A model generated the notes under the pieces. It was not told where the DNA came from. It saw nothing but the letters and a program-made list of their open reading frames with translations, and did no database searches. Below are positions 1 through 64,000 of a stretch of DNA of 64,000 nucleotides, piece after piece; the stretch's first letter is position 1, and each line of letters opens with the position of its first letter. Source of the stretch: a virus. The translations under genes were made by a program, and so were the position numbers. Location: IMG/VR virus record IMGVR_UViG_3300035180_002574, positions 96,001-160,000 of that record, one strand, 5' to 3'.

Positions 1-270
1 AGCAACTCCGCTAGAAGACGCTGCCGACTTTCTAATAACTCCAAAATTCCTTGCCAACTTATCGAGATCGGAACCAACCACTAAACGCAATGATTGCTTG
101 TTTGATGAGTCAGACAACTGATCATATAATAAAGCTACCTGAGATGCAACTCCATCAATCATCAAATCTCTAGCTACAGTTCCAGGCTTAGTATCTAAAT
201 CTGGCTGATTTATTTTATAAAAGTCTAACAGACTATTAATAATTTCGTTTACGCTACGAATTGTTACCAT
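1..270 (-). CDS. Baseplate J-like wedge protein, N-terminal part (runs off the window)
   Basis: Manual translation from ATG at 270: MVTIRSVNEIINSLLDFYKINQPDLDTKPGTVARDLMID...VVGSDLDKLARNFGVIRKSAASSSGVA. The G-x-DLD-x-LA...G-x-x-R-x-x-A pattern is typical of baseplate J/Mu gp47 N-termini. AAGGA SD upstream; follows a gp25-like gene. Confidence 0.8.
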   Translation of the reverse strand, partial: MVTIRSVNEIINSLLDFYKINQPDLDTKPGTVARDLMIDGVASQVALLYDQLSDSSNKQSLRLVVGSDLDKLARNFGVIRKSAASSSGVA

Positions 271-285
271 GTTTTATCCTTAGAC

Positions 286-717
286 TTATATTGTAGATAC
301 CCTAAATGCTGTGGTAATTGGTTTAAGACCTTTTGTTAACGCTTTGATTTTTACATCTATAAACCTAGGGTCTATTTGATTCCTATTTACAGATATATCT
401 AAAATGGCGCTAATTTGTTCATCTGCGCTTACTCTTTGTAGAGATTTTACCTGTAATTCCTGTAGGGATTTAAGATTATCCAAAGCTGTATTTAATTGAG
501 ATTTAGAAATTTGAATAAGAACCGAAGTATTTTGAGGAGACCCGATAATAGTTCTAGACAAAAAAGAGCCATACCACGGAAACATGGGATTAGACCCAGC
601 TGTGGTTAAGCACATCTTCAAAATATCTTGAATTAACTTCTCGCTATCTTGAACTGTTCTTAGATCCCCGTCCTGAATAACTAAGTCTCTATTAATAATT
701 TTGAGATCAAAAGACAT
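286..717 (-). CDS. Baseplate wedge / sheath-initiator protein (gp25/GPW-like)
   Basis: 143 aa, DL...DGDL..V...EKLIQDI.K..LT..GSNP.FPWYGS pattern; sits directly before baseplate J. Confidence 0.7.
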   Translation of the reverse strand: MSFDLKIINRDLVIQDGDLRTVQDSEKLIQDILKMCLTTAGSNPMFPWYGSFLSRTIIGSPQNTSVLIQISKSQLNTALDNLKSLQELQVKSLQRVSADEQISAILDISVNRNQIDPRFIDVKIKALTKGLKPITTAFRVSTI

Positions 718-779
718 CCAACATTCTCCTACTCTTCTGGTATGTCGGATTATTAGATAAACCGGGGATTTATTGGGTA

Positions 780-2501
780 TTAAGAACCGGCTACTTGAAT
801 TTGATCTTGATATAATTTATCCATTAAATTATAGAAATTACAAACATGTTCCATAAAAGAATTTTGCGCTTGCTTGATTGATGCTGGATAGGTGGATGGA
901 GCTACTAATAACGCTAACTCATCTTTTGTAAATCCCAAAGCATTTTGCATTCTTTCTTGAGCATCCGCATCTAAAAACCCGAGTAGATCACCTTTAGGCA
1001 TAATATACAATGCTCCAGTTATGGCAATTACATCACATAAACCTAAACCACTATACTCTCCCATTATCATTTCAACAATTTGAAGAGATCTTGCCGCCTT
1101 TTCCATAGCTTTAGATCTTTGAGAGGTCAAATAATCTAAATTTTGCTGCGCTAAATCGCCTAGAGCAGTGTTATTATTAGCCCCGAATGTTCCATTAGGT
1201 TTGGTATTTTTCCCAGTATTTAGAACATTAGGACTTCCTTTAGCTTTATTTCCCTCATTAGAATATTTATTCAAAAGATTTTTAACAACAGCCCTCATTA
1301 TTTCGGCGTCTAGTTCTGTAACCAACTCACTATGATTTTGATAAAAATCTTTTGATATAAATACATCGTGAGATTTAGAGCCACCTTCAGGACCAATGGT
1401 ACTTGGAATTGGAACCCAGTAATACAGCCCCTGCACACTTTTAATAACATCCTGAGCTTCTACTAATTTTTCAATCATGACTCTACTTAAATTCAAAAAG
1501 TATGAAAATTGATTCTTTTCTGACATGGTTAAATTATTAGACATATCCATCGCTCTTTGCAACGTATCCTCATCTTTAATAGCATCTAAGGTGGTTGCCA
1601 AATTAACTACGAATTCTTGACTGGACCCCGCATCGGAAGCAAAACTACCTGCAGTAAACCTATTTCTAATTATTGTTTCTAACAATGGCGGATTTAGGAT
1701 TTTTTCATCGGATAACTTAGCGTAGGTCTCATCCGGCACAAAAGGCACAACTATCCTATTTTCTGCTGGAGAAATAGAAAAATCTATTATTGGATCAACC
1801 ATAAATGGTCTAATATAATGCGCCTGCTTTTTCAATATAGCTATGGTTTTATCTCCCGGACCATAACCATCTACATTCGTATAATTTTCCAACCTAATAC
1901 TGTCGTTAGTTCCAACAATAGATTCTAAAACAATATTATATTGTTGGTCTTTTAATTCAAAGTCAAATGCGTCCGCGTTTTGCATATGATCATTAAATTT
2001 CCTAACATTGGTTCCAGACAAAAGTGACAACACTCCGGCATCAATGCTGTTTTGTAAAGAAAATATCCTCATTAGTTCATTAGTATATTTCTCTCTAGCA
2101 AGCGATATCGTGCGGAATTTATCTCCAACATTATTAGCAATGTTAAGTTTCTGCGCATTATTTATAGTTTTCTTTTGCGTTCTGCCAGTAACATCATGTC
2201 CAGGATTATAATAAGAAGTTTGATCCTCCGCTACCACCGGGAATCCAAGTAAACGAAAAAATGCATGGCAACGACTTTCTTGTACTAATAGTTCTGGCTT
2301 AACCGCAGAGTTAATAGTTAAATACTTATCATTATCAAATTTCACTAATTGAGAGATGCTAGAAATATTGACCTTGCTTTTAATCTTATCTATAGATGAA
2401 ATAAAGGCTTGATAGATATCATCTATATTAAAATCATTTACGTCAAAATTTTGAGCATCCAAATAATTAGATTGATTTAGGATATTGTTTATATCAGTCA
2501 T
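780..2501 (-). CDS. Hypothetical virion (baseplate-region) protein
   Basis: 573-aa ORF coupled (TAATG overlap) to the upstream gene inside the baseplate operon; one DGYG motif. Confidence 0.5.
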   Translation of the reverse strand: MTDINNILNQSNYLDAQNFDVNDFNIDDIYQAFISSIDKIKSKVNISSISQLVKFDNDKYLTINSAVKPELLVQESRCHAFFRLLGFPVVAEDQTSYYNPGHDVTGRTQKKTINNAQKLNIANNVGDKFRTISLAREKYTNELMRIFSLQNSIDAGVLSLLSGTNVRKFNDHMQNADAFDFELKDQQYNIVLESIVGTNDSIRLENYTNVDGYGPGDKTIAILKKQAHYIRPFMVDPIIDFSISPAENRIVVPFVPDETYAKLSDEKILNPPLLETIIRNRFTAGSFASDAGSSQEFVVNLATTLDAIKDEDTLQRAMDMSNNLTMSEKNQFSYFLNLSRVMIEKLVEAQDVIKSVQGLYYWVPIPSTIGPEGGSKSHDVFISKDFYQNHSELVTELDAEIMRAVVKNLLNKYSNEGNKAKGSPNVLNTGKNTKPNGTFGANNNTALGDLAQQNLDYLTSQRSKAMEKAARSLQIVEMIMGEYSGLGLCDVIAITGALYIMPKGDLLGFLDADAQERMQNALGFTKDELALLVAPSTYPASIKQAQNSFMEHVCNFYNLMDKLYQDQIQVAGS

Positions 2502-4660
2502 TATTCAGAACCTCCTGCATCTGCAAGATCAGATGCATCTCGACGAGGTGCTTGACCATCTGATTCATCACCGATTGCTCTATTAACGACATTGATTCCG
2601 TCAAGAGTATAGATAAACTTATAATCGAACGTTTGCAATGTATGTGTTGGAGGAGTAGTAATATCTGTAGGTAAAGTATTGGTACAAAAAATGTTATTAT
2701 CAAAAGAAATCATCAACTGACCAGATCCAGCTTTATCGCTAGTTAGATCCGCCGTAAAAAATTGATATCCATCATAGGAAAACTTAGATAAGGTTCCAAA
2801 TGTTGGATATCCAACAATTCTATTAGCTAAATTGGCAGCAACGCTTGACGGTAAATTTCTAGTTAGGTTTATTTGGTTCCTATCTCTAATATCAACACTA
2901 ATTTTTATTGGCAAGCTGGTGAATTGTATGGAAGGGTTTCCAGAAAATGTGCTATTACATGCATCGAATCCGATACCAATTAGACTTAATAAAGAATTGC
3001 TGGCATCATCTTTCAATTTATTTAGACAAGCATTTATTGTGGCTTGAAATGTTGCCAAGCCTGATACAGTTAAATCATTTCTGATAGCGGTCATTGCAGT
3101 ATTTAAACACTCAAGGGCTTGAGTTGGATTTGGAAATGCATCAGAATTCATGAAATGCAAAAGCTCTTGTAATTTAAGAGCGGCATCGCCGGCAAACATT
3201 TGATTAATGAATGTTCTATTTAACGCCAAATCTGGATGACATCCTAAAGTAACTAGATTTTTATTGATCAATACCTCAATACTTGGTTTGAAAGTATATT
3301 CAACATCATTAACAAATGCATATCCATCCGTTGGGTGAAGAGTCGGGGAATTATCAACATATGTTGGGAAATGCAAGAAATTCTCAATGCGCGCTTGGGT
3401 TCCTATTTGCGTAATACCGTCTGCGGCAAATCCTAGTAATGGAGTAACTCCATCATCCTCAAAACCAAATCCGCCTACTAAGTTTAAAGAACCGTTAGGC
3501 ATACTAACCGCACTATTATCATAACCGCTATAATAGGCATTTGGAGCGTGTGTAACAATACAATTATTGAAACGAATCCATCTTGTAGGACCTAATCTGC
3601 CATTCCACTGTGAAGGATTATACAACACCCTGATATCTACCAAATACGGGGCTTGTTTGGTTGGCGTAGAAGAATTATATGCCGAATCAGTTGGGAAAAA
3701 CACAGGTTTTGGATATGTTGTAATATCATATCCGTCAACTATGTTAATAAATCTCTGGGCTATATTTTGTGATGTATCAAAAATTTGCCAGCTTTCGTTT
3801 CTTACCGTAATAGTAAAGAAAGAGCTAAAAGCAGGGCTTTGTTGTACGGCATTGTAATATTGTAATGTTCCAGTGACTCTAGTATACGGCTGCTTAACTA
3901 TCTCTGGGCATACATCTGAGGTACTACAACCGTCCACGTTAGATGGATCAGAGCTATCACATGGGGGAATAGGAAAATTTAGCTTTAAAATATCTCTGAT
4001 TGCCTCAATCAATATATTGAAAAAAGAAAAAATAACAAATAGATTTTGAAACATACATAACATTGCACCAAGCTTTTTAGCTATTGCTAGCACAGAATCT
4101 TGGTTTGCAATTTGTATAGCTTTATTGAGTGCCAAAATGTTTCTAAGCATAGCTTTAACTAAAATAGCAACCTGTTCGATTATATATTCAACTAAAGCTA
4201 TCAATAGCATAAGTATAGAAATAATCATGACTATTATCGCAAACACCGGAAATAAAGCCAAGAATTGAGGCAAACAATTTCTAAATAATCTAGTCATTGC
4301 CCTAACCATTTTAAATGGATTAGGAATAGAACATAACACTTCTATAATACAAATGATAAGATTTAATGCTGGTAAGAAAAACTTATATAGCATTAAAAAT
4401 GGCATAAATTGGTCTAGTAATTTCATAATGCCATCGAACACATCTTTTCCAAAATTTGGATTTAATGCTGGTTTTAAAGTGCCGGGAGGAATAATAAATT
4501 GTAATTTATTTAAGATATCCAGCAAGTCTTCTGGAAAACCATCTGGGAACGGGCTAATATTTGGAACATTTGGAGAATAAGGAACTCCAAAACCAGGAAT
4601 GGGAGGTCCACTTGGCACAGTAGTCGTATCAATTGTTACATCGTTTGGTGAACAGGGCAT
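2501..4660 (-). CDS. Baseplate-associated protein with a long hydrophobic helical region and a C-terminal invasin/Big_1-like Ig domain
   Basis: 719 aa. Residues about 75-230 are strongly hydrophobic (FLALFPVFAIIVMIISILMLLIALVEYII). The C-terminal NSTFSGNPSIQ...IKISVDIRDRNQ...FTADLTSDKAGSGQLMISFDN resembles bacterial Ig group-1 repeats. Confidence 0.5.
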   Translation of the reverse strand: MPCSPNDVTIDTTTVPSGPPIPGFGVPYSPNVPNISPFPDGFPEDLLDILNKLQFIIPPGTLKPALNPNFGKDVFDGIMKLLDQFMPFLMLYKFFLPALNLIICIIEVLCSIPNPFKMVRAMTRLFRNCLPQFLALFPVFAIIVMIISILMLLIALVEYIIEQVAILVKAMLRNILALNKAIQIANQDSVLAIAKKLGAMLCMFQNLFVIFSFFNILIEAIRDILKLNFPIPPCDSSDPSNVDGCSTSDVCPEIVKQPYTRVTGTLQYYNAVQQSPAFSSFFTITVRNESWQIFDTSQNIAQRFINIVDGYDITTYPKPVFFPTDSAYNSSTPTKQAPYLVDIRVLYNPSQWNGRLGPTRWIRFNNCIVTHAPNAYYSGYDNSAVSMPNGSLNLVGGFGFEDDGVTPLLGFAADGITQIGTQARIENFLHFPTYVDNSPTLHPTDGYAFVNDVEYTFKPSIEVLINKNLVTLGCHPDLALNRTFINQMFAGDAALKLQELLHFMNSDAFPNPTQALECLNTAMTAIRNDLTVSGLATFQATINACLNKLKDDASNSLLSLIGIGFDACNSTFSGNPSIQFTSLPIKISVDIRDRNQINLTRNLPSSVAANLANRIVGYPTFGTLSKFSYDGYQFFTADLTSDKAGSGQLMISFDNNIFCTNTLPTDITTPPTHTLQTFDYKFIYTLDGINVVNRAIGDESDGQAPRRDASDLADAGGSE

Positions 4661-4681
4661 TATACTCTTTTATATATCAAC

Positions 4682-5035
4682 TTATTTAGATTCTCCAGGT
4701 AATTTAGGCTCTCTAGGACCTACATTGCCCTCTACGGACAATGCTTCTTCTACATTTGCTACAACGACTCGTGTTAAATCTTCTATAAATTCATCTAGTT
4801 TTTCAACATCTACATTATTTATGTTATGGTATTTGATTACATTAGATGCAGCAACCCATAAATTTTTGTAAACATCCTCTTCCATTTCACTAGAACTATA
4901 TTCTTTTTCAACATCTTCTGGTCCGGCAGCTAGAGCCTCTGTTAATCCTCCAGCTAATTTCAATAGTCCCTGTTCATGCGCCTCTTCTGCCTGAAGAGTT
5001 AATCTTTCAAAAATAATATGATTAAACTTTTTCAC
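4682..5035 (-). CDS. Hypothetical protein with helical-hairpin head-protein motif
   Basis: 117 aa acidic helical protein; LTLQAEEAHEQGLLKLAGGL resembles the motif in the head-associated proteins. Confidence 0.45.
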   Translation of the reverse strand: MKKFNHIIFERLTLQAEEAHEQGLLKLAGGLTEALAAGPEDVEKEYSSSEMEEDVYKNLWVAASNVIKYHNINNVDVEKLDEFIEDLTRVVVANVEEALSVEGNVGPREPKLPGESK

Positions 5036-5044
5036 AATAACTCC

Positions 5045-7060
5045 TTATATAGATCCGCCTCGTACTTTATTCACAAGCCTGTCTTGCAAGATTAAGCTTT
5101 CTGCATTAACACTTATATTTCCATCCGCAGAAAAAGATATGTTTTTATTTGAATGAAACGCCATATTTCCTGGAGAAATGATAGATAAATTACCGCTATC
5201 ATCAACTCTTATAAGAGTGGCAAATCCGCCCTTATTTAATATGCGAATATCTAGCGAAGCTCCAATTTGCCCATTATTTAAGCTAGAAAATCTACTATCT
5301 GTAGAAACTCCAAATCCACCTATTTGCCAAATCACATTACCATCCATAGATACTACTGCACTGTTATTGTTACGATCTCTTCCTATATTCGCAACAATAC
5401 CTCCAGCCGTATCTAACCATAAAGACTGCCTATCTATAGTGTTGGCTCCAATATTAAGCTCTAAAGAGCCATCAAGATTAATTGATCCGCTCCTACCGCC
5501 AGCATTAGCATTATCTCCAGAAACGTTTATTTTATTACTTACGACATTTGTAAGAATTGGAATATCTGCTGTTTGAAGTGGAAAAACAGGGAAACCCCAT
5601 TCGTTTGGATATGCTAAACGGTCTAATGATTGATGAGCGTAGCATGTATTCAAAATATCATGATACACTGTACCATGCTTGATATGAACTCCAGTTATTC
5701 TATCGATAGGAGCGCCATTAGCCCCATCATTAGATAAGACAATAGAACCTCTTTCAGTATTTGTAGTTACACCATCATTGATTAAATTAATAGATGGTGC
5801 GGCAAAAGAATCGTGAAGAATATCTAAATTATCTTTTCTAAAAATTAATTTGTTTGGATTATTGTTATCCTCGTCTCCAGTTGTTGAATAATTTTCATAC
5901 CTGGTTAATAAAGAAATGTTTCCTCGTTCAGAGGATGCCGGAACATTAATTTTAAATTGACCCTCTTTATCAATATCAAAAAAGAACCTACTTCTATTTC
6001 TGGCGTAATCGGAGTTTGAATTAATATCTGGAAGAGTTAATTGATTAGTTGTTGAGCTTATCAAGTCTTTTCTAGCATTTATTTCAAAATGAAATGCTAT
6101 ACTTTTTCTTTCTAATTCCTTAATAGCTAAAAAGGCACTCTTTTTATTATCTCCCTTAAGAGTTATCGTATCTTTACCAACTGGTAATGGGACGCGATTG
6201 ATATCTAAAATGTTTCCAAAGATATCAACAACCGTTCCCTTTACCGTCTCCATTAAATGGTTTGGGTAGGCAAGAGTAAGGCTTAATGTATCTGCTCTGC
6301 TTAATCTTCTATTTGGAAATGTAAAGTTTGTTTTGGTTGTATTACTAGTTCCATAAAACAAAGATTCGGTGTAATCATCATTAACTGCGGAGTTATTATT
6401 GAACTCATAAACTAATTCTCTGTTTTCAACAAACGCCGGATTCTTGGCGGGACCCGAAACTAAAGAGTTTGTTTTTACTGTCGGGTCTAGTCCAATAATA
6501 TCAAATTTAGAATCATAAATATCGCTTGTTAATTTGGCGTTTTGACTAAAATTAGTATTGGGTTTTAGGTCTCTTTTAATCGGACCCGTTACAGATCGCG
6601 TGCCTTGAGTAAAATGATTGGAACTATCAAAATTGCTAGTAATTAAATTACTGGACGCATTAATGTGGATGAAACTATCATCATCGCCAATGATGATATC
6701 ACTAGATTTTGATAATGTAATTTTTGCATAATCACCAGCCGATATTTTAATCGTGTCAGTATCTACATCAGGAACTGCCGCTGTATTTTCTGCTAAGAAA
6801 GAAACGAAATAATTACTTCCACCATTACCCTGCCCAATAATAACTGTCGATCCCAACGTAGGAAGAGAGCCCATAAACAATCCATTATAAAATAATGGAT
6901 ATGGAATTGGTACGGGGACTGGCTTCGGGTTTTGTCCTTTGATGGCAAGATTGGTGGTCAGTTGAACCAACATTACCCCTCTGGATTTATCGTATCCAAC
7001 GATAGATCCTCTTTTTAATAAACCTACTTTCTCTTGAAAATCTTGTTTTTTATGTTGCAT
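5045..7060 (-). CDS. Baseplate central spike (gpV/gp5/VgrG-like)
   Basis: 671 aa. N-terminal OB-fold-like segment (GSIVGYD...VPVPIP...GSLPTLGSTVIIG) and C-terminal beta-repeat tip (IRVDDSGNLSIISPGNMAFHSNKNISFSADGNISVNAESLIL); follows the hub gene. Confidence 0.7.
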   Translation of the reverse strand: MQHKKQDFQEKVGLLKRGSIVGYDKSRGVMLVQLTTNLAIKGQNPKPVPVPIPYPLFYNGLFMGSLPTLGSTVIIGQGNGGSNYFVSFLAENTAAVPDVDTDTIKISAGDYAKITLSKSSDIIIGDDDSFIHINASSNLITSNFDSSNHFTQGTRSVTGPIKRDLKPNTNFSQNAKLTSDIYDSKFDIIGLDPTVKTNSLVSGPAKNPAFVENRELVYEFNNNSAVNDDYTESLFYGTSNTTKTNFTFPNRRLSRADTLSLTLAYPNHLMETVKGTVVDIFGNILDINRVPLPVGKDTITLKGDNKKSAFLAIKELERKSIAFHFEINARKDLISSTTNQLTLPDINSNSDYARNRSRFFFDIDKEGQFKINVPASSERGNISLLTRYENYSTTGDEDNNNPNKLIFRKDNLDILHDSFAAPSINLINDGVTTNTERGSIVLSNDGANGAPIDRITGVHIKHGTVYHDILNTCYAHQSLDRLAYPNEWGFPVFPLQTADIPILTNVVSNKINVSGDNANAGGRSGSINLDGSLELNIGANTIDRQSLWLDTAGGIVANIGRDRNNNSAVVSMDGNVIWQIGGFGVSTDSRFSSLNNGQIGASLDIRILNKGGFATLIRVDDSGNLSIISPGNMAFHSNKNISFSADGNISVNAESLILQDRLVNKVRGGSI

Positions 7061-10000
7061 TGGATGATCCAGAGGTGGAGGAATTGGTGTTTGTAGGAGT
7101 TATTCCAACGTTAGTAAACGTTACCCAGCAATCTATTATGTATTTGAACAAACTTATTCTTAATTTATCATGCTCAACCTTTACATTACCAGAACTTCCA
7201 GAATTATCTTTTCCAGATGTTGGAGTTATTGGATTTCCACCATCGCTGGTGTTTGTTGGTGGTGATGCGCCGCCACCACTTACGCTGACTGAATTTATTT
7301 GATTTCTAGAGTAATCTATAGCCTTCTGTGACGGAGACCTAAATTCATTCTCAGAACTCATATTAACGAATGTTATTTGAACATACCCATCGCCAAGCGG
7401 AGGGGGATTATTTGCCTGTTTTGGATTATTATTTCCAACAAAAACTCCCCTAACAATATTTGCAAAATTTTTCAAATCAGGATCTGGCTGCCCCACGATA
7501 TCATCATAATATAATCTTAATTCTAACTTAGCTAAATAATTATTTCCTCGCGTATTGTTGCCATTGATAACGTTAGCTACAGTAAATAAGATATTATTAA
7601 TTACAGTACTATTCTCTTCAGATAGCGGAGTAGGTGGAACGCTATCTTGTCCTCCAACTGCACTGCCTGATTTGTTTGGATTTTCTGGTCTTACTAAAAC
7701 TCCCATACTAATATCGTCGGTTACTCCAGATTGTCTCTGTACTGTAAATGATGCAATGTCTTTGTTTTTATAAATTAGCTTACCAAATATGTCCAGAGTA
7801 GTAGGAATATATTCTCCTGGTGTATGACCATATGAAAGATCTAATTGAGTAGTAAAAGATCCCCCAGTTGCGGCATACGAAAAAGTATGAGTAACTTTAG
7901 TTACATAGAAAAGCATTCCTCTATCTTCGATGAAAACTACTTCTCCTGGCTGCATATATTCATTGCCAGAAATGGTAACGGTGCCTCTAAAAATGTTTTT
8001 TCTTGCCATGCTTAGTAACATAGTTGCAAACGGAGCGCACTGACTTACAGGATCTTTTAAGAAAGGAACGGTTATTGGAGCTGGGTGTTTTAAGCCATAA
8101 TTCCTCCACATATCGTAGTCTATGGCAACCGCAGAGGTCATGCCATTTCCAAAATTTGGAACATCTAGACCTTGAACATTATTGTCTGATTGTGAAGCAA
8201 AATCATTAATGTATCCATGAACTTCTACCATGCTATAATCTGGTGGGTTTTCCCAAATACTAATATCTCTTATCTGGCTTCTCTTAATAATATATCTACT
8301 GCCAGATCCCAGACCATAATCATCGTACCCTTCATCTTCAATCATATGTTCAAACACTTCCGGTATGTTTTTATTTCCAAACAAACCAGGAGCCATCAAT
8401 CTGTTAGCGACCTTTCCATTATCTTCATCTAGCGATTTGAATTCGTTTGCGTTTTTTAATGAAGAGTAAAGTAATTTTAATACTTTTTGTCTTTCTTTTA
8501 TCTTATCGGCAAGATCAGATGTTACCTTAAAATAATCTATTTTAGTATAGTTGGGCAATTCGGCGCCGGGCGCTGATTTTCCATTATTATATTCAAAATA
8601 TGTTCTTGGAATTCTTTGCCCAGATTTTGTTTGAATTCTAGATATTAAATCATCCACATATGAATTTGACTCAAAAGATTTAGTAGCTCCCAAAGAGCCA
8701 CCAACAGTAGATGTGTCCTTTAAAAACTTAACTAAACTATTATACCTATCCCCATTGGTATAAACAGCTTTTGTAGAAGATACTTGCTGTTTAAGTGCGT
8801 TAAAAGATTGATCTCTTTTACTGTCTTGCGTGTCTGGATTTGCCGATTTTAATAAGCTAGCTACATCTGATACAGATCCAGTATTTGCATCAGATAAGAA
8901 TAAGAAGGCGCTATCAGAGGTATTAGAAGAGGCTCCCGATCCGCTAATAAAACCTATGGCAGATTTATCGTCATTGAATCCTAATACAGCACAATCTAAC
9001 CTAATACCATCTTCTAGGATCTCTACTCTTTCTCTTAATGTTTTCAGTTGTCCATTAAATAAATCACTTAAGAATTCTGGAAATACTTGAATTCCCAAAG
9101 TTTGCTTCAAATACATCATACGATAAAACACAGAGCTTGGCATCCTATTATATTGTGGAGGACGTACCCTAATATGACCCTGCGTGTCTGCGAATACTTC
9201 AAGATTTAATAAATGAGCAACTTGCTGAATTCTTTGTTTTGTTGATGTAAACTCTTGGTTATAAAGGGCTGTTCCCCCAGCTATAGCTTTATCAAAAGCT
9301 AAAATATCATAATCTTTATCATAAAAATCATCAACAATAAATAAATTCTTGTCACTGTTAGCACGAACATCGTATGACATTCTTCTAGTTAATTGGTTTA
9401 TTTGACGTCTTAGATTCCTTCTAAACTCTGGGTCTGCCGATTGTTTAGATGCAGCGCTAGAATCTACAAATTGATTGAAATCAAATGAGGTATCATTACC
9501 AATATAACTTACATAATTGACATTTTTAGACTTGTTAATCACATCTTCAATTTGATTTTGTACGTCTTTAAGTAAAACGTCTTTTTGTGCCTTAATATCT
9601 GCCATAGTATCTGCAATGTTGACGCTAGGATCTAGAATATTAAGAACACCAAAAGTTTCTGCTTGAGAATTAAGATCTGATAATAATTTAAGATTTTCTT
9701 CAATCTTCTTATTAGCGGTAGTTATTTGATAGGTGTTATTTAATGCTTGAACATATGCTTGTTCATTTATTGACAAAGTCTTGAATGGAATAAAATTACC
9801 CCATAACATGTTGGATTTAGTTAGATCTTGTCTTAATGAAGTAATGAATGAGTGCGCCGGATTTTGTAATGTTTGCGGATCATTAGAGAAACCATGCAAC
9901 TCAACGGCAGCTTTCCAATAAGTAGCGAAGTTATAAGGCTGACCAGTTATCAATAAAGATAGAGTATTCATAATGTCTTGACCAGCAAGTGGCTCAATAT

Positions 10001-12092
10001 ATGTATTTGTGTTTCCTACTTTATTTTTATCATTCATAGATAATGAACTGCCAAACTGAGTAAATACGCCTATACCTTCTTTCCATTTGTAAACTAATCC
10101 GTCTGGAGCATAATACGTTCTAGTTAGGTTTCCAGTAATTGGGTCTATGCTTTGATCATGAACTATATTGTTGCTGGTCGCGGCATTTCCTGCATATGGT
10201 CCCGCTTTTAATTTAACTATAGTTCCTTTGGTATCGGCGCCCGAAGGGCTTAATAGATATTCATTTTCTGTTAATAATTTAGGAAGCTGATCAGAGGAAT
10301 TATTGGTAATGGTATCAAAATTTGTTTTGAATGGAGTTAGTGGATCATAAATTGCTCCATTAAAATTATCGGCGCCCGGCTTAAAATTGATTTGCCCTTG
10401 ATCGAAATAATAGGTATTGTCTCTTCCACTAACACTAACACTAAACTTGCCATCATGCCAGCTATCTCTAGCGGACTCTATTACCCCAGCTATGACATGA
10501 GTTCCTTCACGTTCATTAACGAATTGATTTCTCATAATTGCCCAAAGATAATTTGGGAAATCAGACCCTACATATATAGATTTTTCTAGTTGAATATTTA
10601 TATCACTTGGATGAAATGCTAAATTAAAAGAGCTTTTCAAATCCGTAAATGTTTTATTGAGATTTTGTAAAATACCATTACCAGTAAACATATTATTAAG
10701 ACCAGATAATAACTTATTATCGAATCTGCTTTTGGAGCTTAAATAAATATGAACAACGTCCATAGGCTGGATTATTTGTTTGCCTGCGAAATTGAATCTT
10801 AATTTTCTTCTAGCATAATTAGTATTTTTGTTATTTACTATTATGGCATTTCTTGAATTAGACTCTAATTGTATTTTAGAATAAATGGCAACGATTACTG
10901 ATTTAAAAGCGCTCAATTCGTCGCCCGATTCTAGCCCATCAAATCCTGCAACTTCTCCATCTTTAAGATATTCGTCCGCTATCGTTACACTATTAGGAGA
11001 TGATCCGCCCAATCCAGGAAAGCCCGTTCCTCCAGTAGAATCATAAGAAAATACTAATTCAATACCAGACCTTGCAATAACTGTAGTAACTCTTTGACCT
11101 AATAAAGTATCTGGGCTAACATAAAAATCAATAGCGCTTGCTTTCCTGGCAGCTCTCATTTTATTCAATCGAGCTTTATTACTGTCTATGATTTGTTCTA
11201 CGCTTGTTTGTCCAAATTGATAGCTCTTATGTTTATAGAAAGAATTTGAAGCATCACTAATTGCTTTTTCAATATCCCATTCAGTTATCAACATTGCTTG
11301 ATAGGGATCTACAATAGAAAATGAGAAACCCCCATCCATATTAGTGGATGTATTTGTAGTTAAACTGGTAAAATTAGTTATTTCGATTGTTCCAGTTCCA
11401 GTACCTAACGTAGTTTTATATAACCCATTAGGATCAGTGATCCAGGTAGTTAATTTGTTGGAAGAATTAAATGAATAGACCTTTCTCATACGATCTATCA
11501 CTTTTACTAATTTACCAAAATCCATAGTTAAAAATGGATTATTTGATCCAAACCCTCTAATTGATAATTGAGTTCCTGGTACAATACCACTACCATTAGC
11601 AAACGCATCTGTTAATGTATCGGTAATAGAAAATAAAATGGGCATCAGCTGTGCATCCAATTGACCCACAGCTGAGGATATTTTTTCTAACTTGGCAAGT
11701 TTTTCTAATGCTGCAATTTGATTAGATTTGTTTTGAAATAAAATGCGCATGGCACGGAAATAGAATTTTTCATCCCTATCCATAAAATCTGGTCTGAAAT
11801 TTTCCGCAACAGATGTAAACATTCTCTTTTTTAGAAGAATGGTTCCCGAAGGTTCTTGCATAAGAATTTCAAATTGTTTTGGATCTGTATTGTAAGGGTC
11901 TCTTCTTAGATATCCTTCTTCAACATATCTTCTTTCAGCAGACTGATCAAAATGTTGAGCAAAATCCCCTAATGAACCATACTTTTGTTGTTTTCCCGTA
12001 ACTGGATCAATAATATCCAAAGAATGGTTATTATTATCCCCCAAAGAATATTGAGAAGAAATTTGATCTGCTAATTTAGCCAAAAAACTCAT
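7050..12092 (-). CDS. Baseplate hub protein (gp27/gpD-like) with large insertions
   Basis: 1680 aa. Hub-type signatures QPMDVVHIYL, SVSVSGRD, EVFADTQGHIRVRPP, GTVTISGNEYMQPGEVVFI...FYVTKVTHTF...FTTQLDLSYG. Confidence 0.7.
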   Translation of the reverse strand: MSFLAKLADQISSQYSLGDNNNHSLDIIDPVTGKQQKYGSLGDFAQHFDQSAERRYVEEGYLRRDPYNTDPKQFEILMQEPSGTILLKKRMFTSVAENFRPDFMDRDEKFYFRAMRILFQNKSNQIAALEKLAKLEKISSAVGQLDAQLMPILFSITDTLTDAFANGSGIVPGTQLSIRGFGSNNPFLTMDFGKLVKVIDRMRKVYSFNSSNKLTTWITDPNGLYKTTLGTGTGTIEITNFTSLTTNTSTNMDGGFSFSIVDPYQAMLITEWDIEKAISDASNSFYKHKSYQFGQTSVEQIIDSNKARLNKMRAARKASAIDFYVSPDTLLGQRVTTVIARSGIELVFSYDSTGGTGFPGLGGSSPNSVTIADEYLKDGEVAGFDGLESGDELSAFKSVIVAIYSKIQLESNSRNAIIVNNKNTNYARRKLRFNFAGKQIIQPMDVVHIYLSSKSRFDNKLLSGLNNMFTGNGILQNLNKTFTDLKSSFNLAFHPSDINIQLEKSIYVGSDFPNYLWAIMRNQFVNEREGTHVIAGVIESARDSWHDGKFSVSVSGRDNTYYFDQGQINFKPGADNFNGAIYDPLTPFKTNFDTITNNSSDQLPKLLTENEYLLSPSGADTKGTIVKLKAGPYAGNAATSNNIVHDQSIDPITGNLTRTYYAPDGLVYKWKEGIGVFTQFGSSLSMNDKNKVGNTNTYIEPLAGQDIMNTLSLLITGQPYNFATYWKAAVELHGFSNDPQTLQNPAHSFITSLRQDLTKSNMLWGNFIPFKTLSINEQAYVQALNNTYQITTANKKIEENLKLLSDLNSQAETFGVLNILDPSVNIADTMADIKAQKDVLLKDVQNQIEDVINKSKNVNYVSYIGNDTSFDFNQFVDSSAASKQSADPEFRRNLRRQINQLTRRMSYDVRANSDKNLFIVDDFYDKDYDILAFDKAIAGGTALYNQEFTSTKQRIQQVAHLLNLEVFADTQGHIRVRPPQYNRMPSSVFYRMMYLKQTLGIQVFPEFLSDLFNGQLKTLRERVEILEDGIRLDCAVLGFNDDKSAIGFISGSGASSNTSDSAFLFLSDANTGSVSDVASLLKSANPDTQDSKRDQSFNALKQQVSSTKAVYTNGDRYNSLVKFLKDTSTVGGSLGATKSFESNSYVDDLISRIQTKSGQRIPRTYFEYNNGKSAPGAELPNYTKIDYFKVTSDLADKIKERQKVLKLLYSSLKNANEFKSLDEDNGKVANRLMAPGLFGNKNIPEVFEHMIEDEGYDDYGLGSGSRYIIKRSQIRDISIWENPPDYSMVEVHGYINDFASQSDNNVQGLDVPNFGNGMTSAVAIDYDMWRNYGLKHPAPITVPFLKDPVSQCAPFATMLLSMARKNIFRGTVTISGNEYMQPGEVVFIEDRGMLFYVTKVTHTFSYAATGGSFTTQLDLSYGHTPGEYIPTTLDIFGKLIYKNKDIASFTVQRQSGVTDDISMGVLVRPENPNKSGSAVGGQDSVPPTPLSEENSTVINNILFTVANVINGNNTRGNNYLAKLELRLYYDDIVGQPDPDLKNFANIVRGVFVGNNNPKQANNPPPLGDGYVQITFVNMSSENEFRSPSQKAIDYSRNQINSVSVSGGGASPPTNTSDGGNPITPTSGKDNSGSSGNVKVEHDKLRISLFKYIIDCWVTFTNVGITPTNTNSSTSGSSNAT

Positions 12093-12101
12093 TAATTGCC
12101 T

Positions 12102-12968
12102 TTAAAATGCTACATTTTTAATGTCATCCAAGTTAAATGAACTTGGAGTTCCATATTGGCTTGGACCTTGTGTCGGTGTACGATGGAATGGAAAGTAATT
12201 AGTTCTATATCCTCTTCTTTGAGTTGCAATGAATGTCATATCATAGTTCCACAAAAAATTATCAGCAGCTTCAGTGACCGTCATATTTTCAAAATAGCCA
12301 CGATACACCCAGCCACCATAATACATTTCCACTCCGAAAGCTAATTGGGCTAATGAAGTTATGTTTTGTGCGCTCAAAGTATTTTGAGGCGAATTCATTC
12401 CTAAAATACTACCCAATAAATTACTTCCGGCTGAGGACCCTGAAGTTCCACCAATAAGACCTCCTACAGCGCCCCCAATGCCATTTATTAAATTGCCTGA
12501 AAGATCTGCCGAGGCGTTGTTGGCGGCTAATGTTAATCCCACAGAATCGAAGGCATATTGTTCTGAGCGATAGATTTCATAAAGCATATTTATGCCCTCT
12601 ACGCCAGAACTACCAGTAGTGCCATTGATTGCGATGCTGGTTAAATCCTCTCCCCAATATTGTAGAGTGAATCCGCCTTTAGTTCTATCTTTAGATATAG
12701 CCTTTCTATGCGTATATATTATTCTGGATGGATTAACATACATTCTTACAATTCCAAATTCTGGAACAAACCAAGTTATTATATTTCTTTTAGTTTGACC
12801 ACTATTATAGGATGGTACCTTAGTGTATGGAAGACCATTACCATCCGCAGAAAATGTAGATGGCAATAAAAATCCATCATTTTTAAATTGATTCCGCTGC
12901 GAAGGATCAAGTGGTGTGTTATTATTAATGAAGTCTTGTGTAGCATTCAAAGAGTCTAAAATGGACAT
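12102..12968 (-). CDS. Tail tube initiator / baseplate hub-tube junction protein
   Basis: 288 aa, MYVNPSRI...KDRTKGGFTLQYWGEDLTSIAINGTTG...YRGYFENMTVTE..DNFLWNYDMTF; directly after the tape measure. Confidence 0.65.
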   Translation of the reverse strand: MSILDSLNATQDFINNNTPLDPSQRNQFKNDGFLLPSTFSADGNGLPYTKVPSYNSGQTKRNIITWFVPEFGIVRMYVNPSRIIYTHRKAISKDRTKGGFTLQYWGEDLTSIAINGTTGSSGVEGINMLYEIYRSEQYAFDSVGLTLAANNASADLSGNLINGIGGAVGGLIGGTSGSSAGSNLLGSILGMNSPQNTLSAQNITSLAQLAFGVEMYYGGWVYRGYFENMTVTEAADNFLWNYDMTFIATQRRGYRTNYFPFHRTPTQGPSQYGTPSSFNLDDIKNVAF

Positions 12969-12984
12969 ATAAGTTCCTTATTAT

Positions 12985-15249
12985 TTAGATTTTTCCATTT
13001 ATAGGTAAGACCGCTTTTGCTTGCTCATCTTCCAAACGATCGCCGCAATTGATACAATATCCAGTTATTCTAACGTCTAATGCTCCAGAAACCGGAATTG
13101 GTCTGTCAGCAGTCATTAAACCATTATCGGCACCACCAGGAGTACCAGCTGTCGCCATTCTATTTCTAACAGCAACTGAGGTTGCAGATTTCAACCCACC
13201 ACCAGGACTATAAACTTCTCCTGCAACTTGGAAGGATTCTGCGCCACCAATCGGAGGCATGTTGGCGCCTAAAACAGCTTTTGCTTGATCCAATAATCTT
13301 TCTTCCTCCACAATAGCTTTTCTGGCAGCCGCTTGCTTTTCTTTTGGAAGAGCTTTCATCTTAGCTTTTTCAATTTCGATTTGTTTTCTTAAATTTTCAA
13401 CTTCAGCCGCCAAAGCTTTTTTGTCATTTGGAGTAACAAGTGCTGCTTGTAAATGACTAACAGTTTCAGACATATTAGTTGATAAATTATTATAAAATGA
13501 TTTGAAGTTCTGTATATTTTTGATTACACTAGCTGATCTTGTGTCTCCGACCAATCCACTTTTAACTGCAGCGGCATAATTATCAACATCAGCGCCGCCC
13601 CCGGCGGCACCTTCTCTCATAAAAGTTTTAGTAGAATTTTTTGCGCCCATAGATTCAGTTGCAAGTCCATAATTAATGACGCCTGCAGTACGTTGAGTAG
13701 ATTCCATAATAGAGCGCATAACGCTAATATCAGTGCCCATTTTTTCTTGTATTTTAGTTCCCTTATCTATACTATCGCCTAAAATGTCTTCTTTCAAAGC
13801 CCCTGGTTTAATTTTTCCAGTATCCAATCCCTTCATAGCTTCTAACATTCTATAGGCGTCCTGATCTGATTTAACCATACTACCCAAGGGACCCGATTTC
13901 ATGATTTGGATTTGTCTAGTTAGTTGGGCGGCGGCGCCTTGATTAGAAGATGCCTCATCTAGAGTAACAATGTTTCCAAGCTGTTGTCTCATTTGATCGC
14001 GCATTTTGGTTAATACACCAGTAAAATCTCCGTCGCGCATCATCTTTTCAATTTGAAATGCCCCCATTAATCCGCCAGGTCCACCAGTTTGAGCGGAAAG
14101 AAATGCTTTTTGCTGAATATTCATTCCAGCAATCGCATCTTCCATTCCTCTCATAACATCAAGGGCATGTGTTCCTGACATTCCCGTTGCTTTTAATGCT
14201 TGCACATATTCATTGGTAGCCTTAGCCAAACCTTCTGCCATCCTTGCTGATTTTTCTCCAACATCAGCAAATCGAGCAAAGGCGCCAGCAGCGCTAGTAA
14301 GATTACTTGTTACTGTCTGAAGATCTACTCCAAGATTATTTGCAACCTCTCCCATTCTGGCTGAAAATTTTAAAGCATCTTCACCAACTAAACCATAATT
14401 TTTAAAGGCTACCGTTAAATCAGATACTATTTCTTTAAAATCCCTTCCAGTTCCCTGAGATAATTTAATAGCGGCTGTTAACATATTCATGGTTTTACCA
14501 GATGTTTCTGTTACATGAATCATAGATTCAAAAGCTCCTGGAATTTTCCCTAATTCCATATAATACTTTTCAACATGTTCAGCAGACAAAAGAGTTGCTC
14601 TAGATGCCGCATTAATATAGTCGCTTTGTCTATTAACGATTTCGTTTAAACCCTTTAATTCCGGACCTGCTGCGGAAAACACCCTTCCTAAATTGCCTGT
14701 TTGGGCAGACAACGCAATGAACTCTTTTTGTAATCTAGCTGCATTATCAGCAGACAGTGCCAAACGTTCAACATAATCCATAAGTGCAGCGCCACCAGTT
14801 TTTAATTTCTCAATTGGGATAGAATGACCTAAAGTTTTAGCAAAACCAGCTAATTTAGCAATAGCTCCGCCATTTTGTTGAATGTCGTATGTAAGATATT
14901 TTAATTGCTCTGAGAATCCTGCGCCCTCTAATTGAACTCCGGAAAATGCGGCACGAACACCTATCAAACCATTAGTTAATAATCCAAATTGATTAATTTG
15001 TTGCTCATTTATGTGACCAACTTTTGCAACGTTATTCATAAAACCGGAATAAGATGTTGATAAGTTGTCCATCGCATATTTTAATTTAGAAGTAGTGTCT
15101 CCAAATGCATTTAAGAAAGAATTACTTCTAGCTAATGTATCTGAAAGTCCTTTTAATGAAGTATTGGCTTGATCTGTGGCAAGCGCATAATTCTTCATTG
15201 TAGCGACATCAGAGTCGCTCATTGTTTTGAGACCATTATCATCAGCCAT
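12985..15249 (-). CDS. Tape measure protein
   Basis: 754-aa Ala/Gly-rich alpha-helical protein between the tail chaperones and baseplate hub genes (canonical synteny). Confidence 0.8.
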   Translation of the reverse strand: MADDNGLKTMSDSDVATMKNYALATDQANTSLKGLSDTLARSNSFLNAFGDTTSKLKYAMDNLSTSYSGFMNNVAKVGHINEQQINQFGLLTNGLIGVRAAFSGVQLEGAGFSEQLKYLTYDIQQNGGAIAKLAGFAKTLGHSIPIEKLKTGGAALMDYVERLALSADNAARLQKEFIALSAQTGNLGRVFSAAGPELKGLNEIVNRQSDYINAASRATLLSAEHVEKYYMELGKIPGAFESMIHVTETSGKTMNMLTAAIKLSQGTGRDFKEIVSDLTVAFKNYGLVGEDALKFSARMGEVANNLGVDLQTVTSNLTSAAGAFARFADVGEKSARMAEGLAKATNEYVQALKATGMSGTHALDVMRGMEDAIAGMNIQQKAFLSAQTGGPGGLMGAFQIEKMMRDGDFTGVLTKMRDQMRQQLGNIVTLDEASSNQGAAAQLTRQIQIMKSGPLGSMVKSDQDAYRMLEAMKGLDTGKIKPGALKEDILGDSIDKGTKIQEKMGTDISVMRSIMESTQRTAGVINYGLATESMGAKNSTKTFMREGAAGGGADVDNYAAAVKSGLVGDTRSASVIKNIQNFKSFYNNLSTNMSETVSHLQAALVTPNDKKALAAEVENLRKQIEIEKAKMKALPKEKQAAARKAIVEEERLLDQAKAVLGANMPPIGGAESFQVAGEVYSPGGGLKSATSVAVRNRMATAGTPGGADNGLMTADRPIPVSGALDVRITGYCINCGDRLEDEQAKAVLPINGKI

Positions 15250-15252
15250 TTA

Positions 15253-15606
15253 TTATTCCTTTAGTTTATGTCTTCTACGACGATTGCCTTTGGACTTTTC
15301 TACCTCATGTGCATCTTTGCCAGCTTCCATAACCATGCGGGTTGATTCCTCGAATTCTTCATCAGTTGATTCGTGAGTGCCCTGGTCTAACAAACTTTTA
15401 ACAGCTTCAGGATTAAAGAAAGATCCCACTAAATATGCGTGATTTTTAGCTAGTTCCATCCGATCTTTTTGATCAGCAAGCCAATGATTGAACATGTACC
15501 ATTTCTGAACCGGATCCATATCCACTATTTTAGGATCATCTGGCGTTGTATGGAAAATTTCTTTGCAAAGAAACCATATAAATCGATGGTCCGGTTCAAA
15601 TATTAT
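15253..15606 (-). CDS. Tail assembly chaperone GT extension (-1 frameshift ORF)
   Basis: The -1 frame is open from the A AAA AAA heptamer (15612-15606): IIFEPDHRFIWFLCKEIFHTTPDDPKIVDMDPVQKWYMFNHW..., in frame with the ORF-track 15253..15525 ORF. Confidence 0.8.
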   Translation of the reverse strand: MIFEPDHRFIWFLCKEIFHTTPDDPKIVDMDPVQKWYMFNHWLADQKDRMELAKNHAYLVGSFFNPEAVKSLLDQGTHESTDEEFEESTRMVMEAGKDAHEVEKSKGNRRRRHKLKE

Positions 15607-16259
15607 TTTTTTAGGTCTTCCAAGACCTCTTTCACGTCTTCTTCCGTCTTAAGAGAAAACTTCTCTCGTGCGGATTTAGATAATTCTAAATACTGATCAT
15701 ATAAATAATTTAATAACGATTCATCAAGCTCTTCGATGAATGACAATTTAGTTTCTAATGAGTCGGTAGCTAAAAATACGCTTATTTCTACTCCGGCAAT
15801 ATGAGTTATTGATCTGGCTAAAAATTGTTTTCTCATTTCAAATGGACCCTCAATGGTACCATCAAATTTAGACACTGCTTTGATAGTTTCGCGCATTTCT
15901 TTTCCACGAAGAGTTTGTAGGGTGAAAACATTTCCATTAATATCAACATCTTTAGTTAATTTGGTCATGCCAATCAACATTTCAATACGACGTTTAGCCC
16001 CTTCACTTATTTTTTCAATTCCTGTTCTACGCGCTTCTTTTGCTGCTCTAATTTGTTCCTCAACACGACTTACTTCAGGACGCTCCGCAACTTCTACCTT
16101 GTTTTGGAACTCTCTAATTGCACTTTCATCTAATGAAGGCATGCCACTTTGCTGCATTCTCTGATGTAAATGTTGTACTGTTTCATCTGGAATATCGATT
16201 TCTCGTAGTTGTTGACCAGAAAAATTCTTTTTACCTAACGGACTATCAAAATTAGCCAT
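15603..16259 (-). CDS. Tail assembly chaperone (gpG-like)
   Basis: 218 aa from ATG 16259 (GGAG SD 7 nt upstream; the ORF-track start at 16307 is probably too long). Ends ...LEDLKK on a slippery heptamer; lies between tube and tape measure. Confidence 0.8.
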   Translation of the reverse strand: MANFDSPLGKKNFSGQQLREIDIPDETVQHLHQRMQQSGMPSLDESAIREFQNKVEVAERPEVSRVEEQIRAAKEARRTGIEKISEGAKRRIEMLIGMTKLTKDVDINGNVFTLQTLRGKEMRETIKAVSKFDGTIEGPFEMRKQFLARSITHIAGVEISVFLATDSLETKLSFIEELDESLLNYLYDQYLELSKSAREKFSLKTEEDVKEVLEDLKK

Positions 16260-16263
16260 ATTT

Positions 16264-16338
16264 AAACTCCATAAATATAAAACTCCCTGCAAATATATAT
16301 ATATCAATTGCGGGGAGTTTATAATTATTAGGGAGTTT
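16264..16338 (-). promoter_or_regulatory. Long imperfect hairpin covering the chaperone RBS
   Basis: mRNA arms AAACTCCCTAATAATTATAAACTCCCCGCAA and TTGCAGGGAGTTTTATATTTATGGAGTTT pair over about 29 nt. The outer right arm contains the GGAG SD of the 16259 gene. Confidence 0.7.
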
Positions 16339-16347
16339 CGTAATTTG

Positions 16348-16986
16348 TTAGAATAACATGCCAGTTGATCCTATATCAATAAGACCGGCAGCATCCAAAG
16401 AGCCTCTTCTTCCATTTGCTCCAGTATCTGTAAGTCTTTCAATTGAAAGATTGCTGAATGGAATTCCTCTTTCACCGCCCTGTGCAACTGGAACGCCGCT
16501 ACCAGAGGTAAGTACGCTATACATGGTTTCTGCTTCCCATGTCATGTTATCGGTGATAAGCCAGTTTTCAGAGCTGTATTCATAATCAAGTCCAGTAATC
16601 CATACGTTCTTAATTACAGTAGAGATTTGATTTGCAACATCTGCCTTTTGTTTATCAATAATTACGATATCAAAAGGATATGCTTGTGATTGAACGTGTA
16701 TAAAACCACGTCCGAAAGATTCGGCGATCCTTAACCTGTCAAATCTAACTCTTCTACAGGTGCCAGTAAAATTAGATGAACTAATTGGTACTGAGTCAAT
16801 ATGACCGTCGTTTCCAACTTCATCGATCATTTTTACTGATCTTTTTTCGCTTATGTTTAAAGATTGAATTGCTCCAACAGGCGTCTTTCCTACCAAAATA
16901 AGAATGTTGGTAGAAATTGCTGTGCTAGTTTTATTAGCACCTGACCCGAAAGTCAGTGTTGATTGTGTATTTGGTGCTAAAGCCAT
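16348..16986 (-). CDS. Tail tube protein
   Basis: 212 aa, VGAIQSLNISEKRSV..IDEVG.DG..DSVP...FDIVIID...TVIKNVWIT..DYEYS; directly after the sheath gene. Confidence 0.85.
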   Translation of the reverse strand: MALAPNTQSTLTFGSGANKTSTAISTNILILVGKTPVGAIQSLNISEKRSVKMIDEVGNDGHIDSVPISSSNFTGTCRRVRFDRLRIAESFGRGFIHVQSQAYPFDIVIIDKQKADVANQISTVIKNVWITGLDYEYSSENWLITDNMTWEAETMYSVLTSGSGVPVAQGGERGIPFSNLSIERLTDTGANGRRGSLDAAGLIDIGSTGMLF

Positions 16987-17003
16987 TTATATATTCTCCC
17001 TAA

Positions 17004-19769
17004 TTATAGTTGACCAAGACTTACTTTAATGTAAATGAAGTTAACTGGATAGGTTGGCTGTACTCTTACAGTGATGTTCCATTGTCTTGGATCTACATCA
17101 TCTTTCTTAACGACCAAGTCCTTATATGCAGTTAATAATCCTTGAGACGCAAGAGAATTCAATAATTGAACTGCCCTAGTATTCAAGATTGCCTGAGTAT
17201 CTGGGCTTTCTGCGGTTCCAATGAATCCTGCAAAGCCAGATCTCAAGAATTTTGCGATTCTATCTCTAATGAAAACAATAGAGATTTCTTGTTCCTCTGG
17301 ATATCCACTTTGAGTAGTTGTGATTCCCCAAACAACCCTTCCGCCACCAGAAACTGGTTGAACGGTTGTTACACCAGCTGAGGCTAATTGTTCCAAAGTA
17401 AAGGTTGAGAATTGCTTGTTTCTTAAAATAGTAAATCCAGTAAGAACCTTGTTAGTTAGAGGCTCTTCAATCTTGATTACTCCAGACAAATATCCGGCAG
17501 CAGCTGATGCAAGATAGAATCCATCGATTAAAACATTCTCGGTGCCTGCTTGAACAACTATCTGATCTGGATAGAAGTATACACATCTAAATGTATTTCC
17601 AAATGCATCGGCAACTGAGTAATTTGCTAGATCTTCAATATTTCCAGCCAAAATATCAGTAATGTTTTCGCCTTGAATTCCTTCAAGAACTCCAATATCT
17701 TCAACAGCAGCCAAAGTTGCTCCCGTCAAATTGCTTGGTGTTAATCCGTTGATTGCACCACAGAACAATACTCTTTCTTTCTTGTTCCTTATATTACTCA
17801 TCGTAATACAGTGAGTTAAAGCATTCTGGAAGATTGCACTGATGGTTTGTTTTGGAAGTGGTACAACAATATCGCATTCAACAACTTCTAATGAAGCCAA
17901 AGCGGCTGCCCATCCAGCATCGTAGAATGATGCTTCCTTTGCATCAACGATGGTAATCCTTAATCCATTTCCGTTTGGAACAACATTTTTGTTGATGACA
18001 ACATAATCACTAGTATCAGAAGGGTCTAATACTTCATATCTTAATCCGCTTTCGTTAACAAGACTCTTTTCAATAGTCACTGTATTCAATAATGGATTGT
18101 AAGATGTAATATCATACAAACCATTATTTGTAGCGGTTCCATTTATTCTGATTCTACGAGTTAGAATGTTGGAAATTGTGCTAAAATCTACTCCAGTTAA
18201 TGCGTTACTTGCAAGAGTTGCAGTTGCTGTGGTTAAGATAGCCGTAACAGAGCCGTCAGTTGCCGAAGCAAGAGGCAAGTCGGTTGATGCGTCAATTACC
18301 TGGAAAGCAACAGAGGTTTGTGTGGTGAAATCAGTAAATCCGCCGTGAGTGACATATAGTTGTCCACCAGAAACCGAATCGATGGTATAGGTTCCAATGT
18401 TTGCAACATTTTGCGCATCAATTACTTTCAAAGTCTTTCCAGCATATGTAGAATCGAAAGCGATTGAAGATCCAAACACTCCCTTATTAATAAAGGCGAG
18501 ATTACGTCCAATATGTCCATCAAATCCAGATGCAATTGTTGCTAAACTTTGTTTTACTGTATAAAAGAATGAATAACCGCCTGGGGCAGGAGTATTATTC
18601 ATGATAAAAGCATCTGTAGTTGGATGTCCAGGAGTATCTAAAGTATAATATGTTAACTTATTTGGAAGTATCTGAGTTTCTACGTTAGTAGAGTTATTTT
18701 TAACGAAGAAATGTATATTGGAATTAAAATCTGGGACAACACCAACTGGCAATGGAAAAATAAAATCGTCATCGCTGGTAGAATTGGAGTTGACAGCATC
18801 ACTTAATGTATAAGAAGTTCTTCTTGGCATTGGAGGTGCTGCCTGAACTGTAAGAATTGAAGGCGCACCATTATCAAAAGCCAATTGCGCGCCAAGTGAT
18901 AAATTGTTACTAACACTTGGGGTTCCGTGTCTCTTTAATACGTCATCCATTCCTAACATTAGGACTGGATCATTCAGGTTTGCAGAGGGAATATAGTTTG
19001 CGGTTAAACTGTCGCCTCTAACCAATACGCCGCTTGCCACTTTTATAGTAAAAGCGTCGCCCTCTCTAAATGGAGAAGTAGCTATCGACAAAACTTTAGT
19101 TTCGTCTATTGAGAAACTAAGAATTCCATTGGATACAACATTATTGTTGGCAGTCCAGATAATTGGGTTTCCATTTGCGTCTAACTTTGCTCCAGAAACA
19201 GATCCAATTGCGATAAACTTAGCGGTATCTTGAATTGGTTGATTTAATGGATTTCTTTGAACAGATACACATCTTACCGACCAAGTCTCTGGTGGAGCAT
19301 TTGGATCGACTAAAGTTAGTGAATTAATGACGCCCAATCCTACGTTTGTAGAAAGTGGTACATAAAAAGAGCCGCCCTGATCTACTAAGTGCGCTCTCTG
19401 CAACTCAACCTTGCCAGATGAGATATCGATTCTATAATCATATTTATTGCTAAATGGATTTCCATCAATTAAAGACTCTAGTCCAACCAATGATACGCCA
19501 TTTTTAAATAATGTTGTTCTATTGGAGATTAATGGAAAACTTGATAATTGAAAATGTCTACCGTCAGCACCTGTGGTTGATGTGTAGCTAGAATTCAAAC
19601 CATCTTTTCCGCCACCGTTAGCCTGTGACACGATAACTTCATCAGTTGACCCTTCACCAATTATTGCAGCTAAACGAGAACCTCCTGGAATTGCTACTCC
19701 GCGAGATTGAGTTACTACATCAGTAATAACGCTTGGTAGGATGTTTGTAGCTCCTTGTATATTTGCCAT
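17004..19769 (-). CDS. Contractile tail sheath protein with inserted beta-domains
   Basis: 921 aa from ATG 19769 (AAGGA SD). The C-terminal sheath domain (EPLTNKVLTGF...LEQLASAGVTTV...VVWGITT...EISIVFIRD...ITVRVQPTYPVNFIYIKV) is diagnostic. Confidence 0.92.
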   Translation of the reverse strand: MANIQGATNILPSVITDVVTQSRGVAIPGGSRLAAIIGEGSTDEVIVSQANGGGKDGLNSSYTSTTGADGRHFQLSSFPLISNRTTLFKNGVSLVGLESLIDGNPFSNKYDYRIDISSGKVELQRAHLVDQGGSFYVPLSTNVGLGVINSLTLVDPNAPPETWSVRCVSVQRNPLNQPIQDTAKFIAIGSVSGAKLDANGNPIIWTANNNVVSNGILSFSIDETKVLSIATSPFREGDAFTIKVASGVLVRGDSLTANYIPSANLNDPVLMLGMDDVLKRHGTPSVSNNLSLGAQLAFDNGAPSILTVQAAPPMPRRTSYTLSDAVNSNSTSDDDFIFPLPVGVVPDFNSNIHFFVKNNSTNVETQILPNKLTYYTLDTPGHPTTDAFIMNNTPAPGGYSFFYTVKQSLATIASGFDGHIGRNLAFINKGVFGSSIAFDSTYAGKTLKVIDAQNVANIGTYTIDSVSGGQLYVTHGGFTDFTTQTSVAFQVIDASTDLPLASATDGSVTAILTTATATLASNALTGVDFSTISNILTRRIRINGTATNNGLYDITSYNPLLNTVTIEKSLVNESGLRYEVLDPSDTSDYVVINKNVVPNGNGLRITIVDAKEASFYDAGWAAALASLEVVECDIVVPLPKQTISAIFQNALTHCITMSNIRNKKERVLFCGAINGLTPSNLTGATLAAVEDIGVLEGIQGENITDILAGNIEDLANYSVADAFGNTFRCVYFYPDQIVVQAGTENVLIDGFYLASAAAGYLSGVIKIEEPLTNKVLTGFTILRNKQFSTFTLEQLASAGVTTVQPVSGGGRVVWGITTTQSGYPEEQEISIVFIRDRIAKFLRSGFAGFIGTAESPDTQAILNTRAVQLLNSLASQGLLTAYKDLVVKKDDVDPRQWNITVRVQPTYPVNFIYIKVSLGQL

Positions 19770-19907
19770 ATTGAAATCCTTGTCACTCAGTTTGGTAGAT
19801 TGTATCATTAAAATGTAGTAATATTCATATTCTTAGAATATTATTTACTGCATTTTATTGTCTGTTTGATTCTAAACTTTATATTTTAGTCACTCAAATC
19901 CGACTTC

Positions 19908-20717
19908 TTACCCTTTTAGCAGCATATCAGTGATGCTAACGTCACTATTAATTGTAAGATTATTGGCAACTGGTGAGTCTGGAATGTCCAGATCCTGGAA
20001 ATCAACGGTAAAAAATATCGCGTCAATTAAATTTCCAACAGGAATTTCCCTTCGCCATTCAGTTCTTATATCTAATGTCAGAGATAGCATATATAATTTA
20101 TCACTTCTATCATCTGTTTCTGATGGAGCACCAATTTGTGGCGGTTTTACGATAATTCCGATGTCATAAAGACTATCAACCGAGATTTCAGAAAAAAACA
20201 TACCAATTAATTCTGCTAAATCGTCTCTTGCCCTTAAACTTCTTGATTTAATATCTATTATTATAGATCCTTCCCAAACTCCCGCAGTTACAAATGCTTT
20301 TGGTCTTTTTACTGTGGTACAATGACCATATCCATCTTCGTAAATAACATCTTCATATTTAACACTTCCCTTTTCTCTATTTATAGAAATTGGAACATAT
20401 TTACTTCCGCCACTTTTTACTAAAACAGCGGGGTAATGTATTCCGTCAAAACGATAATTTTCACCAATATAAAGCCTAGTGCTCAAAATAGACTCATCAT
20501 TAGGTCCAGAAGGTAAATCTGCTCCTAAAGGTAAGTCTGTATGATCTGTTGTATTAGGAAACCCCCATTGGTCTCTTGCATAATGATAATAGCTATCTTT
20601 AGAAAAATAATCTCTCAAAAATGCAATTATCATTTCTTTTGGATAAACAAGCATTGATGCTTGTACCAAATTATACAAGGAATATAGGTCTGACCTAAAA
20701 GCATTATTACTGCTCAT
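19908..20717 (-). CDS. Tail terminator / tail completion protein
   Basis: 269 aa immediately before the sheath gene; YPAVLVKS...WEGSIIIDIKSRS..ARDDLAELI...YMLSLTLDIRTEW fits a tail-completion fold; DGYG motif. Confidence 0.6.
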   Translation of the reverse strand: MSSNNAFRSDLYSLYNLVQASMLVYPKEMIIAFLRDYFSKDSYYHYARDQWGFPNTTDHTDLPLGADLPSGPNDESILSTRLYIGENYRFDGIHYPAVLVKSGGSKYVPISINREKGSVKYEDVIYEDGYGHCTTVKRPKAFVTAGVWEGSIIIDIKSRSLRARDDLAELIGMFFSEISVDSLYDIGIIVKPPQIGAPSETDDRSDKLYMLSLTLDIRTEWRREIPVGNLIDAIFFTVDFQDLDIPDSPVANNLTINSDVSITDMLLKG

Positions 20718-20720
20718 AAA

Positions 20721-23700
20721 TTACCACCTGTATTTTACCATAAGAGGAGATATGTAGAAGTCGGTACCAACTACAGGGTTTCTAAGATATCTAATATCCA
20801 ACGTAACGCCAATTGACTGAAATCTATTAGTTGTAAATTGATCTGAAATATCAGTTCCGCCAGGACCAGCCGTTGTAGTATCAAGAACCATTGGTATTGT
20901 TAGTGAAGTAGAATTGATTTGACGTCCATCTACCATTACTGCTACCGGAGATAAATCATTAGTAATTCCAGCATCTCTAATACCAGAACCATATGGAGGT
21001 AAGCCGGATGGTAATCCAGTGAAATAATCTAGATCAACATATAAATTACTAACAGAATATCTATTCAAAGATAAGTAAAATAATGTATTTGCGTGATTTA
21101 TATCTACGATGGATTCCCAAGGTCTTAGACCCATTTGCAATTTAACAATTCTAACATTTGCTGGAAGATATTTGTCTAGATTTTCTTGCCAACCTAATAT
21201 TTTTACTGTTGGAGTATCCGTATCGTGAATCCATAATACTGGAGATTTATAAAGACCAATAATATCAGATGCAACTTTATCTACACCTGGGGCACTTGTA
21301 ACGAAGAAGGCTCCCGGGCTATATCCAGTGGTTGTTGAGAATCCAAACTCTCCAAATAAACCTGCATTGTTTGTGATTGGGATGGATAAATAACCAGTTT
21401 GATTAATATTTCTTTCGATAATCCATCTTCTAGCGTTACTGGTTCCTAAGAAAGTGATATTAACAGTTAATTCGCTAATATCGTTGTGTACAATATCAGT
21501 AATCCATGGGCTATCAAAGAAGTTTTCAGTAATAACACCATGAGAAGATGCTCCGTCCCAAGCTGGCATATCTACGGTTCCGAAAGCAACGTAAGCTAAA
21601 ATAGTCTTTCCATTTCTGTAGATTCTATTGTGGGTTACAATATTATTGGAGCCGGATACTAAAATTCCGATGTTAGCAGGAATGCCAGATAATACGTTTT
21701 CATCCATACCTTTAACAGTATTATGGCTGATTTGACATGAGCCTTGTGAGAAAATTCCCCCATACTTATAAAGATAAGTAATTGGAGTAATAGAGGTAGT
21801 ATACCAATAACCCGCACCAATACTATTTCCAGTTATGATACATGGAGAATCTGGAACATCCGTGTCACTAGAAGACGATGCCGCTTGATGGATATTAGAT
21901 GCAACTGTTATTGCATAGCCATAGGCATAGCCACCGGTAAATCCGTAACTTCCCGTTTCATTATCATTAAAATTATCAAGATATGCTTGATCATATGCTA
22001 CAAGTGAATTATTCACTACCTGTATAGAAGAGTCTGTGGTAGTAGTTATTGCGGCATGTATCCAATTTGATCTATTCTTCGTGATAGTTACATGACCAGA
22101 AGCATATACGCACTTATTAACCGTTCTATCTCCAATAAGTGTATTAATCAGCTTGATTGGATACCAATAGTGGCCAGTGTGATCCATGGTTGCAATCAAG
22201 TGACACAAATTGTTTTCGATGATAAGATTTGACGTTTTATCATTTAATGAGTTAGGAACGATATTAATGAACTTAGTATCGGCAGAAACCCAATATCCAA
22301 TTGTTCCACAAATGTTATCTCTAATAACAACATTTTGCGCAATTAAACCTGATAGCATATTTCCGGTTGATGTTAGATCAGTTTGAGAAGTTACCAATAT
22401 CATTTGATTTCTATTGCATGTATTATTTGCAATTAATACATTAGCAACGGTTGGTCTTTGAGAGCCATCAATAGTTACCGGCGCCTTATTAATAATAGCG
22501 ATTGCTGCCGCAACATCATCCGCATTTGTTGAAACATTTAAGTTGTTGAACTTACAATTAGTAATTGTGACATTACTTAATATAGACGTATTGGTTGGTA
22601 GCTCAAAATTAATAAAACTTAATCTGAACTTGCTTCCCAATGGCGGATTATAATTAAATGTAACCCTATCTATAGTAATATCTGTTATTGTACTAGCAAC
22701 ATTACAATAAATATATCCTCTTCCAGAATTAACAAAATCTCCAGGATTATAGGTAAATCCATTTGGCAAACCATTAGCCGGATCTGCTGCATAAATATCT
22801 GGTCCAATATTTGGATCATGTGTAGAGGTAACGCTCAATCTTGATAACACAAGGTTATTTGCGCTATTAACTAAAAATTGAGAGAAATTTCCAATGAAAG
22901 AAGAATCAGTGATTCTAATTCCAGAATTTGGTACGTCAAATTCTGTTTGATGATTTATTAAGAATACGGTTCCCGGTGCTTGAGAGTCAACATATGCGAA
23001 TTCAACTTCAACATGATTTCCTTCAAACCTAAAATCTTTATTATTTCCCAATTTGAATACGGCACCAGCATCGGCGGGAACTGTATAATTAACAAAGATT
23101 GTACAATCTTTAAAAGAAACATTTTCTGAATTAGTCAAATCAATAGCTATATTTCCAGACGGAGTAGTATCTACCTGCAAATGAATTTCGCAATTCTCGA
23201 AAGATAAATTTTTTGAGCTTGGTAAAATAGCTAGTTTTTTAAGGAAATCCACCCTCATGTTTCTGATGGTGAGATTAGATCCTAAGGTAACTAATGCATT
23301 GAATGTTAATTGCGCGTTATTTTCTCCTTCAAAAATTGTTGAGTGACCAAAATCCAATATCGTATTGCTGCTGATAGTTCCTGTAAGAGAATTTGCTCCA
23401 TTAAAATTTGCAAAACTATTAAATGAATTATTATACTTAACCCAATTTATTATGGCTAGAGGATTCCTAAAATTACCCTGAGATTGTGCTAGGGTTAATT
23501 TCAATGGTAAATTACTATCAGCGTCATTAACATATCTTCTAGCATCTGTAGTCATTGAGAAAGATACATATGCTGGAAGTGGGGATGTTGTTAGCGTAGC
23601 TCCCACGATGTATAATATTGTTAAATCTTTTCTAGTATTGACGATATCTGAGAAAGTATTTGCATCAACAAAATAAGATAGCCCGGTATTTGGATTAAAT

Positions 23701-26700
23701 ACCTTCATCATTCTGTTTGGATCATTTGGCGTGCCTAACGCAACATCATGGTCTAATAATGGTTGGAATTGATATTCTCCCTTTGAGTTAACACAAAGAG
23801 CCCAGTTTATACTGTAATATGTTCCGGAATAAAACTCTTGTAGAACTGGAATTGCTAATTTAGCATCATTCATTTGAATGATCTTTCCATCTACTAGAAC
23901 TTTACCACCATTAATATGAATTTGATCGTTATGAACAATAAATGGTGATGCCGACAAATCAAAACCAGAAATTACTCCATTCATATGCAATAATTTCTCT
24001 GGCAAAGAAATATAATTCAATGCAGAAGTGCTGAGATCTTTTTCTGAAGTATTTCCAAATTGACGGGCATCTTGAAGGTATGTGATTTTGTTTGTCACGT
24101 CATTTAATTGACATGTGCTAATCATCATTACTTCATCATCTAATGATAATGAAGGAAATAATTGAATATCAATATCTTGGTTCGTGAAAGAGCTTAATAC
24201 GTCATTAGGATCAACATAAAAATCTATATAGTCATTTCCTGTGCTGTCATAGAATCTGGTGATTTCACCTTTTCTGCCGGTAGTATATTGACCATAAACA
24301 GTGTGTAGAGACCCGTCCCACTGAGTTAGCCAACCAGTATATACTCCGGTGGTATCATTATAGCTAGAAAGAGTAAGTGTAGTTTTTTGGATTTGTCCAA
24401 ACTGAAAGCCTCTTAATTTTGGAGAAACTTTGATGATATTAAATTTCGCCAATTCTGAGTGAGAATATAATGGAATTGTACCGTTCACTGTGTTAGTTGA
24501 ACCGCTAATATTCATTCTGGCGCGTTCATGAGTGAATGTTTTTCCATCCTGAGTAATGTAAACCTCTATATGTCTTTTAAATGCTGGTGGATTTGAAAGA
24601 GAAATATCGGATGCGTTTTCTTTATTAAAAGACACTGAACTGCTATCAAAATATAATGCCACACTACTTCCAATTGGAAGAGTAGCATATGGAGATAGTC
24701 CGGTAGCATGTATAGCATCATACACTACGACATCTGTAGTGGGTGTTGGCGTGCATCCAGAAAATGTTACTGATTTTATAGTAAATCTTCCAAAATCAGT
24801 TAATGACCCACTTTTATTTAACGATTGAATTACTAAAGTCTTTCCAGCTTTCAAATTAGATGCAGAAAGATCTAGAGGTATTGAGTAGGTAACTTCTACG
24901 TGCCCAGATGGTGATGGCGCGGGAACCGGGTTAATTGCAGTCACGGTTGCTGTCCAATAAACATCACCATATCCATCAATGACTTGACCAATATCTGGGG
25001 CTAGCTGATCTCTTTCGGCTCCATTTACATAATAATTGTTTCTCTTTAAAGGAACAAATAATTTGGTTGCTTGAACGGCAGCGGCTGGAGAGCCATAAGA
25101 AGTCATGTATGGAGGACTTGCAATATTAGCTCCTGTCACACCAAATCCTAACGCATCTTTTATCAATCCTGTACTTCCAGCAAAAACGTCAACAACATTA
25201 TTTGGGAAGTTTGATCTGGTAGCTGAAGTATCATATGATCCATCAGATGGATTAACAACTGCATTTAAAATTGAGAAAGCGGCATTGTTGTATGAGTCTG
25301 CTAGTTTTATTCCAAAATTACCATTATAAGAGAATGCAATGAATCTATAATTAAATCCTGGTACTCTAAAAGCATTGTTAGTTGTATTGACAATATAATC
25401 AATAGTATACTTACCTGGTGTTGTTCCTTGATTTCCAGTAATATCAATTGCTGGAAGAATAGTATATCCATCACTTGGATTACCAGTTGGATAAATTGCA
25501 AGATATAAGTTATAGTGACTACTATCTAACTGATCAGGATCAAACCAAACTCCTAGCACTTCGGCGCCTCTTGGAGAGCCGATAATTAAACTTGGAATTT
25601 CTGAGAAAGAATTGTTTGCTGGCGCAACTGCCAATACTCCATATTTATTTGGATTGACTAATGAACGATCAATTCTAGCAGTTGCGTTGGCTGTATATTG
25701 TAAATTCTTTCCGTTTATTCTAATAAGGAACTTTTTAATTAGTCCATTTTGAATATATTTTTTTTCTTTTATTAAGAAAGGAACTTCTACAGTTCCATAA
25801 TTGACTCTTATGACGTCGCCAATTTTAACCAAAGCAAATTGTGCATCAAAAGAATTGGATGACAATAAACCTGCTGGTGGCAATAGTTCTACAATATCAT
25901 CTCCCTTATCAATATCATCAAATGGCGAACTCATAGTTCCAGTGCTTAATAAGTAGGCTACTGCCGGAACAGTTTGCACCAATGCCTGACCATAACCATC
26001 CGCTGTTAAAGAAGATGATCTTGATATCTTTGAAATGCCATTACTATATAAATTTTGAATTCTGCTACCAAGCAAAAAGATACTGGAACTATCGATGAAA
26101 TCAGCAAATAATTGCAAATCATTCATTGTTTGAGGAATAGTATTAAATCTGTTCGTATTTAAAAATACTCCACTTGCAGTGTGAGCATAATTAGATGGAT
26201 AGGTAGACCCATTGTTTGTTTTAATCTTACCTATTGTTCCGAAAGGAGAGCCATCTGCAAATTGATGCGCCAATAACTCATTATTTATATCGTTTATTAA
26301 CGAATAAGATTCAGCATTGTCTCTCAATAAGCCAAATTTATTCTTTAGATATCCAGATGGATCCGAAACTAAAATATGTCTTAATTCATGGAAAAAAGAA
26401 AATCCAGAAATATGTGGCTCTAATTTTATTCCAGAGTCAGAAATCCATCCAGTGTCAATATTGATTTCTCTTGATAGGTCTCTTATGTAATTAAACAAAT
26501 CAGAAGTCCTATAATCAAGACGTAGCTTTGATTCTGGAATGCCTGCATTATCAGCAATTTGTAAGTTAGTTACAGGTAATGTAACCAATCCTAAACTGGT
26601 AATTTCTGATGGTTTAATATGACCATCTGGTTGAATAGCAACGCCAAGTCTTTCAGCGAGAGAATTCATAATACCAGGGGCACCAATTCCCATTTGCTCT

Positions 26701-26819
26701 TCTAAAGTAATTACACCTTCGCGAGTAGCATTGATCGCATCGCCACCAATTTCGTTGATGTTATCATTTACGACTGGAATGCTAGAGTCATCATCAATTG
26801 CTGCTGGAAATTTTATCAT
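20721..26819 (-). CDS. Giant virion protein with C-terminal right-handed beta-helix (tailspike/depolymerase-like)
   Basis: 2032 aa. The C-terminal third has parallel beta-helix repeats (VLIANNTCN, VVIRDNICG, LIIENNLCH, VTITKNRSN, CIITGNSIG, CQISHNTVK, NIVTHNRIY). Confidence 0.65.
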   Translation of the reverse strand: MIKFPAAIDDDSSIPVVNDNINEIGGDAINATREGVITLEEQMGIGAPGIMNSLAERLGVAIQPDGHIKPSEITSLGLVTLPVTNLQIADNAGIPESKLRLDYRTSDLFNYIRDLSREINIDTGWISDSGIKLEPHISGFSFFHELRHILVSDPSGYLKNKFGLLRDNAESYSLINDINNELLAHQFADGSPFGTIGKIKTNNGSTYPSNYAHTASGVFLNTNRFNTIPQTMNDLQLFADFIDSSSIFLLGSRIQNLYSNGISKISRSSSLTADGYGQALVQTVPAVAYLLSTGTMSSPFDDIDKGDDIVELLPPAGLLSSNSFDAQFALVKIGDVIRVNYGTVEVPFLIKEKKYIQNGLIKKFLIRINGKNLQYTANATARIDRSLVNPNKYGVLAVAPANNSFSEIPSLIIGSPRGAEVLGVWFDPDQLDSSHYNLYLAIYPTGNPSDGYTILPAIDITGNQGTTPGKYTIDYIVNTTNNAFRVPGFNYRFIAFSYNGNFGIKLADSYNNAAFSILNAVVNPSDGSYDTSATRSNFPNNVVDVFAGSTGLIKDALGFGVTGANIASPPYMTSYGSPAAAVQATKLFVPLKRNNYYVNGAERDQLAPDIGQVIDGYGDVYWTATVTAINPVPAPSPSGHVEVTYSIPLDLSASNLKAGKTLVIQSLNKSGSLTDFGRFTIKSVTFSGCTPTPTTDVVVYDAIHATGLSPYATLPIGSSVALYFDSSSVSFNKENASDISLSNPPAFKRHIEVYITQDGKTFTHERARMNISGSTNTVNGTIPLYSHSELAKFNIIKVSPKLRGFQFGQIQKTTLTLSSYNDTTGVYTGWLTQWDGSLHTVYGQYTTGRKGEITRFYDSTGNDYIDFYVDPNDVLSSFTNQDIDIQLFPSLSLDDEVMMISTCQLNDVTNKITYLQDARQFGNTSEKDLSTSALNYISLPEKLLHMNGVISGFDLSASPFIVHNDQIHINGGKVLVDGKIIQMNDAKLAIPVLQEFYSGTYYSINWALCVNSKGEYQFQPLLDHDVALGTPNDPNRMMKVFNPNTGLSYFVDANTFSDIVNTRKDLTILYIVGATLTTSPLPAYVSFSMTTDARRYVNDADSNLPLKLTLAQSQGNFRNPLAIINWVKYNNSFNSFANFNGANSLTGTISSNTILDFGHSTIFEGENNAQLTFNALVTLGSNLTIRNMRVDFLKKLAILPSSKNLSFENCEIHLQVDTTPSGNIAIDLTNSENVSFKDCTIFVNYTVPADAGAVFKLGNNKDFRFEGNHVEVEFAYVDSQAPGTVFLINHQTEFDVPNSGIRITDSSFIGNFSQFLVNSANNLVLSRLSVTSTHDPNIGPDIYAADPANGLPNGFTYNPGDFVNSGRGYIYCNVASTITDITIDRVTFNYNPPLGSKFRLSFINFELPTNTSILSNVTITNCKFNNLNVSTNADDVAAAIAIINKAPVTIDGSQRPTVANVLIANNTCNRNQMILVTSQTDLTSTGNMLSGLIAQNVVIRDNICGTIGYWVSADTKFINIVPNSLNDKTSNLIIENNLCHLIATMDHTGHYWYPIKLINTLIGDRTVNKCVYASGHVTITKNRSNWIHAAITTTTDSSIQVVNNSLVAYDQAYLDNFNDNETGSYGFTGGYAYGYAITVASNIHQAASSSSDTDVPDSPCIITGNSIGAGYWYTTSITPITYLYKYGGIFSQGSCQISHNTVKGMDENVLSGIPANIGILVSGSNNIVTHNRIYRNGKTILAYVAFGTVDMPAWDGASSHGVITENFFDSPWITDIVHNDISELTVNITFLGTSNARRWIIERNINQTGYLSIPITNNAGLFGEFGFSTTTGYSPGAFFVTSAPGVDKVASDIIGLYKSPVLWIHDTDTPTVKILGWQENLDKYLPANVRIVKLQMGLRPWESIVDINHANTLFYLSLNRYSVSNLYVDLDYFTGLPSGLPPYGSGIRDAGITNDLSPVAVMVDGRQINSTSLTIPMVLDTTTAGPGGTDISDQFTTNRFQSIGVTLDIRYLRNPVVGTDFYISPLMVKYRW

Positions 26820-26870
26820 ATCTCACCATTTATGCTTGGTTTATTGTAGTTTATATATCTTATTTCAAGA

Positions 26871-27350
26871 TTATTGCTTGTTTTGGGTAGAATTATTTGC
26901 ATCTGGTGCAGAAGGGGCGACATTTGTTACGTTCTGTGGCACAGGAATAGTTGTAACTACAGATGATACTGGGTCTGGAAGAATATTAGGGTCATTTATT
27001 TGAGCATTTGGAATTTTTGATAACACAAATGAAATAATAAATGAATTTACAATTCTATATCCTAATCCAGAAAGTAATCCTCCTGCCAATCCCCAAGAAA
27101 CTCGCGCACTTGTGGCACTCATATCCACCGGGTATGGATATTTCTTGGCAATTATAGCAAAAATAATTCCAATAATTATTGGAAGAAGTGGAAGAATTAA
27201 ATCTCTCCAAAGTTTTGATTCTTTAGCAACAAATTTGTTATTGACTAGCACATACTCGGCAATTCTTCTAATTATTAAAGTAATACCAAACACTGCAAGG
27301 CAAAAAAGGACAAACTGCCACGTAAAAAGGGCTAGCAATACATTATCCAT
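26871..27350 (-). CDS. Holin-like membrane protein
   Basis: From ATG 27350 (GAGGAG SD); three hydrophobic segments, LPLLPIIIGIIFAII and GLAGGLLSGLGY pattern, low-complexity C-tail. Confidence 0.5.
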   Translation of the reverse strand: MDNVLLALFTWQFVLFCLAVFGITLIIRRIAEYVLVNNKFVAKESKLWRDLILPLLPIIIGIIFAIIAKKYPYPVDMSATSARVSWGLAGGLLSGLGYRIVNSFIISFVLSKIPNAQINDPNILPDPVSSVVTTIPVPQNVTNVAPSAPDANNSTQNKQ

Positions 27351-27398
27351 CTGAATCTCCTCTTCAGTTATGCAAAACAAGTAATATATGAGTAATTC

Positions 27399-28127
27399 TT
27401 ATGTGGCATCAATATAAAAGCCAGCTATCCCATAATCTGTATTACATGGCGTTATACAACCATTCCCATGATAAAAAGCGGCTAAATAATATCTTTTACC
27501 TGCCGTCATAGTTCCTGCCGGAATTCTTGCAATTGCATGACCCTGATTTGTTAAATGTAACGAAAAACTCTGCAAATTAACAAAAGAAAGATTGTCAGTA
27601 TATAATTTAAAATCAACAATCCCATCAATAAAATTAAAAGAGCCTAAAGACTGTGTCAAATTAAATTGAAAATACCCATCTGTTGCGGCTGATTGTGTAT
27701 GACTGTTATAACCATCACTAATTATATTAGATATAGATTTTTGAACAATACACCTTTGAGTGGCACTATATGATGATTTCCAAATATTGGATACACCAGA
27801 AAACAAAGCAAAAACGTTTCTATCTCCAAAAAAATATTCAGAACCATCCTCGCCCGGAATACCTCCCTGTAGATTTCCAGATACCATACTAATAGTAATA
27901 TCCGTTATCCCAGTGGAATTATCTGCTTGTCCGAGAATTTCTTTTGTATCATTGTCAATAACAAAAACTGTACCACCACTAATATAATCGCTTACATATT
28001 TTACGTGAATGGTAAATGTCATTGATTGACCACAATTAATTCCATTTGGATTATCCATAACAAATGTAGTTGTAGTACCTCTAACATTTGTCATATTTAT
28101 TTGCATGAATCCATTAATTATTGACAT
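27399..28127 (-). CDS. Putative virion protein with Ig-like beta-sandwich domains
   Basis: 242 aa beta-rich (GQSMTFTIHV...GGTVFVID...LGQAD..TGITDITI...FALFSG); two DGY motifs. Confidence 0.45.
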   Translation of the reverse strand: MSIINGFMQINMTNVRGTTTTFVMDNPNGINCGQSMTFTIHVKYVSDYISGGTVFVIDNDTKEILGQADNSTGITDITISMVSGNLQGGIPGEDGSEYFFGDRNVFALFSGVSNIWKSSYSATQRCIVQKSISNIISDGYNSHTQSAATDGYFQFNLTQSLGSFNFIDGIVDFKLYTDNLSFVNLQSFSLHLTNQGHAIARIPAGTMTAGKRYYLAAFYHGNGCITPCNTDYGIAGFYIDAT

Positions 28128-28134
28128 GTGAACC

Positions 28135-29508
28135 TTAAGCGTCTGCTATGCAGACGGCTTGTATAACCATAATCCAATTAACATTAGGATAACTTCCGCC
28201 ATTAGTATATCCAGATTTAACCGTAATTGTATTTCCGGAGGAAATTATTGTAGGAGCCCCAAATAAGAAGGTGCCATGTATAGATTCACTTTCATTAACT
28301 ATATTAACTCCACCTGGAAATACTTGTACTGCGCTTCCATTCCAATAAAATGTAGCGCTTACATTTGCAGTATAAGAATCTGCCTGCCCAACAAGCTTAC
28401 CAACTAAAATAGCATCAACACGGGTAGTGGAATTAGATGGCACAGTAAAACTGTGTGTAATTGGAGTATCGCAGCTTGCTGATAAACCATGTGCTCGATA
28501 TGAATATACGTATTCTTTTGACTCTCCCCATGTGCTGGGATTTGGTATTGATCCAATTGTAAAATTGTTACCATCAGATTGTTTTATATTTAGTTTGCCA
28601 CTATTTGAGTATAGAATCGCACCACCTACTGGTGTTCCTGTAGTTGGCATGCTTGCAGCGTCTGCTATGAACATTACTAAATCGCCAGTTCCAGCCGGCA
28701 TATTAGTATTTGTTATTAAAGATGATGCGCAAAGAGAAACTATTCTACCAGAAGAGGTATCTGGTTGTATTAATTGTAAGGCTGGAGATTCACTATTAGA
28801 TAATGATAAAATTACTCCGCCTCTTTTTCTCCCCAAGGCTCCCGGTTCGCCTCCTTTTAACCAAAGATTTCCTCCAGAACCAATACCAAGACCCGTTTGA
28901 GCTTTTATTGTAAAATCAACTCCGCTTACATTGTGAGCTGGCGGAAATCCAGAACCAACAGCATCTGCCTGTGTAATTAAAGGGGTGATAAATCTTGGAT
29001 TGAATTTTATATTGGAACACAATACAGTTACAGACCCGGCGCCAGCCAAATCACCAGTAATTTGTACAATTTGTTGAACTGAATTGGTTCCTATTAAATC
29101 TCCACCAGCAGTGAAATTATTTACTGGCGCCAATGGCGACCAAGAAAAACCATCCCAAGTTAATACATTACCTACTCCTGGCGTTGAGGTATTAACTGGG
29201 TTTCCCTGTATACCAATTACCTTCTGAATGTCCGCAGTTCCTCCAAGGTCTCCGCCTAACTTTATAAGTCCTTTAACGGTGGGAGAGGCATCGGGCAAGA
29301 CCGGAGGGGAAACAAGGTATGAAATTGCTTGCACAGCTTCCTGAACGGTATGTTTTATGTGACCGTCAACCATGACGGGAGGGGACATGTCGATTTGATT
29401 TGCTGTGTGTCTAAAATTATTTCCTTGAATATGATTTTCAAAATCATATCTGTCAGTAACAAGTCTTCCTACACCTGGTTTAAAATTTGGGGACGATGGA
29501 TTGCTCAT
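28135..29508 (-). CDS. Fibre-like virion protein
   Basis: 457 aa; PDASPTVKGLIKLGGDLGGTA and repeated AGGDLxG and VLTWDG..W.P elements typical of phage fibre shafts. Confidence 0.55.
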   Translation of the reverse strand: MSNPSSPNFKPGVGRLVTDRYDFENHIQGNNFRHTANQIDMSPPVMVDGHIKHTVQEAVQAISYLVSPPVLPDASPTVKGLIKLGGDLGGTADIQKVIGIQGNPVNTSTPGVGNVLTWDGFSWSPLAPVNNFTAGGDLIGTNSVQQIVQITGDLAGAGSVTVLCSNIKFNPRFITPLITQADAVGSGFPPAHNVSGVDFTIKAQTGLGIGSGGNLWLKGGEPGALGRKRGGVILSLSNSESPALQLIQPDTSSGRIVSLCASSLITNTNMPAGTGDLVMFIADAASMPTTGTPVGGAILYSNSGKLNIKQSDGNNFTIGSIPNPSTWGESKEYVYSYRAHGLSASCDTPITHSFTVPSNSTTRVDAILVGKLVGQADSYTANVSATFYWNGSAVQVFPGGVNIVNESESIHGTFLFGAPTIISSGNTITVKSGYTNGGSYPNVNWIMVIQAVCIADA

Positions 29509-29515
29509 ATTTTCC

Positions 29516-31090
29516 TCAAGGAATTATTATTTTATGCGTATGACCAAGAGCAGGCTGAACAACACCATTTACAATTGAATGGTTATGACCCTGTGATACT
29601 GCTGTTGTTTGATTTATTTGAGATACTGATAAGATCTTCTCATTTATCACAATTTCATGTGTGTGCGGTGGTATTCCTAGAGAAAATCCTATTCCAGTAT
29701 TTAATTTGGAAGGGAACATACTGGTGTCTCTGAAAATTCTAACCTGATAAGCCGGATCAGTCTTTCTAATTCTTTGGGCTCTAAACTTTTGTCCGCCCAT
29801 TAGTGGTCCAAGAGTATTGTTTCTTGTAACTCCTAAAATTTCATATCTAAATTCTTCATTATTATCTTCGTCAAACAAAACAATAACATCTCTTTGCTTA
29901 ATAATAGGTGCCGCCTGCATCCAACCATCTATTGTAAACTCTGATTCTAAACCAGCCTCATATACTTTTGTTTGTTCTTCAGCCGGGCTGACACGAACCA
30001 TAATTCTACCATCAGATCTTCTTGGGTTGAAAAATTGCTCATATCCAATAACAAATTTTGTACCATGACATTTTGGACATCTATCGTCTGGATTTTCTCC
30101 AGAAGCTAAGTAACAGGAACATATAATCCCAGTTCGTTCTCTTCTAATCAAAACTGCTGGACGACCATCAATGCTTAAGTGCAATTCTTGTCTTTGATTA
30201 TTCTGGTCTTGTAATGACATGCCTCTTAAAATTTGCATATTTCCGTAACCATCAATACAGCCCATTTCTCCACCAATGTAACTTCCGACACAAGTGCCAT
30301 TCAATAATTGAACTGGATCTGTTCTATGATATCCTGCGTAATCATAAGCCGGATAATCAAGATTGCCTGGTTCACTGGCACTTAAATCGGTGCTCAAATA
30401 GTCTTTGGTAACTTGACGATAACCATCAACCAAAGTGAAAGAATTGTTAGGATATTCAAACCTGGCTTGACAAGCGAAAATTCTATCATAAATTTTAAAT
30501 TCGGTTAATGTAAAAACGCTAACCGCTGGATCCCAAGTAAAATATCCATCATATCCGCCCACAGTATGTGAAGTTGCTATTGTATTGTGATAGCCTCTTT
30601 GAGCCAAAGATGCTAAAATCAAATTATTATTTACAGAGTCAACCGCAAGATATTGAATTAACTCCACTCCCACTTTAATTATTCCAATAGTTGGGAATCC
30701 AGTAACATCCAACAAAGGAATGATGATGTCAGTTGCCGTAATATCATGTCTTAATAAACTAGTTGGATAAACTCTTAAATTATCATAAGCAATTGGAAGT
30801 AGCGATAGATCAGTTAAATTTTTATCATACTCTACTGGTCTAACTGCAAAAAAATATTCTTGCCCAGGAGTTAAATCAATAATGTTTGCCTCCAGAGAAC
30901 CATCAATGGATACATATTTTACACCATCATAAAATACTCTATTTTTTTGGGTAGAATAATAAATATGATAAGCGATTCCATAGCCATCCGATGGAATCGC
31001 TTGAAACCACTTGACATTAATGGTCTGACCGTCGCCCAATGAGGAAACAGCGTCTGTGCCGACATTTACGTATTGCGGGTAATAAACCAT
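29516..31090 (-). CDS. Head closure / neck protein with FN3-like N-terminus, Cys cluster and His-rich C-terminus
   Basis: 524 aa; ICSC...DDRCPKCHGTKF Zn-type cluster followed by a head-closure-like beta domain; C-terminal PHTHEI/GHNHSI/GHTHKI; four DGY motifs. Confidence 0.6.
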   Translation of the reverse strand: MVYYPQYVNVGTDAVSSLGDGQTINVKWFQAIPSDGYGIAYHIYYSTQKNRVFYDGVKYVSIDGSLEANIIDLTPGQEYFFAVRPVEYDKNLTDLSLLPIAYDNLRVYPTSLLRHDITATDIIIPLLDVTGFPTIGIIKVGVELIQYLAVDSVNNNLILASLAQRGYHNTIATSHTVGGYDGYFTWDPAVSVFTLTEFKIYDRIFACQARFEYPNNSFTLVDGYRQVTKDYLSTDLSASEPGNLDYPAYDYAGYHRTDPVQLLNGTCVGSYIGGEMGCIDGYGNMQILRGMSLQDQNNQRQELHLSIDGRPAVLIRRERTGIICSCYLASGENPDDRCPKCHGTKFVIGYEQFFNPRRSDGRIMVRVSPAEEQTKVYEAGLESEFTIDGWMQAAPIIKQRDVIVLFDEDNNEEFRYEILGVTRNNTLGPLMGGQKFRAQRIRKTDPAYQVRIFRDTSMFPSKLNTGIGFSLGIPPHTHEIVINEKILSVSQINQTTAVSQGHNHSIVNGVVQPALGHTHKIIIP

Positions 31091-31213
31091 ACTATTATTC
31101 TAGTTTATTAGCCTTTTTTAAGGAGATTTTTATTTCGTGTAATTTGAAAGAGTTTCTCGACAAACACATGGGGTATTATATAGGGAGAGTGTATATACTA
31201 TCCGGGTCTAGTG

Positions 31214-31732
31214 TCAGACTTTTGCCATTAGGACTTCTTTTTTCTCTTCAATTTCTTTCTTACTATCAACATTATGATGATCTAATAAGTTATCAACATA
31301 ATCTTCAGCTTCATCCTCTCCAAAATGATCAGAGATATATTCAATCTGATTTTGAAAGCCTTCTTGTTCTGCTGGATTGTCTAAATAACTTCCATCATCA
31401 GAACTTTGGGTAGGTCTATTTCCCGTTGTTTGTTGCAACCAATGAGTCATCTCATGAACACCATAAGAAAAGTCTTTGAAAAAATCACCATCTGTCAAAA
31501 GCTTATAATTATAAATGATAACGCCATGATCTGTTTTGGCGGACACATCAAGATCATCAAACATCATTGGAATATGATCAAGTTCAGCAATATCAACGCC
31601 ATACTCATCAAACATATTTTGCACAACCTTATCTTTTTTGAGATAGTTTCTCAACTTTGAAATAAGTCGGCGCTTAGTTCCATAAGATAGTTTTTTTACT
31701 TTAGATAGTGGTATTTTTTCTTCTTTTTTCAT
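31214..31732 (-). CDS. Putative zincin metalloprotease
   Basis: 172 aa with GVHEMTHWLQ (HEXXH) and downstream YLDNPAEQEGF (candidate third-ligand Glu). Confidence 0.6.
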   Translation of the reverse strand: MKKEEKIPLSKVKKLSYGTKRRLISKLRNYLKKDKVVQNMFDEYGVDIAELDHIPMMFDDLDVSAKTDHGVIIYNYKLLTDGDFFKDFSYGVHEMTHWLQQTTGNRPTQSSDDGSYLDNPAEQEGFQNQIEYISDHFGEDEAEDYVDNLLDHHNVDSKKEIEEKKEVLMAKV

Positions 31733-32127
31733 TTTGGATAATGTATCCAGCTTTTCATAAATGTATCATTATATTTTGTTAAATCTGGCTCTTTTATTTT
31801 TGCTTTTAAAGCATTTGTTAGAATGGCTGAACCTTCTGGGTCCGGAGTTGTAGAATTATTTATAAATACATTTCCATATGGAACTTTATTTTTAATTCCA
31901 GGAGATGCTGTAATTGTTTTAACATCTTCTATGGTTGTACCATTATAGATGTCTGTCATAATTTTGTTCTTATCAGCCGTTGAGAATAGCTTATTTAATA
32001 AATCTTCTAAATACAACATAGAAGTCTCCACTGGTGGTGTTTCCATTGGAGCAACCTGTGCGCGTTTATTTAATTTATACTCAAACTTATCTGCCAATTT
32101 TTCTAACTGATCTACCGCTTTGCTCAT
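31729..32127 (-). CDS. Hypothetical protein with N-terminal K-x-A-Q motif
   Basis: 132 aa, MSKAVDQLEKLADKFEYKLNKRAQ; AAGGAG SD. Confidence 0.5.
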   Translation of the reverse strand: MSKAVDQLEKLADKFEYKLNKRAQVAPMETPPVETSMLYLEDLLNKLFSTADKNKIMTDIYNGTTIEDVKTITASPGIKNKVPYGNVFINNSTTPDPEGSAILTNALKAKIKEPDLTKYNDTFMKSWIHYPK

Positions 32128-32177
32128 GAAATAATCTCCTTAAAAATCTTACAAGTAATACGAAGAAAATGATATGG

Positions 32178-32294
32178 TTAATTATTTTTAATAAACTTTT
32201 TTGCTTTCATTGCTAAATCATATTTGCGTTTAAGATAAATTGTAGCATCCTTGTAGAGATAATATGCATAGGTCACGACAACTGCGTCAACTAT
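32178..32294 (-). pseudogene. Remnant C-terminus of a LAGLIDADG-type homing endonuclease
   Basis: Start-less frame translates IVDAVVVTYAYYLYKDATIYLKRKYDLAMKAKKFIKNN*. LY-x-DA-x-IYL-x-RKY is a common C-terminal motif of phage/bacterial LAGLIDADG enzymes. Confidence 0.5.
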
Positions 32295-32322
32295 TTAATT
32301 TTCATTCAAAATAACTATAAAA

Positions 32323-33222
32323 TCAGTATATTCTACGCGCGCGCAAGTGCCTCATACGACTAAATGCCGGATTAATAGCACTATTCATTGAGAAAACTCC
32401 CAAGCCCTTTGGAGCTGGTCGCAAACTGTTCTTTATATATTTCAATTTATCCCAATAATGAGTTAACAATGTACTATATTGTGTGTTTAATAGTTCGCTA
32501 ACTGTTGGTGGAGTAAAATTGATGCTATTATCAGTAATTTGAAATTCGCGACCTCTTTCAATCAGTGCCTTGGATGCTAGGGCATAAAGAGTAGCTCCTT
32601 CAACGAGTATTTCTCCAAATTGTTCTACGAAAGCATCATCGTCATACTGGAAGAAAGTAAAATATGGGACCTGATTAAAATCCCAAAGGGCAGTTGCTAA
32701 AAATGTATATAGCATATCAATAGCAAAAATATCGCAATCTACATAAATAACATTTCCATATGAATCTGTAGATTTAGCTTTTCCAGAACTATTAAGTCTG
32801 GCTTTTAAAGACTTAATCAGTTTATTCATATTTTTTAAAGCCGCCTGGGAATAATTGAATCCAGGATCATCACCCATATGAACATAACCGTCAGTATTTA
32901 ATGCCGGCGTTTGTGTATGAGAAACAATGAATTCAAATGGTGATTCAACCCTAAATCCATTAATATACGCAGTCCAAATATCATTAAATACTCCATAAGG
33001 ACCATTAATTGGCACTGTAAAAATATAAGAGTATTTTCCTATTCCAATTCTAGTAACTCCAGCTGAGGTAGCTGCTAATAGAATAAGACCGCTGGGTTGA
33101 ATAATAGAAATCTTAGGGAAGGAATCCGCGTCCACTGGATTTCCCGCTGTGTCCTTAAATTGAACCACTAAGTTAACTTGATCTGTAACGTCGATCAATT
33201 CTCCGCGAGCTTTGATTGTCAT
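32323..33222 (-). CDS. Head-tail adaptor / neck protein with N-terminal Ig-like domain
   Basis: 299 aa. N-terminal beta-sandwich (LVVQFKD..GNPVDAD..PKISII.P...GIGKYSYIFTVP), C-terminal helical adaptor-like domain (LVEGATLYAL...QITDNSINFTPP). Confidence 0.6.
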   Translation of the reverse strand: MTIKARGELIDVTDQVNLVVQFKDTAGNPVDADSFPKISIIQPSGLILLAATSAGVTRIGIGKYSYIFTVPINGPYGVFNDIWTAYINGFRVESPFEFIVSHTQTPALNTDGYVHMGDDPGFNYSQAALKNMNKLIKSLKARLNSSGKAKSTDSYGNVIYVDCDIFAIDMLYTFLATALWDFNQVPYFTFFQYDDDAFVEQFGEILVEGATLYALASKALIERGREFQITDNSINFTPPTVSELLNTQYSTLLTHYWDKLKYIKNSLRPAPKGLGVFSMNSAINPAFSRMRHLRARRIY

Positions 33223-33224
33223 AT

Positions 33225-33563
33225 TTATCCTATCGGTGTGACGCTAAAATTACCATATGGAGCAGTGACTTCTATTTGATAGGCTTGTATCACATTAACA
33301 CTATTTACTGGGTTAACATAAGAAACATCTACTAGGTAACTTCCAACTGATGAAGCACCAGAAGGTAAAGTAAATTGAAAATAATATAAACCAATATCTA
33401 ATCTGGTCATATTTTGAGGATATCCACTCGCTAAAGTCATAGCAGGGAATATAATTCTAGAGACAACTGGAAGTGAAAGTGTGTCTGTACGAACACCATA
33501 ACCATCTACAGTTTCTAGATAGATTGTAACTTTTTGTCCTGGGAAATATGATAAAACCTGCAC
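33225..33563 (-). CDS. Small Ig-like virion protein
   Basis: 112 aa, VTIYLETVDGYG...LDIGLYYFQFTLP...GSYLVDVSY; resembles the N-terminal domain of the next gene. Confidence 0.5.
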   Translation of the reverse strand: MQVLSYFPGQKVTIYLETVDGYGVRTDTLSLPVVSRIIFPAMTLASGYPQNMTRLDIGLYYFQFTLPSGASSVGSYLVDVSYVNPVNSVNVIQAYQIEVTAPYGNFSVTPIG

Positions 33564-33625
33564 AGAAACACCTCTCTAGTTAATGTCCAAATATTAACCA
33601 ATATTTTCCTATATTAGTAACGACT

Positions 33626-34096
33626 ATGAGCAATGATTCATTTTGGATAACCAATTTAACAAATAGAAATGTTAGTTTAGCAGATCTAAACTTGACAATA
33701 AAGGCATTTTCAACTGTAAATTTGCTAGATTCTAAGCATTACAGTTACACGAGAGAGCAATTAGAGAAATCCAAAGAGAGCGGATCTCTTTTCATTAAAA
33801 GAAAAATGTTTGGATTTAGAACTGTTGCCCCGAAAATTATTAAAGAAGATATGCCAATAATTAGAACATTATATGATGGAGATAATAAAGTTTGGTCTCA
33901 AGATGGCGCCTATCTTCCAAGTAGAGAAAAATCCGTATATAGAATTGCGGAAACTACTTACGAAGAATTAAGTTTTGCACCAGATCCTTCGCTGGATAAT
34001 AAAACCGCGCAACAATTAGCGGATGAAAGATTCGCAGAAGAAAATGCGGAACTTGCAGAATTAGATGAACAAAAAAGCATAAAACACAAAGGATAA
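33626..34096 (+). CDS. Hypothetical protein (N-terminal domain resembles that of 49450..50181)
   Basis: 156 aa; first gene of a divergent plus-strand island. Confidence 0.5.
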   Translation: MSNDSFWITNLTNRNVSLADLNLTIKAFSTVNLLDSKHYSYTREQLEKSKESGSLFIKRKMFGFRTVAPKIIKEDMPIIRTLYDGDNKVWSQDGAYLPSREKSVYRIAETTYEELSFAPDPSLDNKTAQQLADERFAEENAELAELDEQKSIKHKG

Positions 34097-34097
34097 A

Positions 34098-34268
34098 ATG
34101 AATCTGCGTACGCCTGTTAAAGCAAAAAATGTTGATGCTTCTCTAAGTGAGTCTTCTTCAGAAGAGCCCGTATCTATTCAAGACGAATATTCTCGTCTTA
34201 ATGAAAAGTGTGATGTTGTAATTAAAAAAATTAAGTCAAGAAAATCCAAAAAACAAAATAACAAATAA
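34098..34268 (+). CDS. Small hypothetical protein (56 aa, below ORF-track cutoff)
   Basis: ATG 34098 with AAGGA SD, one base after the previous stop; MNLRTPVKAKNVDASLSESSSEEPVSIQDEYSRLNEKCDVVIKKIKSRKSKKQNNK*. Confidence 0.55.
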   Translation: MNLRTPVKAKNVDASLSESSSEEPVSIQDEYSRLNEKCDVVIKKIKSRKSKKQNNK

Positions 34269-34284
34269 CTCTACTTGAGCGATA

Positions 34285-34572
34285 ATGTCTGAAAATGATA
34301 ACGATCAATTAAACAAAAAAGATCTTGAGCTTATTCTTGAAGTAAACAAGAAAGCCATCGAGGTGGAGACAGGCGTTGCCGAACAAAACGAAGAAATACT
34401 TGATTTATTAAATAAATCTAAAGATTCTCATGATAAAATACATGAGAAACTAGATAAAATAGTTAAACAAAATGATGAAATCAATAAAGATATCTTCAAA
34501 ATGCAAGTATTATTTGTTACAGGTTTAATTAGTTTGGTTATACAAGTAATTCAAATTTTCTTACGAAAATAA
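34285..34572 (+). CDS. Coiled-coil protein with C-terminal transmembrane helix (XhlA/holin-accessory-like)
   Basis: 95 aa; heptad-rich acidic body then MQVLFVTGLISLVIQVIQIFLRK. Confidence 0.45.
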   Translation: MSENDNDQLNKKDLELILEVNKKAIEVETGVAEQNEEILDLLNKSKDSHDKIHEKLDKIVKQNDEINKDIFKMQVLFVTGLISLVIQVIQIFLRK

Positions 34573-34611
34573 TATTAATAACAAACCAATTTCATTAGAA
34601 ATTAAATAATC

Positions 34612-34845
34612 TTAATGTTTTAAAACTGTTACTTCGGTTCCTTTGGGGTCTCCGTGTTTATTTACGCCGAGACCAAAAGACACCTTTTGTCCTTTATAAA
34701 GAGTTTTAAACCCTTCACATGATACATCTGAAAAATGTACGAATAGATCCTTTTGTTTGACGCCATCTTTTTCCCAGCCAATGAATCCATAGCCTCGTTT
34801 AGAGTCAAACCACAATACTTCCCCAACAAATTTTCCATCGCTCAT
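34612..34845 (-). CDS. Cold-shock domain protein
   Basis: 77 aa; GEVLWFDSKRGYGFI (RNP1), DLFVHFSD (RNP2), GFKTLYKGQKVSF. Confidence 0.93.
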   Translation of the reverse strand: MSDGKFVGEVLWFDSKRGYGFIGWEKDGVKQKDLFVHFSDVSCEGFKTLYKGQKVSFGLGVNKHGDPKGTEVTVLKH

Positions 34846-34854
34846 TTTAATCCC

Positions 34855-35133
34855 TTAATCATCTTTACAAACAAGTTGACCATCTACTACTAATTCACCG
34901 CCGCCACCGAGCAACCTGTAAATCTCAACGGCTCCCAATTTGCCAATATCATTTCTTTCTTTTTCATTTGTGCAATTTCGTAATAGTTTATCGTATTTTG
35001 CAAAAATGAGCAACATTTCTTTTTCACAACCAATTAACCTGGCATGAGTTAATAATCTTTTCCTAGTTTCTTGTTCTGATAGGACTTTATCATTAAATCC
35101 AATAGTGCCAGTTGTATCCGTCTTAAAACTCAT
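34855..35133 (-). CDS. Hypothetical protein
   Basis: 92-aa ORF coupled (ATGA overlap) to the HNH gene and spaced normally before the CSP gene. Confidence 0.5.
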   Translation of the reverse strand: MSFKTDTTGTIGFNDKVLSEQETRKRLLTHARLIGCEKEMLLIFAKYDKLLRNCTNEKERNDIGKLGAVEIYRLLGGGGELVVDGQLVCKDD

Positions 35134-35450
35134 GTATTACTTCCATAAATCTTGAATGATTTTGCCTGAATTTGAACGTAAGGCTCATCAATATCAATAT
35201 TCTTTTTCCCATCTAATTCATATACCAAGGTTCTATAATTTGGCAGCTTGGTTGAAGGATAAACTCCTATGATCCTAAGTAGATTTTTGTGTACAAAATT
35301 ATGATGATTAGGGCACAAAATACATAAATTTAGATTATCATTAGATGTGTTTGGATCTGTTCTTGGAATAATGTGATGAAGGTGTAAGCATTCGGTTATA
35401 ACGCAATCATCAATTTCACATTTATTAAGAATCAACTTTATTCTTTTCAA
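35130..35450 (-). CDS. HNH endonuclease (McrA-like, Cys-flanked)
   Basis: 106 aa; C...C...LHLHHIIPR...SNDNLNLCILCPNHHNFVH. Confidence 0.85.
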   Translation of the reverse strand: MKRIKLILNKCEIDDCVITECLHLHHIIPRTDPNTSNDNLNLCILCPNHHNFVHKNLLRIIGVYPSTKLPNYRTLVYELDGKKNIDIDEPYVQIQAKSFKIYGSNT

Positions 35451-35961
35451 TTAGGTCCTTATATAGATCTATAATTTTTTCTGCCCATTTTATCTTATCT
35501 TGAACTCTCTGTCCAGATGGCTGATTTACCGACCACAACTCTAAGTTATCAATATTATTGTTTAATCTGTTGCCATCTTTATGATGAACATTTTCATTAT
35601 CCAATAAGTCCCTACCTATATGCCTTGACATTACCAGTCTGTGCTCAGGTATGTATCCGATTCCATTGGAATTGTTATGTTCTGGAGCGTATACTAATTT
35701 ATAACCACCCTTAGTTATTTGTGGTTTTCTTTCTTTGATTGGTAGGCTAGACGCTCCATATTTTTTAAACCTTAAATAATGTTTGGCGCAAAATCCTCTT
35801 GCCTCATGAGTTTTATTGCAACCTTCAACACTACATAGACCAGTTTCACTTCTGCCAATTAATAGTTTATATGGATCGTTATATTTTAATTTCCTACGAT
35901 AATGCTTATTGCATAGATCTAATCTATATCTAATATTAGAACAATTATCAATAATGCACAT
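35425..35961 (-). CDS. HNH homing endonuclease with two N-terminal Cys/His zinc modules
   Basis: 178 aa; CxxxxC...CxxHY twice, then YIPEHRLVM...ENVHHKDGNRLNNNIDNLELW. Confidence 0.85.
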   Translation of the reverse strand: MCIIDNCSNIRYRLDLCNKHYRRKLKYNDPYKLLIGRSETGLCSVEGCNKTHEARGFCAKHYLRFKKYGASSLPIKERKPQITKGGYKLVYAPEHNNSNGIGYIPEHRLVMSRHIGRDLLDNENVHHKDGNRLNNNIDNLELWSVNQPSGQRVQDKIKWAEKIIDLYKDLIEKNKVDS

Positions 35962-36297
35962 TGTATTTTTTATTGCTAGTGATAAATTTTCTAGCCTATT
36001 ATCAGCTGTATCGCCATTTATATGAGTTACTATTTAATTATCATAAATTTGTCGTTTAATACTTTCAGACATCACGAATATATGCTCTAAAACTTTTCCA
36101 TTTTTCATAGCATTTGGATGTTCTGGCTTGTAAACATATATAAAGTTACTTGCAGATATAGTGCCAGATCCATTCTTTCTTCTTTTAACACAATTTACAT
36201 TGCCATGTTTACGAAGTCTTGTATAATGTGCGGCACACAACCCTTTAGCCATTACAAACTTGATACAATCATCGATTTTACATTTTACTTTTACCAC
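35962..36297 (-). pseudogene. Degenerate upstream HNH copy, in frame with 35425..35961 but cut by one TAA
   Basis: The frame reads ...SIKRQIYDN*IVTHINGDTADNRLENLSLAIKNT-MCIIDNC. The single TAA (36034-36036) sits where Glu of the E-x-V-H-H-x-N-G motif is expected. Confidence 0.75.
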
Positions 36298-36311
36298 ATA
36301 TTAATATGATA

Positions 36312-36416
36312 TTATTGATAGTTTGCACAAAATTTAGCTAAATGTAGTAGGTTGACATCCGTTACATTGCATGTTTCGATTTCACATTTGTTTTTAAGTA
36401 GTTTTTGACGCCTCAT
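36312..36416 (-). pseudogene. Truncated paralog of the 35130..35450 HNH gene N-terminus
   Basis: MRRQKLLKNKCEIETCNVTDVNLLHLAKFCANYQ* versus MKRIKLILNKCEIDDCVITECLHLHH. Confidence 0.6.
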
Positions 36417-36450
36417 AACAAAAATATATCAGCTACATACGGCATGTAAA

Positions 36451-36813
36451 TTATCTAATACCCCAAGCTTCAATTCTTAAATTGACAGGTCCGCTAGATC
36501 CGGCTTTTAATCTAAACCAAATTAAACTAGCAACTCTATTATTGAATACAAGACTTGCGGATAATGTTCCAGGAATTAAATCTCCATGAACGTGTTGTCC
36601 ATCAAAAGAATATTCAATAGTATTTGTTGCACCACTTCCTTCATTTATAAAAGAAAATGCTTGTGTAGAAAATGGAATAATAATATCTGGACCATAACCA
36701 TCAGTAGGAGTATACCCGTCAAGCGCGCCAAATTGAGACCAATTTACCGCTAATTTGGTAAAAAAATTGAAATCATTTGGACGATTTTTTTGTTTTACGC
36801 CAGGATGTGCCAT
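36451..36813 (-). CDS. Small beta-sandwich virion protein
   Basis: From ATG 36813 (GGAG SD); tandem LDGYTPTDGYG; FSFINEG...IEYSFDG...LVFNNRVASLIWFRL. Confidence 0.55.
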   Translation of the reverse strand: MAHPGVKQKNRPNDFNFFTKLAVNWSQFGALDGYTPTDGYGPDIIIPFSTQAFSFINEGSGATNTIEYSFDGQHVHGDLIPGTLSASLVFNNRVASLIWFRLKAGSSGPVNLRIEAWGIR

Positions 36814-36854
36814 ATTTGCTCCAAAATAAATATATTCAAATATATGTACCAATA

Positions 36855-37715
36855 TTACTTATATTGAGCACATGCAGCATCATAGCCTAATGATATCATG
36901 CGCAGAATATTTGCGTTGTCAAAATTTAAAGAATCACTAACTAAATCTTCTGTAGGTCTTATTACTTTTATATTAACAGCCCTTTTATCGGGACATGCTC
37001 CAAGTAAAACCAGTTTATTATACATGTCAGCTATTTTTAAATCGTCAGTATTTATTTGATCTGTCATTAGATCAACGGTTCTTAACCCTAATGTTATTGT
37101 TTTGGAGGAGTCATCATATTTTGAGGTAGTTGATTCTGGACTGCACATAATTACATCAATATCGGTGGCTCCAAAATCAATTGCTGATTTCAATGGCGTA
37201 ATGTGCTTGACTCCGCCATCTGTCCACAATTGATTATCAATCTTAATAGGTTTCAACCCACCCGGAAATGCGGATGATGCTAATACACCATCAACAAAAG
37301 AATCGTCATCTGGAGTAAATACTCTATATTCGCCCGTATCTAATGAGACGGCTCCCACAGAGATTTTTCTACCAGAAGATCTAATCTTGTCCAACTCTAT
37401 TTGTTTATGTATTAAATCAATAAGTGGTTGACTGTTATATAGGCTTTTTTCCCACAAAGCATGTAACCTGCCAAATGGAAACCAACGCTTCCACACCTTA
37501 TCATTATTTACAGTAATCCAAAATTCTTGTAATTTCTGAACTGCGATTTTTTCTTCAGACTTTGAATACATTGATAAGAATGAAGTATTTAATGCTCCTA
37601 CAGAAACGCCACAAATAATATCATATGATAAACCGCGGTCATTAACCAAATGATTTAAGGCTCCAACCTGAAAGGCTCCTTTACATCCACCGCCTGATAA
37701 AACTAATGCTCTCAT
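36855..37715 (-). CDS. Patatin-like phospholipase
   Basis: From ATG 37715 (GGAG SD); LVLSGGGCKG (oxyanion), GVSVG (nucleophile Ser) and WTDGG (catalytic Asp) all intact. Confidence 0.93.
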   Translation of the reverse strand: MRALVLSGGGCKGAFQVGALNHLVNDRGLSYDIICGVSVGALNTSFLSMYSKSEEKIAVQKLQEFWITVNNDKVWKRWFPFGRLHALWEKSLYNSQPLIDLIHKQIELDKIRSSGRKISVGAVSLDTGEYRVFTPDDDSFVDGVLASSAFPGGLKPIKIDNQLWTDGGVKHITPLKSAIDFGATDIDVIMCSPESTTSKYDDSSKTITLGLRTVDLMTDQINTDDLKIADMYNKLVLLGACPDKRAVNIKVIRPTEDLVSDSLNFDNANILRMISLGYDAACAQYK

Positions 37716-37732
37716 ATGTTTCTCCAATGATT

Positions 37733-39265
37733 TTATACTGGATTATTAGCATTATGAGATGTACAATAAAATGTTAGCGTAACACTTTCTCCACCGATAG
37801 CTCTATCATGAGATGTAGTTACTCTAAGCTCTAATCCATATGCTGATTGTAATGTTCTTAAAGTAGCGTATCTAAATGGTACTGATTGAGTAGGTCCCAT
37901 CATTCCCCTAGATTGTCTTCTAAATTCTTTTATTGGTAAATTTCGCTCAACATCAGAAGATCCGACAACTGGAAGATTTGGATAAGCGCCAATAGCTTCC
38001 TGTATAATATTTGTAAGTCTTTTATATCTGGTTCTTGATAATGGGATTTTTGTCAAGGAAGGATATATTCCAGTATATCCGTCACAATAAGCAATTGTGG
38101 CAGTACTAGATGTTCCAGAATATGGTGCGGCTAAAGTAAGCGAAGTATTAGATTGTACGGAAGCCACAATCATATATGATTCTGGTCCATCAGTTTCTAA
38201 TCTAATATATTTTCCAGGAGTAACTTCGGTTGAAAATAATGTTCCAGTTCCAGTAACTGTTTGCGCTCCATTTACAAATGTTGCTGTTCCAGTTAATCTT
38301 TTATACATATATTGTGGCGCAAAAACATCTACATAACCGTAAACATTATATTCAATTCCATCAGTCATTACAATATCATGTGTAAAATCTGATTCAGCGG
38401 CTTCTATATGCAAATCTTTGCCGGGTAAAGGTCTAAGATAAAATGTAGATGTTGTGGCATGACTATAAGAGCAGCTGACGGTATCGGTTGGAGATAATGG
38501 TGTAAAAAATTTGACATAACCATCCTCCCAATATACTTCATAATCGCCGCCTGAAAGCTCAAATGGCTCTCTCATGGTTTTTGTAACACCATTTACTGCC
38601 ACCACCACTTGATAACCATGCGGATCAGATGGGTTTAACATTCTTTGTTCTTCAACCAATCCATCATCATCTTGAAGTCTACCAGAAATCATATCAATCC
38701 AGTTATTATAAGTTCCTGAATATTTTATATGATCACCTGCATCAACCAAATTCTCACTTACCCTTACACTATCTCCAAACCAAGTACACGGATCACATAA
38801 ATTATGTGTGGAATAAATAACCTCATCACCAATTCTGGGAGCCTCTGCAAAAACTGGGATATTATTTTGTTGAGTATATTGTAGTTGAACTGTTTGAGTT
38901 TGAGGATTAAGTGGAGCAGACACTGTCGACCAAGAAGTACCATCAAATGCTTGACCAACAAAACCATCAACTGAAGCCGCAATATTATTTAATTCCGCCT
39001 GCTTGATATCGTATAAGGATTGTAGGTCTGCTTGAACTTCAAGTAAAGTAGTTCCATAAGAAAATTGACCACTAACAAATGGTACTTCAACAAGACTCCC
39101 GCTCTGCAATAATGCCAATTGATCTTGTGTTACATTTGGAATTTGACTTTTAACATCTGGAAATGGAACTAGATTTGTAGTTTTTTCTAACCAAAACACT
39201 CCAGAAACATTAAAACTTCCATCTATATGGGTATTTGTATTTAGTATAATTATTTTTAATGACAT
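37733..39265 (-). CDS. Multi-domain virion fibre/appendage protein
   Basis: 510 aa; GDYEVYWEDGYVKF module, and a TGTATF...TVTGTGT.F...VASVQSNTSLTL module shared with 40786..43965. Confidence 0.55.
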   Translation of the reverse strand: MSLKIIILNTNTHIDGSFNVSGVFWLEKTTNLVPFPDVKSQIPNVTQDQLALLQSGSLVEVPFVSGQFSYGTTLLEVQADLQSLYDIKQAELNNIAASVDGFVGQAFDGTSWSTVSAPLNPQTQTVQLQYTQQNNIPVFAEAPRIGDEVIYSTHNLCDPCTWFGDSVRVSENLVDAGDHIKYSGTYNNWIDMISGRLQDDDGLVEEQRMLNPSDPHGYQVVVAVNGVTKTMREPFELSGGDYEVYWEDGYVKFFTPLSPTDTVSCSYSHATTSTFYLRPLPGKDLHIEAAESDFTHDIVMTDGIEYNVYGYVDVFAPQYMYKRLTGTATFVNGAQTVTGTGTLFSTEVTPGKYIRLETDGPESYMIVASVQSNTSLTLAAPYSGTSSTATIAYCDGYTGIYPSLTKIPLSRTRYKRLTNIIQEAIGAYPNLPVVGSSDVERNLPIKEFRRQSRGMMGPTQSVPFRYATLRTLQSAYGLELRVTTSHDRAIGGESVTLTFYCTSHNANNPV

Positions 39266-39274
39266 AATAATTCC

Positions 39275-39952
39275 TTATAGAATAAAGTTTTTACCGTGTG
39301 CCTGATATGTTGTTTGAAACAATGGTCCTGCCTGCAATGCCGTGCCGGCACCAACCGTAGTTAACGTTATGTTTTGACCACTTTTATCTTGAGTTAGATT
39401 ATCATCTAATAAATACCAGGCAGCTATATCTCTTGCTACGGGTCTTGAGGACTGCATTTCTCTTTTAATTTCGAATGGGTTCATGCAGTGTCTAAAAATT
39501 CGTACATCTCTTACGTTTCCAAATAAAGGATACGTATAATTACCACCACCGCCATAATTTCCCACAATTATATTTGTGGCGTCAACAAATGTCGTTGTAT
39601 CAGAAGCATGAACTTGCTGAACGCCATTTAGATATCCACTAATAATTCTGCTAGTAGAGCTGATGTTTATAAATGTAGTTGCAACATGATACCAAGTTCC
39701 AGCGGTTAACAGAGATCCTAAATAATTATTGCTTGAAGTTCCAAAATCTAAAGTTAATCCATCATTATTAGTTGATAAAAACATACTGCTTCCAGTTGTA
39801 GTATTAACTAAATTAACAAATCCACGATGAGCAGCAGGACCACCCGCTGATAAATTAATCCACTGCATTATCGTAATATCTTTAGTTGTGACAGGATATG
39901 CAAATATTCCAGTCAAATATACACCAGATGTATTAGGAATAAATAATGACAT
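39275..39952 (-). CDS. LamG / concanavalin A-like lectin domain protein
   Basis: 225 aa; ITIMQWINL...GTWYHVATT...GYLNGVQ...IIVGN...FGNVRDVRIF...EIKREM. Confidence 0.85.
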   Translation of the reverse strand: MSLFIPNTSGVYLTGIFAYPVTTKDITIMQWINLSAGGPAAHRGFVNLVNTTTGSSMFLSTNNDGLTLDFGTSSNNYLGSLLTAGTWYHVATTFINISSTSRIISGYLNGVQQVHASDTTTFVDATNIIVGNYGGGGNYTYPLFGNVRDVRIFRHCMNPFEIKREMQSSRPVARDIAAWYLLDDNLTQDKSGQNITLTTVGAGTALQAGPLFQTTYQAHGKNFIL

Positions 39953-39955
39953 AAT

Positions 39956-40786
39956 TTACACCACTTGACCATTAATGCCTTGATACCAAATGGCAAAGTT
40001 ACTAGCAGTGGCGTTAGCTGTACCAGTTGTGAGATTAGATACGACAAGTCCCCAATATAATGGTAATCTGTCCACTCCAAATGTTCTACAAAAACTAAAA
40101 GGACCCGCTATTTTTACGGTATTTGCGGTAGGAGTATTTACCTGTGCCAATAATGGTAAATTAGGAGGTGATGTTAAAGTCACCGCACTATCAGTTCCCG
40201 TAATACCTTCTGGATATGCAGTACCATCGCTAGCATAACCATATACGTTAAAATAGCTGGTAGCAACTACAGTAGAACCCGGACAAACTTTAACCCAAAA
40301 TAAAACATCTTCATATAGGGTTGTAGAATTATTTATTGCAGTACTAGCTCTTGACGCCGCAGCGCCTAAGCTCGCTAAAGTAATGGTTACGCCCTGATTA
40401 GCGGCGCCATATACTGGCTTGATTGTTCCACGCACGGTGGTGGCTACTAATTTAGAAAATGCAGTTACAGTTGTTCCAGAAAATGATGGAGTGGTGCCTC
40501 CCACTGTCCAAGATATTTTAGCAGTTGGAGAATTTACTAGCAACATTGTTACTACCTGCGTGCCCGCCGCATTGATAGTTGTGGAAGATTTTGAAATTCC
40601 AACTTGGGTTGATTCGTCTGCTGGATCAACCTCTGTTATTGTAAATACAATTGTTGGGGAGGTCCCTGTAGGAGCGTTAGCTATATGTATAACTATAGAT
40701 ACTTCTTGAGAGGCTCCGGCTCTAAAAACGTAGCTACCATTGGTAGTAACGGTGGCATTACTTAATACTGCATCTACGGTTCCCAT
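39956..40786 (-). CDS. Two-domain jelly-roll virion protein
   Basis: Start at ATG 40786 (TAATG overlap); Thr/Ser-rich beta-sandwich domains. Confidence 0.5.
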   Translation of the reverse strand: MGTVDAVLSNATVTTNGSYVFRAGASQEVSIVIHIANAPTGTSPTIVFTITEVDPADESTQVGISKSSTTINAAGTQVVTMLLVNSPTAKISWTVGGTTPSFSGTTVTAFSKLVATTVRGTIKPVYGAANQGVTITLASLGAAASRASTAINNSTTLYEDVLFWVKVCPGSTVVATSYFNVYGYASDGTAYPEGITGTDSAVTLTSPPNLPLLAQVNTPTANTVKIAGPFSFCRTFGVDRLPLYWGLVVSNLTTGTANATASNFAIWYQGINGQVV

Positions 40787-43700
40787 TATCTTACCTCTAC
40801 CCAAGTAATATTTGCTCTGGCTCTAGTTTTGCCAACCGATTCACATGTTGCAACCAATGTCAATGTGTCTTGGCTCGTGTTGGATCCTAGACCGGCAAAA
40901 CCAGGCATTCTTAATTTTCTTCCTAACATATCAAATAATGGCGATAAATCGACATAATCAGAATCTATGTCATTATTCAAAAATCCACGCAAAATTAATT
41001 CTCCGCCAGAATATGAAGTGGCTGACACATCATATTCAACTCCAGAAAGAGCTGATGCTGAAGTATATGACGCACCCGTTAACGTAGCATTATATATCAG
41101 TTTCCAGCTCATTTTATAACCTTCGGTACTGACGGTGAGTACTTTTGGTAAGATGACCATTCTATTGGTAATAGAATTGTATAATGATTTTGGTCTAATA
41201 GTCATAATTGGAATTTCTGTTGTACCAACCAACAAATCACTTGCAGTAAATGCAGAGAATGACCACTCAAATGGTTCATGAATTTGACCTTGTGCCCCAA
41301 CACGAGCACAAATCATTGTCAATGAGCCCGCAGATGAAGCTCCAGAATTTGCAATTCTAAATTGAACCGGCAATTGAGCTGTAGCCGTATAAGGAACTGT
41401 CAAAGTATTTGCGTGTAATGATTCGTGAACTAATATATTGTCTATAAAATATCTTACAGTTCCAACTCCATACCACTGTACTTCAATTTCATATAAATTG
41501 CCCTTTGTAACATCTAGTGTAATTGAGCTAAGACCGGTGCCATCAAGCTTATCAACGTTCCATAAGTTTTGAGGAATTATTGTATCAACAACAGATCCTG
41601 AAGTATTTGATCTTTCTACTATATTTAGAGCAGTTCCAGATAATCTAAAGAACAATCCGTTATATCCATCAAAATATCCCCATTCACGAACCTGATTTGC
41701 TTGACCAGAATCTGAATTAATTATAGATAAGGCGATTAATTGAGTATAACCTGCCTGATATTTGAAATAAGTATTTGTGCAAATAGCTGCGGTGGACCCA
41801 GAAGTTCCAGTTACTGATACCCTTAATGCTGATAATGCTGGAACATGAACTGCAGTTCCGCCAGTTGCAGTTAAAGTATCCCACTGCCTAGTGTCTAATT
41901 CATATTTATTTGTTAAATCAGATAGCGTATAAAGCCCAGCAACTTTTATTTCTTGAGAAATAGTTGCTCTGATGGTCCTATTATTAGTATCTTTTATACT
42001 AGATAATGTATTTAGTGGGTCTCCAATAAATGAATTTGCTACCTCTAAACGATCACTATTACAGAAATAAACAGAGTCGCAATAGAGAGTAGTGTTGCTT
42101 GCAGGTGTTCCAGTATTGGTTATTCCAACTACATAATTTAGTTGATCATATGGTCCTGGAATATGCAAATTATTAACGGCAACCAAAGTTCCATTAATAG
42201 AAAGAGTTGCTTTTGCTCCAGTAATATCTATTTGAAATAAATTATTATTTAATAATGACGCACCTGCTGGCAAAATAACATTCGTAATTTCAGTTGCATA
42301 TGATGCATTTAAACTTGATGTAATAAAGCTTACTTGATTGTTATTAGTTCCGCTAATTTGAACCATAACTTGTTTTATTGGATTAGCCGGCGTGCTTGCA
42401 GTATCAATAAATCCAAAAAACGCAGTTTGATTTGCAATGTTTTGCGAAATATTAACCCAGGCGCTACAACTAAATGGCAAATAATCAGCTTTTCTTTGAA
42501 TATAAGTAGAGCTTCCGCTTGTTGTTCCAGAAGCTATCACAAGATTCGAATTTGATATTGTAAGACTTCCTCCAGAACCAGTAAATGTTTTCCAATTACT
42601 TACTACGGCTGTCGTTGCCGCAGTAGTTCCAGTATATACGGAACTTAATGTTAAGCTTGTATCGCTATTTACAGAAGAAACTAACACATATAATGTTTCT
42701 GCGTCTGATGATTTTTTAATAAATTGACCAACAAGAACTGATTTTGTAAAGTTTGTTCCAGATCCAGTTACTATATTTGAATTATTAGTGAAAGTTACTG
42801 TTCCAGCCAGAGTTGTTGTTAAAGTAGTTCCAACAAAATCGTCTCTAAAACTACCCTCATCTGTAGTTATTGATCCGTGTGTTTCTAATCTTCCAGAAGT
42901 ATCTAACGCAATTCCATTATTAACTAATGTGTCAGTGCTTGACGGATCTGGTTGATATGACGTATAAACAGCACCGGCTACAGGCTGGTATGTTGCAGTA
43001 CCATCAATGCGTAATGCCCCCGCAGTTGTAAGTGATAGCGCGCTCATCTGCCCAGTCGTATAAGTTGGCGGCAAAGTTGTTACAGAACCACCAATGTATG
43101 TGGCAGAAGCGGGTGGAGCTGTACCAGTAGTTGATACAGATGGGTTGGATGTAGAAACAGATCCTGTAATTCTTAAATTGCCGCTACCATCGACAGATAA
43201 TGGCGCCATGTTACCATCGGTCCATGTTGGCGCCGATGTATTTGCCTTGGCTACTAAAACTGGTAATTTAGCGGTTGAATTTGCGGTGTTATCAGTACCC
43301 GTTCCAATTACAGTAAAATTTCCAGATCCAGAAACAGTTTGAGTTCCAGAGGGAATATTTCTAGTAATTAATCCATATTCAGTTCCACCTGGTGCAGATG
43401 CGGAGGTGCGTAATGCTTGTATATTTACAGAATCGCTTCCACCAAGTAATACTGCTTGCGTTGGAAGATTAGATCCCACGTTTGAAGCAAATGTAGAATT
43501 AATTGTTAATGGATTTGATCCAGTACCAAGTTCTACCGAGCCCCCAGATGAAGATTGCCTTAGATTGACGCCAAGTACATATTGTGTTCCAGCTCCAGAG
43601 TCAACATCAAATACCCTTCCCATTTGCATGTTAGTTCCATCACTAAAGCCACTTGCACTACCGGCTGGTGGTGTTGCAGAACCAAACATAGATGTTAATG

Positions 43701-43965
43701 ATGCTAATCCAGGAACTGAAACTGGTACCGGAGTTCCAGATGGCGAACCTTGAATAGTAATAACACCACCAGCAGGTGTTCCGGCAGTGCCGGCACCCAC
43801 CACTAATTGCCTTCCTGTAGTATCTAGCGCAATTAATCTATTATTTGATCCATCTGATCCGGCAATCAGTAAAGCTCTATTTGATGCCGTTGTTGTTGAG
43901 GCATTGGAAATTGAAATTTCATAACCATCAGATGAATATAATATAGACGTCGGAGTATTTCCCAT
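40786..43965 (-). CDS. Long fibre protein with C-terminal lectin-like domains
   Basis: 1059 aa; N-terminus paralogous to 44005..46011, Gly/Thr shaft, C-terminal FKYQAG...REWGYFDGYNGLFFRL ConA-like domain. Confidence 0.65.
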   Translation of the reverse strand: MGNTPTSILYSSDGYEISISNASTTTASNRALLIAGSDGSNNRLIALDTTGRQLVVGAGTAGTPAGGVITIQGSPSGTPVPVSVPGLASLTSMFGSATPPAGSASGFSDGTNMQMGRVFDVDSGAGTQYVLGVNLRQSSSGGSVELGTGSNPLTINSTFASNVGSNLPTQAVLLGGSDSVNIQALRTSASAPGGTEYGLITRNIPSGTQTVSGSGNFTVIGTGTDNTANSTAKLPVLVAKANTSAPTWTDGNMAPLSVDGSGNLRITGSVSTSNPSVSTTGTAPPASATYIGGSVTTLPPTYTTGQMSALSLTTAGALRIDGTATYQPVAGAVYTSYQPDPSSTDTLVNNGIALDTSGRLETHGSITTDEGSFRDDFVGTTLTTTLAGTVTFTNNSNIVTGSGTNFTKSVLVGQFIKKSSDAETLYVLVSSVNSDTSLTLSSVYTGTTAATTAVVSNWKTFTGSGGSLTISNSNLVIASGTTSGSSTYIQRKADYLPFSCSAWVNISQNIANQTAFFGFIDTASTPANPIKQVMVQISGTNNNQVSFITSSLNASYATEITNVILPAGASLLNNNLFQIDITGAKATLSINGTLVAVNNLHIPGPYDQLNYVVGITNTGTPASNTTLYCDSVYFCNSDRLEVANSFIGDPLNTLSSIKDTNNRTIRATISQEIKVAGLYTLSDLTNKYELDTRQWDTLTATGGTAVHVPALSALRVSVTGTSGSTAAICTNTYFKYQAGYTQLIALSIINSDSGQANQVREWGYFDGYNGLFFRLSGTALNIVERSNTSGSVVDTIIPQNLWNVDKLDGTGLSSITLDVTKGNLYEIEVQWYGVGTVRYFIDNILVHESLHANTLTVPYTATAQLPVQFRIANSGASSAGSLTMICARVGAQGQIHEPFEWSFSAFTASDLLVGTTEIPIMTIRPKSLYNSITNRMVILPKVLTVSTEGYKMSWKLIYNATLTGASYTSASALSGVEYDVSATSYSGGELILRGFLNNDIDSDYVDLSPLFDMLGRKLRMPGFAGLGSNTSQDTLTLVATCESVGKTRARANITWVEVR

Positions 43966-44004
43966 ATGATTTCCTTATTATCTTATTATATCAAGATAAT
44001 ATTA

Positions 44005-46011
44005 TTATGTAAATTCTGTAATTTTAGCAGAGCCAGCAACGGAGGTCCAGATAGCATCTATCTGTCCAGTATAATTAACTGGAATATCCCAAGAACCCTG
44101 TCCAAAGATCTTTACAGTAAAACTTGTGCTGGAGGCAGTGGCTCCACACTTAACGAGAACGGTTCCATTATTAGAATCATTATAAATTGTTCCGCCCAAC
44201 CTGTTTGCATTAGAAGCTAGCAAAGTAGTATTTGTTCCAGTAGCTGCAACAGATGTTACTGTCGCAATGGAAGATTTAACTGGGGTTGCTGTAGTTGCTA
44301 ATGCGCCAGTTGCATCAGTCTTAAGACTTCTTGCATTGGTTCCATCAGAACCTGCAATTAATACTGGGTTTCCAGCAACGGCGGAACCATTTGCTGCTGC
44401 ACCAATAACAATTTGTCTTCCAGATGAATCTGTAAGTAATGCTTTTAAATTAGAGCCATCTGAACCACCGGACAAACTGGCAGAAGCTGGAGCGGCAGAT
44501 CCAGTAGTTCCAATAGATGCGTTAGTAAAGTTTCCTGTACCAGCGTTGGCTGTTACTGTCCAAGTGCCAGATTGAGTGGCTAGAATATTTGAATCGCTAG
44601 ATACCGTTACTCTTGGAATACCAGCACCAGAAGTTCCTGTACCAGTTACAACGTTACTTCCACCAAATTGTGTAACGTTTTGTGACCAAGGAGCACCACC
44701 TTGATTTGCTGTTACAGTTCCGCTTACCGGCTGAGTTACAGCGGAGCCGTCAACACGCAATGCACCGCCAGTAGTTAATGATAAATAATTGAAAGTATTA
44801 TTTGTATATGTTGGGGCTGAAGTTGTTACATAGCCGTCAATATTTGTTGCAATTGACGTATTTGGGCTAATAGAAACAACCAATGCTGGATCGGTGGCGG
44901 TTGCTGCTGTAGATGCAGGTTTAACAGCCGCGGTATTTCCTCCGGCGTTAATAGATGTTAACCAAGGAGTGCTATTAGCAGTATTTCCTGGCTGAACAGT
45001 CCATGTACCAGATTGAGTTGCTAAAATGTTTGAGTCATTGGCAACAGTAACTCTTGGGATTCCAACTCCAGATGCGCCAGTTCCAGTTACAACGTTATTT
45101 CCGCCAAACTGAGTGATATTTTGGGTCCAAGGAGCGCCACCCTGGTTAGAGGTGACTGTTCCTGAAACTGGAATTGGTGTGCCAGAAGCATTACCTTGAA
45201 CGGTTACTAATCCGGTAGAAGATCCAGATCCAGCAGCGGTTGTACCAACAATGGTAGCATTCAAGTTTGCGGCAGTTGCCTGAGAAACTTGAATTGGGGT
45301 CATGCTTGCAATACCCTGAACGGTTACAACTCCAGTTGCAGCAGATCCAGCAGAACCAGTACCAATAACATTGAAATTGCCAGTGCCTGCATTTGCTGTT
45401 ACCGTACCGGAAACTGGTTGAGTTACAGCTGATCCGTCAACCTTTAATGCTCCGCCAGCAGATACAGTTGCTGAATTTCCACCCTGATTAATTGTAAATA
45501 GCCATGGAGTGCTATTAGCAGTATTTCCAGGTTGAACTATCCACGTACCAGATTGAGTTGACGCAACGGTACCAGAAACAGTTTGGGTTCCTGAAGGGAT
45601 GTTTCTTGTAATTAGTCCAAATTCAGTTCCAGCAGGATTGGAGGTTGACCCTCTAAGAACTTGTAAGTTTGTACCATCAGAAACACCTATTTGAGTTGAA
45701 GATCCTGGTATAGCAGAACCGTTTACTCCGATAGAAGCGTTGTTTGCGGTAATAGAACCGGAAATTGGAATTGGAGTTCCAGATGCTGAACCTTGAATGG
45801 TTATTACACCACCAGCCGGGGATCCTGCGGTTCCAGCACCCACCATAACTTGTCTGCCAGAAGAATCTACTGATAAATATCTTGCGTTAGCGCCATCAGA
45901 ACCAGCTAAAATTAGCGCTGAGGTACTTGCTGGTATTGCAATACCATTTTTTACTGTTACTTCATAGCCGTCTGAGCTATAAAGAATTGCAACTGGCGAA
46001 TTAGAACCCAT
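44005..46011 (-). CDS. Repetitive fibre protein
   Basis: 668 aa of internally repeated modules (GSDGxNxxxLxxDxxG, VTQPVSGTVTAN, NVVTGTGxSGxGIPRVTV) and a short C-terminal beta domain. Confidence 0.7.
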   Translation of the reverse strand: MGSNSPVAILYSSDGYEVTVKNGIAIPASTSALILAGSDGANARYLSVDSSGRQVMVGAGTAGSPAGGVITIQGSASGTPIPISGSITANNASIGVNGSAIPGSSTQIGVSDGTNLQVLRGSTSNPAGTEFGLITRNIPSGTQTVSGTVASTQSGTWIVQPGNTANSTPWLFTINQGGNSATVSAGGALKVDGSAVTQPVSGTVTANAGTGNFNVIGTGSAGSAATGVVTVQGIASMTPIQVSQATAANLNATIVGTTAAGSGSSTGLVTVQGNASGTPIPVSGTVTSNQGGAPWTQNITQFGGNNVVTGTGASGVGIPRVTVANDSNILATQSGTWTVQPGNTANSTPWLTSINAGGNTAAVKPASTAATATDPALVVSISPNTSIATNIDGYVTTSAPTYTNNTFNYLSLTTGGALRVDGSAVTQPVSGTVTANQGGAPWSQNVTQFGGSNVVTGTGTSGAGIPRVTVSSDSNILATQSGTWTVTANAGTGNFTNASIGTTGSAAPASASLSGGSDGSNLKALLTDSSGRQIVIGAAANGSAVAGNPVLIAGSDGTNARSLKTDATGALATTATPVKSSIATVTSVAATGTNTTLLASNANRLGGTIYNDSNNGTVLVKCGATASSTSFTVKIFGQGSWDIPVNYTGQIDAIWTSVAGSAKITEFT
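44420..45700 (-). repeat. Diverged internal coding repeats of the fibre gene
   Basis: About 160-nt segments near 44560-44720 and 45000-45160 encode near-identical peptides with many synonymous differences; further shorter modules recur. Confidence 0.8.
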
Positions 46012-46022
46012 AATTTACCCCA

Positions 46023-46547
46023 TTAAATAACAGTTCTTATCCTATTAATTTCGAAAACACCACTATAATTAATAGTATCCACTGCTGTAACTAAAATTGT
46101 TGTACCGTCTGTATCATATACCTTCCAAGTAATAGTAGATATAGTTTTATTTGGATTATATACGTAATTTTCTTCTAAAATCTTATATGTTTTGGTAGCA
46201 TCTGTATACCAAATTACAGATGTTGGAAATGGGCTAGCTGTAGGCGTAATCTCTCTATAAAGAGCAGGTCCAAATGATTCATAAGGACCACCGCCATCCG
46301 CCAAATGTATAAGTTGTCTTAAACCTTTATGAGTATTTACGGTTACTTCATCCGCGCCGCCAACTCCAACCCATGCAGGAGTTACTGCAGTTAACATCCA
46401 TAAACTGTTGTCATCTAATTGTCTAGCTAATTTACCAACATCGGATGATAAAAATCCGGTGGCACTAGTACGTTCCGAGGCATTATTATAAACAAACGCA
46501 TACGGAAGATGTATATTTTCTGGCTGTAAGTTTTTATGCAAACTCAT
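46023..46547 (-). CDS. Putative virion protein
   Basis: 174 aa; LHKNL..ENIHLPYAF..NNASERT....DVGKLARQLDDNSLWML...W fibre-associated pattern. Confidence 0.5.
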   Translation of the reverse strand: MSLHKNLQPENIHLPYAFVYNNASERTSATGFLSSDVGKLARQLDDNSLWMLTAVTPAWVGVGGADEVTVNTHKGLRQLIHLADGGGPYESFGPALYREITPTASPFPTSVIWYTDATKTYKILEENYVYNPNKTISTITWKVYDTDGTTILVTAVDTINYSGVFEINRIRTVI

Positions 46548-47176
46548 TAAACCGCCTTTTTCAATGCGTCACCATCATTGATATAAGTAATGCTTCCGTC
46601 TATATCTAAGATAAAACTATTAGCAGATAGTGTTAAAATGCCTCCAACTACTTTTGCATCAAGAAATCCATCAGTCAAAACATTTACCGTACCAACAGTG
46701 CCATAAGGAACGCCATCAATTTGCACACCTACACCAGATGGTAAGCTAACAATTTGCTTAATTGCATCTTCCACATTATTGGCACTAAGTCCAGTACCTC
46801 TTGGGTCAAATCCTACTTTTTTTGCACCCGCTGGATATCTGAATTGAACTGTTCCACCAGTAGAACTGGTTATCGTTTCATTAATAGAAAATGATGTGTC
46901 ACTCAAGACAGAATTGACGGTATAATATCCATCTGCAATTCCGCCGGGCAACGTTCCATAAATCCAAGCAATGTCATTTGGCTCGACAGGATGATCAGTG
47001 CTATATAAAATGCCATTACCATCCGAAGCCACATTAATATTGATTATATTTGGCGTAATTGTAGAAACAATAGATGTAGATAAGTAGATGCTATTATCCC
47101 CATATCCATCTGAGGCTAACTCATATGCATCTACTATATCTGTATCAAATATGTCTTGTTTTCTAATTGGCATCAA
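46547..47176 (-). CDS. Putative virion protein
   Basis: 209 aa; two DGY motifs, GYYTVNSVLSDTSF beta-barrel module, LSANNVEDAI fibre motif. Confidence 0.5.
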   Translation of the reverse strand: MMPIRKQDIFDTDIVDAYELASDGYGDNSIYLSTSIVSTITPNIININVASDGNGILYSTDHPVEPNDIAWIYGTLPGGIADGYYTVNSVLSDTSFSINETITSSTGGTVQFRYPAGAKKVGFDPRGTGLSANNVEDAIKQIVSLPSGVGVQIDGVPYGTVGTVNVLTDGFLDAKVVGGILTLSANSFILDIDGSITYINDGDALKKAV

Positions 47177-47203
47177 AATTTATGCCAAATTATTCATTTG
47201 AAA

Positions 47204-47623
47204 TTAAGATCTCTTCTTTTTGCTGGAAACTTTTTTGTCCTCAGAACGATCCTCATTTATTTGCTTTTCTAAAGATTCTTTTTCAAGTGCATCTTTTATT
47301 AATTTTTCTTTTTCAGATTGTTCATCAGCCAGCATTTGCTTCTCTTGTTCTGCCTTTTCAGCAAGTGTTACAAACCCGCTAAGTACTCCATATATAATAC
47401 TGCTAACTGAAGCAAATGCACCGGCTTGACCATCAAAAACTGCGGCTTGGCGACGTAAATTTTCAGCTTGCGTCAAACAGTTTTGTCTGTTTTTTTCGGC
47501 ATCATTCATAATTTGAATAAGGGTTGCTTCAAAAATATCCCTTCCATCTTCAGCAATTACTCCCTTTAAAATTGCGTCTTGAAATTTTTGTCTTAATTTT
47601 GCAATATCTTCAGTAAATGACAT
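47204..47623 (-). CDS. Coiled-coil hypothetical protein
   Basis: 139 aa helical with charged C-tail. Confidence 0.5.
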   Translation of the reverse strand: MSFTEDIAKLRQKFQDAILKGVIAEDGRDIFEATLIQIMNDAEKNRQNCLTQAENLRRQAAVFDGQAGAFASVSSIIYGVLSGFVTLAEKAEQEKQMLADEQSEKEKLIKDALEKESLEKQINEDRSEDKKVSSKKKRS

Positions 47624-47643
47624 AATACTTTCTTTCTTTTATT

Positions 47644-47877
47644 TTATTTTATTAATCCTTGTTTTTTGCATTTAGCCATATGATGCGCTACTATTAAGCA
47701 CAATTCACAATAAATGCCATGTATACCGTGACCAGATACTTCGAAAAATTTTGTAGGTTCTTCTGGATTATCTGGACCTTGCCTCTTAAAAAAAGGAGGC
47801 GCCTCATGACCACTGGCGCACCAATGATTATGAGGCGGATCAACTTCTTTTTGAATAAAATCTTCTTCCAAAAACAT
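47644..47877 (-). CDS. Small Cys/His protein
   Basis: 77 aa; HNHWCASGH...IYCELCL, possible Zn site. Confidence 0.45.
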   Translation of the reverse strand: MFLEEDFIQKEVDPPHNHWCASGHEAPPFFKRQGPDNPEEPTKFFEVSGHGIHGIYCELCLIVAHHMAKCKKQGLIK

Positions 47878-47896
47878 CTTACATCATATTATATCA

Positions 47897-49405
47897 TTAA
47901 GTCTTAATAAAGTAATTTATGTGGTCGTTTTTGTTTATCATTTGATAGAATGTTACTGAAGTCGTGCTTGTTTCTGCATAATCATTTCCAGCAGCCACTG
48001 GTCCTGGATCTCTTAATAATCCACGAGTAAATATCCACAAATTCTGACCATTTCCAGTACCATCTAATGTGTATGAAATTCCACCAGGCAATGTGTGGGC
48101 GGTATTTGCCGAAATATGTCCAGACAATCTTTCAATCGTACGGGTTACGTGAGAAGAGGTAATTGCGTTAGATAGTGCCTGTAAAGATGCCGTTATTGTC
48201 TGTCCACTTGTTAAAATAGATCCAGTATAAGTTCTATTTCCAATTTGGGAATTCAAAGTATTTAAAGCATCAACAACGGTTGGTGTAGCATTAGGCAAAT
48301 TATAGAATGGGAAATATGTTGTTGTATTTGTTAATAAACCATTAAGATTGGTAGTTGTACTAACCGTACCTAAAGTTTCTAAAATATTATTAACTTGACC
48401 ACTCAAAGCTGCATCCGTCAAAACACCAAGTGCCGGAACAGTTCTAAAAGCGTTCTCATCTAATTGGTCTAGTCTTTCATTATAACCATACAATAAATTA
48501 ATTGTTGTTGGCTGTCCAGCTTCCCAAGTATATGCTGTGTGTGTTCCGGTATAATCTGCCCAGAATGGAGATGAATAGAAATGAACTTCTACAGAGTTTG
48601 GAGAAGTAGATAATCCCGCATAGGTAACACCAAAAATTCTTTCACCGGCATGAGGTCCCGTAAGTACGGTTAATTCACTTCCACTGGAATATCCATCTGT
48701 AATATGAACATAACATGAAGTCCAGTCCCCACTAAATGGGGCTGCATCGAAACAAGGAACTCCAGTATTATCAACAGCATCAGCATGTTTTAAATTTCCA
48801 ACAGATGATAAAGTTACCAAAGTATTGGTTGCAGCTACAGAAACATTAAAAAATGCTCTGTTAACGTTATAAGCAATGGCGTCTGTTGTTTTTCCTGCAA
48901 TATTTGTTAAATTGGCGCTAACATTTGTACCAACTGCGGTTGGTCTTTGATATGTTGGAACAGCGTCATACCAATTTGTGGTACCTTTAATTCCTTTACG
49001 ATCTGTTCTGGTATAATTGATGTCATCTTCTAAAGAATATGGCTGTCTTTCTGTCCATACAATGGCGCCGTTGTTGGCATCAGATGGTACGGCATTAACA
49101 TTGTAAATATCAACAGAGGTTGATGAGTTAAAATTAGCAATTAAAAATGTTCCATTGTTTGCAGAAGATGCTGCGCCAGAAATAGTTAACATATTAGTTA
49201 CGCTAGCTGCAGTCATTCCTGTTAGACCAGTTATTGTTGCAATTCCCGAAGAAACCGTGGTAATACTAGCAGCAGAGCCAGTTTGTCCGGCTATTGCCGC
49301 ACCAAATCCAGCAGCTTCATCAGATAATGTTAATGTTTGAGATTGAGTGTATGAACCAGCAATATCAAGAGCTTGGTTTAGTGCATTTTGTCTAGAAAAA
49401 CCCAT
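47897..49405 (-). CDS. Virion structural protein
   Basis: 502 aa Thr-rich; NNGTFLI beta-barrel module, VDALNTLN helical fibre motif, C-terminal GNDYAETSTTSVTF module. Confidence 0.55.
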   Translation of the reverse strand: MGFSRQNALNQALDIAGSYTQSQTLTLSDEAAGFGAAIAGQTGSAASITTVSSGIATITGLTGMTAASVTNMLTISGAASSANNGTFLIANFNSSTSVDIYNVNAVPSDANNGAIVWTERQPYSLEDDINYTRTDRKGIKGTTNWYDAVPTYQRPTAVGTNVSANLTNIAGKTTDAIAYNVNRAFFNVSVAATNTLVTLSSVGNLKHADAVDNTGVPCFDAAPFSGDWTSCYVHITDGYSSGSELTVLTGPHAGERIFGVTYAGLSTSPNSVEVHFYSSPFWADYTGTHTAYTWEAGQPTTINLLYGYNERLDQLDENAFRTVPALGVLTDAALSGQVNNILETLGTVSTTTNLNGLLTNTTTYFPFYNLPNATPTVVDALNTLNSQIGNRTYTGSILTSGQTITASLQALSNAITSSHVTRTIERLSGHISANTAHTLPGGISYTLDGTGNGQNLWIFTRGLLRDPGPVAAGNDYAETSTTSVTFYQMINKNDHINYFIKT

Positions 49406-49449
49406 TATATATCCTCGTGTAAGCTAATTTCCAAAACTATTACTATTTA

Positions 49450-50181
49450 TTATACTTTTTTAACGACATATGTGGCAAATAATATGCTATGATTGCTTGG
49501 AGTAAATGAAAATATATTGATAGTATCATATCCTGTACCAGCTCCGCCTGACTCAGCAATAGAATAATCTATTGCCTCATATAAATCTTTACCATTATGT
49601 TTTATATGAATATGAAACTGATCACCAGATGGTGTAAGACCATTTAAAAATTTTTCTGGAGTATAAAATGTTCTATTGGTACCATTTCTAAGTCCAATAA
49701 GCGGAATTTCTTCTCTCCACAAATAAGATACTCCGCCAGTTTGACTTTGAATATAAGCCTTCGTATCGTCGCCCAGCTCATCAACTCCAATATCAATTCC
49801 TTCTGTAAATCCGAAAGATTTCAAAAATTCTCGTTGTTTGTCGCTAAATTGAAGCAAATCTATATTGCTAGATACTAGAGCAATATCTCCGCATAAAAAT
49901 TTATGTCTTAATTCGCCTTTAAGAAGTGATGCTCTAATATCTGATTCTTGAACTCCCGGGATTTGAAGCAAATCTCGCGTTTGACCAGCATTAATTGGAT
50001 AATGAAAAATCTTTATTGTTTTTTGAGGCGACAAACGAAATACTTCAGATCTATATGGTGGAGGAATTTTAGGATCATCATTTTCTATGTGAAGTTTTGA
50101 ACTAGCAGTGCCAGTTATGTTTTTCACAATAAAATGAGTATTGTACTTCAAAGAATAAGCAAAATCACTTTCACTGCTCAT
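49450..50181 (-). CDS. Virion structural protein
   Basis: 243 aa; C-terminal GLRNGTNRTF...HNGKDLYEAIDYSI module common in phage structural proteins. Confidence 0.5.
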   Translation of the reverse strand: MSSESDFAYSLKYNTHFIVKNITGTASSKLHIENDDPKIPPPYRSEVFRLSPQKTIKIFHYPINAGQTRDLLQIPGVQESDIRASLLKGELRHKFLCGDIALVSSNIDLLQFSDKQREFLKSFGFTEGIDIGVDELGDDTKAYIQSQTGGVSYLWREEIPLIGLRNGTNRTFYTPEKFLNGLTPSGDQFHIHIKHNGKDLYEAIDYSIAESGGAGTGYDTINIFSFTPSNHSILFATYVVKKV

Positions 50182-50886
50182 TTACTTCTCCACAAACTTA
50201 TCTCTAATAGTGATTGTAACCGTTCTCTCAACATCTGGATTTTCGGCAGTTGCTTTTACTCCGCCAAATAATTTTTCAAGAAGTGTATCATATGATTCTT
50301 TTCCAATATCACTCTTCTTGATTTCTAATGCAGAGTTAATATCTTTTCTAGTTAGTTCTTCGTCTTTTGATAAAATGACTCTTTTTAACTCACTAGCCCC
50401 CATTTTTTGTAAATCATCTGGAGTTAAACGATATCTCATATGTAAAAGCTCTTCAATATAATTCAAGCTTCCCATAGCCGGTTGTGCTTCAGTATAATCA
50501 CCATCTAATTGCTCTACTCTCAACCCTTTATCAAGAGTAGATAATAATACACGGGCATTGCTATCTTGCCACTCTGGTTCTTTACCATAAATGGATTTTA
50601 AATCTCCAACAATAGTTTTTAGCTTATTAAGATTCTTTATCTTATTGGCAAATCCTTCAGAAATGAAGGCTTCACTACGATTATAATTTTGCAGCCCACG
50701 TCTTGGATTATATTCTGTCTCTTGATCAATTCTGCGAGTATCAAATGCCAATTTTTTGAATCCAGAGCCATTAATATAAGACTCAAATCCCTTTTTTCTA
50801 AGGAGCATACACATTTTTCTAGACGGAACATCTGCTGTCCCCCTAGTAATTAATGAATATAGATCCAAAACGGTATTTAATTTCAT
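50182..50886 (-). CDS. Hypothetical protein
   Basis: 234 aa, first gene of the downstream minus-strand operon; GGAG SD; KKLA motif. Confidence 0.5.
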   Translation of the reverse strand: MKLNTVLDLYSLITRGTADVPSRKMCMLLRKKGFESYINGSGFKKLAFDTRRIDQETEYNPRRGLQNYNRSEAFISEGFANKIKNLNKLKTIVGDLKSIYGKEPEWQDSNARVLLSTLDKGLRVEQLDGDYTEAQPAMGSLNYIEELLHMRYRLTPDDLQKMGASELKRVILSKDEELTRKDINSALEIKKSDIGKESYDTLLEKLFGGVKATAENPDVERTVTITIRDKFVEK

Positions 50887-50947
50887 GCTGTTTCGCTCTC
50901 CGTATACTTATCACAAGTAATGCAGTAATATTGTCATCCGCCCGCCC

Positions 50948-50975
50948 TTGACTGTATTTTTTTACGATATATTGT
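50948..50975 (+). promoter_or_regulatory. Sigma70-like promoter for the CCA gene
   Basis: TTGACT (50948-50953), N16, TATTGT (50970-50975); the predicted start site falls on or near the ATG at 50982. Confidence 0.55.
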
Positions 50976-50981
50976 GCGTGC

Positions 50982-52202
50982 ATGTCGTCTATTCACATAT
51001 CAAACGAAAAAATTAACCATTATGCAATTGATATTTGTTCCATTCTGCAAAAACACGGATACCAAGCCTATATTGTGGGAGGATGTGTTCGAGATTTGAT
51101 CTTAGGCAAGCAACCTAAAGATTGGGACATTTGTACCGATGCAAAACCAGAAAAAGTGATGGAATTATTTCCTAAACATTATCCCACTGGTCTTAAACAT
51201 GGCACTATAACTGTCGCCATGGCAGAAGGCGTTGAAAACAACTTTGAAGTTACTACTTTTAGAGTAGAGGGTAAATATACTGATGGTAGAAGACCAGAAG
51301 AAGTTTCATTTGTCAGTAATGTTATTGAAGATTTAGCCAGAAGAGATCTAACCATTAACGCAATGGCATATGATCCTCTAGCTAAGATAATTCTAGATCC
51401 ATTTTACGGTCAGCAAGATATAAAATGGGGATTTATTCAAGCGGTAGGTAATGCCAATGATAGATTCCAAGAAGATGGGCTAAGAATTATGCGCGCAGCG
51501 AGGTTTGCTGCTCGATTTGAATACATAATCGAATCAAAAACATTCGAAGCCATGTGCAATAACCTACCAACATTGGCAAAAGTCTCTGTTGAACGTATTA
51601 AAGATGAACTTTGTAAAACTTTAATGACCAACAATCCATACTTAGGAATAAAATATCTACAAGATTGTGGCGCTTTACAACAAATCTGTCCAGAAATTAC
51701 TCTTACTGAAGCTTTAGAGAAGTGTAAGGGCGGCTTAGAAACTAAAATTGCTTGTCTTTTCACTCATACAACCTTTACCATCGCTGAACGGGCAATGATA
51801 TCCCTTAAATTTTCCAATAATGAAATCAAAAAAGTTAAATTATTATTGCAACTTTTTGAATGGACAAGTGCCGACTGGAGCACCACAAAAGTTTATCGTA
51901 AATTTATGGCGTTTCTTAAGAATCAGGCACAGGAAGACTGGCAAGACATCTTAAGAGAATTTATACATTTGTCTGAGGCGTTTGGAAGGGACGTTAAAAC
52001 GACCCTTGAGGCATGCAAAAACGAAATTGTCTGGGCTCGCAAAGAAATGGCAATCAATGGCGATGATTTGATTGAACTTGGAATTAAACCAGGACCGGAA
52101 TTGAAAAAACTTTTGGATAGATGTTATGAAGAAATTCTAGAGCATCCTGAAAAGAACACTCTAGAACATCTTTCAACAATTGTTAAGACAATCTCTTTAT
52201 AA
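50982..52202 (+). CDS. cca: Class II tRNA nucleotidyltransferase (CCA-adding enzyme), no HD domain
   Basis: 406 aa; YIVGGCVRD...KDWDICT (DxD), EVTTFR, EDLARRDLTINAMA, RFQEDGLRIMRAARFAARF, SVERIKDEL, C-terminal INGDDLIELGIKPGP. Confidence 0.93.
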   Translation: MSSIHISNEKINHYAIDICSILQKHGYQAYIVGGCVRDLILGKQPKDWDICTDAKPEKVMELFPKHYPTGLKHGTITVAMAEGVENNFEVTTFRVEGKYTDGRRPEEVSFVSNVIEDLARRDLTINAMAYDPLAKIILDPFYGQQDIKWGFIQAVGNANDRFQEDGLRIMRAARFAARFEYIIESKTFEAMCNNLPTLAKVSVERIKDELCKTLMTNNPYLGIKYLQDCGALQQICPEITLTEALEKCKGGLETKIACLFTHTTFTIAERAMISLKFSNNEIKKVKLLLQLFEWTSADWSTTKVYRKFMAFLKNQAQEDWQDILREFIHLSEAFGRDVKTTLEACKNEIVWARKEMAINGDDLIELGIKPGPELKKLLDRCYEEILEHPEKNTLEHLSTIVKTISL

Positions 52203-52755
52203 GAAGAGATGTTGCTTGAGAATGGATTAGACCGCCATCAGGATCAGAAATGTCAAAAGCAGGACTGTTTCCTGGGGGACTAATTACTTCTACTATAGAG
52301 TTGACGGTTGAAGTAGTACTCAATACATCATTAACAAGTTGTGATATTCCTATTTTTTCTTCCAACTACTGAATACACCATTGATTCTTAACATTAGTTG
52401 TGCCGGCTGGCTTATAGATGCCTGCCAGAAATTTCATATGTGCCAATTGCTGACCAGTGCTAGAACGAGTTATTCCAACTCCACTAGTTGGTCTCGCGTC
52501 TCCTTCGAGACCTGTTGGTCAAATTGGACCCATAGCACCCATAGCACCACCACACGCACCAGTTTGTCCAGGAACACCAGTAGCCCCTATTGCTCCTGTA
52601 GGTCCAATAAATCCAGTTGGACCTCTCCTTCCAGTATGATCTTTAATTGCTAATGCAAGTAATAGATCAGTACCAATAGAACTATTAGAGGTTCTAATTA
52701 TTGGTTTTGGAATTGGTGGTATACAACAATATTTACTAGATTTACATGAGCGCAT
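52183..52755 (-). pseudogene. Decayed collagen-like gene with BclA-type C-terminal domain
   Basis: G-X-Y triplets interrupted by TGA (52519-52521) and a G>R change. Downstream fragments in shifting frames read SAIGTYEIS, VYSVVGR and IGISQLV...NSIVEVISPPGNSPAF...SLLIKRL, matching the BclA C-terminal pattern. Confidence 0.7.
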
Positions 52756-52832
52756 AGATTCCCCTATGTAAACATAATGAATAATTAATATAATTTAGTT
52801 GTAGCATACATTGCCTGCTATGATACAAAATG

Positions 52833-52858
52833 AAAAAGCCACCCGAAGGTGGCTTTTT
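52833..52858 (-). terminator. Rho-independent terminator after the capsid gene (symmetric, likely bidirectional)
   Basis: Minus strand AAAAAGCCACC-TTCG-GGTGGCTTTTT: GC stem, C(UUCG)G tetraloop, U tract. Confidence 0.92.
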
Positions 52859-52904
52859 CTTTATATTTTATCTACACGCTAACTAGTAGGTGTATATGTT
52901 AGGA

Positions 52905-53918
52905 TCAGGCGCCTACGACGACTGATTTCCTTCCGGCTGCGACACCACGAGGATTGACGATTGCCAAACCAATGATTTCGCTTACAACCCAGCCTAATTT
53001 AAGCTGTTTTGGCTCATCGGCAGGAAGCACTTCAATGTCCTGACGGATTGGCATAACTCCAACGAATTCTGGGTCGGCTGCGCCATATATCGTTCCAGGT
53101 GGAACGATCTTGGATACCATAATATCAGTACCCCAAATATGAGCATAAAGACCAGTTTGAAGAACTTCACGCATGGTGACTGGATCGAAATCACCGCCAC
53201 CAGTTCCTTGACCACCACCTGAACCCCACTTAAGGATATCAGTAAATTCATTGATGTTCATGAAGTACTTGGTTGTAACTAAGTCCCAACGATCGATTTG
53301 TTGCTTGATTTCAACAAGGTCTCTCTTCAAAAGACCGGCGTCAGCAATGTCAGTCAAGGTGTTTTCGACTGATGCGGCAGCGTCTAATGCTGCGAAGATG
53401 TTAGCATCTTCCTGAGCCATAATTTCTTGACGAGCCTTCTGAACAGCTCTGTCGATTACGTTGAATCTACGACGCTTGACTTCGGCGATTCTAACAGTTG
53501 GGTTTGCAAAGATTTCAAACTCTGGAACAACAACACGGTCACCGAAAACACGGGACTCTGGTCCTGTACCGTTGCTAGAAATAACAACTGCTGCTACGTC
53601 GATATCGCGATCGTAGGTTGGCATTGCGCCCTGTGGAAGAGGGTCTACAACAAGTGCTCTACGTGCAATTCCGTGGTAATCTAAGTTTCTACGGATTGGG
53701 TTTGCCATTGCCTGAGCAAGAGCAATCTTTCCATCCTGAGTCATAATTGCGCGAGAAATTAATTCATCACGCTTGTCGTCACTTAATTGAGGCTGTCCTG
53801 CAAGACCAATATTTGATGGCGCATTTTCTTCCAAAATTGATGCATATTTAACAAGAGTTGTTAACGCATCCTTCAAAGATGAGGCGTTCATTTCGCCTTT
53901 GCTATTGAACATATTCAT
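52905..53918 (-). CDS. Major capsid protein (HK97-like fold)
   Basis: 337 aa; AQAMANPIRRNLDY..IARRALVVDPLPQGA.P.YD, E-loop VVVPEFEI.ANP.VRI, QEDANIF, G..WGTDIMVSKIVPPGTIY, GWVVSEIIGLAIVNP; strong AGGAG SD and terminator. Confidence 0.88.
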   Translation of the reverse strand: MNMFNSKGEMNASSLKDALTTLVKYASILEENAPSNIGLAGQPQLSDDKRDELISRAIMTQDGKIALAQAMANPIRRNLDYHGIARRALVVDPLPQGAMPTYDRDIDVAAVVISSNGTGPESRVFGDRVVVPEFEIFANPTVRIAEVKRRRFNVIDRAVQKARQEIMAQEDANIFAALDAAASVENTLTDIADAGLLKRDLVEIKQQIDRWDLVTTKYFMNINEFTDILKWGSGGGQGTGGGDFDPVTMREVLQTGLYAHIWGTDIMVSKIVPPGTIYGAADPEFVGVMPIRQDIEVLPADEPKQLKLGWVVSEIIGLAIVNPRGVAAGRKSVVVGA

Positions 53919-53977
53919 AAATTTTCTCCTAAATGGATTATTGCCAGTCTTACCAGCTTAAAGAACTTACTTTAAAA

Positions 53978-54037
53978 GAGCGAGGGATTCCCGATTAGGG
54001 GATTGAGACATCCAGTCTCCTCCTGTCCCTCGGCAGG
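53978..54037 (-). other. GC-rich structured leader (three-way junction) upstream of the capsid gene
   Basis: CGAGGGA/TCCCTCG closes the GAGAC-TGGAT-GTCTC and TCCC-CTAATC-GGGA hairpins, in an otherwise AT-rich spacer. Confidence 0.55.
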
Positions 54038-54060
54038 ATTTTTAATTCAGATTACCCTAA

Positions 54061-54711
54061 TTAGGCAGCTGGTGGATTGAAGTAGAAGGTTGCGAAGCCT
54101 AATACTGCAGTTCCAAGAGCAGATGCTAACTTGCTTGGGGTGTTTACCAAAGAACCGTTGGTCTCGAATTCAACGAAACGTCCAACTACTGGAGCTGAAC
54201 CAACAGCGTTTACTGAACCAACTGGAGTCAAAAGACCCGTTGCGGTATAGGTAAGTGCTGCGCCTGTGTCAAGAGTTGCATTGGTTGGAACCAATCCGGT
54301 TGCTGCAGTGTCAACTGCATCAAGTGATACAGCGTACATACCTGGTTTTTCCCAAAGAGTTACTTTGCCTGAACCAGTTGCGGTGTGAGGTCCAAGAACT
54401 GCGCCGCCAGTTGATACCTGACCAACAGTTCCACCGACTACTGTACCGAAAAGAGTACCGTACCCGGAAATACCATCATCAGCTAACATCAATGGACGAG
54501 AGCTGGAGGTAAGAGTTCTAGTAGCTACGACTCTCTTGTTTGGATTTACATATCCATCAAATACGTCGAAAGCTGCTTTATCAGTTGCTGCACTTGCAAC
54601 AATAGACTTAAAGGTAAGTAATTCTCCACCCTTAAGTGTCAAAACTTCTGTATCAAGACCATCAAATTGACCTAATGGTTGAGTACCTGGTTGTAATAGT
54701 TTTAAAGCCAT
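54061..54711 (-). CDS. Capsid decoration / cement protein
   Basis: 216 aa directly upstream of the MCP; beta-tulip-like pattern (PLMLADD...SGKVTLW...LTYTATGLLT...VGRFVE). Confidence 0.65.
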   Translation of the reverse strand: MALKLLQPGTQPLGQFDGLDTEVLTLKGGELLTFKSIVASAATDKAAFDVFDGYVNPNKRVVATRTLTSSSRPLMLADDGISGYGTLFGTVVGGTVGQVSTGGAVLGPHTATGSGKVTLWEKPGMYAVSLDAVDTAATGLVPTNATLDTGAALTYTATGLLTPVGSVNAVGSAPVVGRFVEFETNGSLVNTPSKLASALGTAVLGFATFYFNPPAA

Positions 54712-54856
54712 TTTGTTATCCTATGAATCTTCAATGCTTATACAAGCAATGTTGTCTTACACCTAACTTACAAATTCAAGTAACATATTTTCTTATGCGT
54801 ATATTTAATGAAAAATATGTAAAACTTAAAAAAATATCTTGTTATGCCCAGATTTT

Positions 54857-56065
54857 TCAGCCACCTATCTGTTTTTTGATTTCATCTAGTTCTTCCTCAT
54901 TCATTTTCATATCTGGAACTGCATTACCCGATCCGCCTTCGCGGAAAGAAGATACTAAAGACTGCCCAACTACAGCTGCTTGACTCTGTGAGTCATTTAA
55001 TACTTTTATAATCTCATCTATGGATGAAATATATGCAGGAATTTCTGTAACAATACTCTCAAATTTATCAGCGAAGAGCAATGAAGTAGCTCCACCATAT
55101 AAATGAACTTGTTCTGCAAGATCGGTCACATATCCCGTATCTTTGGTAACCATAGCCTTATATGAGGGCTTGGAGAAATTAGCTTTCACTTGCATCATAA
55201 ATGGTCTAAAATAATCCAACTTCTTCTTCAATAATTGAATTGCTTTAGATGCATTCTTTGCCTTCTCTTGATTATCTTGCTCGAATAATTCTTTTGCATC
55301 TAGTGGTTTTTCAAGAGCTACAATGATTGGATACAGACGATCATACGTGGTCTCAAAATCGTTTAGGTATTTTAAGAACTTTGCCATGTCCGCTTTAACA
55401 TTATCCGCCACTTCAATTCCAAAACCATAATCTACAGTACTTGTCATTAAAGAAGTAACAGCATCTTTTAATCTGGCGCTATCTTGTTTAAAACCTCTAG
55501 ATATATTTGGCAAATGTTGCCAGGCATAAATTGCGCCAAAAGAGGCAGCAATTAATTCAGTAATAGCTAACATAGATAAAGCAGTCTTAACTAAACTTTT
55601 TCTTTGAGCGAAATTAACCTGTTCTAAACAGGTATCAGCTAAAACCATTAACTCGTCTTTGTTTTGATTGTCTAAATCATTGCCCAATCTTACAAGAGAT
55701 AGAATTAATTCTTGTTCAGCATATCTTTTATTAGTTAATTGTCCGGTTGGAACCTTATCAATAATGTTGAGAATAATATTTTGTCTTTCGATATTATTTT
55801 CGACAAGACCATTCAAACGATCATAAGCGGGAGAAAGAACAACTGAGTCTGGATGAGCATCCTCCATAATGTTCTTTTTATATTCCATACTTTTGGGCAT
55901 GTCTGGTTTAACACCATAAAGAGCCTCAATGTCTTTGATATCCAAAGAGTCAGCTCTTGGATTATTCTCTAACTTTTTCTTAGCTTTTTCAGGCGCATCT
56001 TCTGACACAAGACCTTTTTCTTGTGCAATTTTGATAAAGTTATCGAAAATTTCGCTTCTTCTCAT
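54857..56065 (-). CDS. Putative internal head / ejection protein
   Basis: 402 aa; KIAQEKGLV pro-region, VKTA followed by hydrophobic LSMLAITELIAASFGAIYAW, helical body. Confidence 0.5.
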   Translation of the reverse strand: MRRSEIFDNFIKIAQEKGLVSEDAPEKAKKKLENNPRADSLDIKDIEALYGVKPDMPKSMEYKKNIMEDAHPDSVVLSPAYDRLNGLVENNIERQNIILNIIDKVPTGQLTNKRYAEQELILSLVRLGNDLDNQNKDELMVLADTCLEQVNFAQRKSLVKTALSMLAITELIAASFGAIYAWQHLPNISRGFKQDSARLKDAVTSLMTSTVDYGFGIEVADNVKADMAKFLKYLNDFETTYDRLYPIIVALEKPLDAKELFEQDNQEKAKNASKAIQLLKKKLDYFRPFMMQVKANFSKPSYKAMVTKDTGYVTDLAEQVHLYGGATSLLFADKFESIVTEIPAYISSIDEIIKVLNDSQSQAAVVGQSLVSSFREGGSGNAVPDMKMNEEELDEIKKQIGG

Positions 56066-56113
56066 TAGACTCTCACCATGGTTAATTTACATTAATATGT
56101 TAGTATATGCCCT

Positions 56114-57196
56114 TTATTGCTTTTTTGCAGCAACATCGTCAATAAAGAAATCCACCATTTGTTTCTTAGAAACAAATTGCCTTGGTATGAAAACGTATGG
56201 ATCTCCGACGCTCATCCTATTGAAGAATACAATTTGATCAACTAAAGTATTGAATACGGGAGACGATTTAATTACATCCTCAACACCATCAAGTCCAGAA
56301 TATACCTCTTTGGCAAAACCAATTACCATATTTTCAATAGATGAGCGATCATTCATTACATGTTCTGCCCATTCAACACCCGACTGGTTTCTCTTAATGT
56401 CAGTATATCCAGGTCTCTTGGGAAATTTGGTTTGGTTGGTAGAAACCATTGCCGATTGTGAAGGTTCGGTTTCTTTAGAACCGCCAAAAAATGATTTTTC
56501 TGGTTTAGTTGGCTTGCCGCCCTGCAAAGAAGAATCTAATGCATTAGATCTTCCTAATAACTTGTTAGCAACATCACCTGCAGCCATTAATCCGGCAGAC
56601 GCTAAAACCGTTTTAAATATCCAACCAATAATAGTGGTGAATATTTTTATTGCTTTTGCTGAAAGCATTGTAGTAAAAGCAGCGTTCTTTATTGTTCCTG
56701 TAGCATGATATTCCATCACAGCCAACTTTAACATACGTGCATCGCGCATTCTCTGAGCAACTGATTCAATATCGTCCGCAGATTCAGAATCAGTTGGAGT
56801 GTGCGCTTGAGCAGCTTCTGTAGTAGCCGCATCAACATCTGCGGATGTTATTGGTTTCCCACTACCTAATAAGCTAGAAATTTTACTGTGAATGCTCTTT
56901 AAAATTGAAGCCACATCTATATGCATTATGACGGTCAAGAACCCTAGTAAGCGCCCTGTCCAAGTAAATCCTAATGCTTGAAATAAAGTGACAATAGCAC
57001 CCGGCGCAAGAAAATTGATAACACTATCAATTTTATTGTTTGGGTCTATATGACCAGACACATATGATTTTACTTTGTCAATTAATGACATAATAAAACC
57101 ACTCCCAGCACCCATTTTGACGAATTTATCGTCAGCAAATGCCTGGACAACCATAGTGTCTACATATAAACTTATTTCACTATTACTTGGCTTCAT
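56114..57196 (-). CDS. Putative internal head / ejection protein with hydrophobic helices
   Basis: Start ATG 57196 (TAATG overlap); VKMG and IKNA motifs each followed by hydrophobic segments. Confidence 0.5.
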   Translation of the reverse strand: MKPSNSEISLYVDTMVVQAFADDKFVKMGAGSGFIMSLIDKVKSYVSGHIDPNNKIDSVINFLAPGAIVTLFQALGFTWTGRLLGFLTVIMHIDVASILKSIHSKISSLLGSGKPITSADVDAATTEAAQAHTPTDSESADDIESVAQRMRDARMLKLAVMEYHATGTIKNAAFTTMLSAKAIKIFTTIIGWIFKTVLASAGLMAAGDVANKLLGRSNALDSSLQGGKPTKPEKSFFGGSKETEPSQSAMVSTNQTKFPKRPGYTDIKRNQSGVEWAEHVMNDRSSIENMVIGFAKEVYSGLDGVEDVIKSSPVFNTLVDQIVFFNRMSVGDPYVFIPRQFVSKKQMVDFFIDDVAAKKQ

Positions 57197-58839
57197 TATT
57201 TCTGTCCTACTTGTGATGTTGGTAAAGAATTCCATTCTCTCAATGCGCCATCCAATAGCATATTATTATCACCTGCGGTTCTCATATTAGATGTTAGGTA
57301 TGATAATTGTTCTGGAGTAAGTTTGGTTGATTGTGTTGGAGCCATGCCCCTTCCACCTTCGCCATATGTATCCATAATGTCTTGAAGGATTGCGTATTCC
57401 ATTCCAACAAGTTTTTTAAGTTCGGCTATCAATCTTCTAAAGTTTTGTCCAGGAGGGTCCTTGGTATAAAGAGTTGCAAGTTCCTCGGCAAAACCAGGCG
57501 TATTTTTAAGCGGATATGCTATTAGATCAGGGCGCTTAGAGAAATCATGTACAATAGCCATTTGAGAAAACACCTGATCGATCATTTGTTTTACTCTAAT
57601 TGCATGATCTCCAGTTGCATGAGCTCCAGAAGTGAAGCTTAAGTACGCCTCATTAAATTGTTGCATTCTTTGAAGATTGATATCAATTTCTCTGAAAGGT
57701 AAGTTGTTCATTATATAATACAATGATCCTATACCTGCACCTGCACCACCAGCGCCAGTGCCACCTATTCCGGCTCCGGCTCCGGCTCCGGGAACTGAAA
57801 TTGCACCGGTAATTGAACATACCTTTCCATCTGGTCCCGTATATTGAGACGAAAGTTCTTGCACTTTTCTTAAATAAAACCCAACGTTAGTTCTTTGTTC
57901 GGCATTGGTTTGACGCTGAATTAAATACTTAGCTCTCCAATATAAAGCATTAATCATGCTACAGAAGTTAACCTGTGCATCTGCCAACGGCAAATCTACT
58001 GAAGTAGTTCTTCCTGTTTTATCACCCTCAATTGGAATTTGGGTTCTAATTTTAATACCATTTTTAGAAAGCCAATTGTTTAAAGCGCCAGCATCTGTTA
58101 AATCGCCAGCAGTCAATTCTACCGCACCAGTTTCATATTTCTGGTTGGCAGGATCCAATATATAATTTGGTGGAAATGAATCTACTTGGATATATGCTGG
58201 TAAATCAGCAGGAGCTGTTCCAGGAGCTGTTGTTGGCGTAGCTGTAAGTCCAGTATCATAGTATTGGTTTGTTGAATTAATCAATTTACCAATCATAACT
58301 TGCAATACTTTATTGCGCTCGTTAAATGCTTTTCTCTGTAAATAGGCAAGATATTTTGTTACTTCGGGAAATAGCAACTTATAGTCGGCTTCACCAAATC
58401 GTAAATCCTTGTCTGCTCCACCTTCTTGTGTACTAACTTTAACGCCAAGAGAGCCGTATCTTCTTTGAACCATAGGGTTTTTTAAAGCTGCCCAATCTTG
58501 CATAGAATAAGCCAATCTCTGACCATCAATTGTGATTTTACTTTCTTCCAGATATTTAGCAAATTGATCTATATTTTGAAGATCTTTTACCTCTGGTCCT
58601 TTTTCTACACCACCTTCACCATAAGCTAAATTTGGCATACCATTTAGATTTTGTCCTAATCTCATAAACAGGAATTTAGCAATATCTAAATCAGATACTG
58701 GTTTTGGAGCCTCTGTTGGGGTTGGCAATGGAGTTGGAGCCGTCGTAGGAGTTGGTAATGGAGCTAGCTTTGCCTGGCTCTCCTTAATAATTCTCTCAAA
58801 CTCTCTCAATAATGCTGGATCTTTTGTAATAAAACTCAT
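57196..58839 (-). CDS. Putative internal head / ejection protein
   Basis: 547 aa; IKESQAKLA then a PT-rich linker; Gly-rich hinge GAGAGAGIGGTGAGG. Confidence 0.5.
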   Translation of the reverse strand: MSFITKDPALLREFERIIKESQAKLAPLPTPTTAPTPLPTPTEAPKPVSDLDIAKFLFMRLGQNLNGMPNLAYGEGGVEKGPEVKDLQNIDQFAKYLEESKITIDGQRLAYSMQDWAALKNPMVQRRYGSLGVKVSTQEGGADKDLRFGEADYKLLFPEVTKYLAYLQRKAFNERNKVLQVMIGKLINSTNQYYDTGLTATPTTAPGTAPADLPAYIQVDSFPPNYILDPANQKYETGAVELTAGDLTDAGALNNWLSKNGIKIRTQIPIEGDKTGRTTSVDLPLADAQVNFCSMINALYWRAKYLIQRQTNAEQRTNVGFYLRKVQELSSQYTGPDGKVCSITGAISVPGAGAGAGIGGTGAGGAGAGIGSLYYIMNNLPFREIDINLQRMQQFNEAYLSFTSGAHATGDHAIRVKQMIDQVFSQMAIVHDFSKRPDLIAYPLKNTPGFAEELATLYTKDPPGQNFRRLIAELKKLVGMEYAILQDIMDTYGEGGRGMAPTQSTKLTPEQLSYLTSNMRTAGDNNMLLDGALREWNSLPTSQVGQK

Positions 58840-58848
58840 TTACAATCC

Positions 58849-60000
58849 TTATATTGACATTCCGCCACCAGATCCGGTAGGCATTGTTGTTGACGCAGGG
58901 GTTTGGGTTGGCGCTTCTTCTGTCATACGGAATAATTGTGCTTCTATTTGTTGATAGATTGGAAAAATTTGTTGATCGGCTAAGTTGGCAGGACATTTTA
59001 GCGTCTTGACAATAAAGTTTTTGAATCTTTCGCGATCCGTTAAGCTAACCATAAACAATTTCACAGATTGCGGAGCGCCTGGCGAAGTACCTTCCCATAT
59101 TGGGAGTTCTACATTTATTGATTTATGACCAGAAATTGCATCATCAATATGCTGCTGAGTAACATTTGAGGCAACGCCTTTTGGCAATTCATCAAAAGTA
59201 TGATCTCCTTCAATATAATTACGGTACATTGGTCGAGCAAAAATAGCCCTTCTTACTTCGCCATATAGTTTTGTAATTGCCTTAAGATGCCTAGTTATTT
59301 CTGCAGCTCTTTTGTTTTGTTCATCTAATGGAAGACTAATAGTTTTATCATTTGTAGGATCTACGTCATATCCATTTAATGCATTGATAAACCAATTCCA
59401 ATTATCTTTTCTGTAGATATTTGTCTTAATTCCAAAGTCTTCTTCTAATTGAAGAAGCGCATATGCGAATCCAGCCATATTTCTTAATGCATTATCAGTT
59501 CTAAAACCCCAAAATCCATCAGCCTTGAACTCTCCGCTTTTAACGTTTCCAATTCTTCTGATGGTATCCATTACTACATCAAGTTCATATATGGCTGATT
59601 CAGTTGGAAGTTTTTTACTATAGGTATCTTTACCAGTATCAGTGGACCACTCTACACCTTTGTAATCGTCATCAAGTGTGCCAACGTATTGTTCAGCAAT
59701 GAAATCGGCAAATCCTTTTTTCGAACGAGCTTTTGGCGTACCTGGCGCAACTTTCTTTGGATCTCTTATTTCTTGCGTTTTTTGCATAATATCAAGCGAA
59801 GAATCTCTAATAACCGTTTCTGCCAATTCTTGCATTGCTTTTTGCATATTGATGATCGGACCTTTAGATCCAGTTGGCGCGGCATATCCACCACCGCCAC
59901 CCCCAGGCGCAGGTTTTGGAGCAGGTTTAGACCCTCCCCCACTTAAGTCGGTCTGAGCGTATTTTTGTATTTCTAATACTAGTTTCTTAAAGTTGCTCAT
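58849..60000 (-). CDS. Putative internal head protein with peptidoglycan-binding-like motif
   Basis: 383 aa; QKYAQ then a Pro/Gly linker; ADGFWGFRTDNAL matches the DG-x-x-G-x-x-T-x-x-A motif of PG_binding_1. Confidence 0.5.
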   Translation of the reverse strand: MSNFKKLVLEIQKYAQTDLSGGGSKPAPKPAPGGGGGGYAAPTGSKGPIINMQKAMQELAETVIRDSSLDIMQKTQEIRDPKKVAPGTPKARSKKGFADFIAEQYVGTLDDDYKGVEWSTDTGKDTYSKKLPTESAIYELDVVMDTIRRIGNVKSGEFKADGFWGFRTDNALRNMAGFAYALLQLEEDFGIKTNIYRKDNWNWFINALNGYDVDPTNDKTISLPLDEQNKRAAEITRHLKAITKLYGEVRRAIFARPMYRNYIEGDHTFDELPKGVASNVTQQHIDDAISGHKSINVELPIWEGTSPGAPQSVKLFMVSLTDRERFKNFIVKTLKCPANLADQQIFPIYQQIEAQLFRMTEEAPTQTPASTTMPTGSGGGMSI

Positions 60001-60002
60001 TA

Positions 60003-61340
60003 TTATTCCTCTACATTAGGAGCTGGAGAACCGGCTTCAGTTAACCAATCTTCAATGATTCCAAGGTTTTTTCTATACATAGCCACAACTTTATCGCACT
60101 TGGCAGATAAATCTTCTAAGCTTTTTACATTTTTTATTTGAGTAATTGGTGCTGCAAACAATCCGCCCAAAACATCTGCCGAAACTAATCCCATACCATC
60201 TTTCTTTCCATCCACAGCTTTATAAGCATTAGTTGCTGATGTAATAGATGAGTCAATCTCTCCAATTACTTTGTCTGCAAGTTCTTTCCTATTCACACCG
60301 TTAGCATTAGTTGGCAATTTTGATTTACGTTCCCCATAATTCATATTTGCAACGTCTGTTTTAATTTTTCCAAGTGGTCGCAGTAGTCTAATAACAATTA
60401 CATTCTTAATATCGTCTGGATTTAATAATTTTCTTCTGTATTCTAAATCTCCAAGATTTCCATTAAGAGCATTTCCGCCAGCCCAAGATAATGATTGGGC
60501 TCTTAATACATTTGCTGCGGCAGCATTATATGCATTTATAAATGCCTGATCAATATTTTGTTTTTGCTTTTCTTCATTATTTGCAGCCGAATTGGTAGCA
60601 AGCCAATTTTTATCTGATTTAGTTTTTTCTGCGGCATTAAAAATTGCGCCAGCTATTTTGCCAGGCAAATCAGTAGGGAATCCCGCATTTACATCTACTG
60701 CATCAATATCTTTTTGCAAGCCATTTAAAACAGAAATGAAACCACTAAATTGATTTCTGGCTCCCCACCAAGAGGTCTTATTATATAGGTCCACTATTTT
60801 TTGAAGAGATGGCACCATTAATTTAATGGCTTCAGAATACGCATCTTTAGCGGTTTGATTGGCTTCTGAGTCTACTACCTGACCTAAAGCCATCTTCACA
60901 GCATTGATTATTTGGTGATTACTAGCCAATTTACCCTTTGGAGTTTTATTAACTACATCTAACATTTTTAAATGTCTGTCAACGATTGTTTCTACTGTCG
61001 CATCCCCATCCACACCTTCCAGCTTATGACTGCCTTTTGGATGGGCTTGATCAACTAGATCCTCGCCAGTTTCTTTGAAGGTCTCATATAATGTTTGAGC
61101 TTTTTTGTAATTTATGAATTTTAATTCAAGGTCTTCTGCAAACTTTGACATGCCTTGTGCCCTAAGACCGGCGCACAATTTAATAATATTGTCCGTTAAA
61201 TTGCTAGAAGGAGTTAAATCAAGAGTCTTGGCGGCAGTCTTAACAACTTCGGTATTTTTTACCAATCCCTTTTCTTGGGCAATTTTTTCTAGAGATCTAA
61301 AGACGGTAGAATCTTCAAATTTGGCGTGTTTCCAACTCAT
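60003..61340 (-). CDS. Putative internal head / ejection protein
   Basis: 445 aa; N-terminal region homologous to 54857..56065, with KIAQ, KTAA, KKAQ, KLAS and KMAL motifs. Confidence 0.5.
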   Translation of the reverse strand: MSWKHAKFEDSTVFRSLEKIAQEKGLVKNTEVVKTAAKTLDLTPSSNLTDNIIKLCAGLRAQGMSKFAEDLELKFINYKKAQTLYETFKETGEDLVDQAHPKGSHKLEGVDGDATVETIVDRHLKMLDVVNKTPKGKLASNHQIINAVKMALGQVVDSEANQTAKDAYSEAIKLMVPSLQKIVDLYNKTSWWGARNQFSGFISVLNGLQKDIDAVDVNAGFPTDLPGKIAGAIFNAAEKTKSDKNWLATNSAANNEEKQKQNIDQAFINAYNAAAANVLRAQSLSWAGGNALNGNLGDLEYRRKLLNPDDIKNVIVIRLLRPLGKIKTDVANMNYGERKSKLPTNANGVNRKELADKVIGEIDSSITSATNAYKAVDGKKDGMGLVSADVLGGLFAAPITQIKNVKSLEDLSAKCDKVVAMYRKNLGIIEDWLTEAGSPAPNVEE

Positions 61341-61386
61341 AGTGGTCCCTTCAACAAAATAATTTAGCTATATTTATGCTCTAGTA

Positions 61387-62169
61387 TTAGTTATTTAATG
61401 CATCTAATCTCTGGTACCTAAGCATTCTCAAACCATGCTTGTTACAATAACGAATTCCATTAACTATTTTGTACTTCGCTTTTCCATGAACATCGCAATT
61501 TGGAGCTTCGCATTTTCTAGAATAATCTATACGATCTTCCCATGCCTTCTTGGCTTGCTCCGACTTCTTTTGCTTCGTTTCTTCGGAATCCTTTATTCCA
61601 ATATGAGCCTCCGAAAATCTTTTTCTCACTTCTTCCGTATAAATAGCAGCATTATCTTTTGATTTTTGGATGGCACTCATTTTAGCTTTTTGCTCTTCAG
61701 TTCTTTTGGTTCCTTGAGCTGGATGACCTTTGTCAGCAATTTGTTTAAGAGTGGCTTGAGATAAATCTTCTGATCTTTTGGCTTTTTCTTCCGGAGTTAA
61801 AGAAGCATGCCAATCACTTAGTTTTTTCTTCCACTCCTCAGTTTTTGGTGCGTTCATGCCACCATGAGTTGCATTATAACCATTATTTGAGATAAAACTG
61901 TCATATTGTGCAATTAATAGGGTTTCTAATTCGTTAGCATTATCTTGCCCTTTACATGTGGCAATTACTTCAAATTCGAAATTTTGGGCGCCATATTTTT
62001 TTATGGCGAAATGAAATGGAACTTTGGGATTTATCGAATCATTTCTATGTTGCCACCAACGAGCAGAAGGCTTAACGGTTTGCCCAATATAAACTTTATT
62101 ATTTACAAGGCACCTCACACAATAAATGTAAATAATTCGATCGCTTTCATATGTAATGTCGTTTGTCAT
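61387..62169 (-). CDS. Free-standing GIY-YIG homing endonuclease with NUMOD3 repeats and C-terminal Zn module
   Basis: From ATG 62169 (GGAGG SD); IIYIYCV...KVYIGQT...RWWQH, FEFEVIA...ANELE..LI, GYN, GTKRTEEQKAKMS / GIKDSEETKQKKS, C..PNC...YCNKH. Confidence 0.88.
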   Translation of the reverse strand: MTNDITYESDRIIYIYCVRCLVNNKVYIGQTVKPSARWWQHRNDSINPKVPFHFAIKKYGAQNFEFEVIATCKGQDNANELETLLIAQYDSFISNNGYNATHGGMNAPKTEEWKKKLSDWHASLTPEEKAKRSEDLSQATLKQIADKGHPAQGTKRTEEQKAKMSAIQKSKDNAAIYTEEVRKRFSEAHIGIKDSEETKQKKSEQAKKAWEDRIDYSRKCEAPNCDVHGKAKYKIVNGIRYCNKHGLRMLRYQRLDALNN

Positions 62170-62212
62170 GCCTGACCTCCAAAACATTATATATCAGCGT
62201 ATATTCAAATTT

Positions 62213-62899
62213 TTATAACCAAAGAGCTTCGATCATGGGATTCATTGGAGAAGGAGGGGCAGTTACCATTGCTACGGCTGGATGTAACAAACTTGGACGT
62301 CTGGTTGTTAATAAGCCCATTTCACTAACAAATAAATTAGCCCTAACAGGGAATTGCTGGTTGGTTTCAAATTGATCAGTTTGAAAAAACATTCTTTGAA
62401 ACCAGACAGTAACTCTATTAGAGCCTAACGTGCTATCATCGCCAGGAACATTAGATACCTGATATGTATAATTTACTACTGTTCTAATTGCATTCGGTTG
62501 TCCCGACCCAGTTAAATCAAAATTTAATGGAGTGCCAGCCACAAAAACAATAACTCCATTTACTGGATTTAATACAACATCTACTGTTGAATTAAAACTA
62601 GAAGATACTATATTTGGCTTTTTTAATTCTGCTTTAATATCAACTGGAGTTACTAATTGATTATTTGATAATACTCCAACCGCTGGCACAATAACAACTT
62701 CATTCCAAGAAACATTAGTAAATGCTCTCGTCTTAATGTCGTCAATAATTCCAATAGGCGCCGTTCCGTTGCTAACGGTTGCCATAACCTGATTGCCAAT
62801 AATGGTTAATTCAGCAATCATTCCAGGCTGAAATTCCGCACTTGGATCGCAAATAAAAGATGCAGGTAAAGCGTTTCCTGTTTGAACCAATCTTAACAT
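62213..62899 (-). CDS. Second capsid decoration-like protein (paralog of 54061..54711)
   Basis: 228 aa; MLRLVQTG versus MALKLLQPG, SNRVTVW versus SGKVTLW, MGLLT versus TGLLT. Confidence 0.55.
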   Translation of the reverse strand: MLRLVQTGNALPASFICDPSAEFQPGMIAELTIIGNQVMATVSNGTAPIGIIDDIKTRAFTNVSWNEVVIVPAVGVLSNNQLVTPVDIKAELKKPNIVSSSFNSTVDVVLNPVNGVIVFVAGTPLNFDLTGSGQPNAIRTVVNYTYQVSNVPGDDSTLGSNRVTVWFQRMFFQTDQFETNQQFPVRANLFVSEMGLLTTRRPSLLHPAVAMVTAPPSPMNPMIEALWL

Positions 62900-62967
62900 A
62901 ATGTTGCCTTTCTTACTCCACTATACTCACATATAGCTATATCAGTGCAACATATATTGTATATTAT

Positions 62968-64000
62968 TTAAGTTTCTTCTTCGAAAGTAGGTTCATCATC
63001 CAATAAATCATCGATTTCTTTGTCATCAATATCCATATTGTCTTCAGACATTTGACCATCATCAGAAAGATTGAAAACCGTACCATGATGTTTAAGATTT
63101 TCGATCATTTTTTCCGAAGTTAATCCTTTGGTATGACGATCATGTTTCTTGTTTTTAGCTTCTATTTTGGGCAAATCTTTACCTAAAAAGTCTTTACCCC
63201 TAGAAATATCATCCATTAATTCTTGTGAACTGTTCTTGGGAGATAAATATCGTCTTAATTCATCGAGAGACATTGTATATTTTTCTCCAAGCAAAGACTT
63301 CATTTTTTCTTTAATCTCTTTACCGCGCATTCCTAAATTACCCAATTTAGTGATTAAATGAGCATTTACTGCGGCAATTACTTTTTTATCACCATAATAC
63401 ATTCTTAAAATGGCATCTGGAGAAACGCCTAATTCCAATAATTCTTCATCTAGGGTCGCATCAACGGGTGGACCTCCCAAAGCTTCTAAAAAATTGTCAA
63501 TCGCAGCATCAATAACATATGGGTTTTTAGGAGTCCCCATATCTAGCATGGCAGGGGATTCGACCTTGATAGGTTCTTCAATTTCAATAGTATGAACTTC
63601 TTGAGAAGGCTTCTCTGCTGCAGGGGTTTCATGGTGAGCTTTCGGTGGAATTGCATAATCTTTGCCAATGAAATCTACAATTTCATTATATGTAAATCCA
63701 GCATCATACAAATATCTATTCAATACTGCATTAACTATTTCACTGCGTTTATAATCTTTTAATAGCCACCCCAATTTCTCCAATAATTCTGGAGTAAGTT
63801 TGCTAAAATCTTTTCTTTTTCTGCCATGAACTTGTGCTACTTTGGCTAAAAGACCGAGAATTTTTTCAGATTGTTCTTGAAAATTTGCATTATCAAGAAT
63901 TTCGGCAGCAGAATTCAAACACTCAATTGCATGAGCTAATTTTTCCATGGCAGATTCTTGTGTTTTTGACACAAGGTTTCTCTGCATGCTAGAAACAATA
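62968..64000 (-). CDS. Putative head-associated protein (frame stays open to the window edge, so the start may lie outside)
   Basis: At least 339 aa; no in-frame stop between 63988 and 64000; LNSAAEILDNANF...LAKVAQ motif, acidic C-tail. Confidence 0.5.
   Translation of the reverse strand, partial: IVSSMQRNLVSKTQESAMEKLAHAIECLNSAAEILDNANFQEQSEKILGLLAKVAQVHGRKRKDFSKLTPELLEKLGWLLKDYKRSEIVNAVLNRYLYDAGFTYNEIVDFIGKDYAIPPKAHHETPAAEKPSQEVHTIEIEEPIKVESPAMLDMGTPKNPYVIDAAIDNFLEALGGPPVDATLDEELLELGVSPDAILRMYYGDKKVIAAVNAHLITKLGNLGMRGKEIKEKMKSLLGEKYTMSLDELRRYLSPKNSSQELMDDISRGKDFLGKDLPKIEAKNKKHDRHTKGLTSEKMIENLKHHGTVFNLSDDGQMSEDNMDIDDKEIDDLLDDEPTFEEET

Follow-up and report, generated by a model that had tools for sequence, protein, structure and literature searches.

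Why does one tripeptide recur in so many structural proteins of a single phage? The window analysed here, a stretch of 64,000 nucleotides from a 181-kb viral record, had been described in an earlier note as carrying 28 Asp-Gly-Tyr (DGY) tripeptides in 15 genes, 9 of them as DGYG, and the motif was suggested to be a shared sequon on outer virion proteins. Is the excess real, at which level does it act, and what could maintain it?

DGY is over-represented in neck, baseplate and fibre proteins

A recount reproduced every per-gene figure of that tally, and the 15 genes stand, but the list was incomplete, since one DGY had been overlooked (residue 1568 of gene 7050-12092). The window thus holds 29 in-frame DGY in 16 of its 57 open reading frames:

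780-2501, minus strand: 573-aa gene, without match in Pfam and PHROG searches; DGY(G) at residue 211 (nt 1863-1871)
2501-4660, minus strand: 719-aa gene; DGY at residues 309, 445 and 630
7050-12092, minus strand: 1680-aa gene; DGY at residue 1568 (nt 7383-7391)
19908-20717, minus strand: 269-aa gene; DGYG at residue 128, the DGY retained in 18/22 orthologues
20721-26819, minus strand: 2032-aa giant protein; DGY at residues 274, 450 and 615
27399-28127, minus strand: 242-aa gene, weakly matching an Ig-like domain (Big_3_5); DGY at residues 138 and 150
29516-31090, minus strand: 524-aa neck-like protein; DGY at residues 35, 181, 222 and 280
32323-33222, minus strand: 299-aa gene; DGY at residue 111, retained in 22/22 orthologue matches
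33225-33563, minus strand: 112-aa Ig V-set-like domain protein; DGYG at residue 20, in the BC (CDR1-like) loop
36451-36852, minus strand: 133-aa gene; tandem DGY at residues 45 and 51 (LDGYTPTDGYG)
37733-39265, minus strand: 510-aa tail-fibre-like protein with a phrog_1980, phrog_17834 domain; DGY at residues 248 and 395
40786-43965, minus strand: 1059-aa virion structural protein (phrog_1645, E 5.5e-74); DGY at residues 13 and 766
44005-46011, minus strand: 668-aa fibre paralogue; DGY at residues 14 and 392
46547-47176, minus strand: 209-aa gene; DGY at residues 23 (DGYG) and 82
47897-49405, minus strand: 502-aa gene; DGY at residue 237
54061-54711, minus strand: 216-aa gene lying immediately upstream of the capsid gene; a single DGY at residue 52, which could be there by chance

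Per-protein composition predicts 3.4 DGY in the window, close to the rough earlier estimate of about 4, and the product DG x GY / G predicts 6.6. DGY is by far the most over-represented tripeptide (Poisson P ~8e-18; the runner-up has P ~1e-4). Tyr follows 29 of the 140 DG dipeptides (21%, where roughly a quarter had been noted), and Asp precedes 29 of the 76 GY (38%). Shuffling each protein 2000 times gave 3.4 DGY on average and at most 12; in shuffles that preserved every DG the average was 5.3 and the maximum 17, against the 29 observed.

The distribution along the genome is equally uneven. One 70-kb block of tail, neck and fibre genes (genome 80.5-150.7 kb) contains 38 of the 42 DGY of the record, against 3.9 expected, while the proteins outside it stand at expectation (4 observed, 4.5 expected). 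Among 27 related viral loci we counted 365 DGY against 27 expected. Neck, baseplate and fibre proteins, in this phage as in its relatives, carry DGY about ten times as often as expected by chance. The earlier observation that the major capsid protein and the sheath lack the motif holds for the capsid protein at 52905-53918 (phrog_2522) and the sheath at 17004-19808; family searches gave no confirmation of the labels tube, tape measure, hub and spike. Two small conserved proteins of the tail block (26871-27380, 169 aa, and 31214-31732, 172 aa) are free of DGY in 16-18 orthologues, and the split between DGY-bearing and DGY-free proteins is maintained across orthologue groups.

The signal is an exact protein-level word, independent of its flanks

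At the DNA level, GAYGGNTAY is present 42 times in gene frame 0, 2-4 times in each other sense frame and just once per antisense frame. DGY is spelled by nine codon combinations, the commonest of which, GATGG(A/T)TAT, follows from AT-rich codon bias. Because the excess is confined to frame 0 and the synonymous codons vary, the signal acts at the protein level, and a DNA or RNA sequence element was rejected on this frame- and strand-bound distribution. That the excess reflects chance, composition or a DNA-level word, for which nothing speaks beyond the codon bias, is practically out of the question given the Poisson probability, the shuffle maxima, the frame counts and the replication in the 27 related loci.

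The word is also exact and order-specific. In the block, none of its near-variants is enriched (observed/expected: NGY 1/4.8, EGY 3/2.2, DGF 8/4.6, DGW 1/0.8), nor are its reordered forms (YGD 3/3.9, GDY 5/3.9, DYG 2/3.9). In the relatives NGY stands at 24/37, and the NG dipeptide itself is at expectation in these proteins, with no depletion.

Around DGY the sequences are unrelated. Flanks of 20 residues on either side gave a mean pair score of -34.9, against -34.0 and -34.6 for controls, and BLASTP among the bearers detected one paralogous pair only, the N-terminus of 40786-43965 and that of 44005-46011, in which DGY at residues 13 and 14 align. DGY is therefore not a shared domain, and the earlier view that the bearers are mostly non-homologous and acquired the motif convergently is borne out by both tests. 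Likewise, as had been stated, the context of calcium loops is absent: [DN]x[DN]xDG matches at 0/29 window sites, and an EF-hand or DxDxDG loop was rejected since acidic or Asn residues at -2 and -4 are found at none of them.

DGY could instead be the last trace of an ancient repeat or module that spread by duplication and shuffling among fibre genes. Besides the aligned pair, Bacillus phage G, the closest cultured capsid relative (54.6% identity), offers a parallel: its fibre genes gp420-431 carry 14 DGY against 2.2 expected, a local excess in giant fibre genes like the one described here. In phage G, however, the excess comes mostly from two recurring paralogous modules with conserved flanks (chiefly N.R..DGYWYVRG, with DGYWYVRG repeated in gp424-427), whereas flank similarity here equals that of control windows. 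The bearers also span unrelated folds (FN3, Ig V-like and stopper-like), and new DGY appear at many columns within a single orthologous family (see below), making such an origin very improbable. T4 and distant capsid relatives lack the excess.

DGY sites are conserved across a clade and turn over within loops

The alignments show both persistence and turnover: many DGY sites are kept across a large clade, many of them near-invariant (e.g. 119/120), while others slide, duplicate or arise anew within loops. In the giant protein 20721-26819 the sites at residues 274, 450 and 615 are retained in 24/25, 21/25 and 17/25 orthologues, which carry 2-7 DGY each. The neck-like protein 29516-31090 combines an N-terminal FN3 domain, a stopper/tail-terminator-like fold and three C-terminal HxH boxes. 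Across its 120 orthologues no other tripeptide reaches as many alignment columns as DGY, which is found in 24, with 13 of these inside a variable insert; at the N-terminus, 88 sequences have the tag at position 20 and 9 have it at position 35. Orthologues of the 112-aa Ig-like protein have the tag at shifted places within one loop (DGYG.R, DSDGYR.DGY); it may also be doubled, absent, replaced by NNNN or found in the FG loop. Of 202 DGY spacings, 37 are close tandems (12 residues or less), where the null mean is 13.5. Among the three residues Asp is conserved best; where Gly differs, D and Y persist (DVY, DAY, DTY), and Tyr is exchanged mostly for Gln, not for aromatics.

Structural models, which cover 5 of the 42 sites, agree with a loop location in both domains modelled: in the neck-like protein DGY is predicted in the BC loop of the FN3 domain, and in the Ig-like protein in the BC (CDR1-like) loop (pLDDT 88). 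Two DGY sites lie in conserved segments that are poorly modelled by AlphaFold.

Could the tripeptide be an intrinsic micro-motif, an Asp-Gly tight turn with Tyr anchoring the next strand, preferred by this lineage for closing loops and in need of no external reader? DGY35 and DGY222 of the neck-like protein come before strands in the model, a weak alternating hydrophobic pattern lies on either side of DGY, the high conservation of many sites and above all of Asp would fit, and T4 structural proteins have a mild, twofold DGY excess. NG is no worse than DG at forming tight turns and is not depleted, yet NGY stands at 0.2-0.65 of expectation; neither DGF nor DGW is enriched, so that Asn and Asp, or Tyr, Phe and Trp, are not interchangeable. 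Moreover, one loop accepts NNNN or a tag moved by two residues, DGYDGY tandems are hard to match with a single turn geometry, and the restriction to one clade and one set of proteins is left unexplained. We regard this explanation as unlikely.

A second alternative is that the loops are themselves the working element, docking a repeated phage partner or making many weak contacts with a host surface polysaccharide or a metal ion, with Tyr stacking, Asp hydrogen-bonding and Gly giving flexibility. The tag occupies CDR-like loops, BC and FG, in Ig-like and FN3 domains, where binding tips usually lie, the tandem copies suggest avidity, and the two invariant sites in conserved, poorly modelled segments are of a kind often seen at interfaces. 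General stickiness would need no fixed order, yet the reordered words YGD, GDY and DYG occur about as often as expected. Symmetric virions should also keep a docking site in place, whereas the tag shifts, is duplicated and emerges in variable inserts, and no candidate partner protein was identified. Such direct binding seems somewhat unlikely to us, if less so than a purely structural role.

A glycosyltransferase cassette adjoins the DGY-richest genes

The earlier note had proposed looking for glycosyltransferases elsewhere in the genome. Such genes exist and are conserved beside the DGY-richest genes: a six-gene cassette at genome 74.3-80.5 kb, with Pfam matches to GT2 (twice), GT4/GT1 and an RmlB-like 4,6-dehydratase, lies on the same strand directly downstream of the DGY-richest fibre genes, in the order GT4-like, GT2, GT2, RmlB-like 4,6-dehydratase. 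The GT4 gene begins 50 bp after a 1308-aa gene carrying 4 DGY, and terminator prediction called none between the two. The gene order is retained in relatives of 180-480 kb, and GT4 was found in the records of 8 of 9 relatives; a GT4 homologue was sought in phage G and not found. Among solved structures, one GT2 has its best match in GalT1, from an adhesin glycosylation pathway, though with an E of only 1.5e-6. Since cassette and motif together mark one clade against the outgroups, their association amounts to a single evolutionary event, and it is this one clade-level co-occurrence, with the adjacency, that suggests a link between DGY and the glycosyltransferases. The cassette, which also holds an Fpg/Nei-type DNA glycosylase, could instead modify DNA or host envelope glycans, and the substrate of its glycosyltransferases may be protein, DNA or lipid.

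The proposal of a shared sequon gains from the enrichment, its action at the protein level, convergence, restriction to one block, conservation in the clade and the loops of the two modelled domains. We tentatively favour the reading that DGY is a loop tag read in trans, most likely by a phage glycosylation system and perhaps as the acceptor of this cassette. DGY would then be a free-standing three-residue tag in exposed loops of neck, baseplate and fibre proteins of a huge-phage clade, kept by selection because it is recognised in the defined pocket of a single trans-acting factor. The likeliest such factor would be the phage-encoded system of GT4-like, GT2, GT2 and RmlB-like 4,6-dehydratase proteins. 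DGY offers two modifiable side chains, the Tyr hydroxyl and the Asp carboxyl, and we infer that the Tyr hydroxyl (or Asp) may be the acceptor, modified as the proteins fold in the cytoplasm. The more specific version, with DGY as the sequon of a cytoplasmic, phage-encoded attachment of sugar to Tyr in dozens of neck, baseplate and fibre loops and with a clade-wide glycan coat, is possible but doubtful. Other observations weigh against a tag read in trans: the near-invariant sites, and the two in poorly modelled conserved segments, fit interface or structural roles equally well; capsid and sheath are also exposed, yet have few or no DGY; and D and Y persist where Gly varies.

Without a dedicated reader, it is very difficult to account for a tenfold-enriched, order-exact tripeptide that is conserved in hundreds of uncultured huge phages and has repeatedly emerged anew in surface loops. 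If that reader is a glycosyltransferase, DGY would be a new sequon, possibly the first for tyrosine, and huge phages would sugar-coat their tails, with bearing on host recognition, defence evasion and particle stability; should the Tyr-sequon reading prove true, tyrosine glycosylation would have its first defined sequon, and phages their first motif-directed, virion-wide modification. If the loops themselves bind, they would constitute a new minimal adhesion code on virions. Either way, DGY is a simple marker of outer virion proteins in a clade where nearly all structural genes lack a family annotation, and one 112-aa Ig-like protein plus a six-gene cassette provide a testable handle.

Comparison with known systems

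The earlier statement that no such system is known holds within the literature searched, in which we found no paper describing a DGY motif. Among the closest parallels are sequon glycosylations (N-x-S/T, and D-(S/T)-(A/I/L/V/M/T) in Bacteroidota), which also use a very short loop motif, in several copies per protein, with gain and loss of sites. Unlike these, DGY offers Tyr or Asp and is about tenfold over-represented; known sequons use Asn, Ser or Thr and are, to our knowledge, not over-represented tenfold, and the Bacteroidota system works outside the cytoplasm.

In mycobacteriophages, virions are glycosylated by glycosyltransferases that the phages themselves encode (Freeman et al. 2023, Cell Host Microbe; PMC10527164, via PMC12619734). 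According to the summary in PMC12619734, which names no acceptor motif, the glycans are at the C-termini of capsid and tail tube subunits. The likeness lies in phage glycosyltransferase genes beside structural genes and in cytoplasmic modification of virion proteins as an established idea. Here, in contrast, the capsid lacks DGY, and what may serve as acceptor is one exact tripeptide carried by neck, baseplate and fibre proteins, a comparison of motif and not of glycans. A precedent for a bacterial sugar-Tyr linkage comes from S-layer proteins such as SpaA of Paenibacillus alvei and those of Thermoanaerobacter, where Glc or Gal is attached to Tyr and the rhamnose-rich glycans are built by GT2 and GT4 enzymes and the Rml pathway (PMC2943079). 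There, a membrane oligosaccharyltransferase carries out the transfer in the course of secretion, and that review mentions no consensus motif (PMC2943079). That system is coupled to secretion, whereas phage virions assemble in the cytoplasm.

Finally, T4-type tail fibres offer a comparable case in their HxH 'His boxes', a minimal motif shared by distinct fibre proteins of the same virion; the neck-like protein, too, has three HxH boxes at its end. His boxes bind metal from set positions along the trimer axis, whereas DGY shifts within loops and occurs in non-fibre folds.

An exact Asp-Gly-Tyr word is strongly over-represented

The excess of the tripeptide Asp-Gly-Tyr (DGY) in this phage is real, strong and clade-wide. 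We called the open reading frames of the window and chose a non-overlapping set of 57 genes (20,541 residues), almost all of them on the minus strand, in which an in-frame count gave 29 DGY in 16 genes. The earlier note had listed 28 copies in 15 genes, nine of them as DGYG, and its figures are correct gene by gene; the higher total is due to one copy that it had overlooked, at residue 1568 of the 1680-aa product of 7050-12092. Tyr follows 29 of the 140 DG dipeptides, and 29 of the 76 GY dipeptides are preceded by Asp. The expectation is 3.4 copies from per-protein composition, or 6.6 when calculated as DG x GY / G, and DGY is unique among all tripeptides of the window (Poisson P 8e-18; the runner-up has a P of about 1e-4). 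The earlier note had proposed a comparison with shuffled sequences, and the enrichment holds there: 2000 per-protein shuffles gave a mean of 3.4 and a maximum of 12 copies, and DG-preserving shuffles averaged 5.3 and never exceeded 17, against the 29 observed. The Poisson statistics and the two types of shuffle rule out composition or chance as the cause.

In the whole record (181,177 bp, of which the window is bases 96,001-160,000), the corresponding DNA word GAYGGNTAY falls 42 times in frame 0 of genes. Each of the other sense frames has 2-4 instances and each antisense frame one, and DGY is encoded by nine different codon spellings. Since the word is confined largely to frame 0 and its spelling varies, selection acts on the peptide and not on DNA or RNA. 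A DNA-level word is ruled out by the frame and strand counts, and the probability that either chance or such a word produced the excess is practically nil.

The distribution along the genome is equally sharp. Within the block of tail, neck and fibre genes (genome 80.5-150.7 kb) lie 38 of the 42 copies, where 3.9 are expected, while proteins outside the block carry 4 against 4.5 expected, so that the genome-wide comparison suggested earlier confines the excess to the block. Three of the four outlying copies belong to two fibre-like proteins encoded elsewhere in the genome, each of which has a short domain in common with at least one block protein. DGY is absent from the capsid protein (52905-53918, phrog_2522) and from the sheath (17004-19808). 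Pfam and PHROG searches returned no family for most DGY-bearing proteins, and a sequence search of solved structures with three of them gave no useful match. Relatives rated complete by CheckV measure about 447-452 kb, one of them with direct terminal repeats, and the present record may therefore be a fragment amounting to roughly 40% of a far larger genome.

Neither a shared domain nor a generic turn accounts for DGY

If DGY were the trace of a hidden common module, its surroundings should be related. In a test of 20 flanking residues on each side, DGY sites had a mean score of -34.9, against -34.0 for other DG sites and -34.6 for random windows. An all-against-all BLASTP found a single paralogous pair with aligned DGY, namely the N-termini encoded by the adjacent fibre genes 40786-43965 and 44005-46011. 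These two results rule out a shared domain, and a hidden module is very improbable. The two fibre proteins share an N-terminal region of about 230 aa (43% identity) and both start ...ILYSSDGYE; their C-terminal parts are unlike, as in swapped receptor-binding modules.

A calcium loop is ruled out, as none of the 29 window sites has the context of one. Related words are not enriched in the block (observed/expected: NGY 1/4.8, EGY 3/2.2, DGF 8/4.6, DGW 1/0.8, DAY 3/3.2), and neither are the permuted ones (YGD 3/3.9, GDY 5/3.9, DYG 2/3.9); the variant counts rule out a generic tight turn with an aromatic anchor. The NG dipeptide occurs at its expected frequency, so avoidance of deamidation-prone Asn-Gly, which is thereby ruled out, fails to explain why Asp is preferred to Asn. 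The 26 structural proteins of T4 contain 5 DGY where 2.4 are expected, and its long fibres lack the word; among distant capsid relatives, LR745208 and PaBG have no excess of the word and Tunturi_5 and Rctr197k only a weak one. T4 and these relatives rule out a general property of beta-rich phage structural proteins. A word so exact and so strict in its residue order favours a single reader with a defined pocket. The same exactness disfavours both turn propensity and general stickiness.

DGY sites are conserved, and also slide and duplicate

The excess recurs in 27 related viral loci, with 365 DGY against 27 expected. For the neck-like protein (524 aa, 29516-31090, minus strand; DGY at residues 35, 181, 222 and 280), more than 760 homologues were found in metagenomes; the best 120 are 64-79% identical and lie on contigs of up to about 490 kb; no relative was found in the cultured phage collection. 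The earlier note had asked whether the sites are conserved in homologous phages, and many are: DGY222 is kept in 119 of 120 orthologues, DGY181 in 103 and DGY280 in 90, and likewise DGY274 of the 2032-aa protein (20721-26819) in 24 of 25 and DGY111 of the 299-aa protein (32323-33222) in 22 of 22. The division into orthologue groups that carry DGY and groups that never do is the same across relatives.

Other sites move. The N-terminal tag of the neck-like protein occupies position 20 in 88 sequences and position 35 in nine, including the present phage. DGY appears in 24 columns of the alignment of 120 orthologues, the most of any tripeptide (the next has 17), and 13 of the 24 fall in a variable insert present in 28 sequences only. 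Tandems such as DGYDGY and DGYTDGY are seen, and 37 of 202 spacings do not exceed 12 residues, where the null mean is 13.5; redundancy among the orthologues inflates the observed figure. Where the word is substituted, Asp is the most conserved residue, Tyr changes mostly to Gln, and Gly mostly to Val, Ala or Thr. By analogy, sites that slide, duplicate and newly arise in variable inserts resemble glycosylation sequons in their behaviour.

Structural models gave a context for several sites. The AlphaFold model of the neck-like protein (mean pLDDT 70.6) has an N-terminal FN3 domain, which phmmer matches to neogenin FN3, and a body for which Foldseek finds neck, stopper and tail-terminator proteins of phages 812, Pam3, T4 and T1. 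DGY35 is modelled in coil just ahead of strand 37-46, in the FN3 BC loop; the segments around DGY222 and DGY280 are strongly conserved and have low model confidence. Near-invariant sites in such segments would fit interface roles, as expected if DGY loops bind a partner directly; the docking sites of a symmetric particle should nevertheless stay put, and DGY sites slide and duplicate, so that we consider direct binding somewhat unlikely. Four Cys residues of the same protein form a conserved cluster (C324, C326, C338 and C341; residues 324-341), and its C-terminus (residues 476-519) has three invariant HxH boxes (H476/H478, H502/H504 and H517/H519), which recall the metal-binding His boxes of T4 fibres and are unusual for a neck- or stopper-type protein.

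The 112-aa protein (33225-33563) is modelled as an Ig V-set-like sandwich (pLDDT 88), with DGY20 in a long loop (residues 20-32) that joins strands B and C and corresponds to CDR1. Most members of its family have one or two DGY copies. Some phages have DGYG.R in this BC loop, others have DSDGYR.DGY, and one has NNNN; a six-residue insert brings an additional DGY in some orthologues, and in that of one phage a DGY is found in the FG loop, which shares this tip of the domain. Since the fold tolerates NNNN there, it has no structural need for DGY, and an intrinsic structural micro-motif is, on the whole, unlikely.

A candidate glycosyltransferase cassette adjoins the block

The earlier note had suggested looking for glycosyltransferases in the rest of the genome, and they were found.

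Candidate cassette and neighbouring genes
Genome 74.3-80.5 kb: RmlB-like 4,6-dehydratase, two GT2 and one GT4/GT1 glycosyltransferase (Pfam)
Genome 77396-78238 (L034:3396-4238, a fetched stretch of the same genome): Fpg/Nei-type DNA glycosylase, mid-cassette; order kept in relatives
Genome 72897-74261 (L033:15897-17261, likewise): TubZ-like tubulin, after the cassette; order kept in relatives
Beside the outlying giant fibre genes: additional GT2 (Pfam)

The GT4-like gene begins 50 bp downstream of a gene for a 1308-aa protein with four DGY, on the same strand, and no site resembling a terminator or a promoter was called between the two genes. Relatives of 180-480 kb keep the order giant DGY protein, 1300-aa DGY protein, GT4, GT2, Fpg/Nei, unknown protein, GT2, dehydratase, tubulin. 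A look-up of the cassette's 347-aa protein in the ESM Atlas yielded no function. GT4 is present in 8 of the 9 relatives' records searched, the exception being a fragment estimated as 45% complete; the more distant capsid relatives phage G, Rctr197k, LR745208, Tunturi_5 and PaBG have neither a GT4 homologue nor a DGY excess comparable to that of the clade. This co-occurrence sets one clade against its outgroups and hence counts as a single event, not as independent support. With the Fpg/Nei gene inside it, the cassette may instead serve in DNA modification.

The earlier note had read DGY as a sequon, and this interpretation is partly supported: DGY is likely to be a surface tag, its chemistry being a matter of hypothesis. 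We tentatively consider it quite possible that the tag is read in trans, most plausibly by the cassette. Mycobacteriophage virions are glycosylated at the C-termini of capsid and tail tube proteins, according to Freeman et al. 2023 as cited in PMC12619734. Tyr O-glycosylation is known in bacterial S-layer proteins, and a review of it mentions no consensus motif (PMC2943079). Full-text literature searches found no DGY motif in phages, and the phage G multi-omics paper reports neither virion glycosylation nor a motif of this type. The giant fibre genes of Bacillus phage G do have a local DGY excess, most of which stems from a repeated module whose flanks are conserved. Its gp424-gp427 (L039:26002-43435, a stretch of that genome) contain at least six copies of N.R..DGYWYVRG and several of LVDGY.VK.GG. 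Phage G is the closest cultured relative by capsid, and these repeat families are undescribed.

Three other genes of the region were noted. A CCA-adding tRNA nucleotidyltransferase (50982-52202, plus strand; phrog_2244, E 1e-68) lies between the structural genes and the capsid gene, on the opposite strand. Among the fibre genes, 39275-39952 encodes a concanavalin A-like lectin/glucanase domain protein (Laminin_G_3, E 2e-13) without DGY. Between DGY-bearing genes of the structural block is a gene for a patatin-like phospholipase (36855-37727; PF01734, E 6e-29), which, judging from its sequence, may be a virion-borne lipase.
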